NCBI GenBank assembly: GCA_035629865.1
Contig: DASPHC010000146.1
Location: forward strand, 53,420 to 117,419
Direction: 5' to 3'
DNA: 64,000 nt
DNA from: Thermoanaerobaculia bacterium
GTDB lineage: Bacteria; Acidobacteriota; Thermoanaerobaculia; Gp7-AA8
Shown here: piece after piece, positions 1 to 64,000 of the stretch
Position numbering within the stretch: the first letter of the stretch is position 1
How the letters are laid out: each line of letters starts with the position of its first letter
Made by a program: the position numbers and the translations under genes
Notes under the pieces: generated by a model
What the model saw: only the letters and a program-made list of their open reading frames with translations
What the model was told of the DNA's origin: nothing
Databases searched by the model: none

Positions 1-2663
1 CGCTTGATGCTCGCCAGCGTAGCCTGTTCGTCGAGCAGGTAAATCAATTGCTCCTCGGGTATCCCGAGTCCACGGTAATAGGCGAGGATCGCGCTCGCGT
101 CGTCCTTTGCAAAGAGGAGATCCGGGATGTCGGGATTCGCATAACTGGAGATTCCGACAACCGCCACCCAGACCTTTCCTTCGTGTCGCCGATGGAGAGA
201 AAGCCTCCGGCTGCCGCGATGCCCTTCGGCCGACACCACGATGACTTCAAAGACGTTCTCTCCATACTCGAGCTGGACCTGGGGCTTGTATTGCCAGGCA
301 TAGCTCCCCTGATCCTGAATCAGCATCGCGGGCCCGGCTTCGACGGAACGGCGGTTCTGCTCGAGCCGTATCGTTTCCACCGGGGCGTGCGACTGGACCT
401 CGAACTTCAGGACAACACTTTCCTGCTGCAGGTGGCTACCGTTCTCATGACCGTGAAACGAGACCACTGCCGGAATCGCCGCCGTGCGAGCGTGTGTACG
501 TTCGAGTGCCGGAGGCGGCACGGCGGAGATCACCGCCGCCTGTTCGCGCTGGATGGGCAGCGTCGTCTGATGCTCGGCGGAAGGAAAATCGCTCTGGGAA
601 GCGACGATCTTGAGCGACACGCCGGAGCCGGCGACGTTGCGGCGGATGTGCGCCTTAAAGGAGAGTCTCGTCGCGGATGCTGCCGCACCGACAACGCCGA
701 CCTCGAGCTGGAGCTTGCGAGCCGGGGCGCCTGAATCGTCGAGCAGTTCGACGCCGTCGTTCTCACTGCTCAACTCCAGCCGGACTTTCTCCGCCGGCAG
801 GGAGCCCTGGTTGCGAACGTCGAGGGCGAATACGGCGGCCTGGCCTTCGGTCAGCGGCGATGCCGCGATGACGTCGGCGACGAGCTCGGGCCGGCGGGCA
901 CGGAACGGGAGAGCGATCTGCTGTTCCGGGGAGGAAAAGTCGCGTTGGGTGATGGCGACGGTGAGGGGGAGATTGGCGGGAGCGGTGTCACGTCCGAGCA
1001 CGCGCGGGATTTCGAGGCGCACGCGCTGCTCGGCTCCCTCCGAATCAGCGGGGAGGTCGCCGACCCGAATCTTCTGCGGATTCACGGCGACGCCTGTCTG
1101 GCGCGACGCGACCGAGATCCAGACGTCGCGCGCCGCGAGCGCTCCACGATTGACGGGCGTGAGAGCCAGCTCCACTGTTTCTCCATTATTCGCCACGCCG
1201 TCGCGATCGCCGCGCGATCCGGGAGAGCCTCCGTCGTATAGCCGGTGACGCACTTCCAGTGAGGGCCGATTGTTCTGCACTTCCCACGTCCGGGTCTTGC
1301 TCGTCTGCGCCACTGTCGATCCTCGGGTCTCCACGGCATGAACTGTCAGAGGAAGCTCCGCACCGGAAAATGTCACGGGCAGGCGGACGAGGGTGCGTGC
1401 CTCTTTGACGGAATGAGCGGGAATGCGAGGAACGGCGACATTCTGTTCGACGATCTCGACTCCTGCGGTGGGCGACGAGATCATCACGCCGGCGCCGACG
1501 GCGTCCCCGGGACCGCTGTTACGAATCAGCACGACTGCCTCGAGCGTCTCTCCGTTCGACGGCCGGCCGTCCGCATCGCCCTGCGCGCGCCCTCCATGGT
1601 CGCTCAGGCGAAAGTCGGCGATCTCCAGGTGCGGCGGGTTCAGTCGTTCGGTGGCCAATTTCACGATGACGGGACGGCCGCCATACCCGCGTTTTTCCGT
1701 CGTATCCACCCGGAGTGTGGGAAGCGCCGTCTCGACGTCGAGGCCGGCCGCGATGGCCACGCTCAGCTCCTTCCTGGCGCCGGGCGGCAGCTCTCCGATC
1801 TCCGTGGCGGCAGGGAACGACACTGCTACGGCCGCGGAAGAGATCTTGAGCTGGACACCGAACCCGGGTCCGCCGCCCCTATTGTGAACGGTGAAGAGCA
1901 GCCGTGCGGTCTCGCCCGCGTCGAGGCGGCCGTTCGGAAAGAACGCCAAACTGTCGTCGAACCGCGCGGTGAGCTCCAGATCGGAAGGCCGTGCTCTTTG
2001 CGTGGCCACTGCCCACAGGTGGGTCTTCAGCGGTTCGTCTTCGAGGATGTTGCGGACGAGTTGATCGAGCATTTCCTGTAAAGCGGGAATGCCCACGGCC
2101 CGGCTTCTGGTGCGACTGGACCAATAAAGCCTTTTTTTGAATTCGCTCGTGCCGACTGCCGTGATGGTGCTCAGCGCATTTCCATGTTCATCGCTTACCT
2201 CGAGGGTCCCGAACACATCCGCTCCTCGAGGCCACATCAAGTCCCGATTCATACGGATGCGTGAATCCACCCCCGCTATCAATACCAGGTCGAACCCGGA
2301 GCGCGAATCAGTGGCTCGGAGAATCTCAGTCCGCGGAAAAAGACGACGGACGATACGCGGAAGCACGCCGGATGTGGCTTCGGCGAAGTTAATGACGATG
2401 TTGTCGTACTCAGCAACGTTCGCGTAATCCAACCCTCCCCACACACCATTTTTCCAACTCACGGCGGTTCCGAAAGTCGCGCTCGTTGTTGGCTGGAACG
2501 TTGGCAGTACGAGAGCCACACGGAGACTTTTGTCGAGCGGGCGGGCAGGAAGGGTGGGCGGCAGATAGTTTTTTGGGAAGTCGATCGTGATGTGCACGAC
2601 GTTCCTGAGCTCAGGAAGCGCGTATGCCGACGGGCTGCATAGGCAGGAGAGAATCCACATCAT
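1..2663 (-). CDS. Large secreted protein with a signal peptide, about five CARDB-like repeats and a C-terminal caspase-like (peptidase C14) domain. The 3' end runs off the window. Absent from the ORF track because no stop codon lies in the window.
   Basis: I translated the minus strand by hand from ATGATG at 2663 and found it open all the way to position 1 (about 887 codons). The N-terminus MMWILSCLCSPSAYA is hydrophobic. There are repeated CARDB-like blocks such as ARLLFTVHNRGGGPGFGVQLKI, EAVVLIRNSGPGDAVGAGVMI and AVFALDVRNQGSLPAEKVRLEL. The final segment, KVWVAVVGISSYANPDIPDLLFAKDDASAILAYYRGLGIPEEQLIYLLDEQATLASIK, fits the start of a caspase/metacaspase domain. The in-frame stop at 2709-2711 delimits the upstream end. 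The + strand ORFs 48..734, 610..1248 and 1338..2081 are antisense artefacts. Confidence 0.6.
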   Translation of the reverse strand, partial: MMWILSCLCSPSAYALPELRNVVHITIDFPKNYLPPTLPARPLDKSLRVALVLPTFQPTTSATFGTAVSWKNGVWGGLDYANVAEYDNIVINFAEATSGVLPRIVRRLFPRTEILRATDSRSGFDLVLIAGVDSRIRMNRDLMWPRGADVFGTLEVSDEHGNALSTITAVGTSEFKKRLYWSSRTRSRAVGIPALQEMLDQLVRNILEDEPLKTHLWAVATQRARPSDLELTARFDDSLAFFPNGRLDAGETARLLFTVHNRGGGPGFGVQLKISSAAVAVSFPAATEIGELPPGARKELSVAIAAGLDVETALPTLRVDTTEKRGYGGRPVIVKLATERLNPPHLEIADFRLSDHGGRAQGDADGRPSNGETLEAVVLIRNSGPGDAVGAGVMISSPTAGVEIVEQNVAVPRIPAHSVKEARTLVRLPVTFSGAELPLTVHAVETRGSTVAQTSKTRTWEVQNNRPSLEVRHRLYDGGSPGSRGDRDGVANNGETVELALTPVNRGALAARDVWISVASRQTGVAVNPQKIRVGDLPADSEGAEQRVRLEIPRVLGRDTAPANLPLTVAITQRDFSSPEQQIALPFRARRPELVADVIAASPLTEGQAAVFALDVRNQGSLPAEKVRLELSSENDGVELLDDSGAPARKLQLEVGVVGAAASATRLSFKAHIRRNVAGSGVSLKIVASQSDFPSAEHQTTLPIQREQAAVISAVPPPALERTHARTAAIPAVVSFHGHENGSHLQQESVVLKFEVQSHAPVETIRLEQNRRSVEAGPAMLIQDQGSYAWQYKPQVQLEYGENVFEVIVVSAEGHRGSRRLSLHRRHEGKVWVAVVGISSYANPDIPDLLFAKDDASAILAYYRGLGIPEEQLIYLLDEQATLASIK

Positions 2664-2908
2664 CCGGATCGTACGAGCGACTGCCGCGGTTCGTGATGTT
2701 GACACGTCCTATCCTCCGTCCCGGAACACTGAAGCCAAGGCTCGCGCCGGATGCTTGACGCGGTCACTTCCTCTTTGAGGGGTGCTGGAACGACGTGGAA
2801 TCCCTACCGCAGGTAGACACGGCTGGTGGTAGGAAGTGGCGGAAACGATGTCGGCGCTCCGTGAGGCTAAACTTCGTCCCGTTGTTTCACGCTCCGCGAC
2901 TGGCCCGC

Positions 2909-3196
2909 ATGGCGGCGTTTCTCCATTCGATCGGCATTCCCATGGAAGCAGGGACGGTGGACGTCCCGACGATCTTCCCGGGCAGCCTGATCGCGCGAGG
3001 CGCTCTGGTGATCGACGAGGCGAAGCTGGTGGCGCCGGGGGATGCGCTGCATGCGGCGGCGCACATCGCGCTCGCTCCGCCCGAGCGGCGCGGGTCGGAC
3101 TTTGCCTTTCTCGACGGGGCGGATGACGGCGAGGAGCTGACGACGATCGCCTGGTGCTGGGCGGCATCGCTCGAGATCGGGCTCTTGCCCGCGTAA
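2909..3196 (+). CDS. Small Ala-rich hypothetical protein (doubtful)
   Basis: A 96-codon ORF in the 600-bp gap between the TIR-STAND gene and the caspase-domain gene. No recognisable motif. Confidence 0.25.
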   Translation: MAAFLHSIGIPMEAGTVDVPTIFPGSLIARGALVIDEAKLVAPGDALHAAAHIALAPPERRGSDFAFLDGADDGEELTTIAWCWAASLEIGLLPA

Positions 3197-3261
3197 AGTC
3201 TCCAGAACTTCGTCTGTGTTCATGCTGTCGTTACCCTCTTCAGTTGTGAAAGCAAGTAACG

Positions 3262-5553
3262 CTACGGGAGTTGCGCGAGGATGCTGTCGTAGTGGCGGGC
3301 GAGCTCCGGATGACCGCGGTCGTTCAGAATCTGCAAGAGCTCGCGGACCGTCTTCGCGAGTGGCAGGTAGCCGGCGTCGAGCGTCCCGGTCAGAGCCTGG
3401 TTGAACTGCGTCGCGGCGTCAAACGGGTCGCCGGTTCGTGCGGCCTGCAGCGCCGCCTGGAGGCGCAGCCGGTGCGTCTGCTCGTGGTCGGGACCGAGCT
3501 CGCGCTCCGCGATCGCGAGCGCGCGTGCGATGTGTGCGGCGGCCTCGTCGAAGCGGCCGAGCTCCGTCAGCACGGCGCATGCGTTGGCGAGCGTGCGAAT
3601 GAGCTTCGCGTTGTCCGGACCATAATGTTTCTCCTGGATTGCGAGCGCGGCCTCGATCTCATTCGCGGCGGACGCGAAATCTCCCATCCGCTCGAACGCC
3701 ATCGCGATGTTGTTCTTCGTCACACCGAGGTATTTCTCCACGTCCAGCTTCCGGAAGAGCGCCTCCGCTTCACGCAGCAGCGGGAGCCCTTCCGCGGGGC
3801 GGCCCGCTTCCGCGTAGGCGTTGCCGAGGTTGCTGAGGTCCAGAGCGACGACGGCGTGGACGTCGCCGTACGTGCGGCGATCGACGTCGATCTTCTCCTG
3901 AAAGACCGCGATGGCATCCTCGATGTCGCCAGCCTGGCCGCGCAGGATGGCGACGTTCGCCCGCAGGGTCACGAGCGCCGGATCGCTCTCTCCCCGGAAG
4001 CGAACCATCCACCGCGCGGCGGCGTCGAACGCGGCGGCCGCAGCATCGAGGTCGCCGCGATGGCGCAGGTACATCGCGGCGCGATTCAGCAGAGGTCCGG
4101 CGTCGTCGTTGACGGCTCCCTCCTCTTCGGCGAGGCGGCACGCGGCGCGGCCGTGCGGCAGGATCCGCGCGGCCGTATGCCACTCGCGGGAATCCTCAGG
4201 ACTCATGGGGAACGCGAGGTTCACGGCGGCACATGCTTTCCGTGTCGCGTGCGCCCGCTCGTCCGCCGGCATCTGGTCGCGAATGACGAGCTGCACGAGC
4301 TTGTGAATGGCGACCGCGCGTTCGTCCGCGCGGATCAGCGAGTACGCGCGTGCCGCGGCAATGGCTCTGTTCACCGCCAGCTTGCCTTCGCTGTCGTTCA
4401 GCAGCGACCGCGGGATGTCGTCGGGCGCGACGAACGCGCAGAGCATCAACGGCTGTGCCACGTCGCGGATGTTGTCGATCGACAGCTTCCACGTCGCGGC
4501 AATCGTACTTTTGGTGTCGTGCCGCACGGTGCGGAAGGATTCGAGATAGTCGGCAATCGAGGACGCCGTTCGCTCGACGTACGCGGCCGCGTGTTCGAGC
4601 GCGAGAGGAAGATCGCCGAGGTCGTGCGCGAGCTCGTCCGCAGCCTCAGCATTGGTTGCGCCGCTGCGCGCGAGAAACAACTTCACCGCGTCGCTGCGCG
4701 GAAGCACGCCGACGGGAAGGGGTGTGCCCGCGCCGGGCTTCGGCGGATTGGGAGTGGTCACGATGACGTGTCCCGGCGCGCCGTCGGGAAGATACGGCAT
4801 GACGTCCGCCGGATCGTCAGCATCATCGAAGATGAGGAGCCAGCCGGGCGTGGCGGCGAGATGGTTCTTCACCGCCTCGACGATGGCGTTCTGGTCCGCC
4901 CAGTCTCGTTCCTCGAGCGCGCGCTCATCTGCGAGCATCGCGTAATCGGAGGCGAGGGTCGACGGGTCGTCCGCCCGGATCCACCAGATGGTCGAGTACT
5001 CGTGCGCGTGGCGGTGCGCGTATTCGATCGCGATCGAGGACTTGCCGGCGCCGTCCAGCCCGACAAGCACCGGCACTCGCTTGTGCGCGAACGCTTCGCC
5101 GAGTTGTACGAGCACGTCCTCGCGTCCGGTGAAATGGGTGTTGCGCGGCTGCAGGTTCGAGACCCGCCACACTTCGGCGAAGGCGCGCGGCAGATGGTCG
5201 TCGACGTCGGGCCACATCACGACCTGGTGCCGCGCGAAAGGACGCGTACGCCAGTCACAGGCGTCGTCGAGGATGATTGGGATCACGCGAGTCCGCTCGC
5301 CCGCCATCGCGGCCTCGGTTTCGAGCGTGCAGAAATCCGAGTCGAGGAAATCCTTGCTGACCAGCAGCAGCGCGAAATCCGATGCCCGGATCTGCAGGAG
5401 GATCTCAGGATGGTACTGCTCGCCGGCCACGAGCTCCCGGTCGTGCCACATCGAGAGCCTGCCGTTGATTTCGAACGGGCGCAGACGTTCGAGCAGTTCA
5501 TCCTTGCGCTGTTCGTCTTCACGTGCGTACGACACGAAGACGTTGAGGGGCAT
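3262..5553 (-). CDS. TIR-NB-ARC(STAND NTPase)-TPR protein
   Basis: The N-terminal TIR domain begins MPLNVFVSYAREDE and carries an SDFCTLE motif compatible with the catalytic Glu of NADase-type TIR domains. The P-loop is GLDGAGKS, with a hhhhDD Walker-B at LLIFDDADD. The C-terminal 300 aa are TPR-like repeats of the LGNAYAEAGRPAEGLPLLREAEALF type. Confidence 0.85.
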   Translation of the reverse strand: MPLNVFVSYAREDEQRKDELLERLRPFEINGRLSMWHDRELVAGEQYHPEILLQIRASDFALLLVSKDFLDSDFCTLETEAAMAGERTRVIPIILDDACDWRTRPFARHQVVMWPDVDDHLPRAFAEVWRVSNLQPRNTHFTGREDVLVQLGEAFAHKRVPVLVGLDGAGKSSIAIEYAHRHAHEYSTIWWIRADDPSTLASDYAMLADERALEERDWADQNAIVEAVKNHLAATPGWLLIFDDADDPADVMPYLPDGAPGHVIVTTPNPPKPGAGTPLPVGVLPRSDAVKLFLARSGATNAEAADELAHDLGDLPLALEHAAAYVERTASSIADYLESFRTVRHDTKSTIAATWKLSIDNIRDVAQPLMLCAFVAPDDIPRSLLNDSEGKLAVNRAIAAARAYSLIRADERAVAIHKLVQLVIRDQMPADERAHATRKACAAVNLAFPMSPEDSREWHTAARILPHGRAACRLAEEEGAVNDDAGPLLNRAAMYLRHRGDLDAAAAAFDAAARWMVRFRGESDPALVTLRANVAILRGQAGDIEDAIAVFQEKIDVDRRTYGDVHAVVALDLSNLGNAYAEAGRPAEGLPLLREAEALFRKLDVEKYLGVTKNNIAMAFERMGDFASAANEIEAALAIQEKHYGPDNAKLIRTLANACAVLTELGRFDEAAAHIARALAIAERELGPDHEQTHRLRLQAALQAARTGDPFDAATQFNQALTGTLDAGYLPLAKTVRELLQILNDRGHPELARHYDSILAQLP

Positions 5554-5562
5554 GCCGCGATT

Positions 5563-6032
5563 CTACACGGTCATCACGAGTCACCTTCACCCTTGGATGA
5601 CGACCGCCTTCAGGCGCACACGAACCGCCGTCACCTTGATAACGACCGCCATCAGGCTCATCACGAATCACCTTCATCCTTGATAACGACCGCCTTCCGG
5701 CTCGCAACGACGTCCTTCCGGTTCGCAACGACCTCCGTCGGGTTCAATACGACTGTCCTTCCGGCGCGCAACGACGTCCTTCAGGTTCAATACGACTGTC
5801 CTTCCGGTTCGCAACGACCTCTATCAGGTTCAATACGACTGTCCTTCCGGTTCGCAACGACCTCTATCAGATTCAATACGACTGTCCTTCCGGTTCGCAA
5901 CGACCTCTATCAGGTTCAATACGACTGTCCTTCATCGTCGATAGCCACTTCCTTCGCCGTCGATGGTCATCTCCATCGTCCTTGATAGCTGCCTCTATCG
6001 TCCTTGATAGCTGCCTCTATCAACCGTTGCCC
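5563..6032. repeat. Array of about 20 head-to-tail degenerate 21-22-bp repeats, such as gcaacgacctctatcaggttc and aatacgactgtccttccggttc, in the TIR-gene upstream region
   Basis: Direct reading shows the units abut without unique spacers. The 21-22-bp period is not a multiple of 3. The last five or six copies are near-identical and earlier copies are more diverged. Confidence 0.8.
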
Positions 6033-6105
6033 GTCCCGCGATTCTCCTGCCCGTGGCCTGGAGCCGGACTTCTTGGACTAGAATTGAGACTCGGAGGAGG
6101 ACGCC

Positions 6106-6867
6106 ATGCCTCACGTCACCTCACATCCCCCTGGTTCCTTCTGCTGGGTCGAGCTCGGGACGACGGACGTCAACGCGGCCCGGACGTTCTATACGCAGCT
6201 CTTCGGCTGGACGGTCAACGAGATTCCGATGGGAGAGTTCGGGGTCTATACGATCTTCCAGAAGGATGGCCGCGATTGCGCGGCCGGCTATGAGCTGATG
6301 TCTAACCAGCCCGGTGTCCCGCCGAACTGGCTGTCGTACGTCGCGGTCGCCGATACCGATGCGGCGGTCGGGAAGGCGAAGGGCCTCGGCGCGGCGGTGG
6401 TCTCCGAGCCGATGGACGTCTTCGACAGCGGCCGGATGGCGGTGCTGGCCGATCCGCAGGGAGCGGTGTTTGCGGTCTGGCAGGCGAAGGAGCACATCGG
6501 GGTGCAGATCCGCGATGAGCCCGACACGCTCTGCTGGAACGAGCTGCAGGTGCGCGATCTCGAGGCGGCGAAGAAGTTCTACCCCGCGCTTTTCCCCTGG
6601 CGGATGAAGGAATCGCCGGAGTACACGGAGTGGCATCTCGGCGAGAACGCGGTCGGCGGCATGATCGTCTCGCAGTGGCCACCCGAGGTCCCGTCAGTCT
6701 GGCTGCCGTACTTTGCGGTGACGGATTGCGAGGGGACGGTGGCAAAGTCGGGCTCGCTCGGCGGCTCGACGATCGTGCCGCCGATGGAGATTGCGAATGT
6801 GGGGAGGATGGCCGTGCTGTCGGATCCGCAGGGGGCGGTGTTTGCGGTGATCCGGCTGGCGTTGTAA
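6106..6867 (+). CDS. VOC-family protein with two tandem glyoxalase/bleomycin-resistance-like domains
   Basis: The two halves are internally duplicated (GRMAVLADPQGAVFAVWQ and GRMAVLSDPQGAVFAVIR), typical of tandem VOC domains. An AGGAGGA ribosome-binding site precedes the ATG. Confidence 0.8.
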   Translation: MPHVTSHPPGSFCWVELGTTDVNAARTFYTQLFGWTVNEIPMGEFGVYTIFQKDGRDCAAGYELMSNQPGVPPNWLSYVAVADTDAAVGKAKGLGAAVVSEPMDVFDSGRMAVLADPQGAVFAVWQAKEHIGVQIRDEPDTLCWNELQVRDLEAAKKFYPALFPWRMKESPEYTEWHLGENAVGGMIVSQWPPEVPSVWLPYFAVTDCEGTVAKSGSLGGSTIVPPMEIANVGRMAVLSDPQGAVFAVIRLAL

Positions 6868-6972
6868 TGGATGGGTTCGATGGGACGGATGGGACGTATG
6901 GGACCTATGGGACCCGCCCCTCCCATAGGTCCTATAGGTCCCATTTGTCCCATCCGTCCCATCGGGTTTCCA
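6868..6972. repeat. Palindromic hairpin element built from 9-bp NATGGGACN units (GGGAC/GTCCC family)
   Basis: The left arm is gatgggacggatgggacgtatgggacctatgggaccc. The right arm, ccataggtcctataggtcccatttgtcccatccgtcccatcggg, is its imperfect reverse complement. It sits immediately after the VOC gene stop. Confidence 0.7.
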
Positions 6973-7094
6973 TTTCTTGCACTCAGTGGAAATTCAACCC
7001 CACCCCACCCTGTTTCCACTGTCGCTTCCGGGAAGATTTGCCGCAGTGTGGATCTCCGTCAGGTAGCTAGTTTCGCGAAAGGAGATCTACCCAC

Positions 7095-7301
7095 ATGAGT
7101 CGTCAGCACGGAACCGTCAAATGGTTCAACGATGCCAAGGGCTTCGGCTTCATCACGACCGAGGGCGGTGAGGACGTGTTCGTCCACTTCAGCGCCATCT
7201 CGGCCAATGGCTTCCGTTCCCTCCAGGAAGGGGCCCACGTCGAGTTCGAAGTGACCCAGGGCCCGAAGGGCCTGCAGGCCCAGAACGTCACCCTCAGCTA
7301 A
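7095..7301 (+). CDS. cspA: Cold-shock protein (CspA family)
   Basis: [20 protein letters not shown]...VFVHFSAI carries the RNP1 and RNP2 motifs. An AAAGGAG ribosome-binding site precedes the start. Confidence 0.92.
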
Positions 7302-7326
7302 TCCACAACCTACGCTGTAACAGAAA

Positions 7327-7354
7327 GGGCGCGCCGCGAGGCGCGCCCTTTTTG
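7327..7354 (+). terminator. Rho-independent terminator after cspA
   Basis: The stem gggcgcgcc-gcga-ggcgcgccc is followed by ttttt. Confidence 0.7.
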
Positions 7355-7426
7355 ATTGTCTTCGGAGTAATCCTTCGCCGTCTGCGCGGCTTCAGGATGA
7401 CCGTGCCGGGCATTCACCCCCCACGG

Positions 7427-8038
7427 TCACTTCTTCCGCGAGTAGGCGATCTCCATCATCTTGTACATCTTCCCGTCCGGTCCCGGGGTCCACATCTCCA
7501 TGGTGTGGTGATCGGCGTCGGTGACGATGATCTTCTCCTTGATCGGGGCGTCTTTGCCGGTCATCGGGTCAGCCATGGAGGCGTCGAACGTGTAGGTTTT
7601 TCCGTCGGCCGAGACGGAGCCGGTGGACGTCATCATGCCGGTCGACATGCTGTCCATCCAGGTGCCGAAGTACTGCTTCTTCACGTTGTCGTAGCCGGTG
7701 TATCCGAGGCCGGTGAAGGGCATGCCCATCATTTCGCCCTCGAAGCGCTGCTCGAGGTAGCGCCCGTCCATGATCCACGCGTTGGTCGACTTACCCTTGT
7801 GGCTCATCGGATCGGTGCCCGGCGCCATCCACATCGAGATCGTGGTGTCCCAGGTGCCGGCGAAGACGTCGAGCTTCTTGTGTGGATCGCTCGGCGTGCC
7901 GGCCTTCGCCATCGCTTCCATCATCGCCGGGTCCATCGGCGCTTTCGCGTCGTGCGGGTGGGCGTGGTCGTGCTGGCCGAGAACCGGGAACGCGAATGCA
8001 CACAGCAGGGCTGCCGCGAGGTGAACCTTGATTTTCAT
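7427..8038 (-). CDS. Secreted Met/His-rich protein, DUF1579-like
   Basis: Signal peptide MKIKVHLAAALLCAFAFPVLG. The GTWDTT...MWM...GYDN pattern fits the DUF1579 fold. Family assignment is from memory. Confidence 0.5.
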   Translation of the reverse strand: MKIKVHLAAALLCAFAFPVLGQHDHAHPHDAKAPMDPAMMEAMAKAGTPSDPHKKLDVFAGTWDTTISMWMAPGTDPMSHKGKSTNAWIMDGRYLEQRFEGEMMGMPFTGLGYTGYDNVKKQYFGTWMDSMSTGMMTSTGSVSADGKTYTFDASMADPMTGKDAPIKEKIIVTDADHHTMEMWTPGPDGKMYKMMEIAYSRKK

Positions 8039-8077
8039 GAACTATCCTCCTGTCCTGTTTTGAACGGAGGAATCGTA

Positions 8078-9691
8078 CTACTTGCGCCGAATCTCGTCGT
8101 CATTCCACGGACGGGAGATAACGCAGGAGTTGATGCCGCCGACGCCCATGCTCAGTTTTCCACTGTAGCCGGCCTTCAATTCGCGTCCGCCGCGGTCGAC
8201 GAAGTTGGCGCTGTGGATCTTCACGTCGGCGTGCAATTCTCCCTCCGTTAGAGGCATCGGAAAGAGTTTGCCCCTGGCCATGCCGAGGTGCTGGGCGGTC
8301 AGCTCCCAACCGCCACCGACCGACATGCCATGGCCGAAGGTGCCTTTCCGGGCGGTGAAGATGACGTCGGGATGGAGCAGCTCGAGCGAGTTCTCGATCT
8401 CGGTGGCGTCGCCCGGCGTGGCGGTGGCGTGCATGTCCCAGGTGGTCACCTCGTGGGCCTGCACGTGTTCGAGCGCGGCTTTCATGGCCAGCTGCGGGCC
8501 CCCTTTCGAGGGGGTGATGATGTGGTGGGCGTCGGAGGAGGTGCCGATGCCGACGAGCTCCATCCCCACGGGCTCGAAGCCTTTGGCCATCAGCTCGTCG
8601 GCGTCGCCGACGATCCAGATGCACGCGCCGCCGGCGATGTGCGTCCCTTTGAGGCCGGTGAGCGGGCGGGAGACGTCGGCGTCGGCGGAGAGGACGTTGG
8701 CGTTGTAGAAGGCGGAGATGACCATCTCGTGCGGCGGCGGGTCGGTCATGCCGATGACCACGGCCGTCGCTTCGCCGCGATGGATGGCGTCCATGGCCAG
8801 TTTCGCCGCGATGCCGAACGAGGCGCACGCCGCCACCGGGCACCAGGCCGGCCCGACGATCTTCGCGAGCATGGAGATCTGTGCGGCGGGGATGTTGTTG
8901 ATGTTCCAGAGGAGGTTCGGCGAGACGGCCGCCCACGGTTCCTCGGGGCATCCGTATTTCTTGTTGAGGGCGCGGATGCGGTTCAGTTTCTGCCGGATCG
9001 TGCTGAGCTTCGCCGATCCGGAGGCGGGAGGGACGGGCTCGGCATGGACGTCGCGTGCCTCGGCGAGGTATTCGGTCAGTGCGTCGCTCTTTGCCGCCCA
9101 CCAGCCTTCCCAGGCATGTTTCGCGTCGATCCACGCCTCGGTGCCGGGCTCGAGCTCGGCCGGGTTGCGCGGGGCCCCGGCGTCGCTCTCGCCTTCGAGA
9201 TGACGGCGCAGGGGAGTGCAACGCTCGGGCTTGGCCCAGAACTCGTTCCAGCGTCGCAGCGCACGGTCATAGATCAGCGCCTGTTCCTGGGTGACGGTGA
9301 TGTCGCCGAGGCCGGTGCCGACGTAAATGTGGGCTTTCACGCCGAGGGACTGGAGGTACTCCTCGATGCCGGGGTTCTGGCCGAGCGACTGGATGAAGGC
9401 GCCGATGGCGTACTGGACCATCGGGCCCATCTTGTCCTTGAGCTGGGCGAACTTGGCCGGCGGGAAGCGGTCGTCGAACCAGATGCGGTAGGAGTTGAAG
9501 TCGAACTCGGGGTTACCGACCAGGAAGTTCGACTGTCCGTAGCCGGTGAAGGGGGAAAGCCAGGTGCCGGAGTCCTCGAGGTTCTTCTCGAACGCGTTGA
9601 CGTTGGGCGACTTAGGCGCGACGACGCCCCACCCGAAAATACCGACTCTCCTCCGCTCCGCCATGGGCGGTGCATTGTACCGAAATTGCAT
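8078..9691 (-). CDS. Beta-ketoacyl-ACP synthase family protein (KAS I/II type, long form)
   Basis: Active-site Cys in VAACASFG, and His residues in HATATPGD and KGTFGHGMSVGG. About 120 extra N-terminal residues relative to FabF. Confidence 0.75.
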   Translation of the reverse strand: MQFRYNAPPMAERRRVGIFGWGVVAPKSPNVNAFEKNLEDSGTWLSPFTGYGQSNFLVGNPEFDFNSYRIWFDDRFPPAKFAQLKDKMGPMVQYAIGAFIQSLGQNPGIEEYLQSLGVKAHIYVGTGLGDITVTQEQALIYDRALRRWNEFWAKPERCTPLRRHLEGESDAGAPRNPAELEPGTEAWIDAKHAWEGWWAAKSDALTEYLAEARDVHAEPVPPASGSAKLSTIRQKLNRIRALNKKYGCPEEPWAAVSPNLLWNINNIPAAQISMLAKIVGPAWCPVAACASFGIAAKLAMDAIHRGEATAVVIGMTDPPPHEMVISAFYNANVLSADADVSRPLTGLKGTHIAGGACIWIVGDADELMAKGFEPVGMELVGIGTSSDAHHIITPSKGGPQLAMKAALEHVQAHEVTTWDMHATATPGDATEIENSLELLHPDVIFTARKGTFGHGMSVGGGWELTAQHLGMARGKLFPMPLTEGELHADVKIHSANFVDRGGRELKAGYSGKLSMGVGGINSCVISRPWNDDEIRRK

Positions 9692-9762
9692 GAAGGCCAG
9701 GCAGTACCGATTTCGGGCGCTGTCTTCTTGATTCCCGCGCTCCAGGAGAGAGATTTGTTCGT

Positions 9763-10054
9763 GAAGAGATCGATCGTTGTCCCGTCACTGATTCTGCTGG
9801 TCGTCGTCCTCGCGCTACCGGCATGCCGGGACCGCGAGGCCACGGCCGGAGGGGAGGCGACGGAGACGATCGCACCCGCTTCGCCGCAGCCGCAGCCGAC
9901 CGGAACGGATGCCATGACCCAGACGGTGGACGTGGAGGCCGGACGCTCGGAGGCGGAGGGGGGCGGCCCGAGCAACCCGAACGCGCCGCTCGACACGGCT
10001 ACGGATACTGCTGCCACGACCGCCACCACGCCGCCCACGACGACGACGCGCTGA
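9763..10054 (+). CDS. Small lipoprotein with a Thr/Ala-rich tail
   Basis: GTG start after GGAGAG. Signal peptide with lipobox LPAC. It lies in the 3' tail of the spurious ORF 8288..10054. Confidence 0.4.
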
Positions 10055-10055
10055 G

Positions 10056-10823
10056 ATGCCGGGTGCTGCCGGCGCCCTCTACCCTCTGTTGATCGAGCGC
10101 GAGCTCGACGCGATCCCGGCCGCGGCCCGCTCGTTCGCCGAGTCGCAGTCGGAGGAGGAGCTGTGGGTGGCCGTGGCGCGCTTCGCCGTGCTGGCGTACG
10201 CACCGTCGCAGCACGCGAAGCGGGCGGTGATGGCGGTTTGGGCCGCGCACGCGGTACGGGATTTCGCCGGTGACCGATGGGTCGATTGGATCGTCGAGTG
10301 CGCGCGCTATTCGGCGGAGAGCCGTCCGCCGTGGAGCGAGCCGCCGATTCTGGACGATCTGGCGGTTGATGAATCGCGGCTGACAGAGATCCGGGACGGC
10401 GATGCGCTGCTGATGCTCGATACGGCAAGGGCGCTGGAGCCGCTGCTGGGGGAGAAGGGGAGGGCGGCACTGCTGCGCATGCCGCTGGAGGAGTTGGGGG
10501 TGGGTGGCGAAGAGGTCAACGGGACGCTGGAGTCGCTGGTGGACCAGGCGATCGCGTCGCAAGGCGCGGTAGATGATGTGCGTGCGGTGTTCGTGGCGAT
10601 CGCGAAGCGTGAGCTCCATCCGTCCCATGAGTCCCATCAGTCCCATTCGTCCCATGGGACCTATGGGACTCTTTTGCCTTACCACCTGGCCCGAGACTAC
10701 GCCCAGACCCTGATCGCTCACGCCTACGGCCGCCGGCTGGACTACCGCACCGATGAATTTCTCGCCGCCGTCCACTACAACCTCGAACACGGCGACAATT
10801 ACGCGGAATGGAGCTTCGCCTGA
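10056..10823 (+). CDS. Hypothetical protein
   Basis: A 255-aa ORF that starts 1 nt after the preceding stop. It contains an in-frame insertion of GTCCCAT 9-mers. Confidence 0.4.
   Translation: MPGAAGALYPLLIERELDAIPAAARSFAESQSEEELWVAVARFAVLAYAPSQHAKRAVMAVWAAHAVRDFAGDRWVDWIVECARYSAESRPPWSEPPILDDLAVDESRLTEIRDGDALLMLDTARALEPLLGEKGRAALLRMPLEELGVGGEEVNGTLESLVDQAIASQGAVDDVRAVFVAIAKRELHPSHESHQSHSSHGTYGTLLPYHLARDYAQTLIAHAYGRRLDYRTDEFLAAVHYNLEHGDNYAEWSFA
10617..10668. repeat. GGGAC/GTCCC 9-mer repeat copy lying in-frame inside a CDS (encodes HPSHESHQSHSSHGTYGT)
   Basis: The stretch catgagtcccatcagtcccattcgtcccatgggacctatggga is the same unit family as at 6868, 27733 and 63961. Confidence 0.5.
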
Positions 10824-10936
10824 ATTTCGTGCAACGCAGCCTCACCAGAACGCCGGCGCGGGACGCCGCCGGTCCAGCCGACGTGACGTCGGCGCTCCGT
10901 CGCACGGACCGCACGCAGTCGCTATCCGAAACGCCG

Positions 10937-12184
10937 ATGTCTCGCGTTGGAGCGCCGACGTCGCGTCGGCTGGCGTGGCGGCGTCTCGCCGGCACTGCGG
11001 CGTCTCGCCGCCGGTTTGCTGCGCTGACACTCGCCGTTCTACTCACTGCCTGCGCCACCGCCCCACCGCCGCCCTCCCTCCCTTCCCGCATCGACGCGGC
11101 CATCGATCGGCCGACCGTCCGCCACGCGTACTGGTCGATCCTCGTGGAGGAAGCGGACGGGCGCGTCCTCTACGAGCACAATGCCGACAAGCTGAACATG
11201 CCGGCGTCGAACCGGAAGGTCTTTGCCGCGGCCACGATCGCGAACTGTCTCGGCCTCGAGACCCGGCTGCAGACGGAGATCTGGCGCGACGGTGAGGATC
11301 TGGTCCTGCGCGGCGACGGCGATCCGTCGCTCGGCTCCTGGCGTTACTACCGGGAGAATGATTTCGACGTCCTCGCACAGCAGTTGCGGGCGCAGGGCGT
11401 CACCCGCGTGCGCGACGTGATCGCCGACGTCTCGCTCTTCGACAGGATCACCATCCCCGGCTCCTGGAAACACGGGAACATCGGCAGCGACTACGCGGCG
11501 CCCGTCGATGCGCTGACCTGGGGGGAGAGCGAGGTTCCGGTCGATCGCGCCGTTCCCGACTCCGGCCTGCACGCGGCGAATGCGCTGCGCGAGGCGCTCC
11601 TCCTCCGCGACGTCGAGGTGACGGGCACCACCCGCCTGCAGACCGAGCCGCGCGTCTGGCCGGAGAAGCTGGCTGTGCTGCCGTCGCCGTTCGTCTCGCA
11701 ACTGCTGACGACGGTGCTGAAGAACAGCCACAACCTCTACACGGAGATGCTCTTGAAGCGCGCCGGCGGCGGTACGTACGAGCGCGCATTCGCCCTGGAG
11801 CGCGAGCTGCTCACTCGCGAGCTGGCCGTCAACGGCGAGTGGTTCCGCTTCGTCGACGGCTCCGGCCTCGCTCCCGACGACCTGGTCACTCCCCGGGCCA
11901 CGGTCAAGGCGCTGCGCTGGATGCACGACCCCGTCCGCCGAGGCTTCTGGTGGTCCGTTCTCGCCCAGCCGGCCAGCGAAGGGACGCTGCGCCGCCGCCT
12001 TCTCCCCCTCGAACAGCGTCTGCGAGGCAAGACCGGCACGATCAACGGAGTGAATGCGCTCTCCGGAATCCTCGAGATGCCCGGCGGAGGATTCCGCTAT
12101 TTCTGCGTCGTGGTCAACCACCACGCCGGAGATGCGGACGCGGTGGCGGTGATCGACGAGATCGTCCGGATGGTGGCCGAGTGA
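10937..12184 (+). CDS. dacB: D-alanyl-D-alanine carboxypeptidase/endopeptidase (PBP4/DacB, peptidase S13 family)
   Basis: SxxK (SNRK), SxN (SHN) and KTG (GKTGT) motifs. Lipoprotein-like signal peptide RRRFAALTLAVLLTACATA. I chose ATG 10937 over the upstream extension that overlaps the previous gene. Confidence 0.8.
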   Translation: MSRVGAPTSRRLAWRRLAGTAASRRRFAALTLAVLLTACATAPPPPSLPSRIDAAIDRPTVRHAYWSILVEEADGRVLYEHNADKLNMPASNRKVFAAATIANCLGLETRLQTEIWRDGEDLVLRGDGDPSLGSWRYYRENDFDVLAQQLRAQGVTRVRDVIADVSLFDRITIPGSWKHGNIGSDYAAPVDALTWGESEVPVDRAVPDSGLHAANALREALLLRDVEVTGTTRLQTEPRVWPEKLAVLPSPFVSQLLTTVLKNSHNLYTEMLLKRAGGGTYERAFALERELLTRELAVNGEWFRFVDGSGLAPDDLVTPRATVKALRWMHDPVRRGFWWSVLAQPASEGTLRRRLLPLEQRLRGKTGTINGVNALSGILEMPGGGFRYFCVVVNHHAGDADAVAVIDEIVRMVAE

Positions 12185-12190
12185 GAGTCC

Positions 12191-13678
12191 TCAGCGCTTG
12201 ACGAACGTCTCGCCGAAGATCGAAAGCGTCCGGACCTTCCGCTCCCCGTCCAACTCGAACTCCACCTGTTCATCCACGTCGTCGTACGTCGATTCGGCGT
12301 TGAAGACGTCGTAGTGAAAGTGGGTGAGGGGGATGGTCATGCGGCTCCACTGGAGGACGAGCTGGCCATCCACCTCCGAGATCTTCGCCGTGCCGTAGGC
12401 GCGGCTCTCGTAGTCGCCGGTGTAGCTCGCGAGGGCGTGTGTCGGCGTGGTGTTCGGGATTCTCTTCGCGAGCCGCGTTTCTTTGTCGCGTGCGTCTTTC
12501 TCGTCGTACTTGCGGTCGATCATCAGGTAGTACGGGTTCCAGTCGCGGCCGTTCTTGCCGGACAGAAGATCCGCCAGGGCGTTGCGGAGGGAGATGACGG
12601 CCATGCCGCGGCCGGAGTTGATCATCACCACGAAGCCGGCGTTGCGCTCGGGGAGGAGATCGACGTGCGTGCGAAAGCCGTTCAACGCGCCGGCATGCGA
12701 GACCAGCAGCTCGCCGCGGTAGTCCTGCACCACCCATCCCATCCCGTACGCCATCACGTTCGTTTCGGGGTTGGCGTCGCGAGCGAGGTTCTCGCGGCGG
12801 ATCACCGTATGGGGCGTCTTCGTCTCCTCCAGCACTGCCGGGTCGACGAGCTGCGTGAGGTCGTACACGCCGTTGGCGAGGTGGAAACGGATCCAGTTCC
12901 CCATGTCGCGCGCATTCGACTTGATCGCGCCGGCCGCGCCCAGGGTCGCGGTGTCGATCGGACGCTGCGGGGAGAGCCGGTCCGTCTTCCAGTCGTAGCG
13001 ATAGCCGCTGGCGTGGTCGCCGGAGTCGTTCCACTCGCGGTCGGAGATGATCGTGCGGGTCATTCCGAGCGGCTTGAAGATGCGCGCCTTCATGAATTCG
13101 TCCCACGACATCCCGGACGCGCTGGCGACTGCCTCTCCGGCGGCGATGAACGTGATGTTCTGGTACTGATACGCGCTGCGGAACGGCTTGGTGAGCTCGA
13201 CCTGGCCGATGCGGCGGATGACATCCTCGCGCGTCCACGGCGAGTTATCCCACAACGCGTCGTGGCGAGTGAGGCCCGTGCGGTGGGTGACGATGTCGCG
13301 AAGCCTGACCTGCGAGTCGGCGCACAGGTCGCTGAGGCGGAAGTAGCCGACGTGCTGGCGGACGGGATCGTCCCAGGAGAGTTTCCCGTCGCTGACCAGC
13401 ATCGCCAGTGCGGTGCTGGTGAAGGCTTTGGTGGTGGAGGCGATCTGGAAGAGGGTGTCGGGTGTGACCGCCGCGCCGCCGAGCTCTTTCACTCCGTAGC
13501 CCTGGGCGTAGATGACGCGGTCGTTTTTCACGACGGCGACGGCGGCGCCGGGGATCTGCCACGCCTTCATGGTGGAGGTCATGATTTTGTCGATCGCTTT
13601 GGCGTCGACGACGATGTGCTGGGCCGGAAGGGAAGTGGTGAGGACGCAGGTGAAGATCAGTACCGCTGCCAAACGCAT
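12191..13678 (-). CDS. Class C beta-lactamase-related serine hydrolase with a C-terminal extra domain
   Basis: Signal peptide. SxxK (STTK) and YxN (YQN) motifs. Long C-terminal extension. Confidence 0.85.
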   Translation of the reverse strand: MRLAAVLIFTCVLTTSLPAQHIVVDAKAIDKIMTSTMKAWQIPGAAVAVVKNDRVIYAQGYGVKELGGAAVTPDTLFQIASTTKAFTSTALAMLVSDGKLSWDDPVRQHVGYFRLSDLCADSQVRLRDIVTHRTGLTRHDALWDNSPWTREDVIRRIGQVELTKPFRSAYQYQNITFIAAGEAVASASGMSWDEFMKARIFKPLGMTRTIISDREWNDSGDHASGYRYDWKTDRLSPQRPIDTATLGAAGAIKSNARDMGNWIRFHLANGVYDLTQLVDPAVLEETKTPHTVIRRENLARDANPETNVMAYGMGWVVQDYRGELLVSHAGALNGFRTHVDLLPERNAGFVVMINSGRGMAVISLRNALADLLSGKNGRDWNPYYLMIDRKYDEKDARDKETRLAKRIPNTTPTHALASYTGDYESRAYGTAKISEVDGQLVLQWSRMTIPLTHFHYDVFNAESTYDDVDEQVEFELDGERKVRTLSIFGETFVKR

Positions 13679-13707
13679 CCGTTGATTGTAACCAACGAAG
13701 AGGGAAC

Positions 13708-13844
13708 GACGGGGGGCCTCCGGCGGGCGGGCCCGGCCCGCAGCGTTTGTTTTCGCGTGAACCGCGATTCGAGCGAGAGGCGCGCGTTCAGGCTAGGCCA
13801 ACAAACGCGGCGGGCCGGGCCGGCCCGCCGGAGGCCCCCCGTCG
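13708..13844. repeat. Family-1 palindromic element (roughly 140 bp; about 36-bp GC-rich stem and about 50-nt loop), copy 1
   Basis: gcctccggcgggcgggcccggcccgcagcgtttgtt pairs with aacaaacgcggcgggccgggccggcccgccggaggc. Small ORFs with MATNAAGRAGPPEA peptides in the track are artefacts of this repeat. Confidence 0.8.
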
Positions 13845-13857
13845 TCTCTCGCCGTTG

Positions 13858-14661
13858 CTACAACCGTACGATCTGATTGACAGCGGCGACGATCTTCAGC
13901 GACCGGGCCGACCGGCCGAGCGTCACTTCCGACAGCCCGTTCGACATCAGCGCCTTCTGGCCGTGCTTCTGCCACCAGCGCCCGACGAAGATCTGCTTGC
14001 CGATGCGGCCGATCACCAGCTCCCCGCTGGCGGCGCGGCCGCGGGGGCGAAGCTCGACGATCAGCAGGTCCCCGTCCTCGATTCCCTGGTCGCGCATGTT
14101 GTCGCCGCGGGCCCGGAAGACGATTTCACCCTCTTCCACCAGGTTGGGTGGGAAGGCGAGAGTTTCCTTCGACTCCTCGTTGATCGCATCGCCGTGACGG
14201 ATCTCACCAGCGGTGACGATCTGGGCCCACTCCGGACCTTCCCGCACCACACCTCCATTCCCCGGCGTGGGCTGACTGATCCTTCGGATCGGCATGCGCG
14301 GGAACGTGACCTCGGCGTGTGCGCCATCCTGCGAGCCGTTGCCTCCCAGCAGCGTCTCGGCGCGGGCGAGGATCACCTGCGCGCGATGCGCTTCCGCGCG
14401 CGCCTCGCGGATCGTGTCGGCGAGCAGCGGGACGTTGAGCGTGGAGCGTTCCGGCTCGCTCGAACGGACGGCGAGATCGGTGCCGAAGCTGATCGCCGTC
14501 AGGTCCAGCACCTGCGCGACGCGCTGCAGGATATTGATCGACACGTTGGCTCCCTTCTCGAGGGCAGCCAGGTGACGGCGGCTCACTCCGGCGAGCTTGG
14601 CGAGGCGCGCCTGGGTGAGGTTCTTTCGAATCCGGGCTTCTTTGATGGTTTCACCGAGCAT
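13858..14661 (-). CDS. CI/LexA-like repressor: XRE-type HTH plus S24 peptidase (autocleavage) domain
   Basis: N-terminal HTH LTQARLAKLAGVSRRHLAALEKG. The C-terminal S24 Ser/Lys dyad is in GDNM and IGRIGKQ. Confidence 0.8.
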   Translation of the reverse strand: MLGETIKEARIRKNLTQARLAKLAGVSRRHLAALEKGANVSINILQRVAQVLDLTAISFGTDLAVRSSEPERSTLNVPLLADTIREARAEAHRAQVILARAETLLGGNGSQDGAHAEVTFPRMPIRRISQPTPGNGGVVREGPEWAQIVTAGEIRHGDAINEESKETLAFPPNLVEEGEIVFRARGDNMRDQGIEDGDLLIVELRPRGRAASGELVIGRIGKQIFVGRWWQKHGQKALMSNGLSEVTLGRSARSLKIVAAVNQIVRL

Positions 14662-14953
14662 AAATTGGAACTTATAGGTTACTCACTGCGTGAGCGATCG
14701 GCAACACACTTCGCAACACCGGCCGGCGGCGTCAGAGTGGGACGAGTGTGCGAAGGCTCGATCGAAGAGCTGAAACAGAGACGTTCATACAAAGGCACTC
14801 TCGCACACGGAGTGACGCTCAGACACTTTTCCACCCCCTGTGGAGCGGATGAGTGTCGGGCTAGGTTGCGGCGGGATGGAAAGGAGGAAGTCCAGTGTCA
14901 CCTATGAGTTGCGCAATATCGTGCGCGTCCCGTCGACTGAGGAGCAGATCCGG

Positions 14954-14996
14954 ATTGACATCCATCCTGCTCCTCCCTATAGTGCAGGATACTGCA
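14954..14996 (+). promoter_or_regulatory. Sigma70-like promoter (TTGACA-17-TATAGT) with a palindromic operator TGCAG-GATA-CTGCA overlapping the -10, just upstream of the Cro-like gene
   Basis: Read directly from the sequence. Coordinates are accurate to about 1 nt. A second palindrome, CTCAC-TGC-GTGAG, lies around 14688-14700 in front of the divergent repressor. Confidence 0.5.
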
Positions 14997-14997
14997 C

Positions 14998-15219
14998 ATG
15001 ACTACACGTCTCGAGAAGTTCCTCAAGAGCCGGGGAATCAAGCCGGCCCACCTGGCGCGGGAGTCCGGATACAGCCGTCAGCACCTGCTGCGGATCCGGA
15101 CCGGACGGATGGAGCCGACGCGGCGCTGCATCGTGGCGATCGCATCGGCCTGCCGCCGTCTGTCCGGCGAACAGGTGCGGGCGCACGATCTCTTCGACCT
15201 CGAAGGGGAGGATGAGTAG
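14998..15219 (+). CDS. Small XRE-family HTH protein (Cro-like), divergent from the S24 repressor
   Basis: A 73-aa protein containing LARESGYSRQHLLRIRTG. Confidence 0.6.
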   Translation: MTTRLEKFLKSRGIKPAHLARESGYSRQHLLRIRTGRMEPTRRCIVAIASACRRLSGEQVRAHDLFDLEGEDE

Positions 15220-15225
15220 CAGCCA

Positions 15226-15612
15226 TTGCAGCAGGTGGAGCATAGCTCCGGGCTCGCGATGTTCACAATTCGCCGTGTCGCGGTAGTCGAAGGAAACCGC
15301 ACTGCTGGGGAAATGCTGCACACTTTCTTCCGCCTGATGGAGCTGGAGTGCTCCCTGGTGCGCGCCGGTTTCGAGGCCGTTCCCACGCTCCGTAGACTTC
15401 GCCCCGACGTCGTGATCCTCGATCTGGACCTCCCACATCTACAGGCGCTGGAGATCGCACGCGGAATCCGCAGCTTCGAGCCCGGCCTGCCGGTGGTCCT
15501 GCTCACTGACCGCGAGCCCGAAATGGTTGCCTTCGACGCCCCGGTCCTGCGAAAACCGCACGACCGGTTCGAGGAACTGCTTGGGTTACTGGAAGTGATG
15601 CTGCGGCTCTAG
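15226..15612 (+). CDS. Stand-alone response-regulator receiver-domain protein (degenerate acidic pocket)
   Basis: VVILDLDLP has the phospho-acceptor Asp and RKP the conserved Lys. The N-terminal DD is replaced by VVEGN. The start may instead be ATG 15259. Confidence 0.5.
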   Translation: MQQVEHSSGLAMFTIRRVAVVEGNRTAGEMLHTFFRLMELECSLVRAGFEAVPTLRRLRPDVVILDLDLPHLQALEIARGIRSFEPGLPVVLLTDREPEMVAFDAPVLRKPHDRFEELLGLLEVMLRL

Positions 15613-15619
15613 TCGCCGT

Positions 15620-15666
15620 TCATCGCTCATCTCTCGCTCATCTCTCATCTCTCATCTCTCATCTCT
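15620..15666. repeat. Heptanucleotide microsatellite (TCATCTC) x 5
   Basis: ctcatctctcgctcatctctcatctctcatctctcatctctg lies between the receiver gene and the next gene's start. Confidence 0.6.
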
Positions 15667-15755
15667 GTCTTCTCCACTGTTCACCATTCCGTCACTAACC
15701 ACTCACCACCCTTTGCGTACTTACGAACGACTTCGTAGCAAAGTTGGGGGTGTTC

Positions 15756-17972
15756 ATGAAGCGAGCTGCCTGCGTTGCGTTCCTTCTTCTGTCCGTCGTC
15801 CGTCCGTCCGCCGCCCAGCCGGTTGTCCTCGCGCCGACCGAAGCAGCCATCCAGATCGACGGAAACCTCAGCGATGCTGTCTGGCAGAACGCCACGAAAT
15901 ACGAGATCTGGTACGAGACCAATCCGGGCGACAACATCGAGCCGAGCGTGAAAACAGTCGGCTACGTCACCTACGACAGCCGTTTCCTCTACTTCGGCGT
16001 CGAATCGATCGACCCGAATCCCGGCGCGATCAGCGCCCCCTTCGCCGACCACGACCAGATCAGCGGCAACACCGACGACTACGTCGGCGTCCTGCTCGAC
16101 ACCCGCAACGACGGGAAGAGCGGCTATCTCTTTCTTCTCACCGCGCGCGGCGTGCAGTACGACGCCATCACCGACGACGCCGGGAACGGCGAGGACAACT
16201 CACCCGACTTCTTCTGGGACTCGGAGGCGCGCATCCATGAGAAAGGGTGGACCGCGGAAGCGCGCATCCCCTTCTCCTCTCTGCGCTACGACGGTGCCAG
16301 CCCGGAGCAGTGGGGGCTGATGCTCTACCGCAACTACCCGCGCGACCGCCGTTATCAGATGTTCACCAACAAGCTGCCACGCGACAAGAGCTGCTTCGTC
16401 TGCAGTTGGGGGAAGGTCACCGGCCTGCGCGGCCTGCCGACCGGCGACCACATGGTCATCGCCCCCTACGCGACGGCGAACCAGGTCGGGCAGCCGCGCG
16501 ACGAGGTGCTCGGCAATGAGTTCGTGAACCGCCCCGTCGGCGCCGAGGCGGGGCTCGACTTCAAATGGAGCCCGACCGCCGACATGGCCGTCGACGCGAC
16601 GATCAATCCCGACTTCTCGCAGATCGAATCCGACGTCGCGGTGATCTCGACCAACGAGCGTTTCGCCATCTTCATCCCGGAGAAGCGGCCCTTCTTCCTC
16701 GAAGGAGTCGACCTCTTCTCCACCCCCATCCAGGCCGTCTACACCCGCACCATCACCGCGCCGCGCTGGGGCGCGCGCACGACCGGCAAGACCGGCGATT
16801 ACGCCTACACGCTGCTGGTCGCGCAGGACCGCGGGGGCGGCGACGTCATTCTGCCGTCGGCCTTCGGCTCCGACTTCGCGCAGCAGGACTTTTCGTCGCT
16901 CGCCGCGATCGGCCGCCTGCGCCGCGACTTCGGCCAGCGCTCGCACGTCAGCTTCCTCGCCACGACCCGCGAGGCCGAAGGGGGCGCCCACAACCGCGTC
17001 TTCGGTCCCGACTTCCAGTGGCGCATTAACGACAACGACACCCTCACCGGCCAGGTGCTCTACAGCAGCACCCAGAACCCGGACCGCCCCGATCTCAGCG
17101 ACCAGTGGACCGGCCAGAAGCGCGGCGGCCACGCCGCGCACATGTGGTTCTCCCACAACACCGCCAAGAACGACTTTTACGTGCAGGGGAGCGACTACGA
17201 CGGGGAGTTCCGCGCCGATAACGGCTTCGTACCGCAGGTCGGCTGGCGCGGCGGCTACATGGAAGGGGGCCACACCTGGCGCCCCAAGGGGTTCTTCAGC
17301 CGCGTCCGCGCCTTCGGCATGACCGAGTACCAGCAGACGCAGGGCGGCGACCTGCTGTATCGCCTCATGTCGGCCGGCATCGCCGGCGACGGGAAGCGCC
17401 GTTCCTTCACCCGCATCCGCCTGGCGAAAGACTCGGTGGCCGCCGGCATCGGCGAGGTCTTCGACCGCGACCGCATCTATTACCAGGTGCAGTTCGCCGT
17501 CAGCCGCGTCATCAGCTTCCTCAGCTTCGACGGCTGGGTCGGCGACGAAGTCGACTTCTCCCAGAACCGCCTCGGCCGCGGCGCGAGCGTCAACAGCAGC
17601 GCCACCCTCCGCCCCTCGAACCACCTCCAGCTCGGCCTCACCTCCGGCATCCGCTGGCTCAACATCGACGGCGACCGCCTCTTCACCTCCCAGGTCGAAC
17701 GCCTCCGCGCCACCTACACCTTCAACCCCCGCATGTTCGTCCGCGCCATCGTCCAGAACGAGCGCACCAACCGCGACCAGGCCCTCTACGGCTTCGGCCC
17801 CCAATACACCGGCGGCCTCGCCGCCCAAGGCCTCTTCGCCTACAAACTGAACTGGCAGACCGTCTTCTACGTCGGCTTCGGCGACCTCCGCGAAGTAACG
17901 ACCGAGGAAGGGGAGTTCGAGCCCAGCAGCCGGCAGTTCTTCGCGAAGATCAGTTACGCGTTCCAGAGGTAA
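15756..17972 (+). CDS. Secreted CBM9-like/DUF5916-type protein (putative outer-membrane or exported hydrolase-like)
   Basis: Signal peptide MKRAACVAFLLLSVVRPSAAQ. The N-terminal IDGNLSDAVWQNATKYEIWYE is CBM9-like. Family assignment is from memory. Confidence 0.55.
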   Translation: MKRAACVAFLLLSVVRPSAAQPVVLAPTEAAIQIDGNLSDAVWQNATKYEIWYETNPGDNIEPSVKTVGYVTYDSRFLYFGVESIDPNPGAISAPFADHDQISGNTDDYVGVLLDTRNDGKSGYLFLLTARGVQYDAITDDAGNGEDNSPDFFWDSEARIHEKGWTAEARIPFSSLRYDGASPEQWGLMLYRNYPRDRRYQMFTNKLPRDKSCFVCSWGKVTGLRGLPTGDHMVIAPYATANQVGQPRDEVLGNEFVNRPVGAEAGLDFKWSPTADMAVDATINPDFSQIESDVAVISTNERFAIFIPEKRPFFLEGVDLFSTPIQAVYTRTITAPRWGARTTGKTGDYAYTLLVAQDRGGGDVILPSAFGSDFAQQDFSSLAAIGRLRRDFGQRSHVSFLATTREAEGGAHNRVFGPDFQWRINDNDTLTGQVLYSSTQNPDRPDLSDQWTGQKRGGHAAHMWFSHNTAKNDFYVQGSDYDGEFRADNGFVPQVGWRGGYMEGGHTWRPKGFFSRVRAFGMTEYQQTQGGDLLYRLMSAGIAGDGKRRSFTRIRLAKDSVAAGIGEVFDRDRIYYQVQFAVSRVISFLSFDGWVGDEVDFSQNRLGRGASVNSSATLRPSNHLQLGLTSGIRWLNIDGDRLFTSQVERLRATYTFNPRMFVRAIVQNERTNRDQALYGFGPQYTGGLAAQGLFAYKLNWQTVFYVGFGDLREVTTEEGEFEPSSRQFFAKISYAFQR

Positions 17973-17980
17973 CAGGGAAC

Positions 17981-18118
17981 GACGGGAGGCCTCCGGCGGG
18001 CCGGCACGGCCGGCAGCGTTTGTTTCCGCGTGAATCGCGTTTCGAGCGAGAAGCGCGCGCTCAGCCTATGGCAACCAACGCTGCCGGCCGTGCCGGCCCG
18101 CCGGAGGCCTCTCGTCGT
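17981..18118. repeat. Family-1 palindromic element, copy 2
   Basis: Same arms and loop as copy 1. It explains the spurious N-terminal extension of ORF 18020. Confidence 0.8.
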
Positions 18119-18142
18119 CCCTACTCGTATACTTCCGCGCGC

Positions 18143-20206
18143 ATGAAACGCGCTCTGCTCCTCCTCCTCACCCTGACCCTCGCCGCCTGCGCCACCTCGA
18201 AGCCGCCGCAGGCGCCGCCACCGCCGCGGCCTCGGGCGTTGCTTGGGGCGCATGGGTTCGAGCTTTCGCAGGTGGATCGGACCGTGAGCCCCTGCGACAA
18301 CTTCTATCAGTACGCGACGGGCGGGTGGCAGAAGGCGCATCCGTTGCCGTCGACGTATGCGCGGTACGGGCGGTTCGAGGAGGTGGCGGAGCGGAACCGG
18401 GAGACGTTGCGGGCGATCCTCGAGAGCGCGGCGGCCGAGAAGGCGTCCGAGGCGGGGAGCAATACCCAGAAGCTCGGTGATTTCTGGGGGGCGTGCATGA
18501 ATGAGGCGGCGATCGAGACGGAGGGGATTGCGCCGATCCGGGGCGATCTCGATCGCATCAACGCGATCAACAGCCGTGCGGACGTCGTCGCGGAGCTGCA
18601 CCGGCAGCATCAGAAAGGAGTGGCGCCGCTCTTCCGCTTCTCCGCGCAGAACGATTACAAGAATTCGAAGATGATCATCGCCGCGGTCTCGCAGGGCGGC
18701 CTCGGCCTGCCGGACCGGGAGTACTACCTGCGCGTTGACGAGAAGTCGAAGAACTTCCGGAAAGAGTACGTCGCGCATCTCACGCGGATGTTCGAGCTGG
18801 CGGGGCTCGACGCGGCGAAGGCGGCCACGGATGCGGAGCGGGTGATGGCGCTGGAGACGCAACTGGCGCGCGCGTCGATGGCCCGCGTCGACCAGCGCAA
18901 GCCGGAGAACACGTACCACATCACTCCAGTCTCGGACCTGCAGGCCGACACGCCGCTGCTCAACTGGCCGGCGTTCTTCAGCGGCGTCGGGCTGCCGGAG
19001 CTTGCGTCGATCAACCTCGCGCAGCCGGAGTACATCCGCGAGGCGCACCGTCTGCTCGACGAGGCGGCGCTGGAGTCGTGGAAGGCGTACCTCCGCTGGA
19101 ACGTCCTCGACGCGGCGGCACCGCTGCTCTCGACGCCGTTCGTGAACCAGGACTTTGCCTTCCGCCAGACCATCCTCACCGGGACGAAGGAGATCCAGCC
19201 GCGCTGGCAGCGCTGCATCCGCGCCGCGGATCAGAACCTCGGCGAGGTGCTGGGACAGGAGTATGTGAACCGCGCCTTCACCGCCGAGGCGAAGACGAAG
19301 ATGAACGAGCTGATCGACAATCTCGTCGGCGCGTTGCGGGAAGGGATCCCCGCGCTCGGCTGGATGGGGCCGGAGACGAAGACGACGGCGCTGGCGAAGC
19401 TCGAGGCGTTCCGGCGGCGCATCGGCTATCCGGACAAATGGATCGACCTCTCCACGCTGAACGTCGGCCGCGGCTCGTACGCGGAGAATGTCTTCGCGAC
19501 GCGCGCGTTCAACGTTCGCCGCACCGCCGGCCGGATCGGCAAGCCGGACGATCCGAACGAGTGGGGGAACTTCACGCCGTCGACGGTCAACGCGAGCTAC
19601 AGCCCGAGCCGCAACAACATCACGTTCCCCGCGGGCATCCTCCAGCCTCCGTTCTACGACCCGAACGCCGACGACGCGTACAACTACGGCGGCATCGGCA
19701 CGGTGATCGGGCACGAGATGACGCACGGCTTCGACGATCAGGGGGCCAAGTTCGACCCGGAAGGGAATCTGCGCAACTGGTGGTCGGCGAAGGATCTCGA
19801 GAACTTCCAGGCCCGCGCGGAGTGCATCGCGAAGCAGTACGGCGCATGGCAGGTGGAGGACAACCTGACGCTGCAGGGCGAACTGGTGACCGGCGAGGCG
19901 ATCGCCGATCTCGGCGGCGCGACGCTCGCGCTGCGCGCCTACCAGAAATCGCTCGCCGGCCAGCCGCGCACGACCGTCGACGGCTACACCCCCGAGCAGC
20001 GTTTCTTCCTCGGCTTCGCCCAGGTATGGGGCCAGAACATGGCCACCGAGGAAGCCCGCCGCCGCGCGCTTACCGATCCGCACGCGCCGGGCCCGGCGCG
20101 CGTGAACCTGACCGTCTCCAACATGCCCGAGTTCGCGGACGCCTGGAACTGCGTCGCCAGCTCGAAGTTGGTGCGGGCGACTGAGCAGAGGTGCACGATC
20201 TGGTGA
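18143..20206 (+). CDS. pepO: M13 family zinc metallopeptidase (neprilysin/PepO-like) lipoprotein
   Basis: HEXXH zinc-binding motif in GHEMTHGFD. GEAIADLGG carries the family's EXXXD glutamate. The C-terminus ends in W. Lipoprotein signal MKRALLLLLTLTLAACA. Confidence 0.9.
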   Translation: MKRALLLLLTLTLAACATSKPPQAPPPPRPRALLGAHGFELSQVDRTVSPCDNFYQYATGGWQKAHPLPSTYARYGRFEEVAERNRETLRAILESAAAEKASEAGSNTQKLGDFWGACMNEAAIETEGIAPIRGDLDRINAINSRADVVAELHRQHQKGVAPLFRFSAQNDYKNSKMIIAAVSQGGLGLPDREYYLRVDEKSKNFRKEYVAHLTRMFELAGLDAAKAATDAERVMALETQLARASMARVDQRKPENTYHITPVSDLQADTPLLNWPAFFSGVGLPELASINLAQPEYIREAHRLLDEAALESWKAYLRWNVLDAAAPLLSTPFVNQDFAFRQTILTGTKEIQPRWQRCIRAADQNLGEVLGQEYVNRAFTAEAKTKMNELIDNLVGALREGIPALGWMGPETKTTALAKLEAFRRRIGYPDKWIDLSTLNVGRGSYAENVFATRAFNVRRTAGRIGKPDDPNEWGNFTPSTVNASYSPSRNNITFPAGILQPPFYDPNADDAYNYGGIGTVIGHEMTHGFDDQGAKFDPEGNLRNWWSAKDLENFQARAECIAKQYGAWQVEDNLTLQGELVTGEAIADLGGATLALRAYQKSLAGQPRTTVDGYTPEQRFFLGFAQVWGQNMATEEARRRALTDPHAPGPARVNLTVSNMPEFADAWNCVASSKLVRATEQRCTIW

Positions 20207-20207
20207 C

Positions 20208-20374
20208 TGGTTGTCGGTTGTCAGTTGTCGGTTGTCTGCGCCTTTTCGCGGAAAAGGGACAGCAGCTCAGATCGACCACGGCAAGATACGTTTGTCATCC
20301 CTCGCTCGACGCTCGGGATGACAGAAGACTTAGGCGCTACCGGTTCGGACAACTGACAACCGACAACTGACAAC
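20208..20374. repeat. MITE-like element with 27-bp terminal inverted repeats made of GTTGTC hexamers
   Basis: ggttgtcggttgtcagttgtcggttgtc at 20208 pairs with gacaactgacaaccgacaactgacaac at 20349. The core contains hairpins ccttttcgcggaaaagg and tgtcatccctcgctcgacgctcgggatgaca. A one-armed relic lies at 28783-28812. Confidence 0.5.
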
Positions 20375-20376
20375 GA

Positions 20377-21777
20377 ATGTCCTACCCTCTCGAACCCTCC
20401 GCCGCCGAAATGCACCGCCTCGTCGACGAGGCGATGCGGCGCATCGTTGCGCACATCGAGTCGCTGCCGAGCCAGCCGGCGATGAATGTCGAGGGGGCGG
20501 CGGAGTATTCGCGGACGCTGATCGAGCCGTTGCCGCGGAAAGGGGAATCGTACGAGACGCTGCTCGACTTCCTCTTCAACGACGCCATCCCGCGCTCCTT
20601 CACGGCCGCGGGGCCGGGGTATCTCGGCTATGTGCCGGGCGGCGGGATCTTCCACGCCGCGGTGGCGGACCTGATTGCCGATGCGGTGAACCGCTACATC
20701 GGCGTCTTCGCGGCCGCGCCGGCGCTGGCGCAGCTCGAGGCGAATGTCGTCCGCTGGTTCTGCGAGATCCTCGGCATGCCGCGCGGCTCGGGCGGCTTCC
20801 TGACCACCGGCGCGTCGCTGGCGAACTTCAGCAGCGTCGTCGCCGCGCGCAAGGCGTTGTTGCCGGATGACTTCCTGCGCGGCACGCTCTACTGCTCCTC
20901 GCAGATCCACCACTCGTTCCAGAAAGCGGCGAACCTGGCCGGCTTCCCGTACGCGAACATCCGCGAGCTGCCGGCGGACGCGCAGTTCCGCATCCGCGTC
21001 GACGCGCTCGAAGAGGCGATCGAGCGCGACCGGCGCGAAGGCTGGACGCCGTTCATGATCGCCGGCAGCGCCGGGACGACGAACACCGGCGCAGTCGACG
21101 ATCTCGAAGCATTGGCGCGGGTGTCGCGGGAGCAGAAGTGCTGGTTTCACATCGACGGCGCATACGGCGCGCTGTTCGCGCTCACGGAGCGGGGACGCGC
21201 AGTGCTGAAAGGGATCGAGCAGGCCGACTCCATCATCCTCGATCCGCACAAGACGCTCTTCCTCCCGTTCGGCACCGGCGCCGTGCTCGTCCGCGACGCC
21301 CGCACGCTGCGCCGCGCGCACAGCCTGCACGCCGACTACCTCCCGGACATGCAGCAGGAGGACGAGCTGGTCGACTTCTGCGAGATCTCGCCCGAGCTCT
21401 CCCGCGACTTCCGCGGCCTTCGGGTCTGGCTGCCGCTGAAGCTGTTCGGCATTGAGCCGTTCCGCGAGCAGCTCGACGAGAAGCTCGACCTGATCGCCTT
21501 CACGATGGACGAACTGCGGAAGATCGACGGCCTCGAGATCGTCGCCGAGCCGCACCTGACCATCACCGCCTTCCGCCTCGTGCGGGAGGGCGCCGACCTC
21601 AACGCCCTCAACCGCGCGCTGCTCGAGCGGATCAACGGGCGTAAACGGGTCATGCTCACGCCGGCGGTCCTCGACGGCCGGTTCGTCATCCGCATCGCCA
21701 TCGGCTCGCATCGGACGCATCGCGACCGGGTGGAAATGCTCCTCGAAGACATCCGCGTGGCGGTCGCCGAGGTGTGA
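20377..21777 (+). CDS. PLP-dependent group II (aromatic-L-amino-acid type) decarboxylase
   Basis: PLP lysine in DPHKTLFLPFG. Overall fold-type I decarboxylase pattern. Confidence 0.85.
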   Translation: MSYPLEPSAAEMHRLVDEAMRRIVAHIESLPSQPAMNVEGAAEYSRTLIEPLPRKGESYETLLDFLFNDAIPRSFTAAGPGYLGYVPGGGIFHAAVADLIADAVNRYIGVFAAAPALAQLEANVVRWFCEILGMPRGSGGFLTTGASLANFSSVVAARKALLPDDFLRGTLYCSSQIHHSFQKAANLAGFPYANIRELPADAQFRIRVDALEEAIERDRREGWTPFMIAGSAGTTNTGAVDDLEALARVSREQKCWFHIDGAYGALFALTERGRAVLKGIEQADSIILDPHKTLFLPFGTGAVLVRDARTLRRAHSLHADYLPDMQQEDELVDFCEISPELSRDFRGLRVWLPLKLFGIEPFREQLDEKLDLIAFTMDELRKIDGLEIVAEPHLTITAFRLVREGADLNALNRALLERINGRKRVMLTPAVLDGRFVIRIAIGSHRTHRDRVEMLLEDIRVAVAEV

Positions 21778-22658
21778 TGCGGCGCGGGTTGATCCTCGGC
21801 GTGCTCGCGGCGGTCGTCGCCGTCGTCTACTTTCGCCCGCTTGCCGTCTACGTCACCGGGCGCGCGCTTTACCTCCGCGCGATCGGCATGCGCCACGAGC
21901 ACGTGCAGGTTGGCCCGCACCGCATCCATTACCTGGAGGGTGGGGAAGGGCCGCCGCTGCTGATCGTGCACGGCGTTGCCGCACGCGCCGCCGACGGCGC
22001 GCCGCTCTTCCGCCGACTGAAGCAGCGCCACCGCGTGATCGCCGTCGATCTCCTCGGCTACGGCGACTCCGACAAGCCGCGCGACGGCGATTACTCCGTC
22101 GCCGCGCAAACGGAGCTCGTCCGCCGGTTCATGGACGCGCTGCAGCTCCGCGACGCCGACGTGATGGGCGTCTCTCTCGGCGGCTGGATCTCGCTGAAGC
22201 TCGCCGCCGACCATCCGGAGCGCGTTCGCCGCCTCGTCCTCGTCTCCAGCGCCGGCCTGCAGTTCCCGACCACGATGACCGACTCCGCCTTCTCTCCGTC
22301 CAACCTCGGCGAGCTGCGCCATTCGCTGGCGATGCAGACCGACCAGGCGGAGCGACTCCCCGAGTTCGTCCTCCGCGACTTTCTCCGCCTCTCGAAACGA
22401 AAGGCATGGGTCGTCCGCCGCTCGATGGCCTCCGCGCTCGCCGGCCGCGACCTGCTGGATGGCAAGCTGCAGCGCGTGAAGATGCCGGTGCTGCTCATCT
22501 GGGGCACCGCCGACCGAGTCATTCCCTTCAGCGTCGCCGCCGGCATGAAGCACGAGATGCGGCACGCCCAGGTCGTCCCGCTCCCCGGCTGCGGCCACCT
22601 GGCCATCATCGAATGCCGCGACCAGGCGCTGCCGGCGATCGAGCGTTTCCTGCGGTAA
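21774..22658 (+). CDS. Alpha/beta-hydrolase fold protein
   Basis: Nucleophile elbow GVSLGG, a LIVHG oxyanion region and a C-terminal His. Overlaps the previous gene by 4 nt. Confidence 0.85.
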   Translation: MMRRGLILGVLAAVVAVVYFRPLAVYVTGRALYLRAIGMRHEHVQVGPHRIHYLEGGEGPPLLIVHGVAARAADGAPLFRRLKQRHRVIAVDLLGYGDSDKPRDGDYSVAAQTELVRRFMDALQLRDADVMGVSLGGWISLKLAADHPERVRRLVLVSSAGLQFPTTMTDSAFSPSNLGELRHSLAMQTDQAERLPEFVLRDFLRLSKRKAWVVRRSMASALAGRDLLDGKLQRVKMPVLLIWGTADRVIPFSVAAGMKHEMRHAQVVPLPGCGHLAIIECRDQALPAIERFLR

Positions 22659-22690
22659 CCAGACGACCAACGCAAATCCCGCACGGTCCC

Positions 22691-22889
22691 TTGCTGCCGT
22701 AGGCAGCAAAAGACCTGTAGGCCCGGCCTTCAGGCCGGGTACGACAATCGCCCGCCAGGCGAGTCCGCGGAGCGGGCGACAGAAAAGACCTTCTCTCGTC
22801 TGTCGCCCGCTACGCGGGCTCGAGGATCCGTTCACGGCTTACCCGGCCTGAAGGCCGGGTCTACAGATCTTTAGCTGCCTATGGCAGCA
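22691..22889. repeat. Family-2 nested palindromic element (roughly 200 bp), copy 1
   Basis: Outer arms are ctgccgtaggcagcaaaagacctgtaggcccggccttcaggccggg and its complement. The inner hairpin is gagtccgcggagcgggcgacag...ctgtcgcccgctacgcgggctc. It lies between convergent genes. Confidence 0.75.
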
Positions 22890-22939
22890 GCGAGCGTGGT
22901 TGGCGTTGGTCTTCTGAACGCGTCTCGTGTAGCGCTGCG

Positions 22940-23245
22940 TCAGCGCTCGTACTCTTGGCTGCTGCGCGGCGCGTCCGGCGCCTGCCGGTCCAGCGACTCG
23001 CGGTAGCGCAGGCAGCCGCGCAGAAACTGCGGCCACTCCGGCACGACCGGCACCGGATCGGTCTTCTCCGGCAGCAGTCCCCACAGCGCCGGATGATGCC
23101 AGCAGAGCCCCTGCCCGGTACTGTCGCGATGCTGCCGGATGCCGTCGCGCAGCCGGCGCACTTCGGAGAGCAGCTCCTCGCGGGACATCTGGTCGAGGTC
23201 GGCGTCGATCACTTCGTCTCCTGTGGTTCCGTCACGACGATTCAC
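22940..23245 (-). CDS. Hypothetical protein
   Basis: A 101-aa charged ORF. No motif assigned. Confidence 0.35.
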   Translation of the reverse strand: MNRRDGTTGDEVIDADLDQMSREELLSEVRRLRDGIRQHRDSTGQGLCWHHPALWGLLPEKTDPVPVVPEWPQFLRGCLRYRESLDRQAPDAPRSSQEYER

Positions 23246-23645
23246 GGATCACGAAATCGCCGCCGGGAGATGCCGCTTTCAAAAGCGCGTCCAGCTTATC
23301 TACCGTCGGAACGGCATCACCGCGCTCGTATCGCGCATAGGCGTTGCGTGAAGACGTTCCGAGGCGTTCGGCCACGTCGCGGAGCGATGAGCCACTCGCC
23401 TCGCGCCGTCTCCTGAGGAGCAGCGCAGTCATGGCAGCGGCATCGCTCCCGGAGATTTCAAACTCGCTCTTGCTGCGGGCGTGAACCTGCGCGCTGAAAC
23501 CGTCGCGGCCGACCATGGTCTCCAGCCAGTCGCCGATCATTTCCAGTGCTTCCTTACGGGTACGGCCCTGGGTGATCGCATCGAGCAGAGGAATCTCCGC
23601 CAGCCAGAACCGCCCGTCGCGTGCCACCTTGCCCTCGAATCTCAT
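23232..23645 (-). CDS. hicB: HicB-family antitoxin (RNase-H-like N-domain plus C-terminal HTH)
   Basis: MRFEGKVARDGRFWLAEIPLLDAITQGRTRKEALEMIGDWLE matches the HicB N-terminal pattern. The C-terminal HTH is SLRDVAERLGTSSRNAYARYERG. I trimmed the start to the internal ATG that overlaps the hicA stop. Confidence 0.65.
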   Translation of the reverse strand: MRFEGKVARDGRFWLAEIPLLDAITQGRTRKEALEMIGDWLETMVGRDGFSAQVHARSKSEFEISGSDAAAMTALLLRRRREASGSSLRDVAERLGTSSRNAYARYERGDAVPTVDKLDALLKAASPGGDFVIRESS

Positions 23646-23821
23646 GTCGCCTCCCTGCAGGCACGGCGGAGAATCGCTTGCGCAAGCCGTTCGTTGATCT
23701 CGCGATGCCGAGGGACCGCTTCCTCGCTGCCGCCGTCGGTCCAGACATCGTGCCTGCCGCCGCTCCGGAGGAACCACCAACCACAGGCGGTCAGCCGTTT
23801 CTCCAGGTCGCGCCGCTTCAC
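23642..23821 (-). CDS. hicA: HicA-family mRNA-interferase toxin (not in the ORF track)
   Basis: Hand translation from GTG 23821 gives VKRRDLEKRLTACGWWFLRSGGRHDVWTDGGSEEAVPRHREINERLAQAILRRACREAT. This fits the HicA K.L...GW...R.GSH....P....V.VP.H pattern. The TGA stop overlaps the hicB ATG (ATGA). Confidence 0.6.
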   Translation of the reverse strand: MKRRDLEKRLTACGWWFLRSGGRHDVWTDGGSEEAVPRHREINERLAQAILRRACREAT

Positions 23822-23905
23822 TCAGCTACTGTACACCGATCCGTGGACGGAGTGTAAAGGGGCCGCGCCGCCGTAGAATCAACTGAGACAAGCGGGAGGA
23901 CGACG

Positions 23906-24265
23906 ATGATCAACGGTGCGCACGTCATCATCTACAGCACGAACGCCGAGGCCGACCGCGTGTTTCTGCGCGACGTCCTCGCCCTGCCGAATGTCGATGC
24001 CGGGGAAGGTTGGCTGATCTTCGGCCTGCCGCCTTCGGAGGTGGCTGTCCATCCGGGAGCGGAGAACGACTCACACGAGCTGTACTTCATGTGCGAGAAC
24101 GTGGAGCAGTTCGTCGGGCGGATGAAAGAACACAGCGTTGAATGCGGCGAAGTGCATGACCACGGCTGGGGCTTGCTGGCTCAGGTGACGTTGCCCGGCG
24201 GCGGGAAGCTCGGGGTTTATCAGCCGCGGCATGCGCGGCCGACGTCGGCCCGCGCCTCTCTGTGA
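23906..24265 (+). CDS. Small VOC/glyoxalase-like protein
   Basis: A 119-aa single VOC-type domain. Confidence 0.55.
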   Translation: MINGAHVIIYSTNAEADRVFLRDVLALPNVDAGEGWLIFGLPPSEVAVHPGAENDSHELYFMCENVEQFVGRMKEHSVECGEVHDHGWGLLAQVTLPGGGKLGVYQPRHARPTSARASL

Positions 24266-24274
24266 GACCACGCC

Positions 24275-24436
24275 CCTCCCTGTCATCCTGAGCCGCAGGC
24301 CTGATCCCATAAGCAGCATCCATGGCGGCGAAGGACCCCCTCCGGCTGCACGCGACGCGTTCAACTGCGGGGGGTCCTTCGCCGCCATGCTTTTGCCACG
24401 AAGGACCATTCCTGCGGCTCAGGATGACAGGAGGGA
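24275..24436. repeat. Family-3 nested hairpin element, copy 1
   Basis: Outer stem is cctgtcatcctgagccgcagg paired with cctgcggctcaggatgacagg. Inner stem is catggcggcgaaggaccccctcc paired with ggggggtccttcgccgccatg. It lies between convergent genes. Confidence 0.75.
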
Positions 24437-24449
24437 TTCTTGACTGTGA

Positions 24450-25688
24450 TCACACCAATCCCGACGGCAACCTCGGCGACGACAGCAGCTCTGCAAACAC
24501 CTCCCAGCGCTTCTCCGCATCCCCTTCGCTGCGGCGTTCGACGTAGTTGCGGACGAGGTCTTTGCCGAGGTTGTAGTTGATGACGTAGCTGCGGTACTGG
24601 TCGAAGAACTTCACGCGCTGGCGCGCGCGGGCGGGCTCCATCAACGCATACGTCCTCAGCCACTCCGCGGCCTGCTCGGCGGTGAAGGCCCCGTCGAGGT
24701 AGCGGCGGGCGGCTTCGTTGCCGGCGTAGCCGGTGCGGGAGATGAGGTCGTAGACGCGGTAGTACTGCTCGGCGCGTGCGGGGTCGAGTCCGGCGACCGG
24801 GAAGAGGCGCTCTTTCTCCATCGCCACGCGCTCGTCGGCGGGGAAGGCCACTTCGATCCCGTAGTTCGCGCTCCCTTCGGCGATGAGGGACTGGGCGGAG
24901 AAGAGGGCGTAGACGGAGAACTCCGGCCAGCCGCGGTCGCGCACCAGCGTCTTTTCCAGCAGGGCGTTGTAGACGTGATGGCCGGGATAGCCTTCGTGGC
25001 AGGCGAGGTCGATGGCGCGGTCGATGAAGATCGGGAGGTCGGTGTTGACCTGAATGAGGCTGGTGAAGTTTCCTTGGTACCAGTTGTAGCCGCTCCACGA
25101 TTTGCCGGTCACGTATTCGACGGTGAACGACTCGCCGGCTGGTAACGCCATGTGGTCCGCGGTCTTTTCGCGGCAGACGTCGATGGCCGCACCGAACGTC
25201 GCGTCGAGCTTTTCGCGCGGGATGACGAACTCGCGCCGGAACTGTTCCACCCGCTCGACCAGCGGTCCGCTGCCCGGCAGCTCGGTCTCGATCGCGGCGT
25301 TCAGCGTCCGGAAGTAGTCTTCGCCGTGCGTCGGCGCGACGGCGTCGTAGAGGGCTTTCGACTCTTCGTCGAAGGAGAGCTGCCGTCCCTGCAGGATCTC
25401 GGCGCGGGCGATCAGGGCGTCGGTCTGGCGACGAACGTAGTCGAGCCGCAGGCCGTCGATTGTCTCCGCCGGACGTGCGGTCGCGCCGAGCGTCTCGCGC
25501 AGCGCGACCGCATGGGTGCGGATGGCGTCCAGCGACCGTTTCGCGGCGCGGACTTCGTCGCGCCACGCGGCGGGACCGTAATAAGAGTCGACGTAATCGG
25601 CGTCGTGCTCCCCCATCGCGAGCACGAGCCGGACGTATTGTTCAGCGGCGTCGTTCATCGCGCCGCATCGTATTCCACTCCGGTACAC
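24450..25688 (-). CDS. DUF885-family protein (putative metallopeptidase-like)
   Basis: HEGYPGHHV motif and overall DUF885-like composition. The start may instead be ATG 25658. Confidence 0.65.
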   Translation of the reverse strand: MYRSGIRCGAMNDAAEQYVRLVLAMGEHDADYVDSYYGPAAWRDEVRAAKRSLDAIRTHAVALRETLGATARPAETIDGLRLDYVRRQTDALIARAEILQGRQLSFDEESKALYDAVAPTHGEDYFRTLNAAIETELPGSGPLVERVEQFRREFVIPREKLDATFGAAIDVCREKTADHMALPAGESFTVEYVTGKSWSGYNWYQGNFTSLIQVNTDLPIFIDRAIDLACHEGYPGHHVYNALLEKTLVRDRGWPEFSVYALFSAQSLIAEGSANYGIEVAFPADERVAMEKERLFPVAGLDPARAEQYYRVYDLISRTGYAGNEAARRYLDGAFTAEQAAEWLRTYALMEPARARQRVKFFDQYRSYVINYNLGKDLVRNYVERRSEGDAEKRWEVFAELLSSPRLPSGLV

Positions 25689-25695
25689 ACAGGGG

Positions 25696-25837
25696 ACGAC
25701 GGGAGGCCTCCGGCGGGCGGGCCCGGCCCGCGGCGTTTGTTTTTCGCGTAAACCGCGTTCCGTACGAAGGCGCGCGTTCAGCCTATGGCAACCAACGCTG
25801 CGGGCCGGGCCCGCCCGCCGGAGGCCCCCCGTCGTCC
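25696..25837. repeat. Family-1 palindromic element, copy 3
   Basis: Same family. Confidence 0.8.
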
Positions 25838-25856
25838 CCTGTGTGTTACCCAGCGG

Positions 25857-27314
25857 CTACTTGTTGCGCGCGACGCGGATGGTCTTTCCCTCGATCGTGG
25901 CGGTGAGTCCGTGCTGCTTCACGATCTGGTCGAAGGCCTGATCCCACGGCATGCCTACGACGTTCATCGTCACCTTCGCATCGATTCCCGGCTCGACCGT
26001 GATGTCGAAGCCGGTGATCTGTCCGAACGTATGCATCACGTCGCGCAGATCCGCGTTCTTGAGGTTGATCGAGATCGGCGCGCCGTTGTACGTCGAGGAC
26101 TTCTCCTGCTTTGCGTCGTGCTCCTGCTTGTAATCGTGCACGGTGCGGTGGAGGACTTCGCCGTTGGCGGTAGCGACGAACGTGACGCTGCCGCTCTCAT
26201 GAGTGCCACGCGCGTCGATCCGGAAGTCGGTCGTCTGCCCTCCCGCCTCGGTGCCAAACCGGACGACAGCCGGCTCATTCGGCGCGGTCTTCACTTCCGG
26301 CTGGGCCAGGACCCTGCCCGTGGCCTTGTCGGTGACGGTGAAACGGAAGACCACCTGGTCTCCGTCGCGGTCGACGCGCGTCTGCAGGTCATAGCCGCCG
26401 GAGGTCTTGTTGCCGGCGATTGCCAGGGTCGAGACCATGATCACGATTGCCGTCGTCATCAGCGTGACGCGATGCGACCATGCTCTTCGTTTGATGCTTT
26501 CGTAACTCATCAGATGCTCCAGTCTTTCTTTGATTCGCGAACTGGCCATGCACGACACACCTGCGGTTCGCGGCGCGAGCGCGGCGTGACATAGTTTCGT
26601 GAGGGCGGAGACGTACGATCCGGTCCCGTGCATGGCCTCGGCGACGGTCTCGTCGCACGCTTCCTCGCGCGCGCCGGTGAGGTCGTGCGAGGCGAGCCAG
26701 ACCAGCGGATGGAACCAGAGGATCGACGTGGCCAGCGCCTGCAGCAGCGCGGCGAGGTTGTCGTGACGCGCGACGTGCGCGCATTCGTGCAGGATCAGCG
26801 AGCGCAGCTCATCGTCGTCCAGGTCGTCCGCACCGTTCGGCGGGAGGACGATCATGGGCCGGATGACGCGAATCACCGCCGGCGCTTCGCAGATGGGGGA
26901 GCGGACGATGTCGATTGCCGTACGGATTCCCAGTGCGAGCCGTGCCGCCTGCACCACCTCGCGCTCGCGCGGCGACGCCGGTGCGGCATCGCGCAACGCC
27001 GCGGAGACGGTGCGGGTGCGCAGCAGGAGCCAGCGCGCGAAGAGGAGCAGCGCGATGACAGCCCAGAGAATGGGCAGCCACTCGATCGCCGAGGTCGTCT
27101 CCGCAACCGCGCGCGTGGCGCCGCCGCCGAGAATGCGCAGCGGGCTCGGGACCGTCTCCGCGGGAATCAGGCGGAAGGCGTCGGTGGGGATGGCGAACTT
27201 CACCAGCCCCGCGAGGAGGATCGCGTAGCGCGTGCGGGCGGTGAAGGGAAGGAAGCGAGCCGCGGCGACGGCTGCGGCCAGAAGGATGGTCGAGACGATC
27301 AGGTGTCCGGTCAC
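25857..27314 (-). CDS. BlaR1/MecR1-family M56 metallopeptidase signal transducer with a C-terminal secretin/TonB N-terminal (STN)-like domain instead of a penicillin-binding sensor
   Basis: N-terminal transmembrane helices. HEXXH in HECAHVARHD. The C-terminal ISINLKNADLRDVMHTFGQITGFDI...TIRVARN is an STN-type domain. Confidence 0.8.
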   Translation of the reverse strand: MTGHLIVSTILLAAAVAAARFLPFTARTRYAILLAGLVKFAIPTDAFRLIPAETVPSPLRILGGGATRAVAETTSAIEWLPILWAVIALLLFARWLLLRTRTVSAALRDAAPASPREREVVQAARLALGIRTAIDIVRSPICEAPAVIRVIRPMIVLPPNGADDLDDDELRSLILHECAHVARHDNLAALLQALATSILWFHPLVWLASHDLTGAREEACDETVAEAMHGTGSYVSALTKLCHAALAPRTAGVSCMASSRIKERLEHLMSYESIKRRAWSHRVTLMTTAIVIMVSTLAIAGNKTSGGYDLQTRVDRDGDQVVFRFTVTDKATGRVLAQPEVKTAPNEPAVVRFGTEAGGQTTDFRIDARGTHESGSVTFVATANGEVLHRTVHDYKQEHDAKQEKSSTYNGAPISINLKNADLRDVMHTFGQITGFDITVEPGIDAKVTMNVVGMPWDQAFDQIVKQHGLTATIEGKTIRVARNK

Positions 27315-27694
27315 GGTTGGTCTCCCTTCTTGCGGCGCGCGGTCTCTGTCTTCTCCAGCGCCTTCAGGTCTTCGAGGGTCAGCTTGCCGCTCTCGAGAAG
27401 CTGCGCCACCACCGGCTGCGCGGAGCCGCCGAAGAGGTCGAGCAACTCGTCGAGGATGCGCCGGTACGCCGACTTACGCGTCACCGCCGGCGCAAACATC
27501 AGCGCGTTGCCGATCTTGCGCGTCCGGGCGAGAGCGCCCTTCGTCTCCAGCCGCTGCACGATGGTCTGCACGGTGGTGTAGGCGGGGCGCTTCTTCTCCG
27601 CCAGGGCGTCACAGACCTCGCGCACCGAGGCCTCCTTGACGCGCCAGAACACGTCCATGATCTCGAGCTCGAAGCGGGTGAGGTTGATCGCCAT
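27311..27694 (-). CDS. blaI: BlaI/MecI/CopY-family transcriptional repressor
   Basis: The winged-helix RFELEIMDVFWRVKEASVREVCDAL...TTVQTIVQRLETKG fits. It overlaps blaR1-like by 4 nt. Confidence 0.9.
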   Translation of the reverse strand: MAINLTRFELEIMDVFWRVKEASVREVCDALAEKKRPAYTTVQTIVQRLETKGALARTRKIGNALMFAPAVTRKSAYRRILDELLDLFGGSAQPVVAQLLESGKLTLEDLKALEKTETARRKKGDQP

Positions 27695-27732
27695 GTCTGT
27701 AGTTGATGCTACTACGAGTGTAGTAGGTCGTC

Positions 27733-27850
27733 AAGTGGGGGTGAGGGGATGGGACCAATAGGACGAATAGGACCTATGGGACCGATAGGACGGACAGCCT
27801 TCCCACTCGTCCCATCGGTCCCATCAGTCCCATTCGTCCCATCGGTCCTG
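27733..27850. repeat. GGGAC/GTCCC 9-mer palindromic hairpin element
   Basis: atgggaccaataggacgaataggacctatgggaccgataggacgg pairs with tcgtcccatcggtcccatcagtcccattcgtcccatcggtcc. Confidence 0.7.
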
Positions 27851-27906
27851 CGGTCACGCGGTTCACCGCCCCGCATCGAGGCACGCTTTTCGCGTTCCCC
27901 CGGCGC

Positions 27907-28776
27907 ATGAAGTTCTGTACAAAGTGCGGCGCCGAACTGATGCCGGACGCCCTTTTCTGTCCCCGCTGCGGCACGCCGGCCCCCGATGCGACGCCGCCGG
28001 CGGTCCAGCCGGCCGCGCCCGCCGTAGCGGCGCCCCAATCCCGCACCCTCCCCCCGGTCACCGCGGCGCCCACCGCCTCCGTCCCCGCTTCTCCTCGGAG
28101 CACCTGGTGGATCATCCCCCTGGTCATCATCGGCATCGTCGTCATCGCCTGGCTGCTCCTGGCGGGACTTCCCTTCGGCCGCGGGGAAGAAGGACCGCGC
28201 GCCGAAGCGCCCGCCACCGAGACCATCGCCGAAGGCTCCCCCCCGGAGGGTGCCGCGCCGCCGTCCAGTGGAACTTTGATCGACGTGGAGGGCGAAGAAG
28301 ATCCGGTCACGACCACCCTCGCCCCTCCCGTCCCCACGAGCACGGTATCCACCGTGCCGTTTCCGACCGCCACCCAGCCACCGCCGGCGAGCACCACCCA
28401 ACCGCCGCCGGTGACGCGGCCGCGTCCGACAACCCCGCAGCCGCGGCCGCGTCCGACAACCCCGCAGCCGCGGCCCGACCCGACACCCCCACCGGCCACG
28501 GCCACCACCGCCCCGCCCCCGCGCCCCTCGGAGGAGATCAGCGACGCCGAGGCCGCCTCCACCCTCCGCCCGTTCGCCGGGAGGTTCTACAGCGACGTGA
28601 GCAGCGACTGCCTAGAGATCCGCAGCCACGGCTACCGCAACGTCGGCTACACCTTCTCCGCCTGGGACACCTGCGTCCAGGGCGGCGGTTCGAGAATGCT
28701 CGGCCGCTGGCGCGTCGACTCGAAAACGAGGGAAGTGTTCCGGCAAGGGGAGGATGGGAGGTATCTGAAGCCGTGA
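27907..28776 (+). CDS. Zinc-ribbon membrane protein with a Pro/Thr-rich linker
   Basis: CTKCGAEL...CPRCG double CxxC, then one transmembrane helix. A 27-bp in-frame duplication encodes RPRPTTPQP twice. Confidence 0.6.
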   Translation: MKFCTKCGAELMPDALFCPRCGTPAPDATPPAVQPAAPAVAAPQSRTLPPVTAAPTASVPASPRSTWWIIPLVIIGIVVIAWLLLAGLPFGRGEEGPRAEAPATETIAEGSPPEGAAPPSSGTLIDVEGEEDPVTTTLAPPVPTSTVSTVPFPTATQPPPASTTQPPPVTRPRPTTPQPRPRPTTPQPRPDPTPPPATATTAPPPRPSEEISDAEAASTLRPFAGRFYSDVSSDCLEIRSHGYRNVGYTFSAWDTCVQGGGSRMLGRWRVDSKTREVFRQGEDGRYLKP

Positions 28777-28903
28777 GCTCGGGTTGTCCGTCGTCGGGTT
28801 GTCGGTTGTCCGAACCGGCAGCGCCCGAATGGGGTCCGGGCGAACGCGTGCGAGAGATCGAGGCAATATCTTCCCCCCCCTCCCGCGTTCCGCGAGATCC
28901 AGG

Positions 28904-28932
28904 TTGACAGGACGGGAACGCGTCCGTATGTT
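28904..28932 (+). promoter_or_regulatory. Sigma70-like promoter (TTGACA-17-TATGTT) for the tRNA pair
   Basis: ttgacaggacgggaacgcgtccgtatgtt lies about 45 nt upstream of tRNA-Lys. Confidence 0.45.
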
Positions 28933-28980
28933 GACCACCTTCGCGAGCCGCGCTGCTCGCAAACGTTCGTTGAAGTCGCG

Positions 28981-29055
28981 GGCCCGTAGCTCAGTGGTAG
29001 AGCACCTGGCTTTTAACCAGAGGGTCGTAGGTTCGATCCCTACCGGGCTCACCAG
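28981..29055 (+). tRNA. tRNA-Lys (anticodon UUU)
   Basis: Cloverleaf by hand. Acceptor stem GGGCCCG/CGGGCTC, anticodon loop CUUUUAA, T-loop TTCGATC, 3' CCA. Confidence 0.9.
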
Positions 29056-29084
29056 CCCGCCCCCGCACGCATGCACCAGTCACG

Positions 29085-29160
<76 letters not shown>

Positions 29161-29197
29161 GCGGCACGGCCGCCGGCGTTGGTTGGCCAAGCCTTCT

Positions 29198-29608
29198 TCA
29201 GGGTTTGTCATCGGCCGGCGACTTCCCGGCGAACTCGCTCACCACGCGCCCTTCCCATACTTCTTCCCACGTGACGCCGGGAACGCGGCTGTGGATCTCG
29301 ACTCGCAGCAGACCGCCGAACGACAGGATGTCCCCGCAGATGAAGTCTGCCGCGGCATACTCCGGGTCGAACGAGCCCCAGGCGGCAACGGCGCGTCTCG
29401 CGTTCTCCCCGTTCTCGAGCGTCGGCTCGATCAGGACGTCGAGGTCACGCGTCGTTCGATAGGGGATGTGCGCCAGGACCGCGATCCCCCCGATCACTAC
29501 ATAGGCCACGCCTTCTCTGTTGAGTGATTCCAGGAAATCGGCAAAGTCCTTCGCCACCGTCCAGTCCTCTCTTCGTCCACAACTCGTAGGCGCTGTCGAG
29601 CAGGGCAA
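29198..29608 (-). CDS. Minimal nucleotidyltransferase (MNT, pol-beta fold) protein
   Basis: hGG...DhDhh signature in VVIGGIAVLAHIPYRTTRDLDVLI. No HEPN partner seen. The start is uncertain (possible GTG at VAKDF). Confidence 0.45.
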   Translation of the reverse strand: MPCSTAPTSCGRREDWTVAKDFADFLESLNREGVAYVVIGGIAVLAHIPYRTTRDLDVLIEPTLENGENARRAVAAWGSFDPEYAAADFICGDILSFGGLLRVEIHSRVPGVTWEEVWEGRVVSEFAGKSPADDKP

Positions 29609-29818
29609 TCAGAGCGTCCATGCGTTCTGCTGGCGTCGCGGCATATGCATCTTCAACCTCCTGCCGCATGAGCTCCTCGCGAGATGTGCTGAGGGAAAAG
29701 CGATGGCTCCTGGCGCGAGGTCTTGCCTCAGGTCTCGTTGTGCTCTCGTCAGGGACTTCCGGGTCGGCGCCATCCATGCTTCCCGATGCTACAGCGGTTC
29801 CCCGCAGTTCGCGCGACC

Positions 29819-29849
29819 AATGACACCGCCCTTTCATGGCGGCGACACG
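29819..29849 (+). other. Partial duplicate of the tRNA-Glu anticodon arm (att-like scar)
   Basis: tgacaccgccctttcatggcggcgacacg differs at 2 of 29 positions from tRNA-Glu 29107-29135. Confidence 0.55.
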
Positions 29850-29999
29850 CAAAAGAGAAAGGGAAAGCTCTGACCCCATCGGCGATACTAGAAGGAACCG
29901 AAAGGTGACTGTCGAGGTACTTCCGTCACTCCCTCGGGTGGAGAGGGCGCCCTCCTCAAATCCATATGACCGGTCTTGAGCCGGATGAGGAGGAGCTGT

Positions 30000-30197
30000 A
30001 TGCGTCGTGTGTTCTATTCGGTGGGTCGAGGTGTGTCCGCAGTGTTTCTGGTCGTCGTTCTTGCGGGAAGCGCGTTCGCCGCGCCGCAGGAGCGGGACCG
30101 GGAGTTCCGGGAGAAGAAGAATCCTTCGCCGATCGTGAACGTCGTGAAGAAGGTCGTCCGCGCGTTCGGGGATCTCCTCGTGACGCCAACCCCGTAG
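30000..30197 (+). CDS. Small secreted peptide (66 aa)
   Basis: GAGGAGGAG ribosome-binding site 5 nt before the ATG. Signal peptide MRRVFYSVGRGVSAVFLVVVLAGSAFA. Confidence 0.4.
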   Translation: MRRVFYSVGRGVSAVFLVVVLAGSAFAAPQERDREFREKKNPSPIVNVVKKVVRAFGDLLVTPTP

Positions 30198-30198
30198 G

Positions 30199-31362
30199 TC
30201 ACAGCTCGTAGCTGAACTCTCGCTCCGGGTAGGTCCGGAGCGAGAGTATGTACTCGCGGACGTGGGTGACGAGCGAAGTGGAGGCTCTTTGTGCCGTGAT
30301 GGCTTCGCTGAGATATCCGAGAGCGGTGATCGCCCGGCTGTTGAGATTGGCGACGGTGAATTCCCGCACGATCTTCCGGGCAAGAGTCTCCGCCTGGGAG
30401 TGCCGCCCGAGTGCGAGCAGGGCCTCGACGATGTCGAGGCCGGAGATACCCGCTTCTTCCGGCATCGCATAGCTCAGGAACCGCCTTCGGACCGTGCGAA
30501 GGTGGGTAATCGCCCGTTCGTATTCGCCGCGGCGAACGAACAATCGTCCTTTCCCGGCGTCCGGCTTCAGGGCGTCGAGCGGACGTCCGGCTTTCTGGAA
30601 GAAAACGATGCCTTTGGTGAAGTTGGCCTCGGCTTCCTGTAGGTCGCCAAGCTCGACCGAGCAGAGACCGATCGCATGATGAAGGGCGGCGAGGCTTTCA
30701 TCGTCCAGGTTGGAGCTCGAAGCGAGGATGAGAAGGTAGGTTTCCCGGGCTTCCCGGTATCTTGCAAGGCGTTGGAGGAGCGCTCCCTCGGCGATTCCCA
30801 CCATGACGACGAGCCGTTCGTCGTCGTAGTCGCGAAAGACCTGTTTGCTCTCGGTAAGGAGCGGCATCGATTCTTTGTGCCGTCCGATCTCCTGGTAGAC
30901 GATCGCCAGGTTGAACCGGACGACGGCGATGTCGTACTCGAGCGAGCCGTGGTCGGGACTGGATACGAGTAACGACTCCGCGTGGTGGAGGGCCTTCGCG
31001 GATTCCTCATATCGGGCGAGAGTGCGGAGCGCCTTGCCGAGGTCTTTCCACGCGTAGGCAAGGATCTGCGAAAGGACCACAGCCGGGTAGGCGGTCGCCG
31101 GGATTGCCTCGGCTGCGGCTACCGCAAGTTGAGCTAAGGCAAGCGCGTACTTCGAGTCGCGAGAGTAAGCTTCGGCGAAGAGTTGGCCGATCCGCTGGAC
31201 CGCTCCGGAATTCTGCAGGTCGGGGTGCTCGGCAAGCTGGGGCCACTTGGCTCGCGGGGTCTTGTTCAACAGGGGCTCGACGGTGACGGCGGCTCTTTCC
31301 CGCTCGGCGTAGATCGACCGGATGAGGGCTCGGAACCGGGCATCACGGAAGGCGCGGCGCAC
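30199..31362 (-). CDS. TPR-repeat protein
   Basis: TPR-like helices of the SKYALALAQLAVAAAE type. The putative GTG start shares its G with the TAG stop of the upstream sigma-fragment ORF. The Arg-rich N-terminal extension in the track is rejected. Confidence 0.55.
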   Translation of the reverse strand: MRRAFRDARFRALIRSIYAERERAAVTVEPLLNKTPRAKWPQLAEHPDLQNSGAVQRIGQLFAEAYSRDSKYALALAQLAVAAAEAIPATAYPAVVLSQILAYAWKDLGKALRTLARYEESAKALHHAESLLVSSPDHGSLEYDIAVVRFNLAIVYQEIGRHKESMPLLTESKQVFRDYDDERLVVMVGIAEGALLQRLARYREARETYLLILASSSNLDDESLAALHHAIGLCSVELGDLQEAEANFTKGIVFFQKAGRPLDALKPDAGKGRLFVRRGEYERAITHLRTVRRRFLSYAMPEEAGISGLDIVEALLALGRHSQAETLARKIVREFTVANLNSRAITALGYLSEAITAQRASTSLVTHVREYILSLRTYPEREFSYEL

Positions 31363-31634
31363 TACGGAGCACCCTTCCCGAGGTGCCGCCTGGCGGCGTG
31401 GGTCACGGCGACGGTCAGCCAGGTCTCGACATTGGGCATCGTGTCGAGGTGGCGGATGGCCGCGGCGAGGACTTCGTCGACGAGGTTTTCGGCATCGTCC
31501 CGCGGAATTCCGAAGTCGCGAAGGACGAGGTCTACGAGAGACTCGAAGTATCTCTCGTGCAACGAGGCATGTGAGTCCTTGTCGTTCGGGGGATCGTTGG
31601 ACGGGACCATATCCGAGCCGGTGGACACTACCAC
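31362..31634 (-). CDS. ECF sigma-70 region-2-like fragment lacking region 4 (possibly truncated or pseudogenic)
   Basis: DAENLVDEVLAAAIRHLDTMPNVETWLTVAVTHAARRHL matches the ECF region-2 pattern DAEDLVQE...F...WLY.IA.N. No region 4 in any downstream frame. Confidence 0.4.
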   Translation of the reverse strand: MVVSTGSDMVPSNDPPNDKDSHASLHERYFESLVDLVLRDFGIPRDDAENLVDEVLAAAIRHLDTMPNVETWLTVAVTHAARRHLGKGAP

Positions 31635-32725
31635 TCCAGGCGGTAGTAAACAATTAGTTCTATCCTTATGACTCTAATGAGAGTCTTATGCGGTGTTGGG
31701 GTTCGCCCCTCAACGTGCGGGAGGAGGAAGATTCGTCCCGGTGGCAATGCGGCAGTGCTTCGGTGGGGTTCCGTCGTCGTCATCGGCGTAGACAACGGCG
31801 GTCACCCAGGTAACCACTCGCGGCTACCGCTGGAGGTTCGCTCGCATCCGGAAGCGGGACGATCTCCCTGCCGGAGTAGCCGCGGCGGCCTGGAGGGGTC
31901 GGTGCGCCGTGTCGCGGGGTGGCGAGTGTGGTCGCTCGAGTGAAGGCGATGGCTCACCGGGGTGGGTTGCCGGACCCGCCGGAGTAGCCTCGGCAGGTTG
32001 AGGGAGTAGGCACGCCTCCATCGCGGAGCTCGTCGCGTTCCCATCCTCATCACGAACGCCGGCTACTCCGCGTTGGAGCCCGTCCTACTCCGCGATGACC
32101 GCTGTACTACTCGACCAGGGCACTGCTCCTGCTCCGTGAGGAAGCGCGGGTCACTCCGGCGGGGGTGCGCTCCATCTCCACAAGGAAACGCGACCCGGCC
32201 CGTCATGGACGCGGGGCTACTTCTCGCGGGCCGCCGGCTACTCGGCCAGGTCAACGCTCCCACTCACTGATGGGGCTCGACCGACTCACTCGTGCGGCCG
32301 GACACACTCTTCCATGGAGGTTGCTTTCCATAACCACGCATCCAAATGCAGTCCGGCATGACCCTGTAACAGTTTGTTCACATTGTGAATTGGACCGTCC
32401 ATTGTCGGGCCGTTGACTGCGGCTCGAAGCGGGCGTACCTTGATCGTGCCGCCGGGGCTGGTTGAGCCATGCTGGTATCGCCGGTGCGCAGCGAGGGAAC
32501 GCCCCGGTCGATCGCCGGAAGCCCGGACGCTGCAGGGGACGGTCCGGTCCGAATCCGGGTCGCCTTCGGGAGTCGAGCAATCGCCCCAGCAGCACCTCCG
32601 ATCGGCGGGAAGCGGACGCGCTTCCCGATCCATTCCGAGTCCGGTCCTCGGGAATCCCATCAACCGCAGCCACTGGCGTGTGGCCCGTGGCACAACCGTC
32701 CGCATGGACAGATTGGAGGAGAGCC

Positions 32726-33253
32726 ATGACTTCGAAAGTCATCCCCGAAAAGTTCAATAGTCCCACCGTTGACCCACTGACCCCGGAGATTGCGGTGCAG
32801 GAGATCCGCACGATTCGCGATCGGATCCCTTCGTTCGCCCTGTTGCGCGTCGCCGAGACGCTGTCGCTCACGCGCGCCGCGACCATCAGCATGGATTTCA
32901 TTCACGCCGCGATCAATGCCGTCGCCGCGCTGCTTGCGCTCCGAGGAGCGATCGGGCGCGACGCGATGGATCTGCGTCTCGAAGTGGAGGAGGCGGCCCG
33001 CTGGTCTCAGGTCCTCGATGAGATCGACGCGCTGCGCCTCGGCGTCATCGGCGCGATCCGCATGCGCCGCTACCGCCTCGGAACGATGGCGTTCCGGGTC
33101 TACCAGCTCAGCCGGAGTCTCGTCCGCGATGAGGAGAACGCCGTCCTCCTGCCGCACATCGACGCGATGAAGCGCGCCGCCAAGTTCGGCAAACACCGCC
33201 CGCAGGGCAAGGCGGATCCGCAGCCGGATGACGCGCCCGTCCCGAAGGTGTAG
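32726..33253 (+). CDS. Hypothetical protein
   Basis: GGAGGAG ribosome-binding site 5 nt before ATG 32726. The longer upstream extension in the track is Arg/Ser-rich junk. Confidence 0.5.
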   Translation: MTSKVIPEKFNSPTVDPLTPEIAVQEIRTIRDRIPSFALLRVAETLSLTRAATISMDFIHAAINAVAALLALRGAIGRDAMDLRLEVEEAARWSQVLDEIDALRLGVIGAIRMRRYRLGTMAFRVYQLSRSLVRDEENAVLLPHIDAMKRAAKFGKHRPQGKADPQPDDAPVPKV

Positions 33254-33301
33254 TGCAAAGGCCCCCGCGCGCTCGCGGCACGCGGTAACATCCCACCCCA
33301 G

Positions 33302-33332
33302 CCGGGCGCGCCGCGACGCGCCCGGCGTTTCC
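33302..33332 (+). terminator. GC-rich hairpin (ccgggcgcgcc-gcgac-gcgcccgg) resembling the cspA terminator stem
   Basis: Read from the sequence. Only a weak T-tract (gttt). Confidence 0.35.
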
Positions 33333-33399
33333 GGGCTCCGGCGTCGAAGTGCCGCCCGTCATTTGTGAACGCAACGTGCATCAAATCGGAGGTCTCTCC

Positions 33400-34263
33400 A
33401 TGGCTGATGGTTCGATTTCGAACATTCTCGTCCCCACGGATCTGAGCGAATTCGGAAAGATTGCGCTGCAGTGGGGGGTGCGGTTCCGGGATCTGTTCGG
33501 GGCGCGGATTACGCTGCTGCACGTGGTCGACGTCTATCCGCCCGTCGCGGTGATCGAGATCCCGGAGCCGGCCGTGCTGCCCAATCTCGCCGAGGTCATG
33601 GCGAACCTGGAGGAGGCGTTGAAGCGCCATGCCACGGCGAGCGTCGGGGATGCGGCGGCGGACATCGATCTGAAAGTCGACCAGGGTCTGCCGGCGCCGG
33701 TCATCCACGATACGGTGAAGGAGTCGGGCGCGGATCTGGTGATCATGGGGACGCACGGCCGCCGCGGCTGGCGCCGTCTGCTCCTCGGCTCGGTCACGGA
33801 GACCGTGCTGGTCCACGCCGAGCGTCCGCTGCTCACTCTTCTCGCGACGTCGCTCGTGCCCGATATCCGCAAGATCGTCTGTCCGGTGAACTTCACTCCG
33901 ATCGCGCGGAAGGCGCTGGACCTGGCGAGCGAGATCGGGCAGAAGTTCGACGCGCAACTGATCCTCGTCCACGTATCGGAGCGCGAGGGCGAGCCGCACC
34001 CGCTCCCGCTCGACGACCACTTCGAGCAGTGGGTGAATCCGATCGTCCGGCAGCGCCTGCAGTACTCGCGCGTGGTGCGGACCGGAAATGTGGCCGAGGA
34101 GGTGCTGCGGCTGGCGGAGGAGGAGAAGGCGGACCTGATCGTCGTCGGCGCGGAGCACCGCGGTTTCCGCGACGCGACGGTCATCGGCACCACGACGAGC
34201 CGGGTGGTCCGATTCGCGGATCGTCCGGTGCTGACGGTGCCTGCGCGCGAGGGCGAAGCGTAG
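33400..34263 (+). CDS. Tandem universal stress protein (UspA x2)
   Basis: Two Usp domains, each with ILVPTDLS...ADLIVMGTHGRRG and the ATP-binding G-2x-G-9x-G(S/T) region. GGAGG ribosome-binding site. Confidence 0.85.
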   Translation: MADGSISNILVPTDLSEFGKIALQWGVRFRDLFGARITLLHVVDVYPPVAVIEIPEPAVLPNLAEVMANLEEALKRHATASVGDAAADIDLKVDQGLPAPVIHDTVKESGADLVIMGTHGRRGWRRLLLGSVTETVLVHAERPLLTLLATSLVPDIRKIVCPVNFTPIARKALDLASEIGQKFDAQLILVHVSEREGEPHPLPLDDHFEQWVNPIVRQRLQYSRVVRTGNVAEEVLRLAEEEKADLIVVGAEHRGFRDATVIGTTTSRVVRFADRPVLTVPAREGEA

Positions 34264-34274
34264 CGGTACGCAGG

Positions 34275-34697
34275 TCAGCTCTTTTCGCCCCGCTCCACCG
34301 TCAGCGGCGTGAAGATCTCCGCCTGGAGCAGCCACCCGTCCTTTGTGTAGTGCCATTTGGCGGCGTACACGCCGGCGAGCTCCATCGGGCCGTCGTTGGC
34401 CATGAGGGTGCCGGTCCAGCGGCCGTGTTCTTCGGCCATGCCCCATTCTTCGTTGACGTGGATCTCCTCGGGGGTGCGGCCGTAGGTGGAGGTGGCGTCG
34501 CGGGCGAACATGTCGGCCCAGCTGTTCATGCTCTGCTCCCGCCCGGTGCGCTGCAGGCTGCGGGCGGTGACGACGTGGTAGTCGGGAAGGAAGTAGGCGG
34601 CGATGCCTGCGGGGTCGCGGCGGGTGATGGCGTCGTTGATCGCGGTGCGGGCGGTGCGGATGGCTTCTCGGCTGTCTTGCGTCATCGACGCGATCAT
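34275..34697 (-). CDS. SnoaL-like/NTF2-fold protein (DUF4440-like)
   Basis: Size and composition pattern. Weak assignment. Confidence 0.5.
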   Translation of the reverse strand: MIASMTQDSREAIRTARTAINDAITRRDPAGIAAYFLPDYHVVTARSLQRTGREQSMNSWADMFARDATSTYGRTPEEIHVNEEWGMAEEHGRWTGTLMANDGPMELAGVYAAKWHYTKDGWLLQAEIFTPLTVERGEKS

Positions 34698-34712
34698 ACG
34701 ATCTCAGCCATG

Positions 34713-34788
34713 TGGCCCGGCCTTTTAGTCCGGCCGGCACTCGGGAGGAGCCTGCCGAGAGCCGGCCCGGACTAAAAGGCCGGGCCAC
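34713..34788. repeat. Palindromic hairpin (gtggcccggccttttagtccggccggc ... gccggcccggactaaaaggccgggccac)
   Basis: A perfect roughly 28-bp stem in a divergent intergenic region. Confidence 0.6.
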
Positions 34789-35019
34789 AGGTGGCGGCTT
34801 CCGGACCTCGTGCCGGGTCGGGATGTGGGGGCGGCGCGGGATTGGGCTGCGGGATGGTCTGCGGTTGTGCGGGCGGCTGTTGTGGCGAGTCGGGTTGCGG
34901 CGGGGCGGTCGGGGATGGGCTCGGGTGGGGGATTTCCTGCGGGGTTTCTGTGGCCTCGGCGTTCATGGAGGTGGAGATCGTGCAACACATGTTCCGCGCT
35001 CGAACCGTAGAATTCGTGC

Positions 35020-36240
35020 ATGCACAGGATCTTCGTGGTCGCGGTGGCGCTGGCCGCCGGTTGCGCTTCCATTCCTCCGGCGCCCACCGCGGCGCGTGCG
35101 ATGGGTCTCGTGCAGCGCGTGGAGCACATCGACGTCGTCGGGCGGGAGCCGATGCTCGTCGAGCATCCGAACGGGGCGCTGTTTGTGGCGGGGTATGGGG
35201 AGCCGCGGCCCACGTTGTGGAAGAGTGCCGACGGCGGGGCGAGTTGGGCCCGCGTGGATGTGGGGACGGAGGCGCAGGGAGCGACAGGGAACTCGGATGT
35301 CGATCTGGCGATCGCTCCCGATGGGACGCTCTACTTTGCGTCGATGACGTACGACCGGGCGGCGAACGAGGGGCGGCAGATTGCGATCGGCGTGAGCGGC
35401 GATGCGGGGGCGAGCTGGCGGTGGTCGACGGTCTCGAACGCGCGTTTCGATGACCGGCCGTGGGTGGAGGTGACGCCTGACGGTACGGCGCATGCGATCT
35501 GGAACGACGGCGGGGTCTCGTATACCGCGAGCCGCGATGGTGGCGTGACCTGGGCGCCCGTGAAACGCATTCACGATCGAGGAGGCTCGAGCCATCTCGC
35601 GGTGGGACCGGCGGGGGAGCTGGCGGTGCGGGTGACGCCGCTGTCGGCGTCGGGCAACAAGTACGACGCCGGCGTCGACCTGATCGTCGTCAGCACGGAC
35701 GGCGGGGCGTCGTGGCAGACGCATGCGGCGCCGGGGGAGCGGGACTGGTCGCCCGATTTCATGTCGGAGGCGACGCCGCGATGGGTGGAGCCGCTGGCCT
35801 GGGATGCCGCCGGGCGGTTGTATTCGCTCTGGACGGACAAGAAGGGGGTCCGGCTGGCGCGGTCGGGAGATCGCGGTGCGACATGGCGGACGTGGACGGT
35901 GGCCGACACGGCGGCTCCGGCGTTTTTCCCGTATCTGGTGGCACGCCGCGAGGGGGAGCTCGCCGCGACGTGGTTCACGGCGTCGACGAATGAGATGCAC
36001 GATCTGCAGTGGTTCGTGGCGCGTGTCGACGCGGCGGGCGAGGCGGAACCGCGGGTGGTCGTCTCGGCGCCGCAATCGATCGAGAGCCGCCGGAGGCGCG
36101 TGAAGGACGGGCCGTTCTTCAACGATCCGGCAGGGGAGTACCTCCCGGTCGCGTTTCTGCGTGACGGGAGTCTGGCGGTGGTGACGCCGGTCCAGAACCA
36201 GCCGGAGCAGCGCGTGGGATTCGTCTGGTGGCGGTTTTAG
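35020..36240 (+). CDS. BNR/Asp-box repeat (sialidase-like) lipoprotein
   Basis: Lipobox LAAGCAS. At least five SxDxGxTW boxes: SADGGASW, SGDAGASW, SRDGGVTW, STDGGASW, SGDRGATW. Confidence 0.8.
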   Translation: MHRIFVVAVALAAGCASIPPAPTAARAMGLVQRVEHIDVVGREPMLVEHPNGALFVAGYGEPRPTLWKSADGGASWARVDVGTEAQGATGNSDVDLAIAPDGTLYFASMTYDRAANEGRQIAIGVSGDAGASWRWSTVSNARFDDRPWVEVTPDGTAHAIWNDGGVSYTASRDGGVTWAPVKRIHDRGGSSHLAVGPAGELAVRVTPLSASGNKYDAGVDLIVVSTDGGASWQTHAAPGERDWSPDFMSEATPRWVEPLAWDAAGRLYSLWTDKKGVRLARSGDRGATWRTWTVADTAAPAFFPYLVARREGELAATWFTASTNEMHDLQWFVARVDAAGEAEPRVVVSAPQSIESRRRRVKDGPFFNDPAGEYLPVAFLRDGSLAVVTPVQNQPEQRVGFVWWRF

Positions 36241-36253
36241 GCAGAACGCATCT

Positions 36254-36462
36254 CTGCTGCCGTAGGCAGCAGGAGATCTGTAGCCCCGGCCTTCAGGCCG
36301 GGGACAGCGGAGACCCACGAAGTGAGCCCGCGTAGCGGGCGACAGAGAAGACCGTCCGCGCGCGTTTCTCGTCTGTCGCCCGCTACGCGGGCTCAAAGAT
36401 CTTCCACGCTTTACCCGGCCTAAAGGCCGGGCCTACAGATCTTTTGCTGCCTACGGCAGCAG
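36254..36462. repeat. Family-2 nested palindromic element, copy 2
   Basis: Same outer and inner arms as copy 1. It lies between convergent genes. Confidence 0.75.
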
Positions 36463-36512
36463 AGAGGCATGCACCGGACTAGAACGGAGAAGACCGACCG
36501 GGGGGCCTCCGG

Positions 36513-37007
36513 TCACTTCTTCTTCGCCCGTGTCCGGGCCGCCTTCTTCGCGGCCGCCGATCGTTCCGCCGGACCCTTCGTACGCGCTGCTTTCTTCGCC
36601 GCGGCCGAGCGCTCTCCGGCCGTACGCTGGCGCGCCGCCTTGCGCGCGTGCGCCGCGAGTGACGGCTTCGACGCCGCCGACTTTCCCTCGTCCTTCAGCG
36701 CGGCAGTCGCCGCACGGGCGCGCTTCGCCGACGGCTTCTTCCGCGTCGAGGCGCTCTTCAGATCCTGCTTCGCGCGCTTGCGCGTCGCGGCCGGAGCCTC
36801 ACCCGGATCGGGAGGCGGCAACTTCACCCCCGCGCGCCGCGCCTTCGATAACCCGATGGCAATCGCCTGTTCGGGAGAGCGCGCTCCATGCTTCCCGTGG
36901 CGGATGTGCTCCATCTCCTCGCGCACGAACTCCCCTGCCTGCGTCGAGGCCGACTTCCCCTCGCGCTTGTCCTTCCTGGCCCGCTCGATCGTCTTCTTTT
37001 CCGGCAT
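36513..37007 (-). CDS. Basic Lys/Ala-rich histone-H1-like protein
   Basis: A structured N-terminal 60 aa followed by an AKK/KKAAR low-complexity tail with a duplicated ERSAAAKKAART. Confidence 0.5.
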   Translation of the reverse strand: MPEKKTIERARKDKREGKSASTQAGEFVREEMEHIRHGKHGARSPEQAIAIGLSKARRAGVKLPPPDPGEAPAATRKRAKQDLKSASTRKKPSAKRARAATAALKDEGKSAASKPSLAAHARKAARQRTAGERSAAAKKAARTKGPAERSAAAKKAARTRAKKK

Positions 37008-37050
37008 GGAGATTTCGCGTGCAACACGTGTTCCGGGCGAGACGCGAGGA

Positions 37051-37193
37051 GACGACGGGAGGCGTCCGGCGGGCGAGCACGGCCCGCTGCGTTTGTTTTC
37101 GCCCGGACCGTGTTCGAGCGACAGGCATGCGTTCAGGCTAGGCCAACAAACGCCGCGGGCCGAGCCCGCCCGCCGGAGGCCCCCCGGTCGTCT
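37051..37193. repeat. Family-1 palindromic element, copy 4
   Basis: Same family. Confidence 0.8.
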
Positions 37194-37205
37194 CTCGTCT
37201 GACCC

Positions 37206-39557
37206 TTACTCCACCTCGTACGTCACGCTGTCCGAGCGTCCGATGTCGTCGACCACCACCACCCGGTGCGTGCCGCGGGCGGGGCGGACGAAGGCGCGGC
37301 GGGTGGGGGGGAGGGAGGCGATGAGGGTGCCGTCGACGTACCAGTAGAGGCGGTTCACCTCGGCGGGGACCTGGGCCTGGAGGAGGATCTCCTGGTAGTC
37401 GATCGGCGCGTCTCCACGGATGCGGTACGGCGTGGTGGCGTCGGGGGAGACGATGCGGGGCGCTTCGTCGGCCGCAACTTCGCTGCAGGCGGCGCTGAGC
37501 GGCGGCATCCCTTCCACGGCCTGCCCCTGCGCGTGCCAGTAGGCGACCAGCTCGGCGGGGTAGACCACCGAGATCTCCGGCTCGTGCGGCCGTGTCGCGA
37601 CGCACTCGCCGGCGAGACGCTCGCGGGTGGTGCGGTCGACGAGGATCCGGCGGTGGTAGGTGCAGCGGCGGAGCTGGGTGCGCTCGGGGATGTAGGGGAT
37701 GGCGATCGTCTTCGCGCAGTCGGGGCCGGGGAGCTCGTGGCTCAGCGCGCAGACGTCGACGCGCTCGATGTCCGCGTACTTCGTGTCGGGACGCGCGGCG
37801 CGGCCTTCGATCGTCCGGAAAAGGTCGAAGAGCAGCGGGGCGGCGTGCTCGGAGCCGGAGATCCCTTTCTGGCCGCGGCCGTCGAAGTTTCCGACCCAGA
37901 CTCCGATCGTGTAGCGCTTCGAGAAGCCGACGCTCCAGGCGTCGCGGTGACCGTACGACGTCCCCGTCTTCCACGCCACGGTCGGCGCTTCTCTCGTGAG
38001 ATCCCATGTCTGCGGGAGGTCGGGGCGTTTCACTTCGCACAGGATCTCGGTGATCATCTGCGACGCCTCGGCGGAGAAGATCCGCTCCCCCTCCGGGGCC
38101 GGTCCGCGGAACATTTGCGCAGGCCGGTGCACGCCTCCCTCGGCGAGGGTGCTGTAGAAGTTGGTCAGGTCGAGCAGCGTGACTTCGCCCGCGCCGAGGA
38201 TCAGCGAGAGGCCGTAGGAACCGGGACGCCGGTCGAGCGTGGAGAGGCCGCCTTTGCGCAGGACGCCGAGAAAGTCGTCGAGACCGACCCGCGCCAGCAG
38301 CCGGACCGCGCTGGCGTTGAGGGAGAGCACCAGAGACTCGCGAACCGTCAGGCGGCCGCGATAGGTGCCGTCGTAGTTCTCGGCGACGTAGCCGGAAAAG
38401 TCGGTGGGGATGTCGAGGAGGTACGAGTCGGGCAGCAGGTGCCCTTCGTCGAACGCCTTCGCGTAGAGGAACGGTTTGAGGGTCGAGCCGGGAGAGCGGC
38501 GGGCGAAGGCGCCGTTGACCTGGCCGTCGAAGCGGCGGTCGAAGAAGTCGGCGGAGCCGACGAGGGCGCGGACGGTGCGGCTCTCGTTCTCGATCACGAC
38601 CACCGCGGCGTTCTCGATGCCGAACGTCCGGAGGGAGCCGATTCGCGCCGCGACCTGCCGTTCGGCGATCTTCTGGAGTCCCTGGTCGAGGGTCGTGAAG
38701 AGACGCGGCGCGCCGCCGCCGCGGGCGACGGCGAGGTCGGTGAAGTGCGGCGCCGTAAACGGCGTGCGCTGCAAGCGGGTGGGGATCGGCTGCAGCAGCG
38801 CTTTCTCGATCTCGGCCGGGGGAAAAGCGCCGCGGCTGCCGAGCTGGCGCAGCACTTCGTCGCGCGCGGCACGGGCCTGTTTCGGATCGCGCAGCGGGTC
38901 GTAGCGATTCGGCGAGCGGGGGAGCGTGGTCAGGAGGGCGATCTCGCCGAGGGAAAGCTGGGAGGGCTTCTTCCCGAAGTAGAAGTACGAGGCCGCGCCG
39001 ATCCCTTCGATGTTCCGGCCGTAGGGAGCGATGTTGATGTAGATCTCGAGCAGCTCGCGCTTCGAGTAGCGCCGCGACAACTGCAGCGCGCGGAACGCCT
39101 CGATCCCTTTGGAGCGGAGGCTGCGCCGCTTCGGCTCGGCCATCCGCGCGATCTGCATCGGGATGGTGGACGCGCCCGAGACGACGCCGCGCGCGCGCAG
39201 GTTCGTCCACGACGCGCGCACGACTGCCAGCGGGTTGACGCCCGGATGCCGGTAGTACCAGCGATCCTCGGAGGCGACGAGCGCCGCGATCAGTTCCGGC
39301 GGCACCTCGTCGAGCGTCACCGGAATCCGGTACTTTTCGTCGCGCGGCAGCACGATGCGAAGCTCCCGCCCTTCACGGTCATAGATCACGGTGGCGGGCG
39401 GAGGGCGGAGCGCGTGGATGGGCGGCGGAAAGACAACGTCTGCGATGAAGGTAGAAAGCAGAAGGCAGAAGGCAGAAGTGAGAAGGATCGCGCAGCGCTT
39501 TGTGCGAGCGCTGCTTCCTTCTGCCTTCTGCCTTCTGACTTCTGCCTTGATTCTCAT
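37206..39557 (-). CDS. pbpC: Penicillin-binding protein 1C (transglycosylase-transpeptidase)
   Basis: Transglycosylase motif EDRWYYRHPGVN. Transpeptidase motifs STLKP, SLN and KTGTS. The ATG overlaps the upstream stop (ATGA). The track's 1180-aa ORF is an artefactual 5' extension. Confidence 0.9.
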   Translation of the reverse strand: MRIKAEVRRQKAEGSSARTKRCAILLTSAFCLLLSTFIADVVFPPPIHALRPPPATVIYDREGRELRIVLPRDEKYRIPVTLDEVPPELIAALVASEDRWYYRHPGVNPLAVVRASWTNLRARGVVSGASTIPMQIARMAEPKRRSLRSKGIEAFRALQLSRRYSKRELLEIYINIAPYGRNIEGIGAASYFYFGKKPSQLSLGEIALLTTLPRSPNRYDPLRDPKQARAARDEVLRQLGSRGAFPPAEIEKALLQPIPTRLQRTPFTAPHFTDLAVARGGGAPRLFTTLDQGLQKIAERQVAARIGSLRTFGIENAAVVVIENESRTVRALVGSADFFDRRFDGQVNGAFARRSPGSTLKPFLYAKAFDEGHLLPDSYLLDIPTDFSGYVAENYDGTYRGRLTVRESLVLSLNASAVRLLARVGLDDFLGVLRKGGLSTLDRRPGSYGLSLILGAGEVTLLDLTNFYSTLAEGGVHRPAQMFRGPAPEGERIFSAEASQMITEILCEVKRPDLPQTWDLTREAPTVAWKTGTSYGHRDAWSVGFSKRYTIGVWVGNFDGRGQKGISGSEHAAPLLFDLFRTIEGRAARPDTKYADIERVDVCALSHELPGPDCAKTIAIPYIPERTQLRRCTYHRRILVDRTTRERLAGECVATRPHEPEISVVYPAELVAYWHAQGQAVEGMPPLSAACSEVAADEAPRIVSPDATTPYRIRGDAPIDYQEILLQAQVPAEVNRLYWYVDGTLIASLPPTRRAFVRPARGTHRVVVVDDIGRSDSVTYEVE

Positions 39558-42500
39558 CTCCGGATCTCCAGCGTTCCCCTTTCTCCTGTCGCGTGGATGG
39601 CCGGCTCGTACATCGCTTCGATCTGCACCGGCGGGACGCGGAAGGTGCCGGGGGTCACAGCGCGGACGAGGGTGTAGAAGGTGACGCCCTCGGTCTCGGG
39701 GAGGGTGAGGAAGAAGAGGACCCGGTCGTCGCGGAGGTCGAGGGAGTCGGGTTGGGTGGACGCGCCGACCCATGGCAGCGCTTCGGTGGTGGAGAGGCGC
39801 GGGTTTTCGATCTCCAGGCCGGCGGGGAGGAGGTTCTCGATGACGACGTTCTCGACCCGTCCCGAGAGGCTGCGCGCTTCGACCTTCACCACCAGCAGGT
39901 CTCCCTGCTTCACGGTCGTGATGGGCTTGCCGTCGCGGGTCAGGTAGGTGCGGGAGACGGTGACGCCGGCGCTGGACGGCTTGAAGGCGGCGTCGGCCGG
40001 GATGCCGCGCGTGCGGACGGCGAAGTAGGCCGCGCCCTCTTTGTAGCCGTCGTTCATCTTCACGACGATCGGGCCGTTGCCGCGCAGGCCGGCGAAGCGG
40101 GTTGTCCTGGCGTCGAACGCTCCGACCAGCTTGCCGTCGAGGTGGACGGTTCCGGAGTAGGGGCCCTTCGCTTTCTGCTGCTTGAAGAACTGGCCGAGGG
40201 CCAGGAGCACGAACGAGCTCTCCTGCGTCGTCCAGCCGTAACCGGTGGTGTTGGCGTCGCGGACGAGGCGCTGCACGATCTCCGGAATGCGCGGATCCTT
40301 CGGCGCCGCGTCGAGCATGGCCAGGAGAAGCAGGGCGCGGTCGCGCATCGCCGAGTTGAGGTTGCCGCCGGTATCGCGCCGCACCTCGTCGACCTTGCCG
40401 ATGTCGGCGATCATCTGGTGCAGCGAGCGCGGATTCCCGATGGCCGCGTAGGCAGCGCCGAGGAGGGCGCGCGACTCGGTGCTCAGGTCCTTCAGATGAC
40501 GGTCGCGGAGGAAGTCCATCGTCCCCACGTCCGCCTTCCCGGCCCGCGCGAGCACGTAGAGCGCGTAGGCGATCTGTTCGAGCTCCGACTGGTTGTACGT
40601 CGCCCGCGCCTTGGCGAGCTGCCCGACGTAGTCGAGGGCCCGGTCGTGGATGTGGTTTTCGACCAGATGCCCGGCCCGCCGCGCTTCGACGAGGAAATGC
40701 GTGGCGAAGACGCTGCCCCACGGGTAGGCCTCGCCCCCGTGGGGCCACATGGCGAAGCCGCCGTGATGGAGCTGCATCGTGCCGAGGCGGCGGATGCCCT
40801 CGCGCACGTAGCCGGCGGTGTCGCGTTTCTTGAAGCGGACCGGGTCGAGATCGCGGGCGATGTCGGCGAAGTAGATCAGCGGAAACGCCGCCGACGTCGT
40901 CTGCTCGACGCAGCCGTAGGGATAGCGGAGGAGATAGTCGAGCCGTCCGGAGAACTGGACGAGCGGCAGCGGGCTGACGATCAGCTCGCGCGCGACGCTC
41001 TCCGCCCGGAACTGCTCGATGCCGGTTGCGGCCAGGGTGGCGGACGGCTGGGGGAAGTTGCCGGTGACCTCGACCGTCCGCGGCGGAAGGTCGGGATAGA
41101 CGGCGATGACTTCTTTCGACGACGCCTTCTCGGCGTTGCCGGAGGCGCTGACCTGTGCCCGGATCTCTCCGGCACGCGACGCGGTGGTGAGCGGGAAGTA
41201 GAGGGTCTTCTCGGTGTCGCGGGCGAGCTGCACTTGCTGGGTCTGAGTGGCGGGCGTTGCCTCGCCGGCGAGGCTCAGCGAGACGTCGAACAGGCCGTCC
41301 TTTGCCGTGCCGTTGCGGACCGTGACCGGCAGCTCGACCTTCTCTTCGAGCGACAGGAAGCGCGGATACGTCGGGAGGATGGTGATCGGGTCGCGGACGC
41401 GGACCATCGTCTCCGACGACCCGAAGCGGTCGCCGTCATGCACGACCGCCATCACCCGCAGCGCCCCCTGGAACTCGGGGACGCTGAACGAGATCTTCGC
41501 TTTCCCGTTCGCATCCGCTTCGAGCGCGCCCGACCAGAAGGCGACCGGCTCCGAGCGCCGGATCCCCTCGGTCCGGACGAACTGCGCGAGCCCTTCTCCT
41601 CCGTCGCCGCCGCCCGCCACGGCCCTGTTGTTCGGCCGGACCTCCGGGAGGAGCAGCGAATAGATGTCGTGCGTGCTGACGCCGAGCGCCAGCTTTCGGT
41701 AGAAGTAGCCGAACGGATCAGGGACCTTCTGCGCGACGAGCTGCAGGATGCCCTCGTCGACCGCGGCGATGGTGACGACCGCGCCGGGAGCGGCGGCGAC
41801 CTCGAGGTCGAGCTTCCGGTTGCTGCGCATCTGCTGCGAAGCCTTGATGGCGGGGCTCAGGCGGTTCGAGACCCGGTCGACACTGACCGGGATCGCGCCG
41901 AACGCGCGGCCGGCCTCGCCCGGCTCGAGATCCTTCGCCGCGCGGACCAGCGTGGCCGTGACGTACGCGTTCGGCCGCAGCTCCGCGGCGAGCGGGATCG
42001 TCACCTTCCCGCTGTTGCTCGTCAGGGTGGCGAAGCTGGTGTGGAAGACGCGGTCGCGCTCGACCGTGACCATCAGCCGTCCCGGAAACGGCGCCTTCAC
42101 CTGGAGCGTCGCCGTCTCTCCGGCCGCGTACTCCTCCTTGTCGAGCGCGAGCTCGAGCCGCCCCGGATTCTTCATGGCCCACGGTGAGTAGCCCCAGCCG
42201 GAGGCATAGAGCTCGAGCTCGGACGAGGCGCCGGTCGCCGGGTCGGTCACCACCACGCGGTACGAGCCGTGCTGCCGCGGCGTGAACCGGAACTGGCCGC
42301 GCTTCTTCCCCGATGGCAGCGTCTGCACGCTGAGCGGAATGGCGTCGCGGGTCGACTCGTAGTTGTAGCCTCCGGACGACGTCCGCCGCAGCACGGTGTG
42401 CCACTCGTCTCGATAAAAGTCGGCGCGCAGCGAGCCGGGAGCGGTCTCGGCTCCGGCCGTGCCGACGGCGACGTACTCGAAGGTGACCTGCTGGCCGGGC

Positions 42501-44965
42501 TCGGGAGAGCGGTCGCCGAGCTGCCGCAGCCCAACGTAGTAAGGATAAGGATGGACGGGGACGCGCGTGAGCGCGGCGACGCCGCGTCCTCCCTGCTCCC
42601 GCACGCGGGCGGTGATGGTCGCCTGGAGCGAGGAAGGAACCGAGAGGCCTCCCGGAATCGCGACTTTCAGCTCCGTCTTCCCCTGCGCGTCGAGCGTCCC
42701 CTGCTCGGCCGACAGCTCGCGCGGGTCGAACTTCCGCCCGCCGTTCTCGAACGTGAAGCTCTCGTAGCCCTTCGCCGTGAACGTGACGGGCGTGAGGCGG
42801 ACCCGGCTCTCCACGTGCAGCCCCGCCGCGGGAGGGCCGAAGAGATACGCCGACTCGACGCTGTAGGCGATCTCCGTGGCGCGGCCCGCGGCGGCGGGCG
42901 GCCTGGCCTTGATCTCGACCTTGATGCGGTCGGGAACGAACTCCTCGACCTGGAAGCGGTAGCTGCCGATGGCCTCGTCGCCGGCCCACACTTCGAGCAG
43001 GTGATGGCCGGTCCGGGTGTAGGCCGGCAGGTCGACCGCGATCTTCGCGACTCCCTTGGCGTTGGGGGTGATGCGATGGCTGCCGCGCTCCTCGCCGGCC
43101 GGATCTTTATGGCGCAGCACGAGCGGCATCGCCGGCGGCGCGCCGAGGCGGCGGTCGCGGACGACGGCCAGACCTTCGACCTTTTCTCCCGGACGGTAGA
43201 TGTCGCGCTCCCCGTAGACGAACGCCGAATAGCCGCCCTCGGAGATCGTGTCGCCGCCGACGTCGAACGACGAGGTGTCGACGCGGGTGTTGTCGAGCAG
43301 GAGGAAGCTGAAGTCGTCGCCCCGCTGGACGACCAGCATGTACGGCTTCTTCCCCTTCAGCCTGCGGGTCAGCTCCTTCGCCGGCCAGACCCCGCGCTCG
43401 TCGGTCTGCCCTTTGGCGACGGTCTGGTTCTGCGTGGTGAGCAGCGTCACCGTGGCCCCCTCGCCGGGGGAGAGGTCGCGGAACGACGACACCCAGACGG
43501 TGAGCTCGTCGGGGGCGTGCTTGGCGACGATGCCGAGGTCGGTGATGAGGATCCAGCGCTGGACGCCGCGCCATTCGTCTTCGCGCGACACGGTGACGCG
43601 GTAGAGGCCCGGCTCCTCCGCTTTGACGTACTTGCCGAGATCGAGGGTCGTGGTCGCGCGGTGGTTGCGGCGCGTGTCGAGGGCGAGCTCTTTCTCCACG
43701 ATCCGGTCGCCGAATTGCTGGTCGACGGCGTACCCGCCGTAATACGACTCGCCGTCGCCGTTGGCCGGACCGTAGTACTGGAAGTAGGAGAAGAGGTTGT
43801 TGCGGTAGACGCGGTCGACGGTCAGCTTGGCGCGGGCGACGTTGATGCTTTGGAAGGCGACGCTCTTGTAGCCGCCGGCCGAGAGGAACATCCCCTGGCT
43901 CTGGAAGTCGAGCAGCGGATCGAGGTCGCGCACCTGCACGGCCTGCACGAAGTCGTCGCGCAGCACCGCGGAGTCGGCCGCCACCAGGCCATTCCCGACC
44001 GCGACGTCATACGCCGCGCCCGGGGTGAACGCGCCGGTCAGCACGAGGACGCCCCCTTCCGCGGAGATCCTGTATTTCACCGCCGGCTTGACCGAGATGT
44101 ACTTCGCGGCGACTTCGGCGTCGACGGGGGAGGAGAGCTCGATCCGGACGGCCGAGTCTTTCTCGCCGGGGACCGCGGCGATCGAACGGACGGCGAGATG
44201 CTCGCGCGAGCCGAGCTGGATCGGCTGCGTGTAGTCCGTGCCGAGGGTGACGTTGCTCTCGGCGGGCGTGAGGCTCCCGTCGATGATCAGCGCCAGCGTT
44301 CGGGCGTCCTTCTGTTTCTGGACTTCGACGGTGCGGAAGCTGATCACGTCGTGCTGCCACCCGGTCAGCAGTTGCACCTCGCTTTTCGCCGCTCCGTCTT
44401 CCAGGCGGATGAGCGGCGCCAGCGCGTCGGGGCGGACGGCGTAGTTGAACTGGATCTCTCCGCGCAGGACGACGCGGCCGGGAGCCGACGGCACCGGCTC
44501 CTCGCTGACCGTCACGCGGCGCACGAGGAACTGGTCGGTGCGGATCGCGAACGTGCTTTCGCCCGTCCATTCCTCGTCCTCCTTCAGCAGCTTGTGGACG
44601 GCGAGGATGATCTTGTACTCGCTGGCCATCGGGAAGCCGCCCGCCGGCTCGAAGCGGAGGACGTTGTTCGCCTGCCATCGCCAGACGCCACGGATCGGCG
44701 GCGAGACCTCGGCGGGCGAGTGTGCGAGGATCTCCCCCTCTTTCCCCGCCGCCACCGGCGCCGTGAAGATGACGTCGGCGAAGACCCGCTTCGCGTCGAG
44801 ATGCACCCGGTGGACCGCCACCTTCGGCCCGCTTCGCGCGAAGAGCGGCACCTTCCCCAGCGAGACGAGACTGATGAGCAGCGTGCTTGCCGCGGCGATG
44901 AGGGCGACGAGGGCATGGCCACGATACTTGCGCAACGGATGATCCGGCTTGCTCTCTGGATCCAT
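39554..44965 (-). CDS. Bacterial alpha-2-macroglobulin-family protein with a thioester motif
   Basis: GCVEQ thioester in YPYGCVEQ. About 1800 aa, N-terminal transmembrane anchor, GGGAG ribosome-binding site. It is translationally coupled to pbpC, as in the yfhM-pbpC type operon. Confidence 0.9.
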   Translation of the reverse strand: MDPESKPDHPLRKYRGHALVALIAAASTLLISLVSLGKVPLFARSGPKVAVHRVHLDAKRVFADVIFTAPVAAGKEGEILAHSPAEVSPPIRGVWRWQANNVLRFEPAGGFPMASEYKIILAVHKLLKEDEEWTGESTFAIRTDQFLVRRVTVSEEPVPSAPGRVVLRGEIQFNYAVRPDALAPLIRLEDGAAKSEVQLLTGWQHDVISFRTVEVQKQKDARTLALIIDGSLTPAESNVTLGTDYTQPIQLGSREHLAVRSIAAVPGEKDSAVRIELSSPVDAEVAAKYISVKPAVKYRISAEGGVLVLTGAFTPGAAYDVAVGNGLVAADSAVLRDDFVQAVQVRDLDPLLDFQSQGMFLSAGGYKSVAFQSINVARAKLTVDRVYRNNLFSYFQYYGPANGDGESYYGGYAVDQQFGDRIVEKELALDTRRNHRATTTLDLGKYVKAEEPGLYRVTVSREDEWRGVQRWILITDLGIVAKHAPDELTVWVSSFRDLSPGEGATVTLLTTQNQTVAKGQTDERGVWPAKELTRRLKGKKPYMLVVQRGDDFSFLLLDNTRVDTSSFDVGGDTISEGGYSAFVYGERDIYRPGEKVEGLAVVRDRRLGAPPAMPLVLRHKDPAGEERGSHRITPNAKGVAKIAVDLPAYTRTGHHLLEVWAGDEAIGSYRFQVEEFVPDRIKVEIKARPPAAAGRATEIAYSVESAYLFGPPAAGLHVESRVRLTPVTFTAKGYESFTFENGGRKFDPRELSAEQGTLDAQGKTELKVAIPGGLSVPSSLQATITARVREQGGRGVAALTRVPVHPYPYYVGLRQLGDRSPEPGQQVTFEYVAVGTAGAETAPGSLRADFYRDEWHTVLRRTSSGGYNYESTRDAIPLSVQTLPSGKKRGQFRFTPRQHGSYRVVVTDPATGASSELELYASGWGYSPWAMKNPGRLELALDKEEYAAGETATLQVKAPFPGRLMVTVERDRVFHTSFATLTSNSGKVTIPLAAELRPNAYVTATLVRAAKDLEPGEAGRAFGAIPVSVDRVSNRLSPAIKASQQMRSNRKLDLEVAAAPGAVVTIAAVDEGILQLVAQKVPDPFGYFYRKLALGVSTHDIYSLLLPEVRPNNRAVAGGGDGGEGLAQFVRTEGIRRSEPVAFWSGALEADANGKAKISFSVPEFQGALRVMAVVHDGDRFGSSETMVRVRDPITILPTYPRFLSLEEKVELPVTVRNGTAKDGLFDVSLSLAGEATPATQTQQVQLARDTEKTLYFPLTTASRAGEIRAQVSASGNAEKASSKEVIAVYPDLPPRTVEVTGNFPQPSATLAATGIEQFRAESVARELIVSPLPLVQFSGRLDYLLRYPYGCVEQTTSAAFPLIYFADIARDLDPVRFKKRDTAGYVREGIRRLGTMQLHHGGFAMWPHGGEAYPWGSVFATHFLVEARRAGHLVENHIHDRALDYVGQLAKARATYNQSELEQIAYALYVLARAGKADVGTMDFLRDRHLKDLSTESRALLGAAYAAIGNPRSLHQMIADIGKVDEVRRDTGGNLNSAMRDRALLLLAMLDAAPKDPRIPEIVQRLVRDANTTGYGWTTQESSFVLLALGQFFKQQKAKGPYSGTVHLDGKLVGAFDARTTRFAGLRGNGPIVVKMNDGYKEGAAYFAVRTRGIPADAAFKPSSAGVTVSRTYLTRDGKPITTVKQGDLLVVKVEARSLSGRVENVVIENLLPAGLEIENPRLSTTEALPWVGASTQPDSLDLRDDRVLFFLTLPETEGVTFYTLVRAVTPGTFRVPPVQIEAMYEPAIHATGERGTLEIRR

Positions 44966-45146
44966 CGAAGTCACTCCCGATGCATGGATGCGGATGGCGG
45001 AGGAGGGGAGGGGCGAATGAGCGGCTTTGTTCTGCCCACCATTCCACCGCCCCTCGCGGGCGTGAGGATGTCCGTGTTGAGGAAAAGCAAAGGAAGGATT
45101 GCCGCGAAATTGTGGCGGCCGGCGCGGCGTACACTCTTGCCACACC

Positions 45147-45335
45147 ATGTCCGACGAGATCTACTCCCTCGTTGCCGCCCTCTCAGTCCTCGTCTCCGCG
45201 GTCGCGCTCTGGTCGGCGATCCGCCGCCGCCAACTGATGCGCCGCATTCTGCGATCGCTGAATAAAGAACAGCTCCGCAGCGTGGGGCTGGAGGCGCCGG
45301 AGGACGTTCGTGCGGAGGACTTGAAGAAGGAGTAA
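45147..45335 (+). CDS. Small single-transmembrane membrane protein (doubtful)
   Basis: MSDEIYSLVAALSVLVSAVALWSAIRRR. Divergent from the A2M operon. Confidence 0.3.
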   Translation: MSDEIYSLVAALSVLVSAVALWSAIRRRQLMRRILRSLNKEQLRSVGLEAPEDVRAEDLKKE

Positions 45336-45628
45336 TGCGGGTTCACCCGGTACGCGGAGGCTGGCGCGCCTCAGGCGCGCCGCCGCGGACCGCCGACGTC
45401 ACCGTCGGCCGGTCCGCCCGCGTCCTCGCGGGCACGCTCTTGCGCAAGACTCCCCTACTGCCCAGTTCCGCGGCGTCCCGCCGCCCTCGCCCGGCGGCGA
45501 GACGCCGCCCGTGCCCACGAGGACGTGGGCGGACCGGCCGACGGTGACGTCGGCGGTCCGGCGCTCCGCGTGATGCAAGCGTTGGTTCTTTGGGTGCGTT
45601 CTGCTCAGGTCTACAGACCGGCGCTCCG

Positions 45629-48600
45629 TTACCTCACCCCCGCCCGCACGCCCGTTACATGCGCTGCCCGTACGACAGTCGTTCCAGCCGTGATGGTCGG
45701 ATCGGTGTAGACCAGCGCGGGCAGTCCGAGGGCGCTGCGGGCGGCGTCGAGGGCGGTGCGGAGCTCGATGAGGTGGATGCGGCGGACGCGGATGGCGGCA
45801 CTCAGAGCCGGGTCGGTGAAGGTGGCGGCGGGTTGGCCGGCCAGGTCCCGGACGGCGTTCACGGCGGTGCGGAGCTGGGTGATGTGCGTGGCGCGCACGC
45901 GGGTGACGGCGGCGGCGAGCGGGTCGTCGGTGAAGATCACCGCGGTGGCGAGGTCGGGATCGCTGTCGACGGAGGTGCCGGAGCCGTTGACGGCGCGAAC
46001 GCGGTAGAGATAGCTGGCGCCGGAGGTGACGGCGTTGACGAACGGCGGGGCGGCGGGCGAGCCGGCCAGGAGATACCCGCCGCCGGCGGCGCGGCGGTAG
46101 ACCTCGTACGACGTCGCTCCGGCGACGGCGTTCCAGTTCACGGTCACCGAGGTGGCGGTGGTGGCGGTCGCGGTGACGCCGGTGGGGGTGGCGATCGCGC
46201 CGTCGAGGGAGAGGCGGGCAATGGCGGAGGGGAGACGGATCAGCAACTCCGCTTCCTGCTTGCTGAGCGGGCTCGGATCGGCGAGGGCGGCGTTCCAGGC
46301 GAACTGCGCGAGGTCGAGCTCGAGCGCCGCCAGCCCCGCCTCGCCGGTCGAGTCGGCGGCCCGGGCGATGGTGGCGGTCATGACCGCCTTGCCGGTGTCG
46401 TAGAGATTGGGATCGCCGCCGCCCTGGTTGGGGGTGACGCTGGTGAGCGTCCCGCCGACGCGGTTGCCGGTGAAGGTGAAGAAGAGCGCGTTCGGCCAGG
46501 TGCCGGCGGCCGTGCCGTTGCCGCCCGCGGCGACGGTGGAGCCGAACTGGTCGAGCGTGCGCGCCCACGCGGCGATGATCTGGCTCGGCACCAGCGGCGG
46601 GCTGCCGGGCTGTCCGTCCAGGGGGGCGTCGTTCGTGTCGACCTGGAGGCGGTACAGCAGGTTCTGGTCGTACAGCGACGCCATCCAGAGCTGATCGGTC
46701 GAATAGGTGCCGGGGCCGTCGATCTCCTGCCGGAGGGTGCCGTCGATGAGGAAGCCGTAGCGGACGCCGTTCTGCAGGACGTCGGCGTAGTTGAGCGTGT
46801 ACTGGCGGGCGATGTTGGCCGCGTAGTCTTCGAGGAACGTCGCGTCGGAACCGGCCAGGCCGGCGAAGCGGAAGACCCACTGCCACTGCGTGAAGACGCG
46901 GCCGGTCATGTTGGCGTAATCGTCCTCCGGCGCGTCGGTCGGGAGGCAGGCCGAGGCCGGCCGGCGCGTGCAGAAGTAGTTGCGCATCGACGACGCGCCG
47001 CGCTGCAGCGTCTCCACGACCGTATAGTCGCCGGTGAGCCAGTAGTACAGCATCAGGTTGTCGAAGTAGGCGTGCGAGCTGTTGAAGTCGGCGCGGTAGC
47101 CGCCGTACCCGGCGGGAGCCTGGCCGCAACGGAAATTGTCGTCGTCCGGTCCGCACTGGAAGATCTGGGTGTGGAGCGAACGGAGCGCACCCGGCGTGGC
47201 CAGCTCGTCGAGCCATTCGGTCCGCCCGTTGCGCATGGCGAACCGAGGGATGGTCATGACGGCGTTGTGGTAGTCGGTCCAGGTGGCGCACCAGTAGGGG
47301 TCGTCCCACGTTTCCGACGGCGTGACCGCGTCGTCGCAGTCGATCTCATCGGAGTAGAGGGGGTTGGCCCAGTTGCGCGGATAGAGGCCGAAGGTCATCA
47401 GGCCTGCCAGTCCGCGGTTGTCGATCTCTTCGAGCGTGGTGGCTGCGACGTCGATCGCCTCGTCGTCGTACTCCGCAAACTCCGCCGCCGGCGTCCCCAC
47501 CGGAAACTCTTCGACCGCCTCGGAGGCCGCGAACCATTCCGCCTGCGGCCACGCATGCAGCGGCTCGTTCAGCGGCGCCCACACCTGCCGGTCCAGCGTC
47601 GCCCGCGACGGCGCGGACGCGAAGACGCCGGTGGCGAGCGTCGCGAACAGTCCCTGCCGCGCCCCGAGCCATGCCGAGCCGCCGGCTGCGGCGGTGTCGA
47701 CGAGATCGACCGCCAGCCGGCCGTCGGCGAGGATGCGCAACGCCTGCGGCTCGTAGCGGTGCATCTGATTCAGCGCGACCGCCACCGCCCCCGCTGCGCT
47801 GCTGACCGCGAGCATCCCGCCGTCGGCCTTCACGGCATTGACCGTTGGTGATGCTGCAAGATTGACTATGGCGGCCAACGGGTCCTCGCGGTCCTGGCGG
47901 AGAAGCTGGCGGACGGCCGCGGTCTGGCCGGCGTTGACGGTGCCGCTGGTCGTCGTAGCAAATGCGCCGACCGCCGTCGCCGCGGCAGGGTAGGCGACGT
48001 CGAGCGACAGCGCGTCGCGTACCTGCTGCACGCGGACGGCGTTCGGCGACCCACCGCAGGCGAGATTCCCGGCACCGCACCGATCTCCTTCCCACGCCAC
48101 CGAATGCCGCACGATCGCGACCGGAGAGCCTGCGCTGAAAACGTACCGCCGCCGCGAGCCGAGCCCGCCCCCGCCGACGGCCGGCATGGCGTAACTCCCT
48201 TCGACGACCACGACCGCGCTGAGCGGTCCGCTCGACTCGAGCACGGCCCGCCGGGTGGTGGGATGGGCGTGATTCGTCCCGTCCACCTGCGCGGTGATCG
48301 TGCTGCCGCTCACCAGACGGGTGTTGTTCGCCAGTCGGATCTCATCGAACAAAGCCCCCGATCCGCCGCCGACGACGAAGCGTGCCGCACCGGTGTCGAT
48401 GGTGAATTCGTTCCCATCCTGGGTCACCGTCAAAGGCGTCGCCGGCGCGGGATTGCTGCCTGACGATCCGTCGAAGACGACGCGATACGTCGCGCTGCCG
48501 TTCGCCGCGACGGTGGCCGGAAACGTCACCAGCAGCCACTGGATCGGCGCCGTGGTGACGGTGAGCCCCGCATGCCACCGCGCCAGGATCCGGAACTCCG

Positions 48601-48841
48601 CCGGCACCAACTGCCCCGCCCCGTCGACCAGCGCCAACGCCAGCGTGCTTTGAACGTTGAGCGCCCGCGGCAGCGGAACGCCGGAACGTACGATCTCGGC
48701 AGTGCGCGCGATGCCTGCGCTTTCCCGCACGGTCAGGAGGAGCGAGTTGGGACGCGGCGGCGGCCACGCCGCGATCACCGGCCACGCTGCGAGCAGCGAC
48801 GCGGAGAGAAGAAGAACAGCGATACGGGATCGCGGGCGCAT
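45629..48841 (-). CDS. Large secreted protein with an FN3 domain and a C-terminal HLIELRTA repeat module
   Basis: Signal peptide. FN3-like TSVTVNWNAVAGATSYEVYRR...YRVRAVN. The C-terminal tail is shared with the gene at 60655. Confidence 0.7.
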   Translation of the reverse strand: MRPRSRIAVLLLSASLLAAWPVIAAWPPPRPNSLLLTVRESAGIARTAEIVRSGVPLPRALNVQSTLALALVDGAGQLVPAEFRILARWHAGLTVTTAPIQWLLVTFPATVAANGSATYRVVFDGSSGSNPAPATPLTVTQDGNEFTIDTGAARFVVGGGSGALFDEIRLANNTRLVSGSTITAQVDGTNHAHPTTRRAVLESSGPLSAVVVVEGSYAMPAVGGGGLGSRRRYVFSAGSPVAIVRHSVAWEGDRCGAGNLACGGSPNAVRVQQVRDALSLDVAYPAAATAVGAFATTTSGTVNAGQTAAVRQLLRQDREDPLAAIVNLAASPTVNAVKADGGMLAVSSAAGAVAVALNQMHRYEPQALRILADGRLAVDLVDTAAAGGSAWLGARQGLFATLATGVFASAPSRATLDRQVWAPLNEPLHAWPQAEWFAASEAVEEFPVGTPAAEFAEYDDEAIDVAATTLEEIDNRGLAGLMTFGLYPRNWANPLYSDEIDCDDAVTPSETWDDPYWCATWTDYHNAVMTIPRFAMRNGRTEWLDELATPGALRSLHTQIFQCGPDDDNFRCGQAPAGYGGYRADFNSSHAYFDNLMLYYWLTGDYTVVETLQRGASSMRNYFCTRRPASACLPTDAPEDDYANMTGRVFTQWQWVFRFAGLAGSDATFLEDYAANIARQYTLNYADVLQNGVRYGFLIDGTLRQEIDGPGTYSTDQLWMASLYDQNLLYRLQVDTNDAPLDGQPGSPPLVPSQIIAAWARTLDQFGSTVAAGGNGTAAGTWPNALFFTFTGNRVGGTLTSVTPNQGGGDPNLYDTGKAVMTATIARAADSTGEAGLAALELDLAQFAWNAALADPSPLSKQEAELLIRLPSAIARLSLDGAIATPTGVTATATTATSVTVNWNAVAGATSYEVYRRAAGGGYLLAGSPAAPPFVNAVTSGASYLYRVRAVNGSGTSVDSDPDLATAVIFTDDPLAAAVTRVRATHITQLRTAVNAVRDLAGQPAATFTDPALSAAIRVRRIHLIELRTALDAARSALGLPALVYTDPTITAGTTVVRAAHVTGVRAGVR

Positions 48842-48904
48842 GACGCTTGTAGCCGTGTGCCCGTCATTTAACGCCCTTTTGGGGGTGGTGGCTAGCGGGG
48901 TGGT

Positions 48905-49050
48905 CTATGGAGCGCCGGTCTTCGACCGGCCGGTCCGCCGGCATTCTGCCGGCCGTCTCTCGCGGAGAGGTCTTTCCGCAGACTGCCGACCGAAGGTCGG
49001 CGGACCGGCCGGTCGAAGACCGGCGCTCCAGTGAAGACCGGCGCTCCATT
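48905..49050. repeat. Palindromic element (ggagcgccggtcttcgaccggccggtccgccg ... cggcggaccggccggtcgaagaccggcgctcc) plus a direct repeat of gaagaccggcgctcca
   Basis: Read from the sequence, in the promoter region of the 1070-aa gene. Confidence 0.55.
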
Positions 49051-49067
49051 ACGGTACTCTTCCGTCG

Positions 49068-49370
49068 ATGCTCGCACCGACCCCACGCGACCGGATCGTC
49101 GACCCGCAGGGACGCCCGTACTTTCTATGGGACATGGAGATGACTCTGGAGGAGTTCGAGCGGGCCATCCATGGCAGCGACGCGGCGTTACGGGCTTATC
49201 TCGTCGGAAAGGTCATGCGCCAGGCCAAATCGGATGACGCCCTGCAGTTCGTCTCCGCCCAGGAGATGGCAGACATGTGGCCGGACGTCGATCGTTATCT
49301 CGGAAAGTCGCGCGCGTTCTGGGCGTGGCTGCTCGAGCAGTGGGAGCTGCGTGGTTACATCAGGCGGTAA
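49068..49370 (+). CDS. Hypothetical protein
   Basis: A 100-aa helical ORF. No family assigned. Confidence 0.45.
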   Translation: MLAPTPRDRIVDPQGRPYFLWDMEMTLEEFERAIHGSDAALRAYLVGKVMRQAKSDDALQFVSAQEMADMWPDVDRYLGKSRAFWAWLLEQWELRGYIRR

Positions 49371-49545
49371 GCTCAGTCATCGTCGCTGCGGGTGATTTGG
49401 CACCACCCTTACGGCGGGACGCCGTCCGCCGGCGAGACGCCGCCGGTCCAGCCGACGCGACGTCGGCGCTCCGGCGCATGACCGCGGTTCTCGCGAGGAG
49501 CCTGTGGAGAACGGATTGACTCACGGTTCAAACGATCCGAAGGCT

Positions 49546-49715
49546 CCCCTTTCCTGTCATCCTGAGCCGCAGGATTGATCCGATGGGTAGCAAGCATGGC
49601 GGCGAAGGACCCCCTCCAACAGAGCGAGCAGCGTTCAACTGGAGGGGGGTCCTTCGCCGCCATGCTTTTGGCATGTGGGAGTCATTTTTACGGCTCAGGA
49701 TGACAGGAAGGGGGG
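49546..49715. repeat. Family-3 nested hairpin element, copy 2
   Basis: Same outer and inner stems as copy 1. It lies between convergent genes. Confidence 0.75.
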
Positions 49716-49787
49716 AGTTGGCGTCCGCGAGCGTGGAGCGCCCGCGTCGCGCGGGCTGGCGCGGCGGCGTCTCGCCGTAAGGGACGT

Positions 49788-51239
49788 TCACATTGCCCCC
49801 GCCAACCTCTCCACCCCTTTCTCAATATCCCCCGCCGCCACCGTCGTGTACCCGAGGATCAGCGTCGCGTGGCGGGGCGCGAGCTGGTAGTACTGGCGGG
49901 CGCTGTAGACCTGCACGCCCTGGGTGCGGGCTTTGGCGATGAGGCGGTCGGTGGCGTCGGCGGGGACGTGGGGGAGGCGGAGGAAGATGTGGGTGCCGGA
50001 GGCGGCGCCGGTGGCGCGGACCTGGTTCTCGTCGAAGTGTTCGCGGATGGCGGCGACCATGCGGTCGCGTTTTTCGCTGAGGGCGCGGACGCTGCGGCGG
50101 CGGAGGCTTTCGTAGGCGCCCGATTCGAGGAGGGTGGCGATGGCCTGTTGTTCGAGGGTGGGGCTGCCGCGGTCGGCGAGCCATTTGACGGCGCGGAAGG
50201 CGTCGCGGAGGGAGGGCGGGGCGACGATGTAGCCGAGGCGGAGGGAGGGGAAGAGCATGCGGGCGAAGGTGCCGATGTAGATGACCCTCCCGCGGCCGTC
50301 GAGGCCCTGCAGCGCCGGGATGGCGCCGACGCCGTAGCGGAACTCGCAGTCATAATCGTCTTCGACGATCCAGGCGCGGTTGGTCTCGGCCCAGCGGAGC
50401 AGCGCCAGGCGGCGGGCCACGCTCATGATGGCGCCGGTCGGGAATTGGTGCGACGGGGTGACGCAGACCGCGCGGGCTCCCTCGAGACGCGCGGCGTGGC
50501 GCTCGATGTCGAGGCCTTCCTCGTCGACGGCGCAGGGGATGACGCGCGCTCCCGCGGCGACGAGCACCTGCCGCGTCCCCTGGTAGTGCGGGTCTTCGAG
50601 TCCGACCGCCGTCCCTTCGTCGCAGAGGACGCGCGCGGCGAGGTCGATGGCCTGCTGGGCGCCGTTGACGATGAGGATGTCGTCCGGATCGGCGGTGACG
50701 CCGCGCTGTTCGAGGAGGTGTGTCGCCAGGAGGCGGCGCAGTGCGGGGAGGCCGGCGGGATCGGGATAGTCGACCTGCGGATCGGCAGCGGCACGCGCGA
50801 CGGCCTGCCGCCAGAGCGCGACCGTGCGCGCGTCCGGAACGGTCGTGGTGTAGCGGAAGTCGATGAGCGGCTTCCCGCGGCGCGGCTTTTCTTTCGGCGT
50901 CTCGTGCGGCGCGAGCTGGCGCGCTCTTCTCGCATAACCGGAGATCGTTCCCTCGCGCGCCGCCGCGCTCCTGCGCGTCCGTTTCGGCGGTTCCGCGAGC
51001 GCGGGCACCTGCACGGCCACGCGCGATCCGGAGCCGACCGCCGACTCGATGTACCCCTCGGCGGCGAGTTGTTCGAAGGCCGCCAGCGCCACGATGCGGG
51101 AGACGCCGAGGTCGCGGGCCAGGGTGCGGGTGCCGGGGAGCGGCACGCCCGCGGCGAGCTCGCCGCTGAGGATCTTGTCGCGCAGCGCCTCGTAGACGCG
51201 CCGGTACAGCGGTCCCGCGGCTCTCAGTCGCAGCAGCAT
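49788..51239 (-). CDS. MocR-family regulator (GntR HTH fused to a PLP-dependent aminotransferase-like domain)
   Basis: N-terminal YRRVYEALRDKILSGELAAGVPLPGTRTLARDLGVSR. Aminotransferase fold-I body. Confidence 0.85.
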   Translation of the reverse strand: MLLRLRAAGPLYRRVYEALRDKILSGELAAGVPLPGTRTLARDLGVSRIVALAAFEQLAAEGYIESAVGSGSRVAVQVPALAEPPKRTRRSAAAREGTISGYARRARQLAPHETPKEKPRRGKPLIDFRYTTTVPDARTVALWRQAVARAAADPQVDYPDPAGLPALRRLLATHLLEQRGVTADPDDILIVNGAQQAIDLAARVLCDEGTAVGLEDPHYQGTRQVLVAAGARVIPCAVDEEGLDIERHAARLEGARAVCVTPSHQFPTGAIMSVARRLALLRWAETNRAWIVEDDYDCEFRYGVGAIPALQGLDGRGRVIYIGTFARMLFPSLRLGYIVAPPSLRDAFRAVKWLADRGSPTLEQQAIATLLESGAYESLRRRSVRALSEKRDRMVAAIREHFDENQVRATGAASGTHIFLRLPHVPADATDRLIAKARTQGVQVYSARQYYQLAPRHATLILGYTTVAAGDIEKGVERLAGAM

Positions 51240-51309
51240 GGGGTGGTTATACCAAACGGCGGGGATGTGGTCATTTACCGGGACCACCGTAGTGGTTAAT
51301 GTGACGGTG

Positions 51310-51960
51310 ATGGAAATCGAGATTCGGATCTGCGAGATCGAGCTGTTCCGGCGGTGGGAGTGGGTGCAGTTCTTTCAGGAGAAGTTCCTCCCGCTGCACG
51401 CGCGCATCGGCGCCGGGAAGGTCGTGGGGCAGTTTCTGGCGTATCGCGACGACGCGACGTTCATCTGGCTGCAGGCCTTTGGCGGTTCCGAGGAGCGGCT
51501 GGCGTCGCGGGAGCGGCTGTGGAACGACGCGGAAGTTCAGGCGCTCCTCGCCACGGCGCCTCCGCTCCGGTCGACGACGGTCCACAATTACGTCCCGGCG
51601 GCGGCGTCGACGATCGCGTCGCCGGAGGATTTCGGACGCATCGCCGAGTCGAAGCTGCTCGAGCTGCGGCAGTACCGCATCGCGCCGGGGATGCGCAGCC
51701 GGTTCGCGACGTTCTTTCACGAGAAGACGCTCCCGTCGCAGGGGGAGCACGGGATGGCGGTGTACGGCCCGTTCGAGTCGCTCGACGACGGCACCACCTT
51801 CACCTGGTTCCGCGGCTTCCCCGATCTCGTGGAGCGCGACCGCCGGAAGGCGGCCTTCTACGGCAGCCGGCTCTGGCTCGAGGATCTGCAGGACGAGGCG
51901 TTCTCGATGATTGAGGATTACTCGAACGTCCTGCTGGTAACGCCGCTGGGAGCTCGCTGA
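51310..51960 (+). CDS. NIPSNAP-family (Dabb-like) protein
   Basis: Two ferredoxin-like halves. Divergent from the MocR regulator. Confidence 0.65.
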   Translation: MEIEIRICEIELFRRWEWVQFFQEKFLPLHARIGAGKVVGQFLAYRDDATFIWLQAFGGSEERLASRERLWNDAEVQALLATAPPLRSTTVHNYVPAAASTIASPEDFGRIAESKLLELRQYRIAPGMRSRFATFFHEKTLPSQGEHGMAVYGPFESLDDGTTFTWFRGFPDLVERDRRKAAFYGSRLWLEDLQDEAFSMIEDYSNVLLVTPLGAR

Positions 51961-52053
51961 CGGCCGGGACGCGCGGCCTTGCGGCGGCATTCGCTGGAGC
52001 AGTTACAATCGCGGTCCGCGCCGGCAGCACTTCGAGCGACAGGAGAATTCACG

Positions 52054-53178
52054 ATGCCCGTTCCCAGTCACATCACTCCTCAGGATGGCGATGTCCTTTT
52101 GCTGGTCGGCACGATGAAGGGTGCCTTTGTCCTGCGCGCCGATGCGGGGCGCAAGTCGTGGGAGGTCGGCGGGCCGTACTTTGCCGGGAGCGCCGTTTAC
52201 GCGATGGCGTATGACGGCCGGCAGGGGCGGAATCGGATCTGGGCCGGTCCGCAGAGCATGCACTGGGGCGCGGTGCTGCGGTCGAGCGATGATTTCGGAC
52301 AGAGCTGGACGAACCCCGAGGAAGCGAACGTGAAGTTCCCGGAGAGCGCGGGGGCGGCGCTCGCGAATATCTGGCAGATCGAGCCGGGACGCGACGGGGA
52401 GGCGGACACGCTGTATTGCGGAGTCGAGCCGGCGGCGCTGTTCCGGTCGAGCGATGCCGGCGGGTCGTGGAGCCTGGTCGAGGGGTTGTGGAATCACCCG
52501 CAGCGGCCGAAGTGGCAGCCGGGCGGCGGCGGGCTTTGCCTGCATACGATCCTGCTCGATCCGGCGGCGCCGGAGCGGATCCGCATCGCGGTCTCGACGG
52601 GCGGCATGTACGTGACGGAGGACGGCGGCGCGAGCTGGCGTCCTTCGAACCAGGGCGTCCGCGCGCAGTTTCTCCCCGATCCGTATCCGGAGTTCGGCCA
52701 GTGCGTGCACAAGGTGGTGCAGGCGGAGAAGCAGCCGGAGCGGATGTTTCTGCAGAATCACTGGGGGCTCTACCGCAGCGACGACCGCGGCGAGAGCTGG
52801 ACGGACATCGCGAACGGGGTGCCGTCGGATTTCGGCTTCCCGATGGCGGTGCATCCGGAGGACGCGGACTGCGCTTGGATCGTGCCGCTGGAGTCGGATG
52901 AGTTCCGCTGTACCCCCGAGGGGAAGCTGCGCGTGTACCGGACGCGCGACGGGGGGAAGAGCTGGGAGGGGATGACGGACGGGCTGCCGCAGGAGGGGGC
53001 GTTCGAGACGGTGCTGCGCGATGCGATGGCGGTGGATCCGTTCGGTCCGGCAGGGGTTTATTTCGGGACGCGCAGCGGGAAGCTCTTCGGTTCGGCAGAC
53101 GAGGGAAGCAGCTGGTCGATGATCGTCGACGGGCTGCCGGCGGTGGTCTCGGTGGAAGCGGTCCGCGTGAGGTTGTGA
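52054..53178 (+). CDS. BNR/Asp-box repeat beta-propeller protein (sialidase-like / photosystem-II-assembly-factor-like fold)
   Basis: SDDFGQSW, SSDAGGSW, TEDGGASW, SDDRGESW and TRDGGKSW boxes. AGGAGA ribosome-binding site. Confidence 0.7.
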   Translation: MPVPSHITPQDGDVLLLVGTMKGAFVLRADAGRKSWEVGGPYFAGSAVYAMAYDGRQGRNRIWAGPQSMHWGAVLRSSDDFGQSWTNPEEANVKFPESAGAALANIWQIEPGRDGEADTLYCGVEPAALFRSSDAGGSWSLVEGLWNHPQRPKWQPGGGGLCLHTILLDPAAPERIRIAVSTGGMYVTEDGGASWRPSNQGVRAQFLPDPYPEFGQCVHKVVQAEKQPERMFLQNHWGLYRSDDRGESWTDIANGVPSDFGFPMAVHPEDADCAWIVPLESDEFRCTPEGKLRVYRTRDGGKSWEGMTDGLPQEGAFETVLRDAMAVDPFGPAGVYFGTRSGKLFGSADEGSSWSMIVDGLPAVVSVEAVRVRL

Positions 53179-53459
53179 TGGCGTTTCTGTTCGTGATCCC
53201 CGGACCGCTGCGCGAGCTCGCCGGTAACCGCGGCGAGGTGCGGCTGGAGGGTACGGCGGGCTCCGTGTCGGAGGCGCTGGCGCTGCTCTGGGCGGAATGT
53301 CCGGGCGTGCGCGATCGTGTGATCACGGAGCTCGGCGAGGTGCGGCAGCACGTGAATGTGTTCGTGGATGGGGAGAGTATCCGCGACGGGAGCGGGCTGC
53401 AGACGGCCGTGCGCGAGGGCTCGGAGATTGTGATTCTGCCGGCTTTGAGCGGCGGGTAG
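53175..53459 (+). CDS. MoaD/ThiS-family sulfur-carrier protein
   Basis: A 94-aa beta-grasp-sized protein ending in GG. ATGA overlap with the previous gene. Confidence 0.7.
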   Translation: MMAFLFVIPGPLRELAGNRGEVRLEGTAGSVSEALALLWAECPGVRDRVITELGEVRQHVNVFVDGESIRDGSGLQTAVREGSEIVILPALSGG

Positions 53460-53468
53460 CGGCGCAAG

Positions 53469-53514
53469 AGAACCGACCGGGAGGCCTCCGGCGGGCCGGC
53501 CCGGTCGGTTTCTC
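53469..53514. repeat. Short hairpin sharing the terminal motif of family 1 (gggaggcctccggcgggccgg)
   Basis: gagaaccgaccggg...cccggtcggtttctc. Confidence 0.5.
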
Positions 53515-53743
53515 GTGTTCCCATAAGGCGCTTCAAACGTGACGCCCGTCATCATCGGCCGCGGAATCGTCATGCTAGATTCGCCTCCTCTCTCGACAAC
53601 CACCTGGAGGCTCGCATGCGTCTGTCCGCGATCGTTCCCGTTCTCGCGATTGCTCTCGCTCCCACGGTTCTCGGTAACACCATCACGTCAACGGTCTCGG
53701 CGACTCGCTGGCCACGAACGGCGTCTGCACGCTCCGCGAGGCG

Positions 53744-55723
53744 GTGATCAACGCCAACAGCAACACCTCCACGTATCCCGACTGCGCCGCCGGCTCGGGG
53801 GCGGACGTGATCAACCTGCCGGCCGGCACGATCACCATGGCCATCGCCGGAATCGTCGAAGACGTCGCGGCGACGGGCGACCTCGATCTCTACGACTCGG
53901 TCACCATCAACGGCCATCCGTCGGGGACGACGATCGACGGCAATGACCTCGACCGCATCTTCGACATCAACTCAACGCTCTTCTCCCTCATCCCGCCGGG
54001 GCTGCCGATCACGGTCGGCCTCCACGGGCTGAACATCGTCAACGGGACGACGGTCGGCGACGGCGGCGGTGTGAGCGTCTACCGTTTTGCCACGGTGACG
54101 ATCACCGACACCACCATCGCCGACTGCCGCACGAACAACGACGCCGGCGGGTTGTCGATCACCAGCGATGCCGCGGCGACACTGATCAACGTGACGGTGA
54201 CGGGCAACGCCTGTCCGTGGCTGGCCGCCGGCATCCGGACCGACAGTCCGATCACGATGAAGAGTTGCACGATCACCAACAACCACACATTCGGCGGGAC
54301 GCCGACGCGCGGCCAGGGGATTGGCTCATATGCCAACACGACGATGCAGAACACGCTCGTCGCCGGGAACGGCAGCGCGCCGGGCCAGCCCGACACGGAA
54401 GGCTTCTTCACGAGCCTCGGCCACAACATCATCGGCAACATCGACCTCATCACGACCATCACGCCGGCGACTGGCGATCAATTCGGCGTGACGACGGCGC
54501 AGGTGAATCTCGCTCCGCTGGCGAACAACGGCGGCCCGGTCCGGACACACGCGCTGAATGCCGGCAGCGTCGCGGTCGACAAGGGGAACAGCGACGGCGT
54601 GACCACCGACGCGCGCGGTGACGCGCGTCCGTGCGACCAGCCGGCGATCGCCAACGCCGCCGGCGGCGACGGCGCGGACATCGGCGCGTTCGAGGTGCAG
54701 GGCACCTGCAGCGCGGCCAACGTGGCGCCGGAAGCGGTCGACGACTTGGCCAGCGTCGCGGAGGACAGTGCCGGGAACATCATCGACGTGCTGGCCAACG
54801 ACAGCGACGCCAACGGCGACACGCTGACGATCACCGCGGTCGCGCAGGGGGCGAACGGGACGACGGTCAACAACGGGACGGACCTGAGCTACACGCCAGA
54901 TCCCGACTTCGCCGGCAACGATTTCTTCACCTACACGGTCACGGACGGCAACGGCGAGTTCTCGACCGCCGTCGTCTACGTCACGGTCACGCCGGTGAAC
55001 GACCCGCCGGTCGCGACCGGCGAGAACTACGTCATCAACCAGGATACGGTGCTGAACGTCGCCGCTCCGGATGTGCTGGCCAATGACACGGACGCCGACG
55101 GCGACGTGCTGACGGCGATCAACTACACCGCCCCTGCGAACGGGACGCTCGCCGGCAATACCAACGGTTCGTTCACCTACACGCCGAATCCTGGTTTCGC
55201 CGGGACGGACTCGTTCACTTACTGTGTCTTCGACGGCATCGCGCCATGCGTGCCGGCGACGGTGAACATCACGGTCAACGACACGCAAGGCCCGGACATC
55301 ACGGCCTCCCTCGGGACGGCGTTGCTCTGGCCGCCGAATCACGCGCTGATCAACGTCGGCTTCTCCGTGAGCGCCACCGACAACGGCGGCGGCGCGGTGA
55401 CGCTGGGATACGCGGTTTTCAGCGACGAGGATGACGTGGCGCCGAACAATGGCGGTCCGTCTCCCGACGCTGTCGACATCGCCCCGGCGACGCTCCGCCT
55501 CCGCTCGGAGCGCGACGCCACCAGCGACGGCCGCGTCTATCTGGTCATCGTCACCGCTTCCGACGGTTCGTCGAATACGAGCACGAGCTGCCTGACCGCG
55601 GTCGTCCCAAAGAGCATGAGCCCCGCGAACGTCAATTCGGTGAACGCACAGGCCTCCGCCGCTGCCGCGCAATGCCAGGCCACGGGCATGGCGCCGGCGG
55701 GTTGGTTCCCGATCGGGGAGTAG
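53744..55723 (+). CDS. Secreted adhesin-like protein (parallel beta-helix N-region plus tandem cadherin-like/VCBS Ig-like repeats); the 5' part is apparently frameshifted
   Basis: ANVAPEAVDD...TVTPVNDPPVA repeats and DxDxDGD-like motifs. The signal peptide MRLSAIVPVLAIALAPTVLG is at 53616 in another frame (see finding). Confidence 0.6.
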   Translation: MINANSNTSTYPDCAAGSGADVINLPAGTITMAIAGIVEDVAATGDLDLYDSVTINGHPSGTTIDGNDLDRIFDINSTLFSLIPPGLPITVGLHGLNIVNGTTVGDGGGVSVYRFATVTITDTTIADCRTNNDAGGLSITSDAAATLINVTVTGNACPWLAAGIRTDSPITMKSCTITNNHTFGGTPTRGQGIGSYANTTMQNTLVAGNGSAPGQPDTEGFFTSLGHNIIGNIDLITTITPATGDQFGVTTAQVNLAPLANNGGPVRTHALNAGSVAVDKGNSDGVTTDARGDARPCDQPAIANAAGGDGADIGAFEVQGTCSAANVAPEAVDDLASVAEDSAGNIIDVLANDSDANGDTLTITAVAQGANGTTVNNGTDLSYTPDPDFAGNDFFTYTVTDGNGEFSTAVVYVTVTPVNDPPVATGENYVINQDTVLNVAAPDVLANDTDADGDVLTAINYTAPANGTLAGNTNGSFTYTPNPGFAGTDSFTYCVFDGIAPCVPATVNITVNDTQGPDITASLGTALLWPPNHALINVGFSVSATDNGGGAVTLGYAVFSDEDDVAPNNGGPSPDAVDIAPATLRLRSERDATSDGRVYLVIVTASDGSSNTSTSCLTAVVPKSMSPANVNSVNAQASAAAAQCQATGMAPAGWFPIGE

Positions 55724-55772
55724 TCTGCGGCGTGGAGCGCCGGTGGATATTGCCGGCGCTCCACCCACCCGG

Positions 55773-55917
55773 GGACGACGAAGGGCCTCCGGCGGGCGGG
55801 CACGGCCCGCAGCGTTGGTTGCCATAGGCTGAACGCACGCTTCTCGCGCTGAACGCGGTCCGGGCGAAAACAAACGCTGCGGGCCGTGCCCGCCCGCCGG
55901 AGGCCCCCTCGTCGTCC
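55773..55917. repeat. Family-1 palindromic element, copy 6 (inverted orientation)
   Basis: The loop reads as the reverse complement of the other copies. The flanks extend the palindrome (cacccacccggggacgacg / cgtcgtcccgggtgggtgg). Confidence 0.8.
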
Positions 55918-55933
55918 CGGGTGGGTGGAGCGG

Positions 55934-58189
55934 CTACCGTCGCGCCGCTCTCACGCGTCCTGCCAGCTTCGCCACGTACGCGCGTTCCACCGTGCCGGTA
56001 TGCGTCTGCGGCGACGGATACCAGCGCGTACTGTAGGCGAGCCAGACGTGCGCTCCGTCGAATGCGACGTCGCTGATCCTCGGGGTATCAGAGCCGCTGA
56101 GGACGAGGGCTGGCGAGGCCTTCGGCGTCCCTTCGCCGTCGAGGAAGATCGCCCGCGTCTCGCCCTCCAGCCTGCCACTCCCGGTGGGGGACGGCGTCGC
56201 CTGCGGCGTGTACAGCACGGTCGCGCCGCCGGCGCTCTTCACGATCCGGACCTCGATCGCGTTCCCGGGGATGGCCAGCTCGGACGGCGTGCCGAGGGCC
56301 TCGCCTGCGAGGTTGAAACGATGGGAGAAGAAGGACGGGCCGTTGCGGACGACGGCGACCAGCGTGTCGTCCAGGAGGACCGCGTCGTCGACGGCCTGAT
56401 TGCGGACCAGCGTCTTTTCCTCGGCCACCGCACCATCGGCGCCGAGCGTCGTCAGCCGCTCCTCGAACGGAAGGTACGTGCAGAAACGGCCATAGCAGGG
56501 GGGACTGAGCTGCTGATGCCACACCAGGCGGAACCCGCCGCTGTCGGCGAGGAGCGCGATCGGCTGCTGCGAGAGACCGATGTCGGCGGTCAGGCCCTTC
56601 GGGTCGATCTCCACCGCGCCGCCTGCCGGAATGGCTGCCGGAATGACGGAGGTGAAGATCCTGGTCACCAGCGGATGGCTCGCCTGCTGGCGCCACGCGA
56701 CGAGGAACGAGTCTCCGCGCGCCGCCACGATCGGAGTGCGGCCGCCGGGTGCGATGTCGAAGCCGTGGGCGTCGAGCAGCTCCCCGGCCTCCGTGACCCG
56801 GGCGCCGCGCACGCCGCGGTCGGCTTCTTCCCACACCAGGAGGTACGTATCGCCGTTCGACGCGATGCGCATGCTGTCCAGCCACGACCCCACGCCGGCC
56901 ACGCGGATCCCGCCGCCGTCGAGCGGGCTGCCGCCGCGGGAGAGGCGTCCTGCATAGACGGCTCCCGTCTCGTGCCAGGCCGCGAGCACGTTCGACGTTC
57001 CCACCGCGATGGCCACGTTGCGCTGCGGCAGGTAGATCTCGGAGGAGAAGAGCTCCTCTTTCACCCGCGGTGTCGACGACGGCCGGATGACGAACTTCTC
57101 ACCGTAGGCCAGGAGGAGAAAGATCCGTCCGTTCGAGGCCACCGCCATTGGCCTGTGCCAATCCTGCTCCGGCCCGACCGCGAACGTGTCCAGCACCTGG
57201 CCGGTCCCGCTCACGACCGCGGCGTACGGCTGCACGGGATCGGTGTCGAGGCGCATATCCCGGTTCCAGAGCACGAGGTGCGAGACGCCGTCCCAGGCGA
57301 TGGCGGCGTCCGTCGGGTTGCTCTCGGTGGTGAGGCGAAAGGTTTCGGGAGCGCCCTCGGCGATTCGGGCGCCGTGGACGCCGCCGGGGGTGGTCCAGAC
57401 TACGACGAAGGCGTTGCCATTCCACGAGACGGCGGGCTTCATCGCCTCCAGATAGCGTTCCGGAAAACCGTCGAACTGCTCCGGAATCGGAAGCGACGCG
57501 AGGAGCTGCGGCGCGCCGAGGCTCTCTCCCGACGCGCTGAAACGCCACGCGTAGAGCAGATCCTCGCTGTCTCCGCGGATGCTTTCCCACACCAGCAGGA
57601 AGCCGCCGCCGCCCGCCGCCACCCGCGCGAGGCGGATGTGATCGCCCGCCGGCAATGGCGTGCTCGTCTCGACCCGCAGTTGATGGCTCAGGAGGACGAA
57701 CGAGATGGTATTGGCAGTGCCGTCGCCCATCACCGCCGCATAGCGCTGGCCGTTCCACGCCAGCGACCGGTGGAAACCGAGGTGCGCCGGGAAGAGCTCG
57801 CCCGCGCGCTCGGTGTGCCCGTCCTCCTCCACCGCGAGCGGAAACGTCCCCATGTGCTCCGACGGCGCGAGCGTGAGGTATCTCTGGCCGTCCCACACGG
57901 CCGGCGATGCGTAGTCAGGACGCCATGTTGCGTGGACCGGGAATCCGCTCCGGTCGATCAGCTCGCCCTCGGCGTCGAGGCGCGCGCCATAGATATCGGT
58001 GTTGCCGTACCGGTCGTCATTCCACACGGCGAGGAACTCGTCGCCGTTGGTGGTGATGTACGGCTCGAACGCCACCACGCCCGGCCGCTTCACCGGCTCC
58101 GCGATCGGTTGCCTTGCATGGGAAACGCTCGGCGTCTGTGCGGATGCGGTGAAGACCAGGAGGAGGAGGGCGAGGAATCGGGTGAGCAC
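55934..58189 (-). CDS. Secreted repeat protein, paralog A
   Basis: GTG start chosen by homology to paralog B (VLTRFLALLLLVFTASAQ). Repeated W-rich blocks (SWNGNAFVVVWTT, ASNGDTYLLVWEE). C-terminus AYVAKLAGRVRAARR. Confidence 0.6.
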   Translation of the reverse strand: MLTRFLALLLLVFTASAQTPSVSHARQPIAEPVKRPGVVAFEPYITTNGDEFLAVWNDDRYGNTDIYGARLDAEGELIDRSGFPVHATWRPDYASPAVWDGQRYLTLAPSEHMGTFPLAVEEDGHTERAGELFPAHLGFHRSLAWNGQRYAAVMGDGTANTISFVLLSHQLRVETSTPLPAGDHIRLARVAAGGGGFLLVWESIRGDSEDLLYAWRFSASGESLGAPQLLASLPIPEQFDGFPERYLEAMKPAVSWNGNAFVVVWTTPGGVHGARIAEGAPETFRLTTESNPTDAAIAWDGVSHLVLWNRDMRLDTDPVQPYAAVVSGTGQVLDTFAVGPEQDWHRPMAVASNGRIFLLLAYGEKFVIRPSSTPRVKEELFSSEIYLPQRNVAIAVGTSNVLAAWHETGAVYAGRLSRGGSPLDGGGIRVAGVGSWLDSMRIASNGDTYLLVWEEADRGVRGARVTEAGELLDAHGFDIAPGGRTPIVAARGDSFLVAWRQQASHPLVTRIFTSVIPAAIPAGGAVEIDPKGLTADIGLSQQPIALLADSGGFRLVWHQQLSPPCYGRFCTYLPFEERLTTLGADGAVAEEKTLVRNQAVDDAVLLDDTLVAVVRNGPSFFSHRFNLAGEALGTPSELAIPGNAIEVRIVKSAGGATVLYTPQATPSPTGSGRLEGETRAIFLDGEGTPKASPALVLSGSDTPRISDVAFDGAHVWLAYSTRWYPSPQTHTGTVERAYVAKLAGRVRAARR

Positions 58190-58236
58190 GAGGTTGATAC
58201 GTCGATCGCGCTGTATTCGTCTGCGATTCGCCCACA

Positions 58237-58387
58237 GGAAACCGACGAGAAGCCTCCGGCGGGCCGGCACGGCCGGCAGCGTTTGTTTTCGCCCGGACCG
58301 TGTTCCGTGAGAGAGCGCGCGTTCAGCCTTGGGCAACCAACGCTGCCGGCCGTGCCGGCCCGCCGGAGGCCTCCCGTCGGTTTCCTG
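58237..58387. repeat. Family-1 palindromic element, copy 7
   Basis: Same family. It lies between the two paralogs. Confidence 0.8.
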
Positions 58388-58395
58388 TCGGTTGC

Positions 58396-60624
58396 TCAGC
58401 GCCCCGCCGCCCGCACGCGTCCTGCCAGCCTCGCCACATAGGCGCGGTTCACGACTCCGGTGTGCGACTGCGGCAACGGATACCAGCGTGCGGTATATGC
58501 GAGCCAGACGTGCGTCCCGTCGGACGATACGTCGCTCAGGGTCGGGGCGTCGGCGCCGCTCAGCACCGTCACCGGCGGCGCTTTCGGCTGGCCGCCGCGA
58601 TCGAGGAAGATCGCGCGGATCTCGACATCCGGAAGCGGGGCGGGCGTCGTCGCCACCGAATAAAGCACGACCGGTCCGCCCGCACTCCTCGCCATCCGCG
58701 CACGCAAAACGTCTTGCGGGAGCTCGGCCGGTTCACCGAGCGTCTCTCCTGCGAGATTGAAGCGGTAGACGAAGAAGCGAGGGCTGAAGCGATCGCCGCC
58801 CTGCACGACGGCAAACAGCGAGCCGTCCTCCAGGATCGCGTCCTGGATCTGCTGATCGCGGAGGAGCGGATACGTGGCGGCCTGGTTGCCGTCCGCCGTG
58901 AGGGACATCAGGCGCTGCTCGTGCGCGACGTCGGTGCAGAAAGGCCTGGGACACGACCGGCCGAGATCCTGCTGCCAAACGAGCTGATAACCGGCGGCGG
59001 AGGGAAGCAGCGCGATCGGAGTCTGTAAGAATCCGATATCGACGGCCGGGCTCCGCTCCTGGATTTCGACAGCTCCCGTGGCCGGAATCGCGGCCGTGGC
59101 GATCGTCAGGCCGTAGACCTGGCTGCCCGGCTCCTGCCACGCCACCAGGAACGAATCGCCGCGCGCGGCGGCGAGCGGCATGAAGCCGCCGGGCGCGATG
59201 TCGAAGCCGCCGGCGTCGAGCAGCTCTCCATCCGCCGTCACGCGCGCGCCGTGCACGCCGGAGTCTTCCCACACCACCAGATACGTGTCTCCCGCGGAGG
59301 CAATGCGGATCGTCCTCACATGCGTCGAAATGCCGGCGATGCGGATTCCGCTGCCGTCGAGCGGCTGTCCGCCGCGCGAAAGCCGCCCGGCGTAGATCGC
59401 GCCATCTTCCTGCCATGCAGTGAGCGTGTTCGCCGTCCCGGAGGCGATCGCGGGCAGGAACTGGTGCGCGTAGATGTCGGAGGTGAAGCGCTCCTCCTTC
59501 ACGATCCGCGGCGTCGACCACGGGCGGATCACGAACCGTTCGCCGTCCACGAAGAGGAGAAAGATCTTGCCGTTCGACGCCAGCGAGGGACGTCCGCCAT
59601 ACGTCTGCGGCCCGACGGGGAAGATCTCTCCCACGATGCCGGTGCCGCTGAGCAACGCCGCGGACGGTTGCACGTAGGAGAATTCGAGGCGGCGGTTCCA
59701 GACCACGAGGTGCGCGATGCCGTCCCACGCGATCGCGGCGTTCGCCGGTTCGGCCTCGGCCGTGATGCGGAACGGCTCGGTGTCCCTGCCCGCCGCGATT
59801 CGCGCTCCATACACACCGTCCGGGGTGGTCCAGACGGCGACGAACGCATTGCCGTTCCACGACACCGCCGGCTCCATCCGGCCCTCGTAGGTTTCGAGAT
59901 CCCAGAACCACTCCGGGACCGGGATCGAGGCGAGGAGCTGGGTCGTGCCGATCGCCTCGCCGCCAGCGCTGAAGCGCTGCGCGGACACCAGATTGTCATG
60001 GCCGCGGATGCTCTCCCACACCAGCAGGAACTCCCGCCCGTCCGTGGCGACCCGCGACGTGCGGACGTTGCCCGACGAGGGGATCGGCGTGCGTGTCGTG
60101 ACCTGCAGCTCGCGATTCAGCAGGACGAACGAGACCGTTCCGTCGCTGGTGTCGCTCATGACGGTTGCGTAACGCTCGCCGTTCCACGCCAGCGTGCGCT
60201 GGAAGAACGCGAGATGCACGGGGAGAAGCTGGCCAGCCGGCTCCACGGCCCCGTCTTCGCCGACGGCGACCGGGAACGTCCCCATGTGCTCCGAGACCGC
60301 GAGCGTGAGGTAGCGCTGCCCGTCCCAGACGGCGCGGGGCTGATAGTCGGGACGCCAGGTGGCGCGCACGGTGAAGCCGCTCCGGTCCAGCAACTCCCCC
60401 TCGGCGCCGAACCGCGCGCCGAAGACGTCGGTGTTGCCGTAGCGGTCGTCTTCCCAGAGGGCGAGGAACCCGTCGCCGTTGGTGACGACGTAAGGCTCGT
60501 ATGCGACGCGCACCGGCCGGGTCACCGGCTCGGCGACCGGCTGCCGCGCATGGGAAGGGACCGGCGCCTGCGCCGAGGCGGTGGAAACGAGGAACAGGAG
60601 GATGGTGAGGAATCGGGCAAGCAC
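58396..60624 (-). CDS. Secreted repeat protein, paralog B
   Basis: Collinear with paralog A along the whole length. Signal peptide MLARFLTILLFLVSTASAQA. Confidence 0.6.
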   Translation of the reverse strand: MLARFLTILLFLVSTASAQAPVPSHARQPVAEPVTRPVRVAYEPYVVTNGDGFLALWEDDRYGNTDVFGARFGAEGELLDRSGFTVRATWRPDYQPRAVWDGQRYLTLAVSEHMGTFPVAVGEDGAVEPAGQLLPVHLAFFQRTLAWNGERYATVMSDTSDGTVSFVLLNRELQVTTRTPIPSSGNVRTSRVATDGREFLLVWESIRGHDNLVSAQRFSAGGEAIGTTQLLASIPVPEWFWDLETYEGRMEPAVSWNGNAFVAVWTTPDGVYGARIAAGRDTEPFRITAEAEPANAAIAWDGIAHLVVWNRRLEFSYVQPSAALLSGTGIVGEIFPVGPQTYGGRPSLASNGKIFLLFVDGERFVIRPWSTPRIVKEERFTSDIYAHQFLPAIASGTANTLTAWQEDGAIYAGRLSRGGQPLDGSGIRIAGISTHVRTIRIASAGDTYLVVWEDSGVHGARVTADGELLDAGGFDIAPGGFMPLAAARGDSFLVAWQEPGSQVYGLTIATAAIPATGAVEIQERSPAVDIGFLQTPIALLPSAAGYQLVWQQDLGRSCPRPFCTDVAHEQRLMSLTADGNQAATYPLLRDQQIQDAILEDGSLFAVVQGGDRFSPRFFVYRFNLAGETLGEPAELPQDVLRARMARSAGGPVVLYSVATTPAPLPDVEIRAIFLDRGGQPKAPPVTVLSGADAPTLSDVSSDGTHVWLAYTARWYPLPQSHTGVVNRAYVARLAGRVRAAGR

Positions 60625-60654
60625 GTGGTGATTACGTGTTTCGCGCGGTAAGTG

Positions 60655-63600
60655 TCATTTCACGAGCGCTCTCAGCTCCTGAACGTGCGCCAGGAGCACC
60701 TTGCTGCCGGTCGTCGTGCCGCTGCTGAAGGCCGGGGCGGGAAGGCCGAGGCTCGTCAGGGCGGAGGAGAGGGCATTGCGCAATTCGGTCAGGTGCACGG
60801 TCCGCACTTTCGTCGAGCCGGCCGTGACGACGCTGTCGGTAAACGCCGCCGCGGTCAGGCCCGCCAGTACGCGCACGGCGTTGACCGCCGTCCGCAACTC
60901 GATTAGGTGGGTGCGCTTGACGCGGGTCGACTGCAACCCCAGCGGCTCGTCGGTGAAGACGACCGTCGTGGCGAGGCTGCCGTTGCTGAAGCCGGACGTC
61001 CCGCCGTCGGCGACGGCTTTGACGCGGTAGAGGTGCGCGGTCGAGGCGGCAGCGGTGGTGTCGGTGAATGCGGCGACGACCGAGGTCCCGATCGGAGACT
61101 CACTCCCGCTGCCGGAGCGGCGGAAGATCTGGTAGCTCGCCGCGAACGGCGACGCGGTCCAGGTCAGCGCGACCTGCGTCGCCCCCGTGGCGGTGGCCAC
61201 GAGATTCGTCGCCGCGGCCGGCGGGCCGTCCGGAACCTCCTCAGTGAGCTTGAAGCCGGTGAGGCTGGCGAGGTGTCCGTCGAACTTGCCGCTGAACGTG
61301 TAGATGCGGAACTCGACCGCAGCGTTGACGGCGGAGAAGGGGGCGGTGTTCGGGAGGGTGACGAGGTGTTCGTGCTCGTCGTGGTCGAAGGACTGGACGG
61401 CCTCGCTCGTGTAGAGCGCGTTCGCTTCGGCGAAGCCGCCGATGCTGGAGAAGAGCGCGTAGCGCCGCGGCGAGTGGTCGCCGGTCCGGCGGATGGCAAA
61501 CGCGAAGGTCGCGCCGCGCAGGTCGAGCGGACCGGAGGCCGGGGTGATGGTGGCGGTCAGGTACTCCTGCTCCGCGAGCGCCTGCGCCAGCGTCGATCCC
61601 GGCTCGGCCGCCGGGCCGCTGATGCTGAAGAAGAACGCGTCGTCGCCCGCCCGCGGGATCAACCCGGCGCCGATGTTCCAGCCGCTCCACGTCACCTTCG
61701 GCGAGAGGACGAACGTCAGTGTCCATGGCCGGTGCAGCGCAGGGTCGTCACCGCGGAAATCGCTCTGCACGAGCGTCCCCGGACCGCCGAACGTCTGCAG
61801 GGTGAAGATGCGCCAGGCGGGGTCGCCGTCGGCGTCTTGCACCCGCGCCAGGATGTAGTTCTTCCGGCTGGTGGTCGGCGTGCCGCTGATCCGGAGGTTG
61901 CCCGCCGCCGGAGCGGCGGCGATGGAGAGTCCCGGCTCGAGGAACGCGCCGATGACGGTGATGGTCCGCGCGCCGTTGCCGCCGCTCGTGACGATGTCCT
62001 GCGAGTAGGCCTGGCCGACGATCCCCGGCGTCATGCCGGCGTTCGTGGTGAAGGAGGGCACGAGGCCGGCCGGCGTGTCGATGTGCTTGAGCGTCGAAAA
62101 GGTCGAGAAGTGCTCGAGCATCAGCGCGTACTTTGGTGCGCCGGCGGGAGGCTGCTCGAGGTTCTCCAGATGGCCCCACTGCCCGAAGCGCCCCCACTGG
62201 CTGGAGTCGACGTACGGCGTGTGCGTCCAAAGGCCTTTGCTCTTCGCGAGGTCGAGGTGGATGCGGTAGACATCGGCGATGCGCGGGTCGCGGTTCATCG
62301 CCTCGACGAACGTCGTGACGTGGTCGTCGGTGGGGACGCCGCCCGACTGCGCGCCGAGGTCGATCGTGTTCGTGAAGAGCGACGGGCCGCCTTCGTAAGC
62401 GACGATCGGCAGCGAATAGCCGAGGGTCTCGTTCGGAAGCGTGCGGAGAGACTCCGAGAACCCGCCGCCGATGCCGGTCGCATCCGGCCCCGCGCCGGTC
62501 GACGCGTCGCCGGCGAGCATGCGCCGCTTCCATTCGTCAAAGGCAATCGTGAGGTGAGAGGCGAAGGCGGGGCTGGTCCAGTACGGATCGTTGAACAGCT
62601 TTCCGGCCGTGAAGCCCTCGTCGTTCACGAAGTCCTGGATGCCGTTGCCGAAGTAGGTCGTGACCGCGAGCACGTCCGGCCGGACCTGCGGCGAGAGGGT
62701 GATCCCGTAGGTCCCGATCTCTTCGAGGAAGGCCTCGGAGTAGGTGTTGTTGGCGGTGAAGATCGCCGCTACGCGTACCAGGCGCGACGTGCCGCCGAAG
62801 ACGTCCTGGAAGATCCTCCAGGTGTCGCAGAACCTGCGTCCGGTGAAGCGCGCCCGGCCGGCGAGATCGTTCGCGTTCGTCGCCAGCCCGGCGATTACCG
62901 CCTGCTCCTGCGCCCAGTTCCCCTGCGCGAAGGCGAAGCCGCTCGACCAGATCTCGTTCGAGAACTCGACATAGACCTTCAGCCCCGCATCGAGCGGCGG
63001 GAACTCGGCGCTCGGCGTAGTGGTCGTGTACGGCTCGCTGCCGTTGCTGCCGAAGCGGATCAGCCGGGCGAGCTTCGTGATGTACTCGGGCGTCGCCAGG
63101 TGAGGGATGGTGATCCACATGTTCCGGCCGGTGGCGTTGCAAAGCGCAACCATGTGCTCGAACGCCACGCCGGTCTCGCGGTTCGGGTCCGAGCCGCTGG
63201 ACGGTGCGCGCGCGGTGATGATGCCGTTCTGGAAGATGTGTCCCGGCCTGCGGCGGTCGCTCCACTCCTGCTGCGGGCTGGCGTTCGTGTTCCCCCAGTC
63301 CATGAAGCGGATGAAGCCCCAGTCGGCGTCGGCGATGCGGTCGAGCAGCAGCGGGTGGAAGAGCTCTCCTTCGAGCGTGCCGGTCTGGTTCTCGTTCACC
63401 GCCGGCGTGGCGGGATCGTCCGGCGGCGCGAGCCACACCTTCAGGTCGGTGATCGGCGTCTGGATGGCGTGGATCTCGATGGTCTGCAGCGCGGCAGAGC
63501 AGAGATAGACGCGCCGGCCGTTGCTGATCGAGCCGGTCGCCGCCCCGTTCGACTCGCCTGCCTGGAACGTGCAGTTGACCAGCCGCACGTCGGCGTTGCC

Positions 63601-63960
63601 GGCCCAGGTCATGACGATGTGCCCCTTCGCCAGCGTGTCGCGCGCCGGCCAGGCGGCGGGGCGGAGGGTACTGTTGATGTTCAGCCCGAACAGGAACCCC
63701 CGCAGTTTCTGGCCGGGGTCGAGGAACTGCGGATAGCCGTTGACGAACTGCGCCGGCTTCGAGTTGAAGGCCACCGCCGTCCCGAACTCCGCCCCCGTGA
63801 ACTCGAACCACTCGCCGCCGTGCGCGAGCGCGTTCGCAAAGTACGGAGTGTTGTAGTAGGCGACGTGGCTCGGGTGATACCCCACCGGCCGGAAGATCGC
63901 GGGATCGACCTGGGCCTGAGCCGTCAGGCACAAGGCCAGGGCAAGGAGTGCTCTCTTCAT
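60655..63960 (-). CDS. Large secreted protein (glycoside-hydrolase-like N-region?) with an FN3 domain and a C-terminal HLIELRTA repeat module
   Basis: Signal peptide MKRALLALALCLTAQAQ. I trimmed the start to ATG 63960, since the track's start lies inside the GTCCCAT repeat. The FN3 domain and tail are paralogous to the 45629 gene. Confidence 0.7.
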   Translation of the reverse strand: MKRALLALALCLTAQAQVDPAIFRPVGYHPSHVAYYNTPYFANALAHGGEWFEFTGAEFGTAVAFNSKPAQFVNGYPQFLDPGQKLRGFLFGLNINSTLRPAAWPARDTLAKGHIVMTWAGNADVRLVNCTFQAGESNGAATGSISNGRRVYLCSAALQTIEIHAIQTPITDLKVWLAPPDDPATPAVNENQTGTLEGELFHPLLLDRIADADWGFIRFMDWGNTNASPQQEWSDRRRPGHIFQNGIITARAPSSGSDPNRETGVAFEHMVALCNATGRNMWITIPHLATPEYITKLARLIRFGSNGSEPYTTTTPSAEFPPLDAGLKVYVEFSNEIWSSGFAFAQGNWAQEQAVIAGLATNANDLAGRARFTGRRFCDTWRIFQDVFGGTSRLVRVAAIFTANNTYSEAFLEEIGTYGITLSPQVRPDVLAVTTYFGNGIQDFVNDEGFTAGKLFNDPYWTSPAFASHLTIAFDEWKRRMLAGDASTGAGPDATGIGGGFSESLRTLPNETLGYSLPIVAYEGGPSLFTNTIDLGAQSGGVPTDDHVTTFVEAMNRDPRIADVYRIHLDLAKSKGLWTHTPYVDSSQWGRFGQWGHLENLEQPPAGAPKYALMLEHFSTFSTLKHIDTPAGLVPSFTTNAGMTPGIVGQAYSQDIVTSGGNGARTITVIGAFLEPGLSIAAAPAAGNLRISGTPTTSRKNYILARVQDADGDPAWRIFTLQTFGGPGTLVQSDFRGDDPALHRPWTLTFVLSPKVTWSGWNIGAGLIPRAGDDAFFFSISGPAAEPGSTLAQALAEQEYLTATITPASGPLDLRGATFAFAIRRTGDHSPRRYALFSSIGGFAEANALYTSEAVQSFDHDEHEHLVTLPNTAPFSAVNAAVEFRIYTFSGKFDGHLASLTGFKLTEEVPDGPPAAATNLVATATGATQVALTWTASPFAASYQIFRRSGSGSESPIGTSVVAAFTDTTAAASTAHLYRVKAVADGGTSGFSNGSLATTVVFTDEPLGLQSTRVKRTHLIELRTAVNAVRVLAGLTAAAFTDSVVTAGSTKVRTVHLTELRNALSSALTSLGLPAPAFSSGTTTGSKVLLAHVQELRALVK

Positions 63961-64000
63961 AGGACTAATGGGACCCATAGGACCTATAGGACCTATAGGA
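63961..64000. repeat. GGGAC/GTCCC 9-mer repeat, truncated by the window edge
   Basis: aggactaatgggacccataggacctataggacctatagga. Confidence 0.5.

Follow-up and report, generated by a model that had tools for sequence, protein, structure and literature searches.

Gene content of the locus

The window analysed here (i.e., the whole stretch of 64,000 nucleotides, from an uncultured Thermoanaerobaculia bacterium) begins with three features that a sequence-only reading had picked out, and all three are present where that reading had placed them: a gene for a TIR-STAND protein, a caspase-like protease gene and a tandem array. The two genes lie on the minus strand, 556 bp apart. The array lies in a 552-bp intergenic region common to the TIR gene and a divergent gene on the plus strand (6106..6867), which encodes a two-domain VOC/glyoxalase-fold protein (KbpA-like, below cutoff). 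Throughout, the scanned window proteins are a set of 21, comprising 3 near the locus, 8 from open reading frames at 7.4-20.2 kb and 10 from open reading frames at 20.4-53.2 kb.

A TIR-STAND-TPR protein encoded by a cassette-like gene

The gene at 3262..5553 (minus strand, ATG at 5553) encodes a protein of 763 residues, in which the open reading frame and domain matches delimit a TIR domain (residues ~5-111, nt 5221-5541), an NTPase with a winged helix (residues ~135-470, nt 4144-5151) and TPRs (residues ~500-730, nt 3364-4056), with no export signal. The catalytic-type TIR, intact P-loop and TPRs that had been recognised in the translation alone were all recovered: Pfam TIR_2 (PF13676) matched residues 5-111 with 55.9 bits against a curated cutoff of 28, the ThsB-type TIR model of PADLOC matched at 3e-21, TPR_12 reached 93 bits, and the NTPase motifs are readable as Walker A GLDGAGKS, Walker B LLIFDDADD, VIVTT and a GLPL-like DLPLAL. 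The glutamate of the FCTLE motif aligns with the WCxxE glutamate of TIR structures (WCWDE in Cat1, WCLDE in AtTIR, WCLNE in SNC1 and WCLME in L6), and this catalytic-type residue points to a TIR of the enzymatic type, with predicted NADase activity.

Placing the NTPase relied on indirect evidence. Pfam NB-ARC (PF00931) gave no match to the protein at E<=0.01, and the matches to AAA_22, AAA_16 (both on the P-loop region), nSTAND1 and DUF7779 were below cutoff; PF00931 is present on many of its homologues (31-46% identity), which together with the motifs argue for a putative NB-ARC/AP-ATPase clade assignment. Residues 135-723 also matched NCBIfam NF040586 ('FxSxx-COOH system TPR protein') above cutoff (369.4 bits vs 300). 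In FxSxx-COOH systems the neighbours are a precursor gene and genes for peptide processing, including a metallopeptidase (PMC7159879); the 21 window proteins scanned comprise no such precursor, metallopeptidase or other peptide-processing protein.

The protein belongs to a large, known family: more than 1000 homologues were found, among them an orthologue (P0073) with 90% identity and an identical start position. Nucleotide identity to the contig L081, which carries a 90%-identical orthologue, amounts to 93.4% and is confined to window positions 5565..3264 (blastn). The homology breaks off precisely where the gene begins and ends, and the TIR gene behaves as a cassette. The sole upstream sequence common to the two is TAGAAT, a -10-like hexamer (5560..5565, minus strand) that lies 6 nt 5' of the TIR ATG and abuts the array; its position suggests a leaderless TIR mRNA. 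A sigma-70 consensus scan found no full promoter, and the region upstream of the L081 orthologue contains no tandem repeat.

An exported caspase-like protease and a relic gene

The window contains the 5' 2.7 kb of the caspase gene (1..2705, minus strand), whose frame has no stop between 2708 and base 1 and runs off the window; we therefore took the whole protein (~1105 aa) from an identical Logan contig (L001). This bore out the proposal, made from the truncated gene, of a secreted repeat protein with a caspase domain at its C-terminus: a Sec signal peptide is followed by ~800 residues of Ig-like (CARDB/DUF11-like) repeats and a C-terminal C14 domain. The probable start is a GTG at 2705, with the Shine-Dalgarno sequence GGAGGA at 2711-2716, and the predicted signal peptide, which ends between AYA and LPE, resembles those of homologues. 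On the repeats, CARDB (PF07705) scored 20.3-21.4 bits against a cutoff of 22.7, and PF07705 and PF01345 are recorded for most homologues.

Peptidase_C14 matched above cutoff (51.3 bits vs 21.4) at residues 811-1059 of the full protein, in a domain that begins near nt 270 and extends past the window, such that about its first 60 residues lie inside. It carries the motifs YFAGHG and DSCFSG, and the His-Cys dyad that the sequence-only reading had asked to see in the complete protein is there, with His890 and Cys948 invariant across 19 caspase homologues. We thus predict an exported, catalytically competent C14 protease that would act outside the cytoplasm. Its family is so far known almost wholly from Thermoanaerobaculia/Acidobacteriota MAGs. 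In all three of its closest relatives (60%, 57% and 55% identity), the caspase gene belongs to a tight cluster in which it is preceded by genes for a TPR protein of 431 aa and an unknown protein of 325 aa. This pair is absent from the window, and it, not TIR-STAND, is the caspase family's partner in those relatives.

The 556 bp between the two genes hold a truncated relic of a gene of an uncharacterised family of ~165 aa (2879..3196, plus strand), in convergent orientation to the TIR gene and divergent orientation to the caspase gene. The N-terminal ~105 residues are all that is kept (the tblastn match covers residues 1-108 of 169), and no C-terminal remnant was found with tblastn. The relic has a GC3 of 0.80 and 354 homologues, matches no Pfam or NCBIfam family and reads HAAAH where homologues carry HEAAH. 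We propose that insertion or recombination probably brought the TIR cassette to its place between the array and this adjoining gene, and truncated the latter.

A tandem array that belongs to a repeat family

Upstream of the TIR gene, Tandem Repeats Finder (TRF) detected an array of ~20 units of 21-22 bp at 5571..6021, with periods of 21, 22, 43, 44 and 86 bp (scores up to 384) and a higher order of 43-44 bp. Splitting at TCGT yields 16 units followed by ~4-5 more degenerate ones, arranged in a proximal block (5571-5706; 44-bp period, 80%), a central block (5707-5933; 43 bp x 5.3, 92%) and a distal block (5934-6021) of 22-bp units with CTATC-N6-GATAG palindromes, which lie ~60-130 bp upstream of a -10-like TAGAAT of the VOC gene and were the only inverted repeats in a scan of the array region. 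On the TIR-sense strand most units keep the core GAAGG-N2-3-(G/T)TCGT, a pattern observed 4 times against 0.11 expected. The existence of this array in the TIR promoter region and its non-coding nature had both been claimed from the letters, and both held up: no open reading frame with a coding GC3 signature covers it. We found no RNA structure signal in the array, no Rfam match and no similarity to it among 72,556 plasmids and 50,697 phages. A CRISPR array was rejected, as the units are contiguous with no unique spacers between repeats.

A homologous array is present on the contigs L086/L097 from the same soil sample. It is 85% identical to the window array over 191 bp, is collinear with it unit by unit over a block of six units and repeats its order of odd unit lengths; the conserved part corresponds to the proximal block. 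This second array follows a mannosyl-3-phosphoglycerate-phosphatase-like gene (the same protein is encoded on a contig of the same run, SRR6958552) and adjoins a dispersed REP-like element, where the contig ends and assemblies break. The family is thus represented at two or more loci of this sample. Since a 90%-identical TIR-STAND orthologue lacks the array and a homologous array sits at an unrelated gene, no fixed association exists between the array and the TIR gene. Unrelated 21-bp arrays were also found in related Thermoanaerobaculia, following uvrB (L013) and preceding a Zn-ADH gene (L010). Overall, we counted 4 such arrays in 304 kb of related DNA vs 0 (period 20-23 bp) in 1018 kb from other phyla, a recurrence that hints at a lineage-specific process or function.

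Origin and possible roles of the array

We read the array, a member of a small repeat family, as a non-coding minisatellite whose period spans roughly two turns of the helix; it would have grown by slippage or unequal recombination, and its central 43-bp units may be the youngest. It probably has no dedicated function and would merely supply DNA upstream of the TIR -10 element, any regulatory effect being incidental or at most local. Bacterial minisatellites or VNTRs, of which the mycobacterial MIRU are an intergenic example, are likewise non-coding, combine degenerate old with near-identical young units, occur at two or more loci in a genome or sample and leave short-read assemblies broken. 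The array differs from them in its shorter unit (21-22 bp) and, unusually, in having a six-unit block that is collinear between loci.

An alternative is that the array is a multi-site protein-binding platform (iteron-, centromere- or operator-like, or a set of sites for a regulator that reads direct repeats spaced by two helical turns) that governs the divergent TIR-STAND and VOC promoters. The 21-22-bp period would set sites on one face of the helix, the array abuts the -10-like element of the TIR gene, the distal palindromes lie upstream of that of the VOC gene, and the recurring GAAGG..GTCGT core and the 85% conservation of the proximal block, whose units keep their order at a second locus, may point to selection on protein binding and not to neutral minisatellite dynamics. 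Such layouts have precedents in the seven 22-bp iterons of R6K, the twelve 43-bp repeats of F sopC and the 9-bp repeats, 12-13 bp apart, that LytTR regulators bind. Like the R6K and F sopC repeats, the array consists of many head-to-tail 21-22-bp repeats with a 43-bp higher order; unlike them, it is chromosomal, with neither plasmid or phage similarity nor a rep, par or integrase gene among the scanned window proteins, none of which is a LytTR regulator either. A plasmid iteron or partition centromere was thus rejected, the repeats being of the right kind and the adjacent rep or par gene absent. Furthermore, no isolated copy of the motif turned up elsewhere across ~300 kb of related DNA, the 90%-identical TIR orthologue works from the same -10 region with no array, the second array adjoins an unrelated gene, and near-identical central units are typical of recent neutral expansion. 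Considering this, we regard the binding platform as unlikely.

A broader proposal is that 21-22-bp arrays are lineage-specific functional intergenic elements of Thermoanaerobaculia, acting as platforms for a DNA-binding protein or as recombination hot spots that capture cassettes, with the window array and its collinear relative forming one family. Here, expression of TIR-STAND, potentially a toxic protein, would be set by the array and tuned by its copy number. We give this proposal little credence.

Less probable still, arrays of this family could mark hot spots of recombination or insertion, or a mobile element's end, that capture cassettes such as TIR-STAND. The homology of the TIR gene to its orthologue extends from within, or just beside, the final array unit to the stop codon, the gene adjoining TIR-STAND is truncated, the caspase's ancestral upstream partners are missing at this locus, and the second array lies beside a dispersed REP-like element where assemblies break. 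However, this is a single case, there is no transposase or integrase nearby among the window proteins scanned, the inverted-repeat scan returned the distal palindrome only, the sequence downstream of the second array is outside its contig, and the L010 and L013 arrays flank housekeeping genes. We consider this explanation very unlikely.

No conserved linkage between TIR-STAND and caspase

The sequence-only reading had regarded the TIR-STAND and caspase genes as a conflict system and had named co-occurrence across relatives as one check. We used tblastn, with the whole TIR-STAND protein and its TIR, NTPase and TPR parts separately as queries, to search the flanks (up to 10 kb) of 79 caspase-homologue loci, 10 of them full-length Thermoanaerobaculia/Acidobacteriota orthologues. 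TIR-STAND was absent from every one of the 79, and the loci share no window gene apart from the caspase itself. Conversely, Peptidase_C14 was absent near three out of three TIR-STAND orthologues (90%, 59% and 58% identity), whose neighbours are DinB/ABC transporter, TIR/patatin or fn3/cytochrome c genes. The pairing has no conserved linkage from either side, and the proposed system did not survive the check. In general, adjacent genes can be functionally connected in particular strains only, and absent conservation is no strict exclusion of such a connection.

A known counterpart of the pairing is type IV Thoeris, a two-gene operon of a short TIR protein plus a caspase-like protease (10.1101/2024.10.24.620036) in which the TIR product, N7-cADPR, switches on the protease; pairs of TIR and caspase proteins have been validated as a defence system (10.1101/2024.10.24.620036; PMC13243611). 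The likeness is that here, too, a TIR gene adjoins a caspase-like gene on the same strand, with catalytic residues intact in both (including the His/Cys dyad), and that the best NCBIfam match of the caspase domain is the conflict-type 'caspase, EACC1-associated', although below cutoff (82 bits vs 140). The differences weigh more. The TIR is fused to STAND-TPR in a protein of 763 aa, a 556-bp gap with an opposite-strand relic replaces the tight operon, the TIR gene has cassette-like homology limits, the nearest caspase relatives keep other partners, and the pairing does not recur (0/79 caspase loci, 0/3 TIR-STAND contexts); type IV Thoeris was rejected on its protein length, gene arrangement and recurrence. 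The caspase is, moreover, exported and carries ~800 aa of Ig-like repeats. Its Sec signal peptide, conserved in the family and without counterpart in TIR-STAND, would place it outside the compartment of the TIR product or STAND platform, and argues against a cytoplasmic N7-cADPR-activated caspase. The linkage test largely refutes a two-gene conflict or programmed-cell-death system, whether like type IV Thoeris or like an apoptosome, in which the caspase would be activated by a STAND platform, and we consider one extremely improbable.

A probable solo sensor of immune type

We conclude that the TIR-STAND sensor, the exported caspase-like protease and the minisatellite are probably three independent features, juxtaposed in this genome only. 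TIR-STAND resembles the Avs/AVAST and TIR-NLR sensors in its tripartite layout of an N-terminal effector, a P-loop STAND NTPase with winged helix and a C-terminal sensor (PMC13581612) and, like Avs/AVAST sensors, it is a single gene found in variable contexts, one orthologue lying beside a TIR protein and a patatin. It differs from Avs/AVAST sensors in that its NTPase is NB-ARC/AP-ATPase-like and matches NF040586, that it is known from sequence alone, and that no Avs model of PADLOC-DB 2.0 matched it, the only matches there being ThsB TIR and a weak PDC-S66.

The locus therefore seems to represent a solo TIR-STAND-TPR sensor of immune type next to an unrelated caspase and a non-coding array, and we think it fairly likely that it holds no new conflict system. 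As a stand-alone, NLR/Avs-like cytoplasmic sensor, the protein may work by analogy with characterised bacterial STAND immune proteins (PMC13581612): once its TPR region had bound a trigger (a phage protein, probably), the NB-ARC-like NTPase would oligomerise, and the clustered TIR domains would cleave NAD+, depleting it or producing a signal, such that the infection is aborted.

A TIR-STAND-TPR protein of a large and widespread family

The TIR-STAND gene is an ORF of 763 codons on the minus strand (3262..5553), and Pfam profiles matched its product to TIR_2 at residues 5-111 (55.9 bits against a cutoff of 28) and to TPR_12 in four stretches (93 bits). In the middle of the protein, matches to AAA_22, AAA_16 and nSTAND1 (P-loop/STAND) and to the winged-helix DUF7779 were all sub-threshold, and there was no direct match to the Pfam NB-ARC model. 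By reading, however, we could recognise a Walker A motif (GLDGAGKS), a Walker B motif (LLIFDDADD), VIVTT and a GLPL-like DLPLAL, and PF00931 is present in homologues of 31-46% identity. The glutamate of the 'FCTLE' motif was aligned with the WCxxE glutamate of the solved TIR domains Cat1, AtTIR, SNC1 and L6. The sole PADLOC model matched was the ThsB-type TIR (3e-21), with no membership in the Avs families modelled there.

Residues 135-723 also passed the NCBIfam model NF040586 (369 bits against a cutoff of 300), named 'FxSxx-COOH system tetratricopeptide repeat protein'. As no other component of an FxSxx-COOH system was seen among the window proteins scanned, we take this name to denote a protein family rather than a local system. 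The TIR-STAND family is very large (more than 1000 proteins at E<=1e-10 among the candidates scored) and is spread across Acidobacteriota, Chloroflexota, myxobacteria, archaea and other groups. Its order of effector, STAND NTPase and TPR sensor is common to bacterial NLR-like immune sensors, in which binding of a phage protein by the TPR sensor leads to oligomerisation and effector activation (PMC13581612). By analogy, the TIR-STAND protein would oligomerise on a trigger, with its TIR domain acting as an NADase.

A complete and probably exported caspase

The minus strand is open from 2708 to the window edge, and the caspase gene (1..2705, minus strand) continues past that edge. TIR-STAND, looked up as an exact protein, led to L001, a Logan contig of 10.5 kb from run SRR6958552. 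It is identical to the window across the overlap and breaks inside the array, and from it we recovered the complete caspase gene. Residues 811-1059 of the product match Peptidase_C14 (51.3 bits against a cutoff of 21.4) and carry YFAGHG and DSCFSG motifs, with His890 and Cys948 invariant in an alignment of 19 family members. CARDB and DUF11 were sub-threshold on the protein itself and are recorded for most of its homologues. The best start is GTG 2705, with GGAGGA six bases before it, which yields VSTSRTAAVARTIRMMWILSCLCSPSAYA|LPELRN at the N-terminus. Since the homologues have clear signal peptides and an 'A|EP-LRN' junction, with which this agrees, the caspase is predicted to be exported. 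It is a member of a separate, well-defined family of exported proteases of about 1100 aa, with some 70 members at 40-60% identity, of which the named ones are nearly all from Thermoanaerobaculia MAGs.

All three features picked out in the sequence-only reading were therefore real: TIR-STAND by its ORF and domain matches, the caspase by its open frame and L001, and the array by TRF. The domain-level reading was also right, as seen in the TIR_2 match, the Walker A and B motifs, the FCTLE glutamate and the C14 His-Cys dyad, which is present in the completed caspase. Of the profiles it had named, TIR_2 and Peptidase_C14 exceeded their cutoffs, whereas NB-ARC gave no direct match and CARDB stayed below threshold.

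TIR-STAND and the caspase are not conserved neighbours

The same reading had proposed that the two genes form a candidate conflict system. For the caspase side of this linkage we used 79 genome loci from the family alignment, with flanks of up to 10 kb, 10 of which held full-length orthologues. TIR-STAND, searched by tblastn as a whole and as separate TIR, NTPase and TPR parts, matched none of the 79 loci, and no window gene besides the caspase was common to the caspase-orthologue loci. In the closest relatives (L101, L102 and L002, at 60%, 57% and 55% identity, respectively) the caspase is the last gene of a tight conserved cluster, preceded by the genes for a TPR protein of about 431 aa and for an unknown one of some 325 aa whose N-terminus is hydrophobic (L101 1330-6903; L102 5726-11264; L002 1-4783). 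Neither partner matched a Pfam or NCBIfam family above cutoff, and both are absent from the whole 64-kb window. This cluster may be a real, uncharacterised extracytoplasmic module. Two tandem caspase paralogues occur in some orthologue loci, and in a subclade comprising L005, L006, L007 and L010 the caspase adjoins a conserved CHAT-TPR protein as well as an unknown protein of 394 aa (L002, L005 and L007; L005 8525-10465).

On the TIR-STAND side, the 90%-identical orthologue (P0073, in locus L081 of an Acidobacteriota MAG) has DinB and ABC-transporter genes on its two sides; at 59% identity, the orthologue in L082 neighbours another TIR protein and a patatin; and for the one in L084 (58%) the flanks are an fn3 protein and a cytochrome c-like gene. 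A Peptidase_C14 neighbour was found in none of these three contexts, and we found no synteny of the window with the caspase-orthologue loci or with the neighbours of the TIR-STAND orthologues. The surroundings in L082 (5950-12307) resemble a defence island, with the gene for a protein of 684 aa (a weak TIR_2 / Thoeris type III ThcB4-like match) divergent to the TIR-STAND orthologue and the patatin gene nearby. With the pairing seen in 0 of 79 caspase loci and 0 of 3 TIR-STAND orthologue contexts, the proposal that the two genes work as one system is not supported.

TIR-STAND as a probable cassette

DNA homology of the window to L081 (93.4% identity) runs only from 12 bp upstream of the TIR ATG (TAGAAT...) to the stop codon. 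The 556-bp gap between the caspase and TIR-STAND genes (2706-3261) contains a plus-strand ORF (2879-3196) that converges on the TIR gene and diverges from the caspase gene. It codes for the N-terminal part, ~105 residues, of a protein from an uncharacterised ~165-aa family with 354 homologues, lacks the remaining ~60 residues, and has HAAAH where the family has HEAAH; it is a truncated relic. No Pfam or NCBIfam model matched the family, whose conserved motif is GDALHEAAHIA (HExxH-like). Some of its proteins are fusions to larger ones, among them a case with an Asp/Arg hydroxylase domain.

Taken together, the limits of homology with L081, the relic gene and the absent linkage indicate that TIR-STAND behaves as a cassette, which would have landed between the array and a gene, truncating that gene. 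The caspase has its own start region and an evolutionary partnership other than TIR-STAND. GC3 values of 0.72 (caspase) and 0.83 (TIR gene), where the clear genes at 6-20 kb have 0.82-0.92, are compatible with both being later arrivals.

The tandem array is best read as a minisatellite

The array (5571-6021; TRF periods 21/22/43/44/86, scores up to 384) occupies the greater part of the 552 bp between two divergent genes, TIR-STAND and VOC/glyoxalase (the latter at 6106-6867, plus strand). When cut at TCGT, it resolves into 16 units of 20-24 bp followed by about 4-5 degenerate distal units. A proximal block has a 44-bp period (80%), a central block consists of a 43-bp unit in 5.3 copies (92%), and the 22-bp units of the distal block form CTATC-N6-GATAG palindromes. 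Most units keep a GAAGG-N2-3-(G/T)TCGT core. The array is non-coding, as had been proposed, with no ORF of coding GC3 pattern across it.

The array had been placed in the promoter region of the TIR gene, of which it is not a conserved part: upstream of the orthologue in L081 there is no tandem repeat, and the only upstream sequence that L081 has in common with the window is G-TAGAAT-(C/T)GCGGC-ATG. By eye, TAGAAT is a -10-like element, and its position 6 nt before the ATG suggests a leaderless TIR transcript whose upstream promoter half would come from the first array units. A consensus scan of 2500-7100 found no full sigma-70 promoter.

A metagenome scan with a pattern of two consecutive core units returned two loci. 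One (L085) is a 2-copy repeat in unrelated AT-rich DNA, which we attribute to chance; the other (L086, JGI contig Ga0190275_10000784) is the sole true relative. Over 191 bp, its array matches window 5571-5761 at 85% identity; it repeats the odd unit lengths 21, 23, 21, 22, 20 and 23/24 in the same order, and has central-type and distal-type segments too. It lies downstream of a mannosyl-3-phosphoglycerate-phosphatase-like gene in housekeeping surroundings (ispG, lspA and trehalose genes). The JGI contig ends 170 bp past the array, in a dispersed REP-like element, and its Logan counterpart ends inside the array. Because the same phosphatase protein was found on a Logan contig of SRR6958552, the run in which the window DNA itself is found, and the GC content is equal (67.0% in L086 and in the GC-rich window), we assign both arrays to the same sample (SRR6958552 / JGI 3300018432); they may belong either to one genome or to two close relatives. 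Exact-protein look-ups with the VOC, KS-like, DUF1579 and CSD proteins gave short SRR6958552 Logan contigs broken in the array, or no match.

Intergenic arrays of 21-bp period also occur in two Thermoanaerobaculia loci retrieved for other purposes, after uvrB in L013 (16824-17102, about 12 copies) and between a methyltransferase gene and a Zn-ADH gene, before the latter, in L010 (5575-5726, about 7 copies). In sequence, these two are related neither to one another nor to the array of the window. With TRF settings kept the same, we counted four such arrays in 304 kb of Acidobacteriota DNA versus none of 20-23-bp period in 1018 kb from other phyla, a small sample not designed for such a comparison.

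The best reading of this array family would be a minisatellite, expanding by slippage or unequal exchange. That the array is a binding platform, as the sequence-only reading had suggested, we consider unlikely: no isolated copies of the motif were found elsewhere in the window or in related loci, and the resemblance to iterons or sopC is one of form only. No rep, par, integrase or transposase genes were present among the window proteins scanned, and a plasmid or phage origin was rejected, as blastn matched neither; an 18-base array motif gave 10 single matches and no arrays in viral contigs, consistent with chance. A structured RNA was ruled out by an Rfam search of 5554-6105 that was empty at E<=1 and by folding z-scores of -1.9 and +0.5 for the two strands. 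LexA-type motifs follow GTTC-N7-GTTC, and this reading was rejected since the GTTC spacing here is 17-18 nt.

Other elements in the window and related loci

Directly after the VOC stop codon, a long hairpin (6875-6967) is built from a 9-bp repeat (ATGGGACCT, about 4 copies), its inverted copy (about 4.7 copies) and a T-rich tail, an arrangement from which we read it as probably a terminator; its scores against several Rfam miRNA models were all below gathering. Short tandem repeats with their inverse, in unrelated sequences, were also seen in L101 (7062-7157), L102 (2304-2385 and 14778-14850) and L082 (2205-2300). A dispersed REP/MITE-like element of about 90-100 bp with three small hairpins (GCTGCCGTAGGCAGC, CCCGGCCTTCAGGCCGGG and GCCCGCGTAGCGGGC) forms two head-to-head pairs in the window (22692-22889 and 36255-36461), and a further copy stands right after the second array in L086 (8512-8598); copies in the window and L086 are 75-92% identical.

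At 7039-7354 and 7095-7301 (plus strand) there is a cold-shock protein gene (CSD, 68 aa) within a region that scored below gathering against the Rfam cspA thermoregulator (44 bits vs 78, E 7e-9). Elsewhere, a bacterial alpha-2-macroglobulin gene (1864 aa) adjoins the gene for a 1070-aa protein with no Pfam match at E<=1e-5 (39557-48841, minus strand), and 25860-27314 encodes an M56 protein of BlaR1 type that has an STN domain.

Comparison with known systems and meaning of the locus

Type IV Thoeris is a two-gene operon of a short TIR protein together with a caspase-like protease, in which the TIR product switches on the caspase (10.1101/2024.10.24.620036; PMC13243611). This operon structure is absent at the window locus, the window genes lack the conserved TIR/caspase pairing, and only the presence of both domain types is common to the two. 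The conserved signal peptide predicted for the caspase also argues against a cytoplasmic effector as in type IV Thoeris. The locus is thus a TIR-STAND-TPR sensor of a known kind beside an unrelated exported caspase and a minisatellite, and the adjacency of the TIR-STAND and caspase genes is not to be read as a system without a test of its conservation. Two modest leads are left: the family of 21-22-bp arrays, along with the tendency towards intergenic repeats in these genomes, and the conserved TPR-431 / unk-325 / exported-caspase cluster of the closest relatives. With the TIR-STAND-TPR protein, the very large and recognised class of NLR-like sensors gains one member, from an uncultured soil lineage of Acidobacteriota.

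Follow-up and report, generated by a model that had tools for sequence, protein, structure and literature searches.

What is a palindrome of roughly 150 bp that recurs again and again between the genes of one short stretch of a bacterial genome: a mobile element, a signal at the ends of genes, or the gene of a structured RNA? The window, the whole 64,000-nucleotide stretch of Thermoanaerobaculia DNA analysed here, had been described in a sequence-only reading as carrying six full copies and one short relic of such a palindrome, taken to be either an active or recently active MITE/REP-like element or an RNA with a conserved loop. Run with filters off, a covariance model based on 34 members of the family recovers exactly six full copies of ~150 bp each, and the 36-nt stem consensus of that reading, allowing up to three mismatches, gives 11 arm matches at the same six loci (0.00 in shuffles), confirming both the number of copies and their positions. 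GC3 frame analysis and Pfam place all copies between genes, as had been proposed. The relic near 53469 is likewise present, as a weak partial match (nhmmer E ~1e-4; covariance model 13 bits); its inner cassette and most of its right arm are gone, and a 14-bp hairpin is still formed. Copy 4 is the most diverged of the window copies. Spacer polarity is inverted in one copy, that at 55773 (copy 5); the opposite orientation ascribed earlier to "copy 6" is right if the relic is counted, but otherwise belongs to 55773 and not to 58237. The copies do generate a false small ORF, MATNAAGRAGPPEA, whose reading frame begins in the spacer of copy 2 at position 18068. The adjoining 4.7 kb of the source contig beyond one window edge holds no additional copy.

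Table 1. Positions of the element copies, their substructures and their neighbouring genes in the window.
Feature	Position	Strand	Details
Copy 1, full element	13700-13850	+	left arm 13706-13751, spacer 13752-13799, right arm 13800-13845
Copy 1, setting			between tandem (-) genes; 8 nt past HTH-S24 gene stop (13858)
Copy 1, other side			beta-lactamase-family gene start (13678) 22 nt away; copy precedes start
Intra-arm REP-type hairpin, copy 1 left arm	13727-13741	+	GCGGGC-CCG-GCCCGC
Right-arm partner hairpin, copy 1	13810-13824		sole non-complementary S..S pair among 143 arms
Mini-hairpin, 3' end of copy 1 spacer	13791-13799	+	GGC-TAG-GCC
Copy 2	17973-18123	+	1 nt past stop (17972) of DUF5916/CBM9 gene; M13 peptidase gene next
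Copy 3 with outer palindrome	25682-25850	+	GGTACACACAGGGG / CCCCTGTGTGTTACC; core 25690-25840
Copy 3, setting			BlaR1-like gene stop (25857), copy, then Shine-Dalgarno and start (25658) of conserved 402-aa gene
Copy 4	37046-37195	+	11 nt past PBP1C stop (37206); then DUF6496 gene (36513-37007, -)
Copy 5 with outer palindrome	55757-55932	-	GCTCCACCCACCCGGGG / CCCGGGTGGGTGGAGC; core 55770-55921
Copy 5, setting			convergent genes either side, stops 55723 and 55934
Copy 6	58231-58391	+	core 58236-58385; 11 nt past 742-aa gene stop (58396); upstream of next (-) gene
Relic	53469-53520	.	left outer arm GAGAACCGACCGGGAGGCCTCCGGCGGGC fused to outermost right end CCGGTCGGTTTCTC

The architecture of the element is an inverted doublet, in which two 45-nt arms surround a spacer and each arm contains its own 6-bp hairpin. 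Among the window copies the arms are 38-57 nt long, 88-97% complementary and 42-48 nt apart; the stem is near-perfect, as described earlier, but longer than the ~36 bp then given. The intra-arm hairpin follows the consensus GCSGGC-NCG-GCCSGC, and its S positions are complementary (C..G or G..C) in 142 of 143 arms. The search pattern permitted all four S..S combinations, complementary or not, and 30 of its 49 matches outside elements are non-complementary; these 49 single-arm matches in metagenomes were discarded as chance matches in GC-rich coding DNA. Left and right arm carry the identical variant in 53 of 54 copies, and one locus, L143, adds a four-way compensated arm variant (GCCGGT-GTG-ACCGGC). 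In the family alignment pairing reaches 99.2% in a "clover" fold and 96.7% in the long hairpin, with seven pairs changed on both sides (compensatory); none of 500 shuffles matches either fold in percent paired or covariation score. Folded as single-stranded DNA, the whole element reaches -81.6 kcal/mol (z = -14). G.T wobbles counted by the element's own polarity number 166 versus 109, with related copies counted as independent; such an asymmetry would be expected if only one of the element's DNA strands were the active form. Nearly all copies end in GRACGACG...CGTCGTY. Integron attC sites were considered and rejected: the outer ends are without RYYYAAC/GTTRRRY, and the window has neither a same-orientation cassette array nor an integrase.

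The family extends far outside the window, where copies had been suggested as worth seeking. It is present in three Thermoanaerobaculia MAGs, on several contigs of each, on one contig of a fourth acidobacterial MAG and on more than 119 metagenome (soil) stretches, with ~70 full copies recovered overall; contigs in short-read assemblies end inside the element. A search of plasmids gave no match. It is common in soil Thermoanaerobaculia (Acidobacteriota) and has spread to many unrelated loci. Comparison of orthologous sites reveals both persistence and turnover. Copy 6 has an orthologue in metagenome contig L102 (99.8% identical). The copy 3 site, occupied in the window, is empty in L145, where the junction measures 24 nt and both flanking genes are conserved. 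The upstream copy of L142 is missing from L143/L144. Past the stop of the 402-aa gene, L105, L142 and L143 carry a copy, and L145, L141 and L147-L155 have an empty site. Two further pairs (L105 versus window, L012 versus L020) were rejected as empty-site comparisons, as gene order differs. At conserved-flank sites there is thus clean gain or loss without visible target duplication, through either insertion or precise deletion. Where orthologous sites are occupied, related genomes differ in the inner cassette, with respect to REP variant, spacer type and spacer orientation; a single genome pair offers two sites for comparison, and there the two copies of each genome agree with each other.

Taken as a whole, the comparisons suggest that the palindrome is probably a REPIN-like, non-autonomous, hairpin-forming REP doublet moved as single-stranded DNA, with a putative cognate transposase. 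The earlier description of the element as REP-like and recently or currently mobile is borne out by the inverted doublets of small hairpins, the wide dispersal and the presence or absence of copies at conserved-flank sites. A Pfam search of ~40 ORFs finds no RAYT or Y1 transposase gene in the window. Across ~0.85 Mb of element loci, tblastn with an approximate E. coli RAYT query finds no RAYT and a scan for the HUH...Y..NP motif finds no candidate, which is weak evidence because one RAYT is expected per genome. No TIRYT gene is seen beside any copy.

The position of the copies relative to genes might suggest a different origin, in which the palindrome is a host RNA element, a 3'-end hairpin kept as a (bidirectional) terminator or mRNA stabiliser, whose spread is secondary. 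Most copies lie 0-30 nt past a stop codon, at least 50 of 59 assessable copies having an incoming ORF with its stop within ~30 nt, and 14-19 copies lie between convergent genes. The stop stands directly against the purine-rich end on 27 of 75 gene-facing sides versus 8 of 57 free sides; that the element end supplies the stop codon was rejected, as the arms are free of stop codons and TRR enrichment at the abutting offset is confined to gene-facing sides. Relatives carry plain hairpins at equivalent post-stop sites (L137/L138, L150), and terminator scoring flags the inner hairpin plus GTTTGTTTT as terminator-like. Against this origin, copy 3 occupies an operon-like junction between a stop codon and the next gene's Shine-Dalgarno, the very junction that is empty in L145, and a copy in L142 lies between divergently transcribed genes. 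Wobbles are indifferent to the transcribed strand (69 versus 70 by mRNA strand), only about half of the copies (15 of 34) turn their T-rich tract towards the upstream gene, and the tail beyond the full hairpin is C/T-rich rather than U-rich. Terminator function would also leave 150 bp of shared sequence and the intra-arm hairpin constraint unaccounted for. We regard a host RNA element as unlikely.

Palindromy extends beyond the element into the unique flanks of copies, forming outer palindromes. Their derivation from another repeat family was rejected, since the flanks match only themselves or orthologues, and a flank palindrome ending at the stop codon was also rejected (no correlation, rho = 0.16). 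An alternative that we consider distinctly unlikely is that the mobile unit is not the whole palindrome but the inner cassette, two REP hairpins plus spacer, homed by a structure-specific enzyme into the centre of hairpins already present at gene ends. Nested palindromes would then grow from inside, with outward extension by replication template switching that copies unique flank sequence, stop codons included, in mirror image. If true, the elements would form a self-renewing system for making and remodelling 3'-end hairpins genome-wide.

A classical MITE, descended by internal deletion from an insertion sequence with a DDE transposase and mobilised through cut-and-paste transposition that duplicates the target site, is quite improbable. 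The element's long terminal inverted repeats and small size would fit, as would its lack of coding capacity, its high copy number and its presence/absence polymorphism. However, the target-site duplication raised by the sequence-only reading is not visible: no direct repeat is found at the junctions of the two occupied/empty pairs (window versus L145; L142 versus L143), whose flanks are 13-17% diverged. The examined element loci contain no arm pair more than 400 bp apart that encloses a gene, as a parent insertion sequence would, and the window contains no transposase; nor does the DDE model give a reason for the internal hairpin in each arm. With no target-site duplication visible at two clean sites and no parent insertion sequence found in those loci, the MITE label is not demonstrated in its strict sense.

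Pairwise identity is 0.72-0.78 in the spacer and 0.91-0.92 in the arms; among the six window copies it is 0.78 in the spacer, so that the loop is conserved, as had been claimed, yet clearly less so than the arms (0.91-0.92). Across the family the spacers fall into unrelated length classes (~30, 66, 78 and 88 nt). The polarity of the element comes from an asymmetric module, the 3-bp mini-hairpin at the spacer 3' end, in which the middle pair shows covariation (CG 20 / GC 13). Relative to the upstream gene, spacer orientation is random (15 sense, 19 antisense). That the element is a structured ncRNA gene (sRNA or cis-regulator) with a functional conserved loop, as the identity among window copies and the covarying pair might suggest, is highly improbable, as the spacer fold is unremarkable against shuffles (z = -0.16), spacer classes are unrelated, with replacement or inversion of the spacer seen at orthologous sites, strand bias relative to genes is absent, and Rfam returns no family for the element, its best match, h2cR (20 bits against a gathering score of 70; E = 0.13), being rejected as a generic match to long hairpins. 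A loop that varies freely over a conserved stem had itself been named as an argument against an ncRNA; the structured-RNA reading fails on that test, the loop classes being unrelated across the family. The element is best read as non-coding mobile DNA and not as a small-RNA gene.

The REPIN-like doublet would move in the form of single-stranded DNA, with cutting and rejoining carried out by an HUH tyrosine transposase (RAYT/TIRYT type) that recognises hairpins and may be encoded once, elsewhere in the genome. Recombination between the long arms, or replication template switching, could then produce arm homogenisation, spacer flips and cassette swaps. Copies would be retained mainly right after stop codons, where, it is proposed, they persist because insertions are tolerated. 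At such sites the 45-60-bp hairpin would be transcribed, with protection or termination of the upstream mRNA as a possible side effect. There are counterpoints. Template switching could make coordinated arm changes mutationally, with no protein recognising the small hairpin (PMC8794818, PMC8604942). In addition, the all-GC 6-bp stem and 3-nt loop of the arms are unlike the described CGTC or GTAG REP families.

The closest systems in organisation are the REPINs associated with RAYT in Pseudomonas fluorescens SBW25 and the E. coli BIMEs (Bertels & Rainey 2011, PMC3116915). Like REPINs, the element has two inverted REP units that are small palindromes themselves, around a spacer less conserved than the units; in single-stranded DNA or RNA it forms a long hairpin or, alternatively, the "clover" fold, with compensatory changes; and it is extragenic, present in many copies per genome and persistent at orthologous sites, with no visible target duplication. 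Unlike REPINs, it has arms of 45-57 nt rather than roughly 25, a REP hairpin of only 6 bp with a 3-nt loop, a conserved asymmetric mini-hairpin in the spacer, an Acidobacteriota host and a cassette that is replaced at fixed sites. Head-to-head dimers of CGTC-tagged REPs (Di Nocera, De Gregorio & Rocco 2013, PMC3733652) share the outer ends ...CGTCGTC and the conserved spacers. Between tandem or convergent genes, they too are mostly found <20 bp from an ORF 3' end; some are contained in longer palindromes, and a dedicated transposase is not known. In contrast to the present element, CGTC-1 to CGTC-4 have 8-9-bp stems starting with A/T pairs and 4-5-nt loops, and their tag is unpaired, whereas here the tags of the two units pair together. 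Acidobacteria, for example Koribacter versatilis, also contain TIR repeat families with TIRYT (RAYT-like) genes, for which mobilisation by IS200-type tyrosine transposases is proposed (PMC3733652). These share with the element the phylum, long inverted-repeat units that occur as dimers, and moderately abundant families; compared by description, their GGGGWSAS motif is only approximated by GGGGACGA. MITEs of the ERIC, Correia and RPE type are imperfect intergenic palindromes of 100-170 bp that are co-transcribed with their neighbours and create false ORFs. The element resembles them in size, intergenic palindromy and false ORFs; they differ in target duplications (e.g. TA, Correia) and far less perfect stems, and share no sequence similarity with it. 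The element is probably a new repeat family of the known REP/REPIN kind.

REPIN-type repeats would thereby extend to Thermoanaerobaculia, an uncultured and widespread soil lineage; in PMC3733652 the Acidobacteria figure solely as hosts of RAYT-like (TIRYT) genes and of the TIR repeat families that go with them. In practical terms, the element breaks short-read assemblies, misleads gene calling through false ORFs and spurious N-terminal extensions, and is a handy marker for Thermoanaerobaculia genomes. The orthologous-site comparisons form a natural data set on "compensatory" hairpin evolution, a long-standing question, in which selection can be set against template switching as the source of arm homogenisation, spacer inversion and palindrome growth.

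Scanning the whole window, filters off, with a covariance model from 34 family members recovers exactly six full copies of the element, a doublet of two inverted arms around a spacer (table). Consistent with this count, 11 arms match the sequence-only reading's 36-nt stem consensus with at most 3 mismatches and pair at those six loci, and dinucleotide shuffles give zero matches; the six proposed loci are thereby borne out, and the short relic is a weak partial match. Sequence reading and an inverted-repeat scan place arms of 38-57 nt, 88-97% complementary, 42-48 nt apart. GC3 frame analysis and Pfam place every copy between genes, as had been claimed, and the supposed false small ORF MATNAAGRAGPPEA is real as a reading frame, with its start within the spacer. 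The claimed inversion of the sixth copy holds if the relic is counted; otherwise it fails, the copy at 55770 alone being inverted by spacer polarity. Two Logan short-read contigs from the same organism end in repeats, L017 (window 13821-15663) inside a copy 1 arm and L146 (window 1-5810) inside a tandem repeat near 5810; such repeats fragment assemblies.

Element copies, other hairpins and boxes adjoining element ends (window positions unless a related locus is named)
Feature	Position	Remarks
Copy 1	13700-13850	covariance model
Copy 2	17973-18123	covariance model
Copy 3	25690-25840	covariance model
Copy 4	37046-37195	covariance model
Copy 5	55770-55921	covariance model; only copy with inverted spacer polarity
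Copy 6	58236-58385	covariance model
Relic	near 53469	weak partial match; left outer arm and only right-arm tip kept
Other hairpin	36248-36468 (inner 36323-36395)	nested inner hairpin shared with 22692 element
Other hairpin	22692-22889 (inner 22760-22822)	nested inner hairpin shared with 36248 element
Other hairpins	24279-24431; 49546-49714	arm CCTGTCATCCTGAGCCGCAGG common to both
Other hairpins	48898-49039; 45376-45570; 10858-10989; 34697-34803	
Box	13685-13690 (-)	start codon at 13678
Box	L066, about 290-310	
Box	L020, about 2745-2760	

The window holds ten or more further long hairpins from different families, several starting 8-34 nt past a stop codon; the genome is thus home to numerous families of palindromic repeats at gene ends. 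Tandem heptamers (GGGACNN-type, GCAGAAG-type) make up the arms of palindromes at window 6870-6964, 27752-27848 and 39445-39551 and at L139 4940-5090, and heptamer arrays lie downstream of pbpC in one relative. The window also encodes a STAND-like TIR-domain, AAA and TPR protein of anti-phage-defence type (3262-5553, minus strand), with a caspase-like Peptidase_C14 protein just past its left edge (L146). Two adjacent tRNA genes (28980-29051 and 29084-29156) are followed by a lower-GC stretch (0.63) at 29-33 kb, whose ORFs mostly lack a Pfam match.

Each element runs from a purine-rich outer end, GRGGRACGACGRGRG, through an arm and a spacer to the mirror-image arm. The arm reads GCCTCCGGCGGGC-(GCSGGC-NCG-GCCSGC)-AGCGTTTGTT, the segment in parentheses forming a 6-bp hairpin within each arm. 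The metagenome search pattern permitted all four S..S combinations. These positions are complementary in 142 of 143 arms of real elements (C..G in 76, G..C in 66), versus 30 of 49 non-complementary among pattern matches outside elements. Both arms carry the same hairpin variant in 53 of 54 copies, and a further variant in L143, GCCGGT-GTG-ACCGGC, is compensated at all four positions. In the 34-sequence alignment, a 'clover' structure is 99.2% paired and a long hairpin 96.7%; for both, 0 of 500 shuffles equal the percent paired or the covariation score, and both exceed all slid controls. As single-stranded DNA, the whole element folds at -81.6 kcal/mol (z = -14).

PBP1C and a conserved 402-aa protein encoded in the window have 100% identical counterparts annotated on a 222-kb contig of a Thermoanaerobaculia (Acidobacteriota) MAG. 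When each species is represented by a single genome, true copies are confined to Acidobacteriota: three Thermoanaerobaculia MAGs have them on several contigs apiece, and they also occur in one further acidobacterial MAG. The arm motif occurs in at least 119 metagenome stretches, mostly from soil and rhizosphere, and an HMM search of the collected loci gives 92 matches, 70 of them full copies. Separately, 49 single-arm matches were rejected as chance occurrences in GC-rich coding DNA. A contig 99.8% identical to the window (L102) carries copies 5 and 6; the 4.7 kb of source contig left of the window holds no further copy. A purely local duplication is excluded by this spread, as genome and metagenome scans place copies on many other contigs.

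The sequence-only reading also entertained a structured RNA with a conserved loop, to be disfavoured if the loop varied freely around a conserved stem. In the window copies, identity is 0.91-0.92 in the arms versus 0.78 in the spacer, and spacer identity over 34 copies is 0.72. Family-wide, spacers fall into unrelated classes of ~30-34, 66, 78 and 88 nt, sharing only a mini-hairpin, GSC-NNN-GSC then AAC, adjoining one arm. Taken by itself, the window spacer has a fold no stronger than that of shuffles (z = -0.16). At gathering thresholds there is no match to any Rfam family (best sub-threshold match h2cR, 20 bits versus a gathering score of 70), and spacers are oriented at random with respect to the upstream gene (15 sense, 19 antisense). 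Together, this variability, unremarkable fold and random polarity argue against an ncRNA. The upstream gene's sense strand has 69 G.U-type wobbles versus 70 A.C-type mismatches; the element's spacer-standard strand has 166 versus 109 (p = 7e-4, related copies treated as independent). The factor favouring hairpin formation tracks element polarity, not transcription, and a single-stranded DNA intermediate fits this asymmetry better than mRNA function.

Mobility is indicated by occupied and empty sites. In L145 (83% nucleotide identity), the BlaR1-like gene is likewise followed by the 402-aa gene, across a 24-nt junction, TAA GAAGAAGTAATACG ATG; in the window this junction is 198 nt, comprising copy 3 and its outer palindrome, with the downstream spacer GGAGTGGAATACG kept. 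Similarly, a copy lies 30 nt upstream of the 402-aa gene in L142 and is absent from that position in L143/L144 (87% identity). No direct repeat adjoins either clean junction, and each pair may represent either insertion or precise loss. The earlier proposal of a REP-like, mobile element is upheld by the inverted doublet of self-folding units, its dispersal and these sites without duplication. Just behind the stop codon of the 402-aa gene, L105, L142 and L143/L144 have a copy, L145, L141 and L147-L155 have none, and the window carries a different palindrome. At window 22660-24450, the abhydrolase and 402-aa genes lie 1.8 kb apart, separated by palindromic elements and small ORFs without Pfam match; in L147-L155 they overlap or lie at most 73 nt apart.

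Of 59 assessable copies, at least 50 have an ORF of coding-type GC3 whose end lies no more than about 30 nt from the conserved core; in the six window copies, stop codon-to-core distances are 8, 1, 16, 11, 18 and 11 nt. A stop abuts the purine-rich end (TRR, then GRGGRACGACG) on 27 of 75 gene-facing sides versus 8 of 57 sides facing no gene end. Published REP dimers are placed likewise, the majority <20 bp from the 3' end of an ORF, where the neighbouring genes are tandem or convergent (PMC3733652). Such placement is not a requirement, since copy 3 lies between the BlaR1-like gene's stop and the next gene's Shine-Dalgarno sequence and one L142 copy between divergently transcribed genes. TACAAT/TATAAT/TAGAAT boxes 6-9 nt before start codons directly adjoin element ends, which suggests leaderless-type promoters for downstream genes; ATTGTA recurs in many left flanks.

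Sequence beyond the core is unique to each locus. It is mirrored across the element in about 40% of copies (mean extension score 5.2 versus 1.4 in the null), for >40 nt in L058, and in 21 of 69 cases the far side mirrors at least 8 of the last 12 coding nt before the stop, versus 9.5% in a cross-copy null. Hairpins including the stop and last codons pre-exist at orthologous pbpC ends: a small one over the stop in L138 (3275-3300, GTGGAG TGA CTTCCAC), and a perfect 16-bp one in L137 (2515-2550, GTGGAGTGAAGGACCGCC/GGCGGTCCTTCACTCCAC) mirroring the last two codons and stop, its GC-rich centre having no repeat among the collected loci. In L150, the position taken by the element in L142/L143 has a plain 14-bp hairpin. 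By contrast, the empty allele in L145 lacks copy 3's outer palindrome. Mirroring may come from insertion into the centres of hairpins, from template switching that drives growth outward, or from longer subtypes of the element, with recurrent motifs TCCGCCCAC and ATTCT/AGAAT.

At orthologous sites, position and outer arms are conserved and the inner cassette (hairpin variant, spacer type and orientation) differs between relatives. L066 and L110 (flanks 91-94% identical) share two sites; both copies of one genome have G..C and one spacer type, and both of the other C..G and another. Three different cassettes occupy one site in L039, L120 and L117, short and long spacers another (L051 versus L088), and opposite spacer orientations a third (L024 versus L036). 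Such turnover is concerted evolution, whether its route is re-insertion, gene conversion or template switching. In published accounts, template switching across the arms of an inverted repeat makes the arms alike, inverts the spacer and lengthens the arms (PMC8604942, PMC13100816, PMC8794818); coordinated arm changes alone are thus no proof of selection on structure.

The element's architecture agrees with that of REPINs (PMC3116915) in each structural respect: an inverted doublet of REP units that fold on their own, a spacer less conserved than these units, compensated pairs, dispersal outside genes, and mobility that leaves no duplication. Its outer ...CGTCGTC ends resemble CGTC-tagged REP dimers, which have no known transposase (Di Nocera et al., PMC3733652), whereas its stem and loop dimensions, compared by description, differ from families CGTC-1 to CGTC-4 (PMC3733652). 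REPIN-type architecture with this misfit marks a new family of the REP-doublet kind. REPINs are defined by their link to a RAYT; Pfam analysis of window ORFs finds no Y1 transposase, nor is one present among the collected related loci. For Acidobacteria, Di Nocera et al. (PMC3733652) report 'TIRYT' genes, which resemble RAYT genes and have long terminal inverted repeats. Mobilisation would most probably be by an HUH tyrosine transposase. The feature is a family of REPIN-like palindromic repeats from soil Thermoanaerobaculia; should it also terminate transcription or stabilise mRNA, that would be a by-product.

Follow-up and report, generated by a model that had tools for sequence, protein, structure and literature searches.

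A chromosomal CI/Cro-like module of Thermoanaerobaculia whose S24-type repressor appears to have lost the residues for self-cleavage

Does a CI/Cro-like pair of regulatory genes that lies outside any prophage still respond to DNA damage by self-cleavage of its repressor, or is it run by another signal? The question is raised by a locus in a 64,000-nucleotide stretch of a contig from a soil acidobacterium of the class Thermoanaerobaculia (the whole of this stretch is called the window below). A gene for a 267-aa repressor with an XRE-type helix-turn-helix (HTH) and an S24-type C-terminal domain (13858–14661, minus strand) is divergent there from the gene for a 73-aa Cro/C1-type small HTH protein (14998–15219, plus strand), with a 336-bp intergenic region between them. 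A gene for a 128-aa stand-alone receiver (15226–15612, plus strand) is co-oriented with the small HTH gene and starts 7 nt past its stop codon. The initial annotation had read this layout as CI/Cro-like, with a long S24-type repressor divergent from a Cro-sized HTH gene in a non-phage setting, and both points are borne out. By Pfam scan the four flanking genes (10808–13678 and 15756–17972) are of S13 carboxypeptidase, class C beta-lactamase-like and DUF5916/CBM9 types, and the next gene (18020–20206), labelled by eye only, is an M13 peptidase. The setting is thus one of peptidases and a beta-lactamase-like gene in the chromosome; no phage structural genes were found among the flanking genes (four scanned with Pfam and one judged by eye), nor any phage genes within about 5 kb of the module. 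The M13 peptidase has, by eye, a signal peptide and lipobox (MKRALLLLLTLTLAAC), so it would act outside the cytoplasm.

Three other readings of the locus were set aside. The small intergenic ORFs at 14679–14834 (minus strand) and 14840–15001 (plus strand) are not conserved, since other loci have frame-breaking indels in them and lack their start codons. A toxin-antitoxin reading (HipB or XRE antitoxin) has no toxin gene to go with it, the neighbors being an HTH and a receiver gene; NCBIfam similarities to HipB/Y4mF antitoxins are weak and below the cut-offs. A tblastn search of the window for a canonical lexA with E. coli LexA picks up only the XRE-S24 gene.

A protein encoded in a Thermoanaerobaculia MAG shows 100% identity to the repressor. 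The search gave 657 relatives, some of them labeled "SOS-response transcriptional repressor LexA" in some sources. The repressor matches the Pfam families HTH_3 (46.5 bits) and Peptidase_S24 (PF00717; 33.8 bits, cut-off 23.3). The XRE-type HTH domain (aa 1–55, with the Pfam match at residues 6–55; 14497–14661, minus strand) has the recognition helix VSRRHLAALEKG; in the AF2 model it comprises four helices with pLDDT 80–88, and in Foldseek it matches SinR and C.BclI with an rmsd of about 1 Å. The S24-like beta domain (aa 145–262; 13876–14229, minus strand), from which the catalytic residues are absent, is matched in sequence by LexA PDB chains at E = 1.8e-6. Its top Foldseek matches are the C-domains of LexA, lambda CI and UmuD′, with TM-scores, which are target-relative, of up to 0.73. 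The protein as modelled retains an XRE-type HTH, a long helix and the S24 (LexA/CI) fold.

The fold is retained in the model, but the protease chemistry of LexA is not found in it. We tallied the residue columns of the S24 domain over 120 of the 657 relatives. In the HMMER alignment (GDNM versus GMSM) the position of the LexA nucleophile Ser119 is Asn188 (codon 14098–14100, minus strand), and this column holds N in 54 relatives, S in 30, A in 15, G in 11, D in 9 and E in 1. The position of the general base Lys156 is Gly227 (13981–13983, minus strand; VGRWW versus VKRL), which is Gly in all 120 relatives and also in the distant module-bearing relatives. The Ala84–Gly85 bond that LexA cleaves corresponds to His156–Gly157 (14191–14196, minus strand; GEIRHG versus GEVAAG), with His in 113 relatives and Gln in 7. 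The register of these alignments is sound because AAG, GDSM and VKRW are intact in the closest catalytic relatives, and a local-pair alignment with catalytic relatives confirms the register at His156–Gly157. Thus, as aligned, the Ser nucleophile, the Lys base and the Ala–Gly bond are all replaced in the XRE-S24 protein, which as a consequence should be unable to inactivate itself by RecA-stimulated self-cleavage, and DNA damage should be unable to flip the switch by that route. This leaves without support the term "autocleavable" that had been given to the repressor and the SOS-responsive, RecA-dependent mechanism built on it; a Ser/Lys dyad missing on alignment is one of the outcomes that the initial annotation had itself named as refuting its proposal. 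That the protein is nevertheless an autocleavable CI/LexA-like repressor, cleaving itself with RecA* after DNA damage to de-repress the small HTH and receiver genes, is suggested by the remaining S24 fold and by a domain architecture and divergent layout like those of lambda CI/Cro and Streptococcus mutans IrvR/IrvA, but it is very improbable given the three replacements, since the equivalent S224A and K260A changes in IrvR abolish cleavage (PMC7101444). We think it reasonably probable that the locus is instead a chromosomally fixed CI/Cro-like module that would work as a non-proteolytic two-repressor switch with receiver input, and the evidence bearing on its parts is given below.

Some 90 Thermoanaerobaculia loci carry the module, 11 of them in genomes and about 80 in metagenomes, and all of the organisms concerned are uncultured MAGs. 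The peptidase and beta-lactamase-like flanks are syntenic in about 40 loci, and residence in a prophage with control of lytic genes was not found; judged by comparison of the loci, the module is inherited chromosomally together with its flanking genes. Distant lineages, with repressors of 31–36% identity, have the same three genes, the small HTH and receiver genes being present in every case, and the catalytic Lys is still Gly. In every locus examined the repressor and small HTH genes are divergent and adjacent, even in entirely different surroundings. An M13 metallopeptidase gene neighbors the module in most Thermoanaerobaculia loci and is missing from the distant ones. The "domesticated" origin that had been proposed for the module is plausible in that a more distant S24-like relative with the same Lys-to-Gly replacement (P0181) is divergent from a 74-aa gene that is followed by a Mu-type transposase. 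This arrangement resembles the repressor c/Ner/transposase region of phage Mu and suggests a Mu-type region as the source of the module; the window module, by comparison, has no transposase or phage genes, and the Mu link is a single locus seen at the protein level only. That the module is a decaying prophage or mobile-element immunity region without a present host function can draw on that relative and on its phage-like layout, but this is hardly credible for three intact ORFs that are kept with the same flanking genes in about 90 loci, with conserved operators and with a small HTH protein 84–100% identical among the 120 relatives listed (631 clusters found).

If the repressor does not cut itself, it might still be cut by another protein. 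The two linkers of the repressor (aa 106–142) are predicted to be disordered, yet F120, P121, P124 and R126 in them are invariant, and there is almost no variation in the loop (G152-E153-I154-R155-H156-G157) that corresponds to the cleavage region of LexA. Both features would fit proteolysis in trans at the disordered linker by a catalytic S24 paralog, by Lon/Clp or by an ImmA/IrrE-type metalloprotease, which would clear the repressor when a signal arrives. ImmR is an XRE repressor that is inactivated by such a trans-acting protease, ImmA. The same is described for DdrO and IrrE (PMC8533742). However, the module has no conserved protease gene, and the M13 peptidase, besides its expected location, is missing from the distant loci; we consider proteolysis in trans quite improbable.

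The receiver is the third gene of the module. Its product matches Pfam Response_reg at 44.3 bits (cut-off 30.2) over profile positions 1–85 of 111, and its family comprises 288 clusters. The gene starts with TTG, and a GGAGG lies 14 nt upstream within the end of the HTH gene; the TTG start and the N-terminal extension are conserved, and in distant lineages the HTH and receiver genes overlap. The receiver is conserved and would be translationally coupled to the small HTH gene. The phospho-acceptor Asp (Asp66 position) is Asp in 121 of 121 relatives, the Thr/Ser is kept in 121 of 121 and the Lys in 111 of 121. The positions of CheY D12/D13 are E22-G23, the second of them Gly in 113 of the 121, so the acidic pair for Mg2+ is incomplete, and by sequence comparison the stretch at CheY helix alpha-4 is about 15 residues shorter. 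The description of the receiver as degenerate is therefore right in part, with the D13 position and alpha-4 affected and Asp, Thr/Ser and Lys kept. Lacking one Mg-binding Asp and, by sequence comparison, helix alpha-4, the receiver of this clade may have lost phospho-signaling; receivers of distant module copies have the canonical residues, EDD being kept in L096 and DDD in L099. The receiver had also been proposed as what the switch controls. Its orientation and its position 7 nt after the HTH gene agree with such control, but it is missing from two of the three Thermoanaerobaculia clades and so cannot be the sole output.

A three-component reading goes further: the S24 domain, with its kept GEIRHG loop, would be a reversible docking or sensing domain, and the receiver, canonical in the older copies of the module, would couple an unlinked histidine kinase to both HTH proteins, in a module that arose from Mu-like phage immunity and became fixed in Thermoanaerobaculia and in distant lineages. 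If true, a CI/Cro-type switch would be run by two-component signaling instead of RecA. We regard this full version as unlikely.

The 73-aa protein matches Pfam HTH_26 (25.3 bits, cut-off 22) and has the recognition helix YSRQHLLRIR and an acidic C-terminal tail, LFDLEGEDE. The copy at locus L094 is 72% identical, though its partner repressor is only 31% identical. The HTH domains of the repressor and the small protein have no detectable similarity to each other, which fits the presence of two operator types in the intergenic region. The operon of small HTH and receiver has a promoter TTGACA-17-TATAGT at 14955–14983 (plus strand), which scores 11 of 12 positions in a promoter scan and is the sole such site in 13600–15800, where shuffles average 0.4; TTGACA is invariant across 75 aligned loci. 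The initial annotation had noted this strong consensus promoter and the palindrome that overlaps it, and we agree. For the repressor, the putative promoter (14676–14704, minus strand) consists of TTGCCG (reverse complement of 14699–14704), a 17-nt spacer and TAACCT (reverse complement of 14676–14681), with TATAAG as an alternative −10. It is assigned from its sequence together with invariant GCAAC and GTTAC blocks, and the promoter scan scores it under its threshold; transcripts from it would have a very short leader that lacks a Shine-Dalgarno sequence. Sigma-54 and ECF-type promoters in the central part of the intergenic region were rejected by eye because their spacings do not fit.

Operators were defined by comparison of 75 intergenic regions (74 unique loci for the site counts). 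The predicted operator O_X (GGAACTTATAGGTTAC, consensus AGTAAC-N6-GTTACT; 14667–14682) overlaps the likely −10 and start site of the repressor. Its columns are nearly invariant in the 75-sequence alignment, and 70 of 74 unique loci have a copy, with no more than one mismatch, at 10–20 bp before the repressor ATG. Distant locus L096 has the same O_X and L099 the variant AGTCAC-N6-GTGACT. The predicted operator O_H1 (GTGCAGGATACTGCAC, GTGCA-N6-TGCAC; 14982–14997) takes in the end of the −10, reaches right up to the HTH ATG and is the only perfect GTGCA-N6-TGCAC in the window; in 69 of 74 loci the HTH ATG directly follows a site of this type that has one mismatch or none, and such a site is also present in L094 and L096. 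Its core is the palindrome first noticed, TGCAGGATACTGCA (TGCAG-N4-CTGCA; 14983–14996), which occurs once in 64 kb against 0.02 expected. Thus, the two divergent, near-leaderless promoters are each overlapped by a 16-bp palindrome of their own, and these palindromes, O_X and O_H, are mutually unrelated and both conserved. A second predicted site of the O_H type, O_H2 (GCGCAATATCGTGCGC, core GCA-NN-AT-NN-TGC; 14911–14926), is centered about 71 bp upstream of O_H1. The core pattern, which was derived from these two sites, has two matches in 64 kb, both intergenic, and 64 of the 75 regions contain O_H2 (at least 7 of 8 specified bases), where chance alone would put it in 4%.

The GTGAG/CACTC palindrome that had been noted near the repressor start is indeed present (CTCACTGCGTGAG, CTCAC-N3-GTGAG; 14682–14694), once in the window against 0.09 expected, but it is genome-specific, the equivalent positions being non-palindromic in the other 11 aligned loci. 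Such lack of conservation among orthologous loci makes a role as operator improbable. Neither of the two palindromes first noticed recurs in the 64-kb window, which thus shows no regulon: searches with TGCAG-N4-CTGCA, CTCAC-N3-GTGAG, GTGCA-N6-TGCAC and GTAAC-N6-GTTAC (at most one mismatch) gave nothing meaningful elsewhere in it, the sole extra match, at 38117, having a GC-rich spacer and being at chance level. No operator-like sites with at most one mismatch were found upstream of the M13 gene.

Which protein binds which operator is answered differently by two lines of comparison. The distance between O_H1 and O_H2 clusters by clade at 60, 71, 82–84 and 94 bp, in steps of about 11 bp or roughly one helical turn, and a phasing of this kind points to the S24-domain protein, as a binder that oligomerizes. 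The positions of O_H2, at about −60, −71, −82 and −94, match the classical class I activator positions of CRP-type promoters, so O_H2 need not be a looping site. Variation of O_X with the recognition helix of the repressor, and constancy of O_H with the helix of the small HTH, suggest that each protein binds its own promoter, a covariation that comes from four lineages only. The phasing evidence and the covariation evidence are in conflict with each other.

The covariation leads to the best surviving alternative, two independent self-repressors that share an intergenic region without cross-talk, the XRE-S24 protein acting on O_X and the small HTH on O_H1 and O_H2. Each palindrome lies on the promoter of one gene, O_X shifts (AGTAAC, AGTCAC) with the repressor helix (SRRH, SKRQ, SVRH) while O_H and the small HTH helix stay constant, and the two HTH domains are unrelated in sequence. 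However, the covariation comes from so few lineages, and the genes are always divergent and adjacent even amid different flanks, which argues for functional coupling. In compact loci, moreover, just 25 bp or so separate O_X from the −35 of the HTH promoter, and a protein sitting on one site would then be expected to influence the other promoter. We judge complete independence rather unlikely, and return to the non-proteolytic two-repressor switch with receiver input as the favored reading. In it, the dead S24 domain would serve dimerization or oligomerization and possibly partner binding, the two HTH proteins would repress the two promoters, and binding to the O_H sites would be cooperative, along a single face of the DNA. 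The wiring could be mutual repression (a toggle) or two self-repressing loops. The co-transcribed receiver may supply the signal in place of DNA damage, by phosphorylation or by protein-protein contact, both being allowed for because the receiver is canonical in distant copies and partly degenerate here; the M13 metallopeptidase gene is a candidate output only.

Like lambda CI/Cro (and those of 434 and P22), the module has an HTH-linker-S24-fold repressor divergent from an HTH protein of roughly 70 aa, palindromic operators over both promoters, and multiple operators at which cooperative binding is plausible. It differs in having no catalytic Ser, Lys or Ala–Gly bond and so no RecA-dependent induction, in having two different palindromes where lambda has one shared tripartite operator, in being chromosomal and kept with its flanks rather than a prophage, and in the extra receiver gene of the "Cro" operon. 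IrvR/IrvA of S. mutans and PrlP of S. suis are chromosomal LexA-like stress regulators (PMC7101444, PMC12273997); they too have an XRE-HTH and S24 repressor beside a repressed gene and lie outside the SOS regulon, and PrlP, at 266 aa, is nearly of the same length as the module repressor. In IrvR and PrlP, however, self-cleavage at Ala–Gly by a Ser/Lys dyad is the control step, and the Thermoanaerobaculia protein has none of the three. A precedent for a non-cleaving S24 repressor is LexA of Synechocystis sp. PCC 6803, which has lost the Ala–Gly site and catalytic Ser, is not cleaved and regulates non-SOS genes, apparently via post-translational modification (PMC7567884). Unlike the module repressor, it has a LexA-type winged helix rather than an XRE HTH, it has no small HTH or receiver partner, and it keeps the Lys that is Gly in the module family. 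Non-canonical LexA of Bacteroidetes shares with the module a CI-like N-terminal domain fused to S24, a host role and a probable phage origin, and differs in that it is reported to run a canonical DNA-damage response (PMC8565304). In the literature on S24 pseudo-peptidases and on modules of HTH and single-domain receiver proteins we found no description of this XRE-S24/HTH family.

These findings bear on annotation, since relatives labeled LexA would lack the protease chemistry and SOS regulons inferred from such labels in Acidobacteriota would be wrong. The chemistry appears to be lost clade-wide, in about 650 Thermoanaerobaculia sequence clusters and the distant relatives (Lys-to-Gly being tallied in 120), with the fold, partner gene and operators kept. 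The module is also a compact natural two-repressor system with well-defined predicted operators: two 16-bp palindromes, near-leaderless promoters and phased sites. If the receiver feeds the switch, this would be a new wiring of a CI/Cro-type circuit to two-component signaling.

Two further conserved elements lie in the module. The central block of the intergenic region, CTCGCAnAnGGnGTGACG-N9/10-TTTCCACCCCnnGTGGA (14796–14845, 50 bp), has many columns with a conservation of 90% or more over the 75 loci and is unique in the window; compact distant loci do not have it. An RNA element in the 336-bp region was rejected, as Rfam gave nothing near its thresholds and RNAalifold with 70 sequences only a 4-bp hairpin, with no conserved fold found for the central block. 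A CACTC...GAGTG inverted repeat in the block was weighed as a possible hairpin or operator, but clades B and C do not keep it, and no compensatory changes were seen. Inside the receiver gene, the synonymous sites of codons 27–32 (GCT GGG GAA ATG CTG CAC; 15304–15321, plus strand) are fully conserved, with a third-position identity in 30 loci of 0.96–1.00 against about 0.5–0.8 elsewhere in the gene, and this stretch may be a DNA- or RNA-level element. Considered as a third O_H site, it would have a spacer of 7 nt, not 6. Between the receiver and M13 genes lie spacers made up of hypervariable repeat hairpins.

The module occupies positions 13858-15612 of the window, and all three open reading frames proposed in the initial annotation, a divergent XRE-S24 repressor/Cro-sized HTH pair and a stand-alone receiver, are present there. 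The repressor gene (13858-14661, minus strand) encodes a 267-aa protein with Pfam matches to HTH_3 at its N-terminus (46.5 bits) and Peptidase_S24 at its C-terminus (33.8 bits, cut-off 23.3), and a Thermoanaerobaculia (Acidobacteriota) MAG encodes an identical protein. Across a 336-bp intergenic region lies the small HTH gene (14998-15219, plus strand; 73 aa; Pfam HTH_26, Cro/C1-type), and seven bases past its stop codon begins the receiver gene (15226-15612, plus strand; 128 aa; Pfam Response_reg), with a conserved TTG start codon and GGAGG upstream; receiver starts are called variously among loci, giving products of 99, ~119 or ~130 aa. The Pfam-scanned neighbours are an S13 D-Ala-D-Ala carboxypeptidase, a class C beta-lactamase-like protein and a DUF5916/CBM9 protein, and the next neighbour (18020-20206, also given as 18143-20206) was labelled an M13 peptidase by eye. 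All are non-phage, in agreement with the earlier remark that phage structural genes are absent around the module.

The repressor was originally taken to be autocleavable, and this does not survive alignment. In MAFFT alignments with LexA of E. coli and CI of lambda as rulers, the position of LexA Ser119 is Asn188 (N 54, S 30, A 15, G 11, D 9 and E 1 among 120 relatives), that of Lys156 is Gly227 (Gly in 120/120), and Ala84-Gly85 corresponds to His156-Gly157 (first residue H in 113 and Q in 7 of the 120). Absence of the Ser/Lys dyad had been named beforehand as an outcome that would refute autocleavage, and with both the dyad and the Ala-Gly bond replaced, the proposed SOS-responsive switching by RecA-dependent self-cleavage is not supported either. 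HMMER alignment to solved LexA C-domains places RARGDNMRDQGI of the query opposite LexA RVRGMSMKDIGI, and IFVGRWW opposite VTVKRF. The alignment register is trustworthy because local-pair alignment separates one group of distant relatives that retains all three signatures (VAAG, GDSM or GESM, and V-K-R-W) from another, including the window's family, in which the motif reads G-R-[WYF]-W and the 'Ser' position varies. GEIRHG, the loop that matches the cleavage region of LexA, is nearly invariant.

An AlphaFold2 model of the 267-aa protein has a mean pLDDT of 66.7, with low-confidence linkers, an HTH domain at 80-88, a beta domain at 73-86 and one long helix formed by residues 77-105. Its top Foldseek matches in the PDB are the C-domains of LexA, lambda CI and UmuD' (TM-score <=0.73 relative to the target). 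From alignment and model, the S24 domain appears to be a pseudo-peptidase that has retained its fold. There is precedent in Synechocystis LexA, which likewise is an S24 repressor without the Ser and the Ala-Gly site and is uncleaved (PMC7567884); the chromosomal LexA-like regulators IrvR and PrlP, in contrast, rely on the dyad that the window's protein has lost (PMC7101444, PMC12273997). The nearest known systems, lambda CI/Cro, IrvR/IrvA and PrlP, Synechocystis LexA and Bacteroidetes non-canonical LexA, each match partly, and in none of them do an XRE HTH, a dead S24 domain, a fixed small-HTH partner and a receiver occur together. The searchable literature yielded no description of the family. 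In some sources its relatives are labelled 'SOS-response transcriptional repressor LexA' or 'antitoxin HipB', and our analysis is of use mainly in correcting the inference of SOS responses from annotation in Acidobacteriota and in describing a compact circuit open to direct testing.

The module belongs to the chromosome and is conserved. Scanning genomes gave 13 loci, of which 12 have Thermoanaerobaculia or Acidobacteriota in their titles, and a metagenome scan added 80 more; by tblastn the divergent pair is seen in every locus with sufficient upstream DNA, and the small HTH protein is better conserved (78-92% identity) than the S24 protein (52-80%). Sequence clusters of the S24 protein (657), small HTH (631) and receiver (288) have similar, narrow distributions. 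Gene order differs among three clades: in clade A, which includes the window, the HTH gene is followed by the receiver and then an M13 peptidase gene; the receiver is entirely gone from clades B and C, the M13 gene following the S24-domain gene in clade B and, in some loci, the HTH gene in clade C.

Alignment of 75 unique intergenic regions bears out the strong HTH-operon promoter noted previously (TTGACA-17-TATAGT, 14955-14983, plus strand; 11/12 consensus positions), whose TTGACA is invariant and which is overlapped by a palindrome. This palindrome, TGCAG-N4-CTGCA at 14983-14996 (one copy in the window versus 0.02 expected), is the core of a predicted operator, O_H1 (14982-14997; consensus GTGCA-N6-TGCAC), but its inner G and C are unconserved, and therefore the real half-site is most likely (G/A)TGCA. 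O_H1 begins at the end of the -10 hexamer, stops immediately before the HTH ATG and is present with at most one mismatch in 69/74 loci. The second reported palindrome, CTCAC-N3-GTGAG, is present at 14682-14694 (one copy versus 0.09 expected) but is conserved in no other aligned locus, and neither palindrome recurs within the 64-kb window. On the repressor side lies a predicted operator, O_X (14667-14682, GGAACTTATAGGTTAC in the window; consensus AGTAAC-N6-GTTACT), 10-20 bp upstream of the repressor ATG in 70/74 loci, where it overlaps the likely -10 region; we read a conserved GCAAC block at ~14702 as part of the -35. The promoter positions suggest that both mRNAs have leaders of ~7-8 nt with no Shine-Dalgarno. 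We also note that over-extended repressor calls (P0127, P0135 and an ORF at 2974-3807 of locus L090) open with VTYRLL or VTYKLL, which is the O_X palindrome GTAACNTATARGTTAC translated in frame and a handy operator marker in protein databases.

A further predicted operator, O_H2 (14911-14926, GCGCAATATCGTGCGC), has a counterpart with at least 7/8 specified bases in 64/75 regions versus 4% expected by chance. Its centre lies 58-60 bp from that of O_H1 in nine regions, 70-71 bp in 29, 82-84 bp in three, 93-94 bp in 22 and 126 bp in one; these steps are of ~11 bp, and thus the angular relation of the two sites would be unchanged. Such phasing is compatible with cooperative binding or looping by an oligomeric protein, and the position of O_H2 is equally compatible with a class I-like activator site. 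In clade B (L008, L009, L046, L053 and others) a third O_H-like palindrome, GTGCGGAATCCTGCAC, lies ~20-40 nt past the small-HTH stop codon; its left arm also makes up the 3' side of a hairpin in which the 5' side varies between loci with pairing kept, and a conserved GACGCGAATNGGAGGCA motif lies further downstream. Mid-intergenic in the window is a ~50-bp central block (14796-14845; CTCGCAnAnGGnGTGACG-N9/10-TTTCCACCCCnnGTGGA) that is kept in nearly all of the 75 Thermoanaerobaculia loci and is missing in compact distant loci; it has no second copy in the window and no conserved RNA fold, Rfam match or coding signal.

The two HTH domains have no similarity by BLASTP, which fits two DNA specificities. 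The multiple, phased O_H sites favour the S24-domain protein as the O_H binder, in which case it would repress the HTH-receiver operon and the small HTH protein at O_X would complete a toggle. The opposite assignment, the S24 protein at O_X and the small HTH at O_H, is favoured by a comparison of only four lineages, which is anecdotal: O_X varies (AGTAAC-N6-GTTACT; AGTCAC-TTATAC-GTGACT in L099; AGTCAC-GTAA-GTTACT in L094) where the S24-protein recognition helix changes (VSRRHLAALEKG; ISKRQLAAIENG; VSVRHISSIESG), and the O_H TGCA half-sites and small-HTH helix are both constant. As to binding, wiring, signal and output, we infer a two-repressor module of CI/Cro-like layout that would not be flippable by RecA-stimulated self-cleavage, in which two proteins would repress two near-leaderless promoters via two palindromes, the dead S24 domain may serve oligomerisation and perhaps as a docking surface, and input would come most plausibly through the co-transcribed receiver.

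Distant relatives of the repressor, P0133 (L094), P0134 (L096, GCA_035546335.1) and P0142 (L099), are 31-36% identical and all have Gly for Lys. Their neighbour genes are unrelated to the window's and include no M13 gene. Each is divergent from a small HTH gene that overlaps a receiver gene, and the small HTH of L094 shares 72% identity with the window's protein and has an unaltered recognition helix, SRQHLLR. In L096 and L099 the receivers keep a canonical residue set (EDD or DDD, Asp, Ser, Lys), and the receiver is therefore an ancestral part of the module. The receiver had been called degenerate, and in the window's clade it is partly so: the CheY D13 position is Gly in 113/121 relatives and helix alpha-4 is shortened; the phospho-acceptor Asp and the Thr/Ser are each present in 121/121 and the Lys in 111/121. 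The still more distant P0181, also with Gly for Lys, adjoins a 74-aa gene and a Mu-type transposase, which hints at a phage origin of the module. Synonymous positions are almost fully conserved over the first 14 receiver codons (15226-15267) in 30 loci, and those of codons 27-32 (15304-15321; GCT GGG GAA ATG CTG CAC) are frozen in clade A (30 loci), suggesting DNA- or RNA-level constraint within the coding sequence.

An M13 peptidase gene flanks the module in 35 of the 38 unique loci that extend 1.5 kb or more to both sides, and in 34 it lies 29-1633 nt downstream of the module; it occurs on either side, always co-stranded with the module gene it follows. This persistent adjacency makes the peptidase a candidate target of the module; on the other hand, the module gene that it follows changes from clade to clade, repeat hairpins intervene, and the peptidase is absent from distant lineages. 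In the window and most related loci its product has a lipoprotein-type signal peptide, read by eye. The window's receiver and M13 genes are separated by the DUF5916 gene (15756-17972) and a repeat element, and in the 19 related loci of clade A that have long flanks, the receiver is directly followed by a co-stranded M13 gene, usually at 400-800 nt from the HTH gene. The DUF5916/CBM9 gene, beside a repeat copy, looks like an insertion specific to the window's genome.

That repeat is an interspersed, GC-rich, palindromic, REP- or MITE-like element of ~150 bp, with six copies in the window (13690-13855, 17971-18122, 25691-25836, 37046-37197, 55774-55918 and 58243-58379; fragment at 53468-53504) that are 83-89% identical and have 46-nt arms with 96% complementarity. 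Both of the two copies examined are intergenic, and two copies bracket the block from the XRE-S24 gene through the HTH and receiver genes to DUF5916. None of the 13 related genome loci has the repeat, and its only Rfam match, h2cR sRNA, is non-significant (20 bits, threshold 70). The receiver-M13 spacers of L001, L004, L006, L017, L035 and others contain locus-specific palindromic arrays of 7-8-nt tandem repeats, for example (GGTTGCC)n facing (GGCAACC)n or (GAGTCTCA)n facing (TGAGACTC)n, which are predicted to form long hairpins. Past the receiver stop codon the window has a (CTCATCT)n-like microsatellite at 15617-15666, and it retains a single arm.
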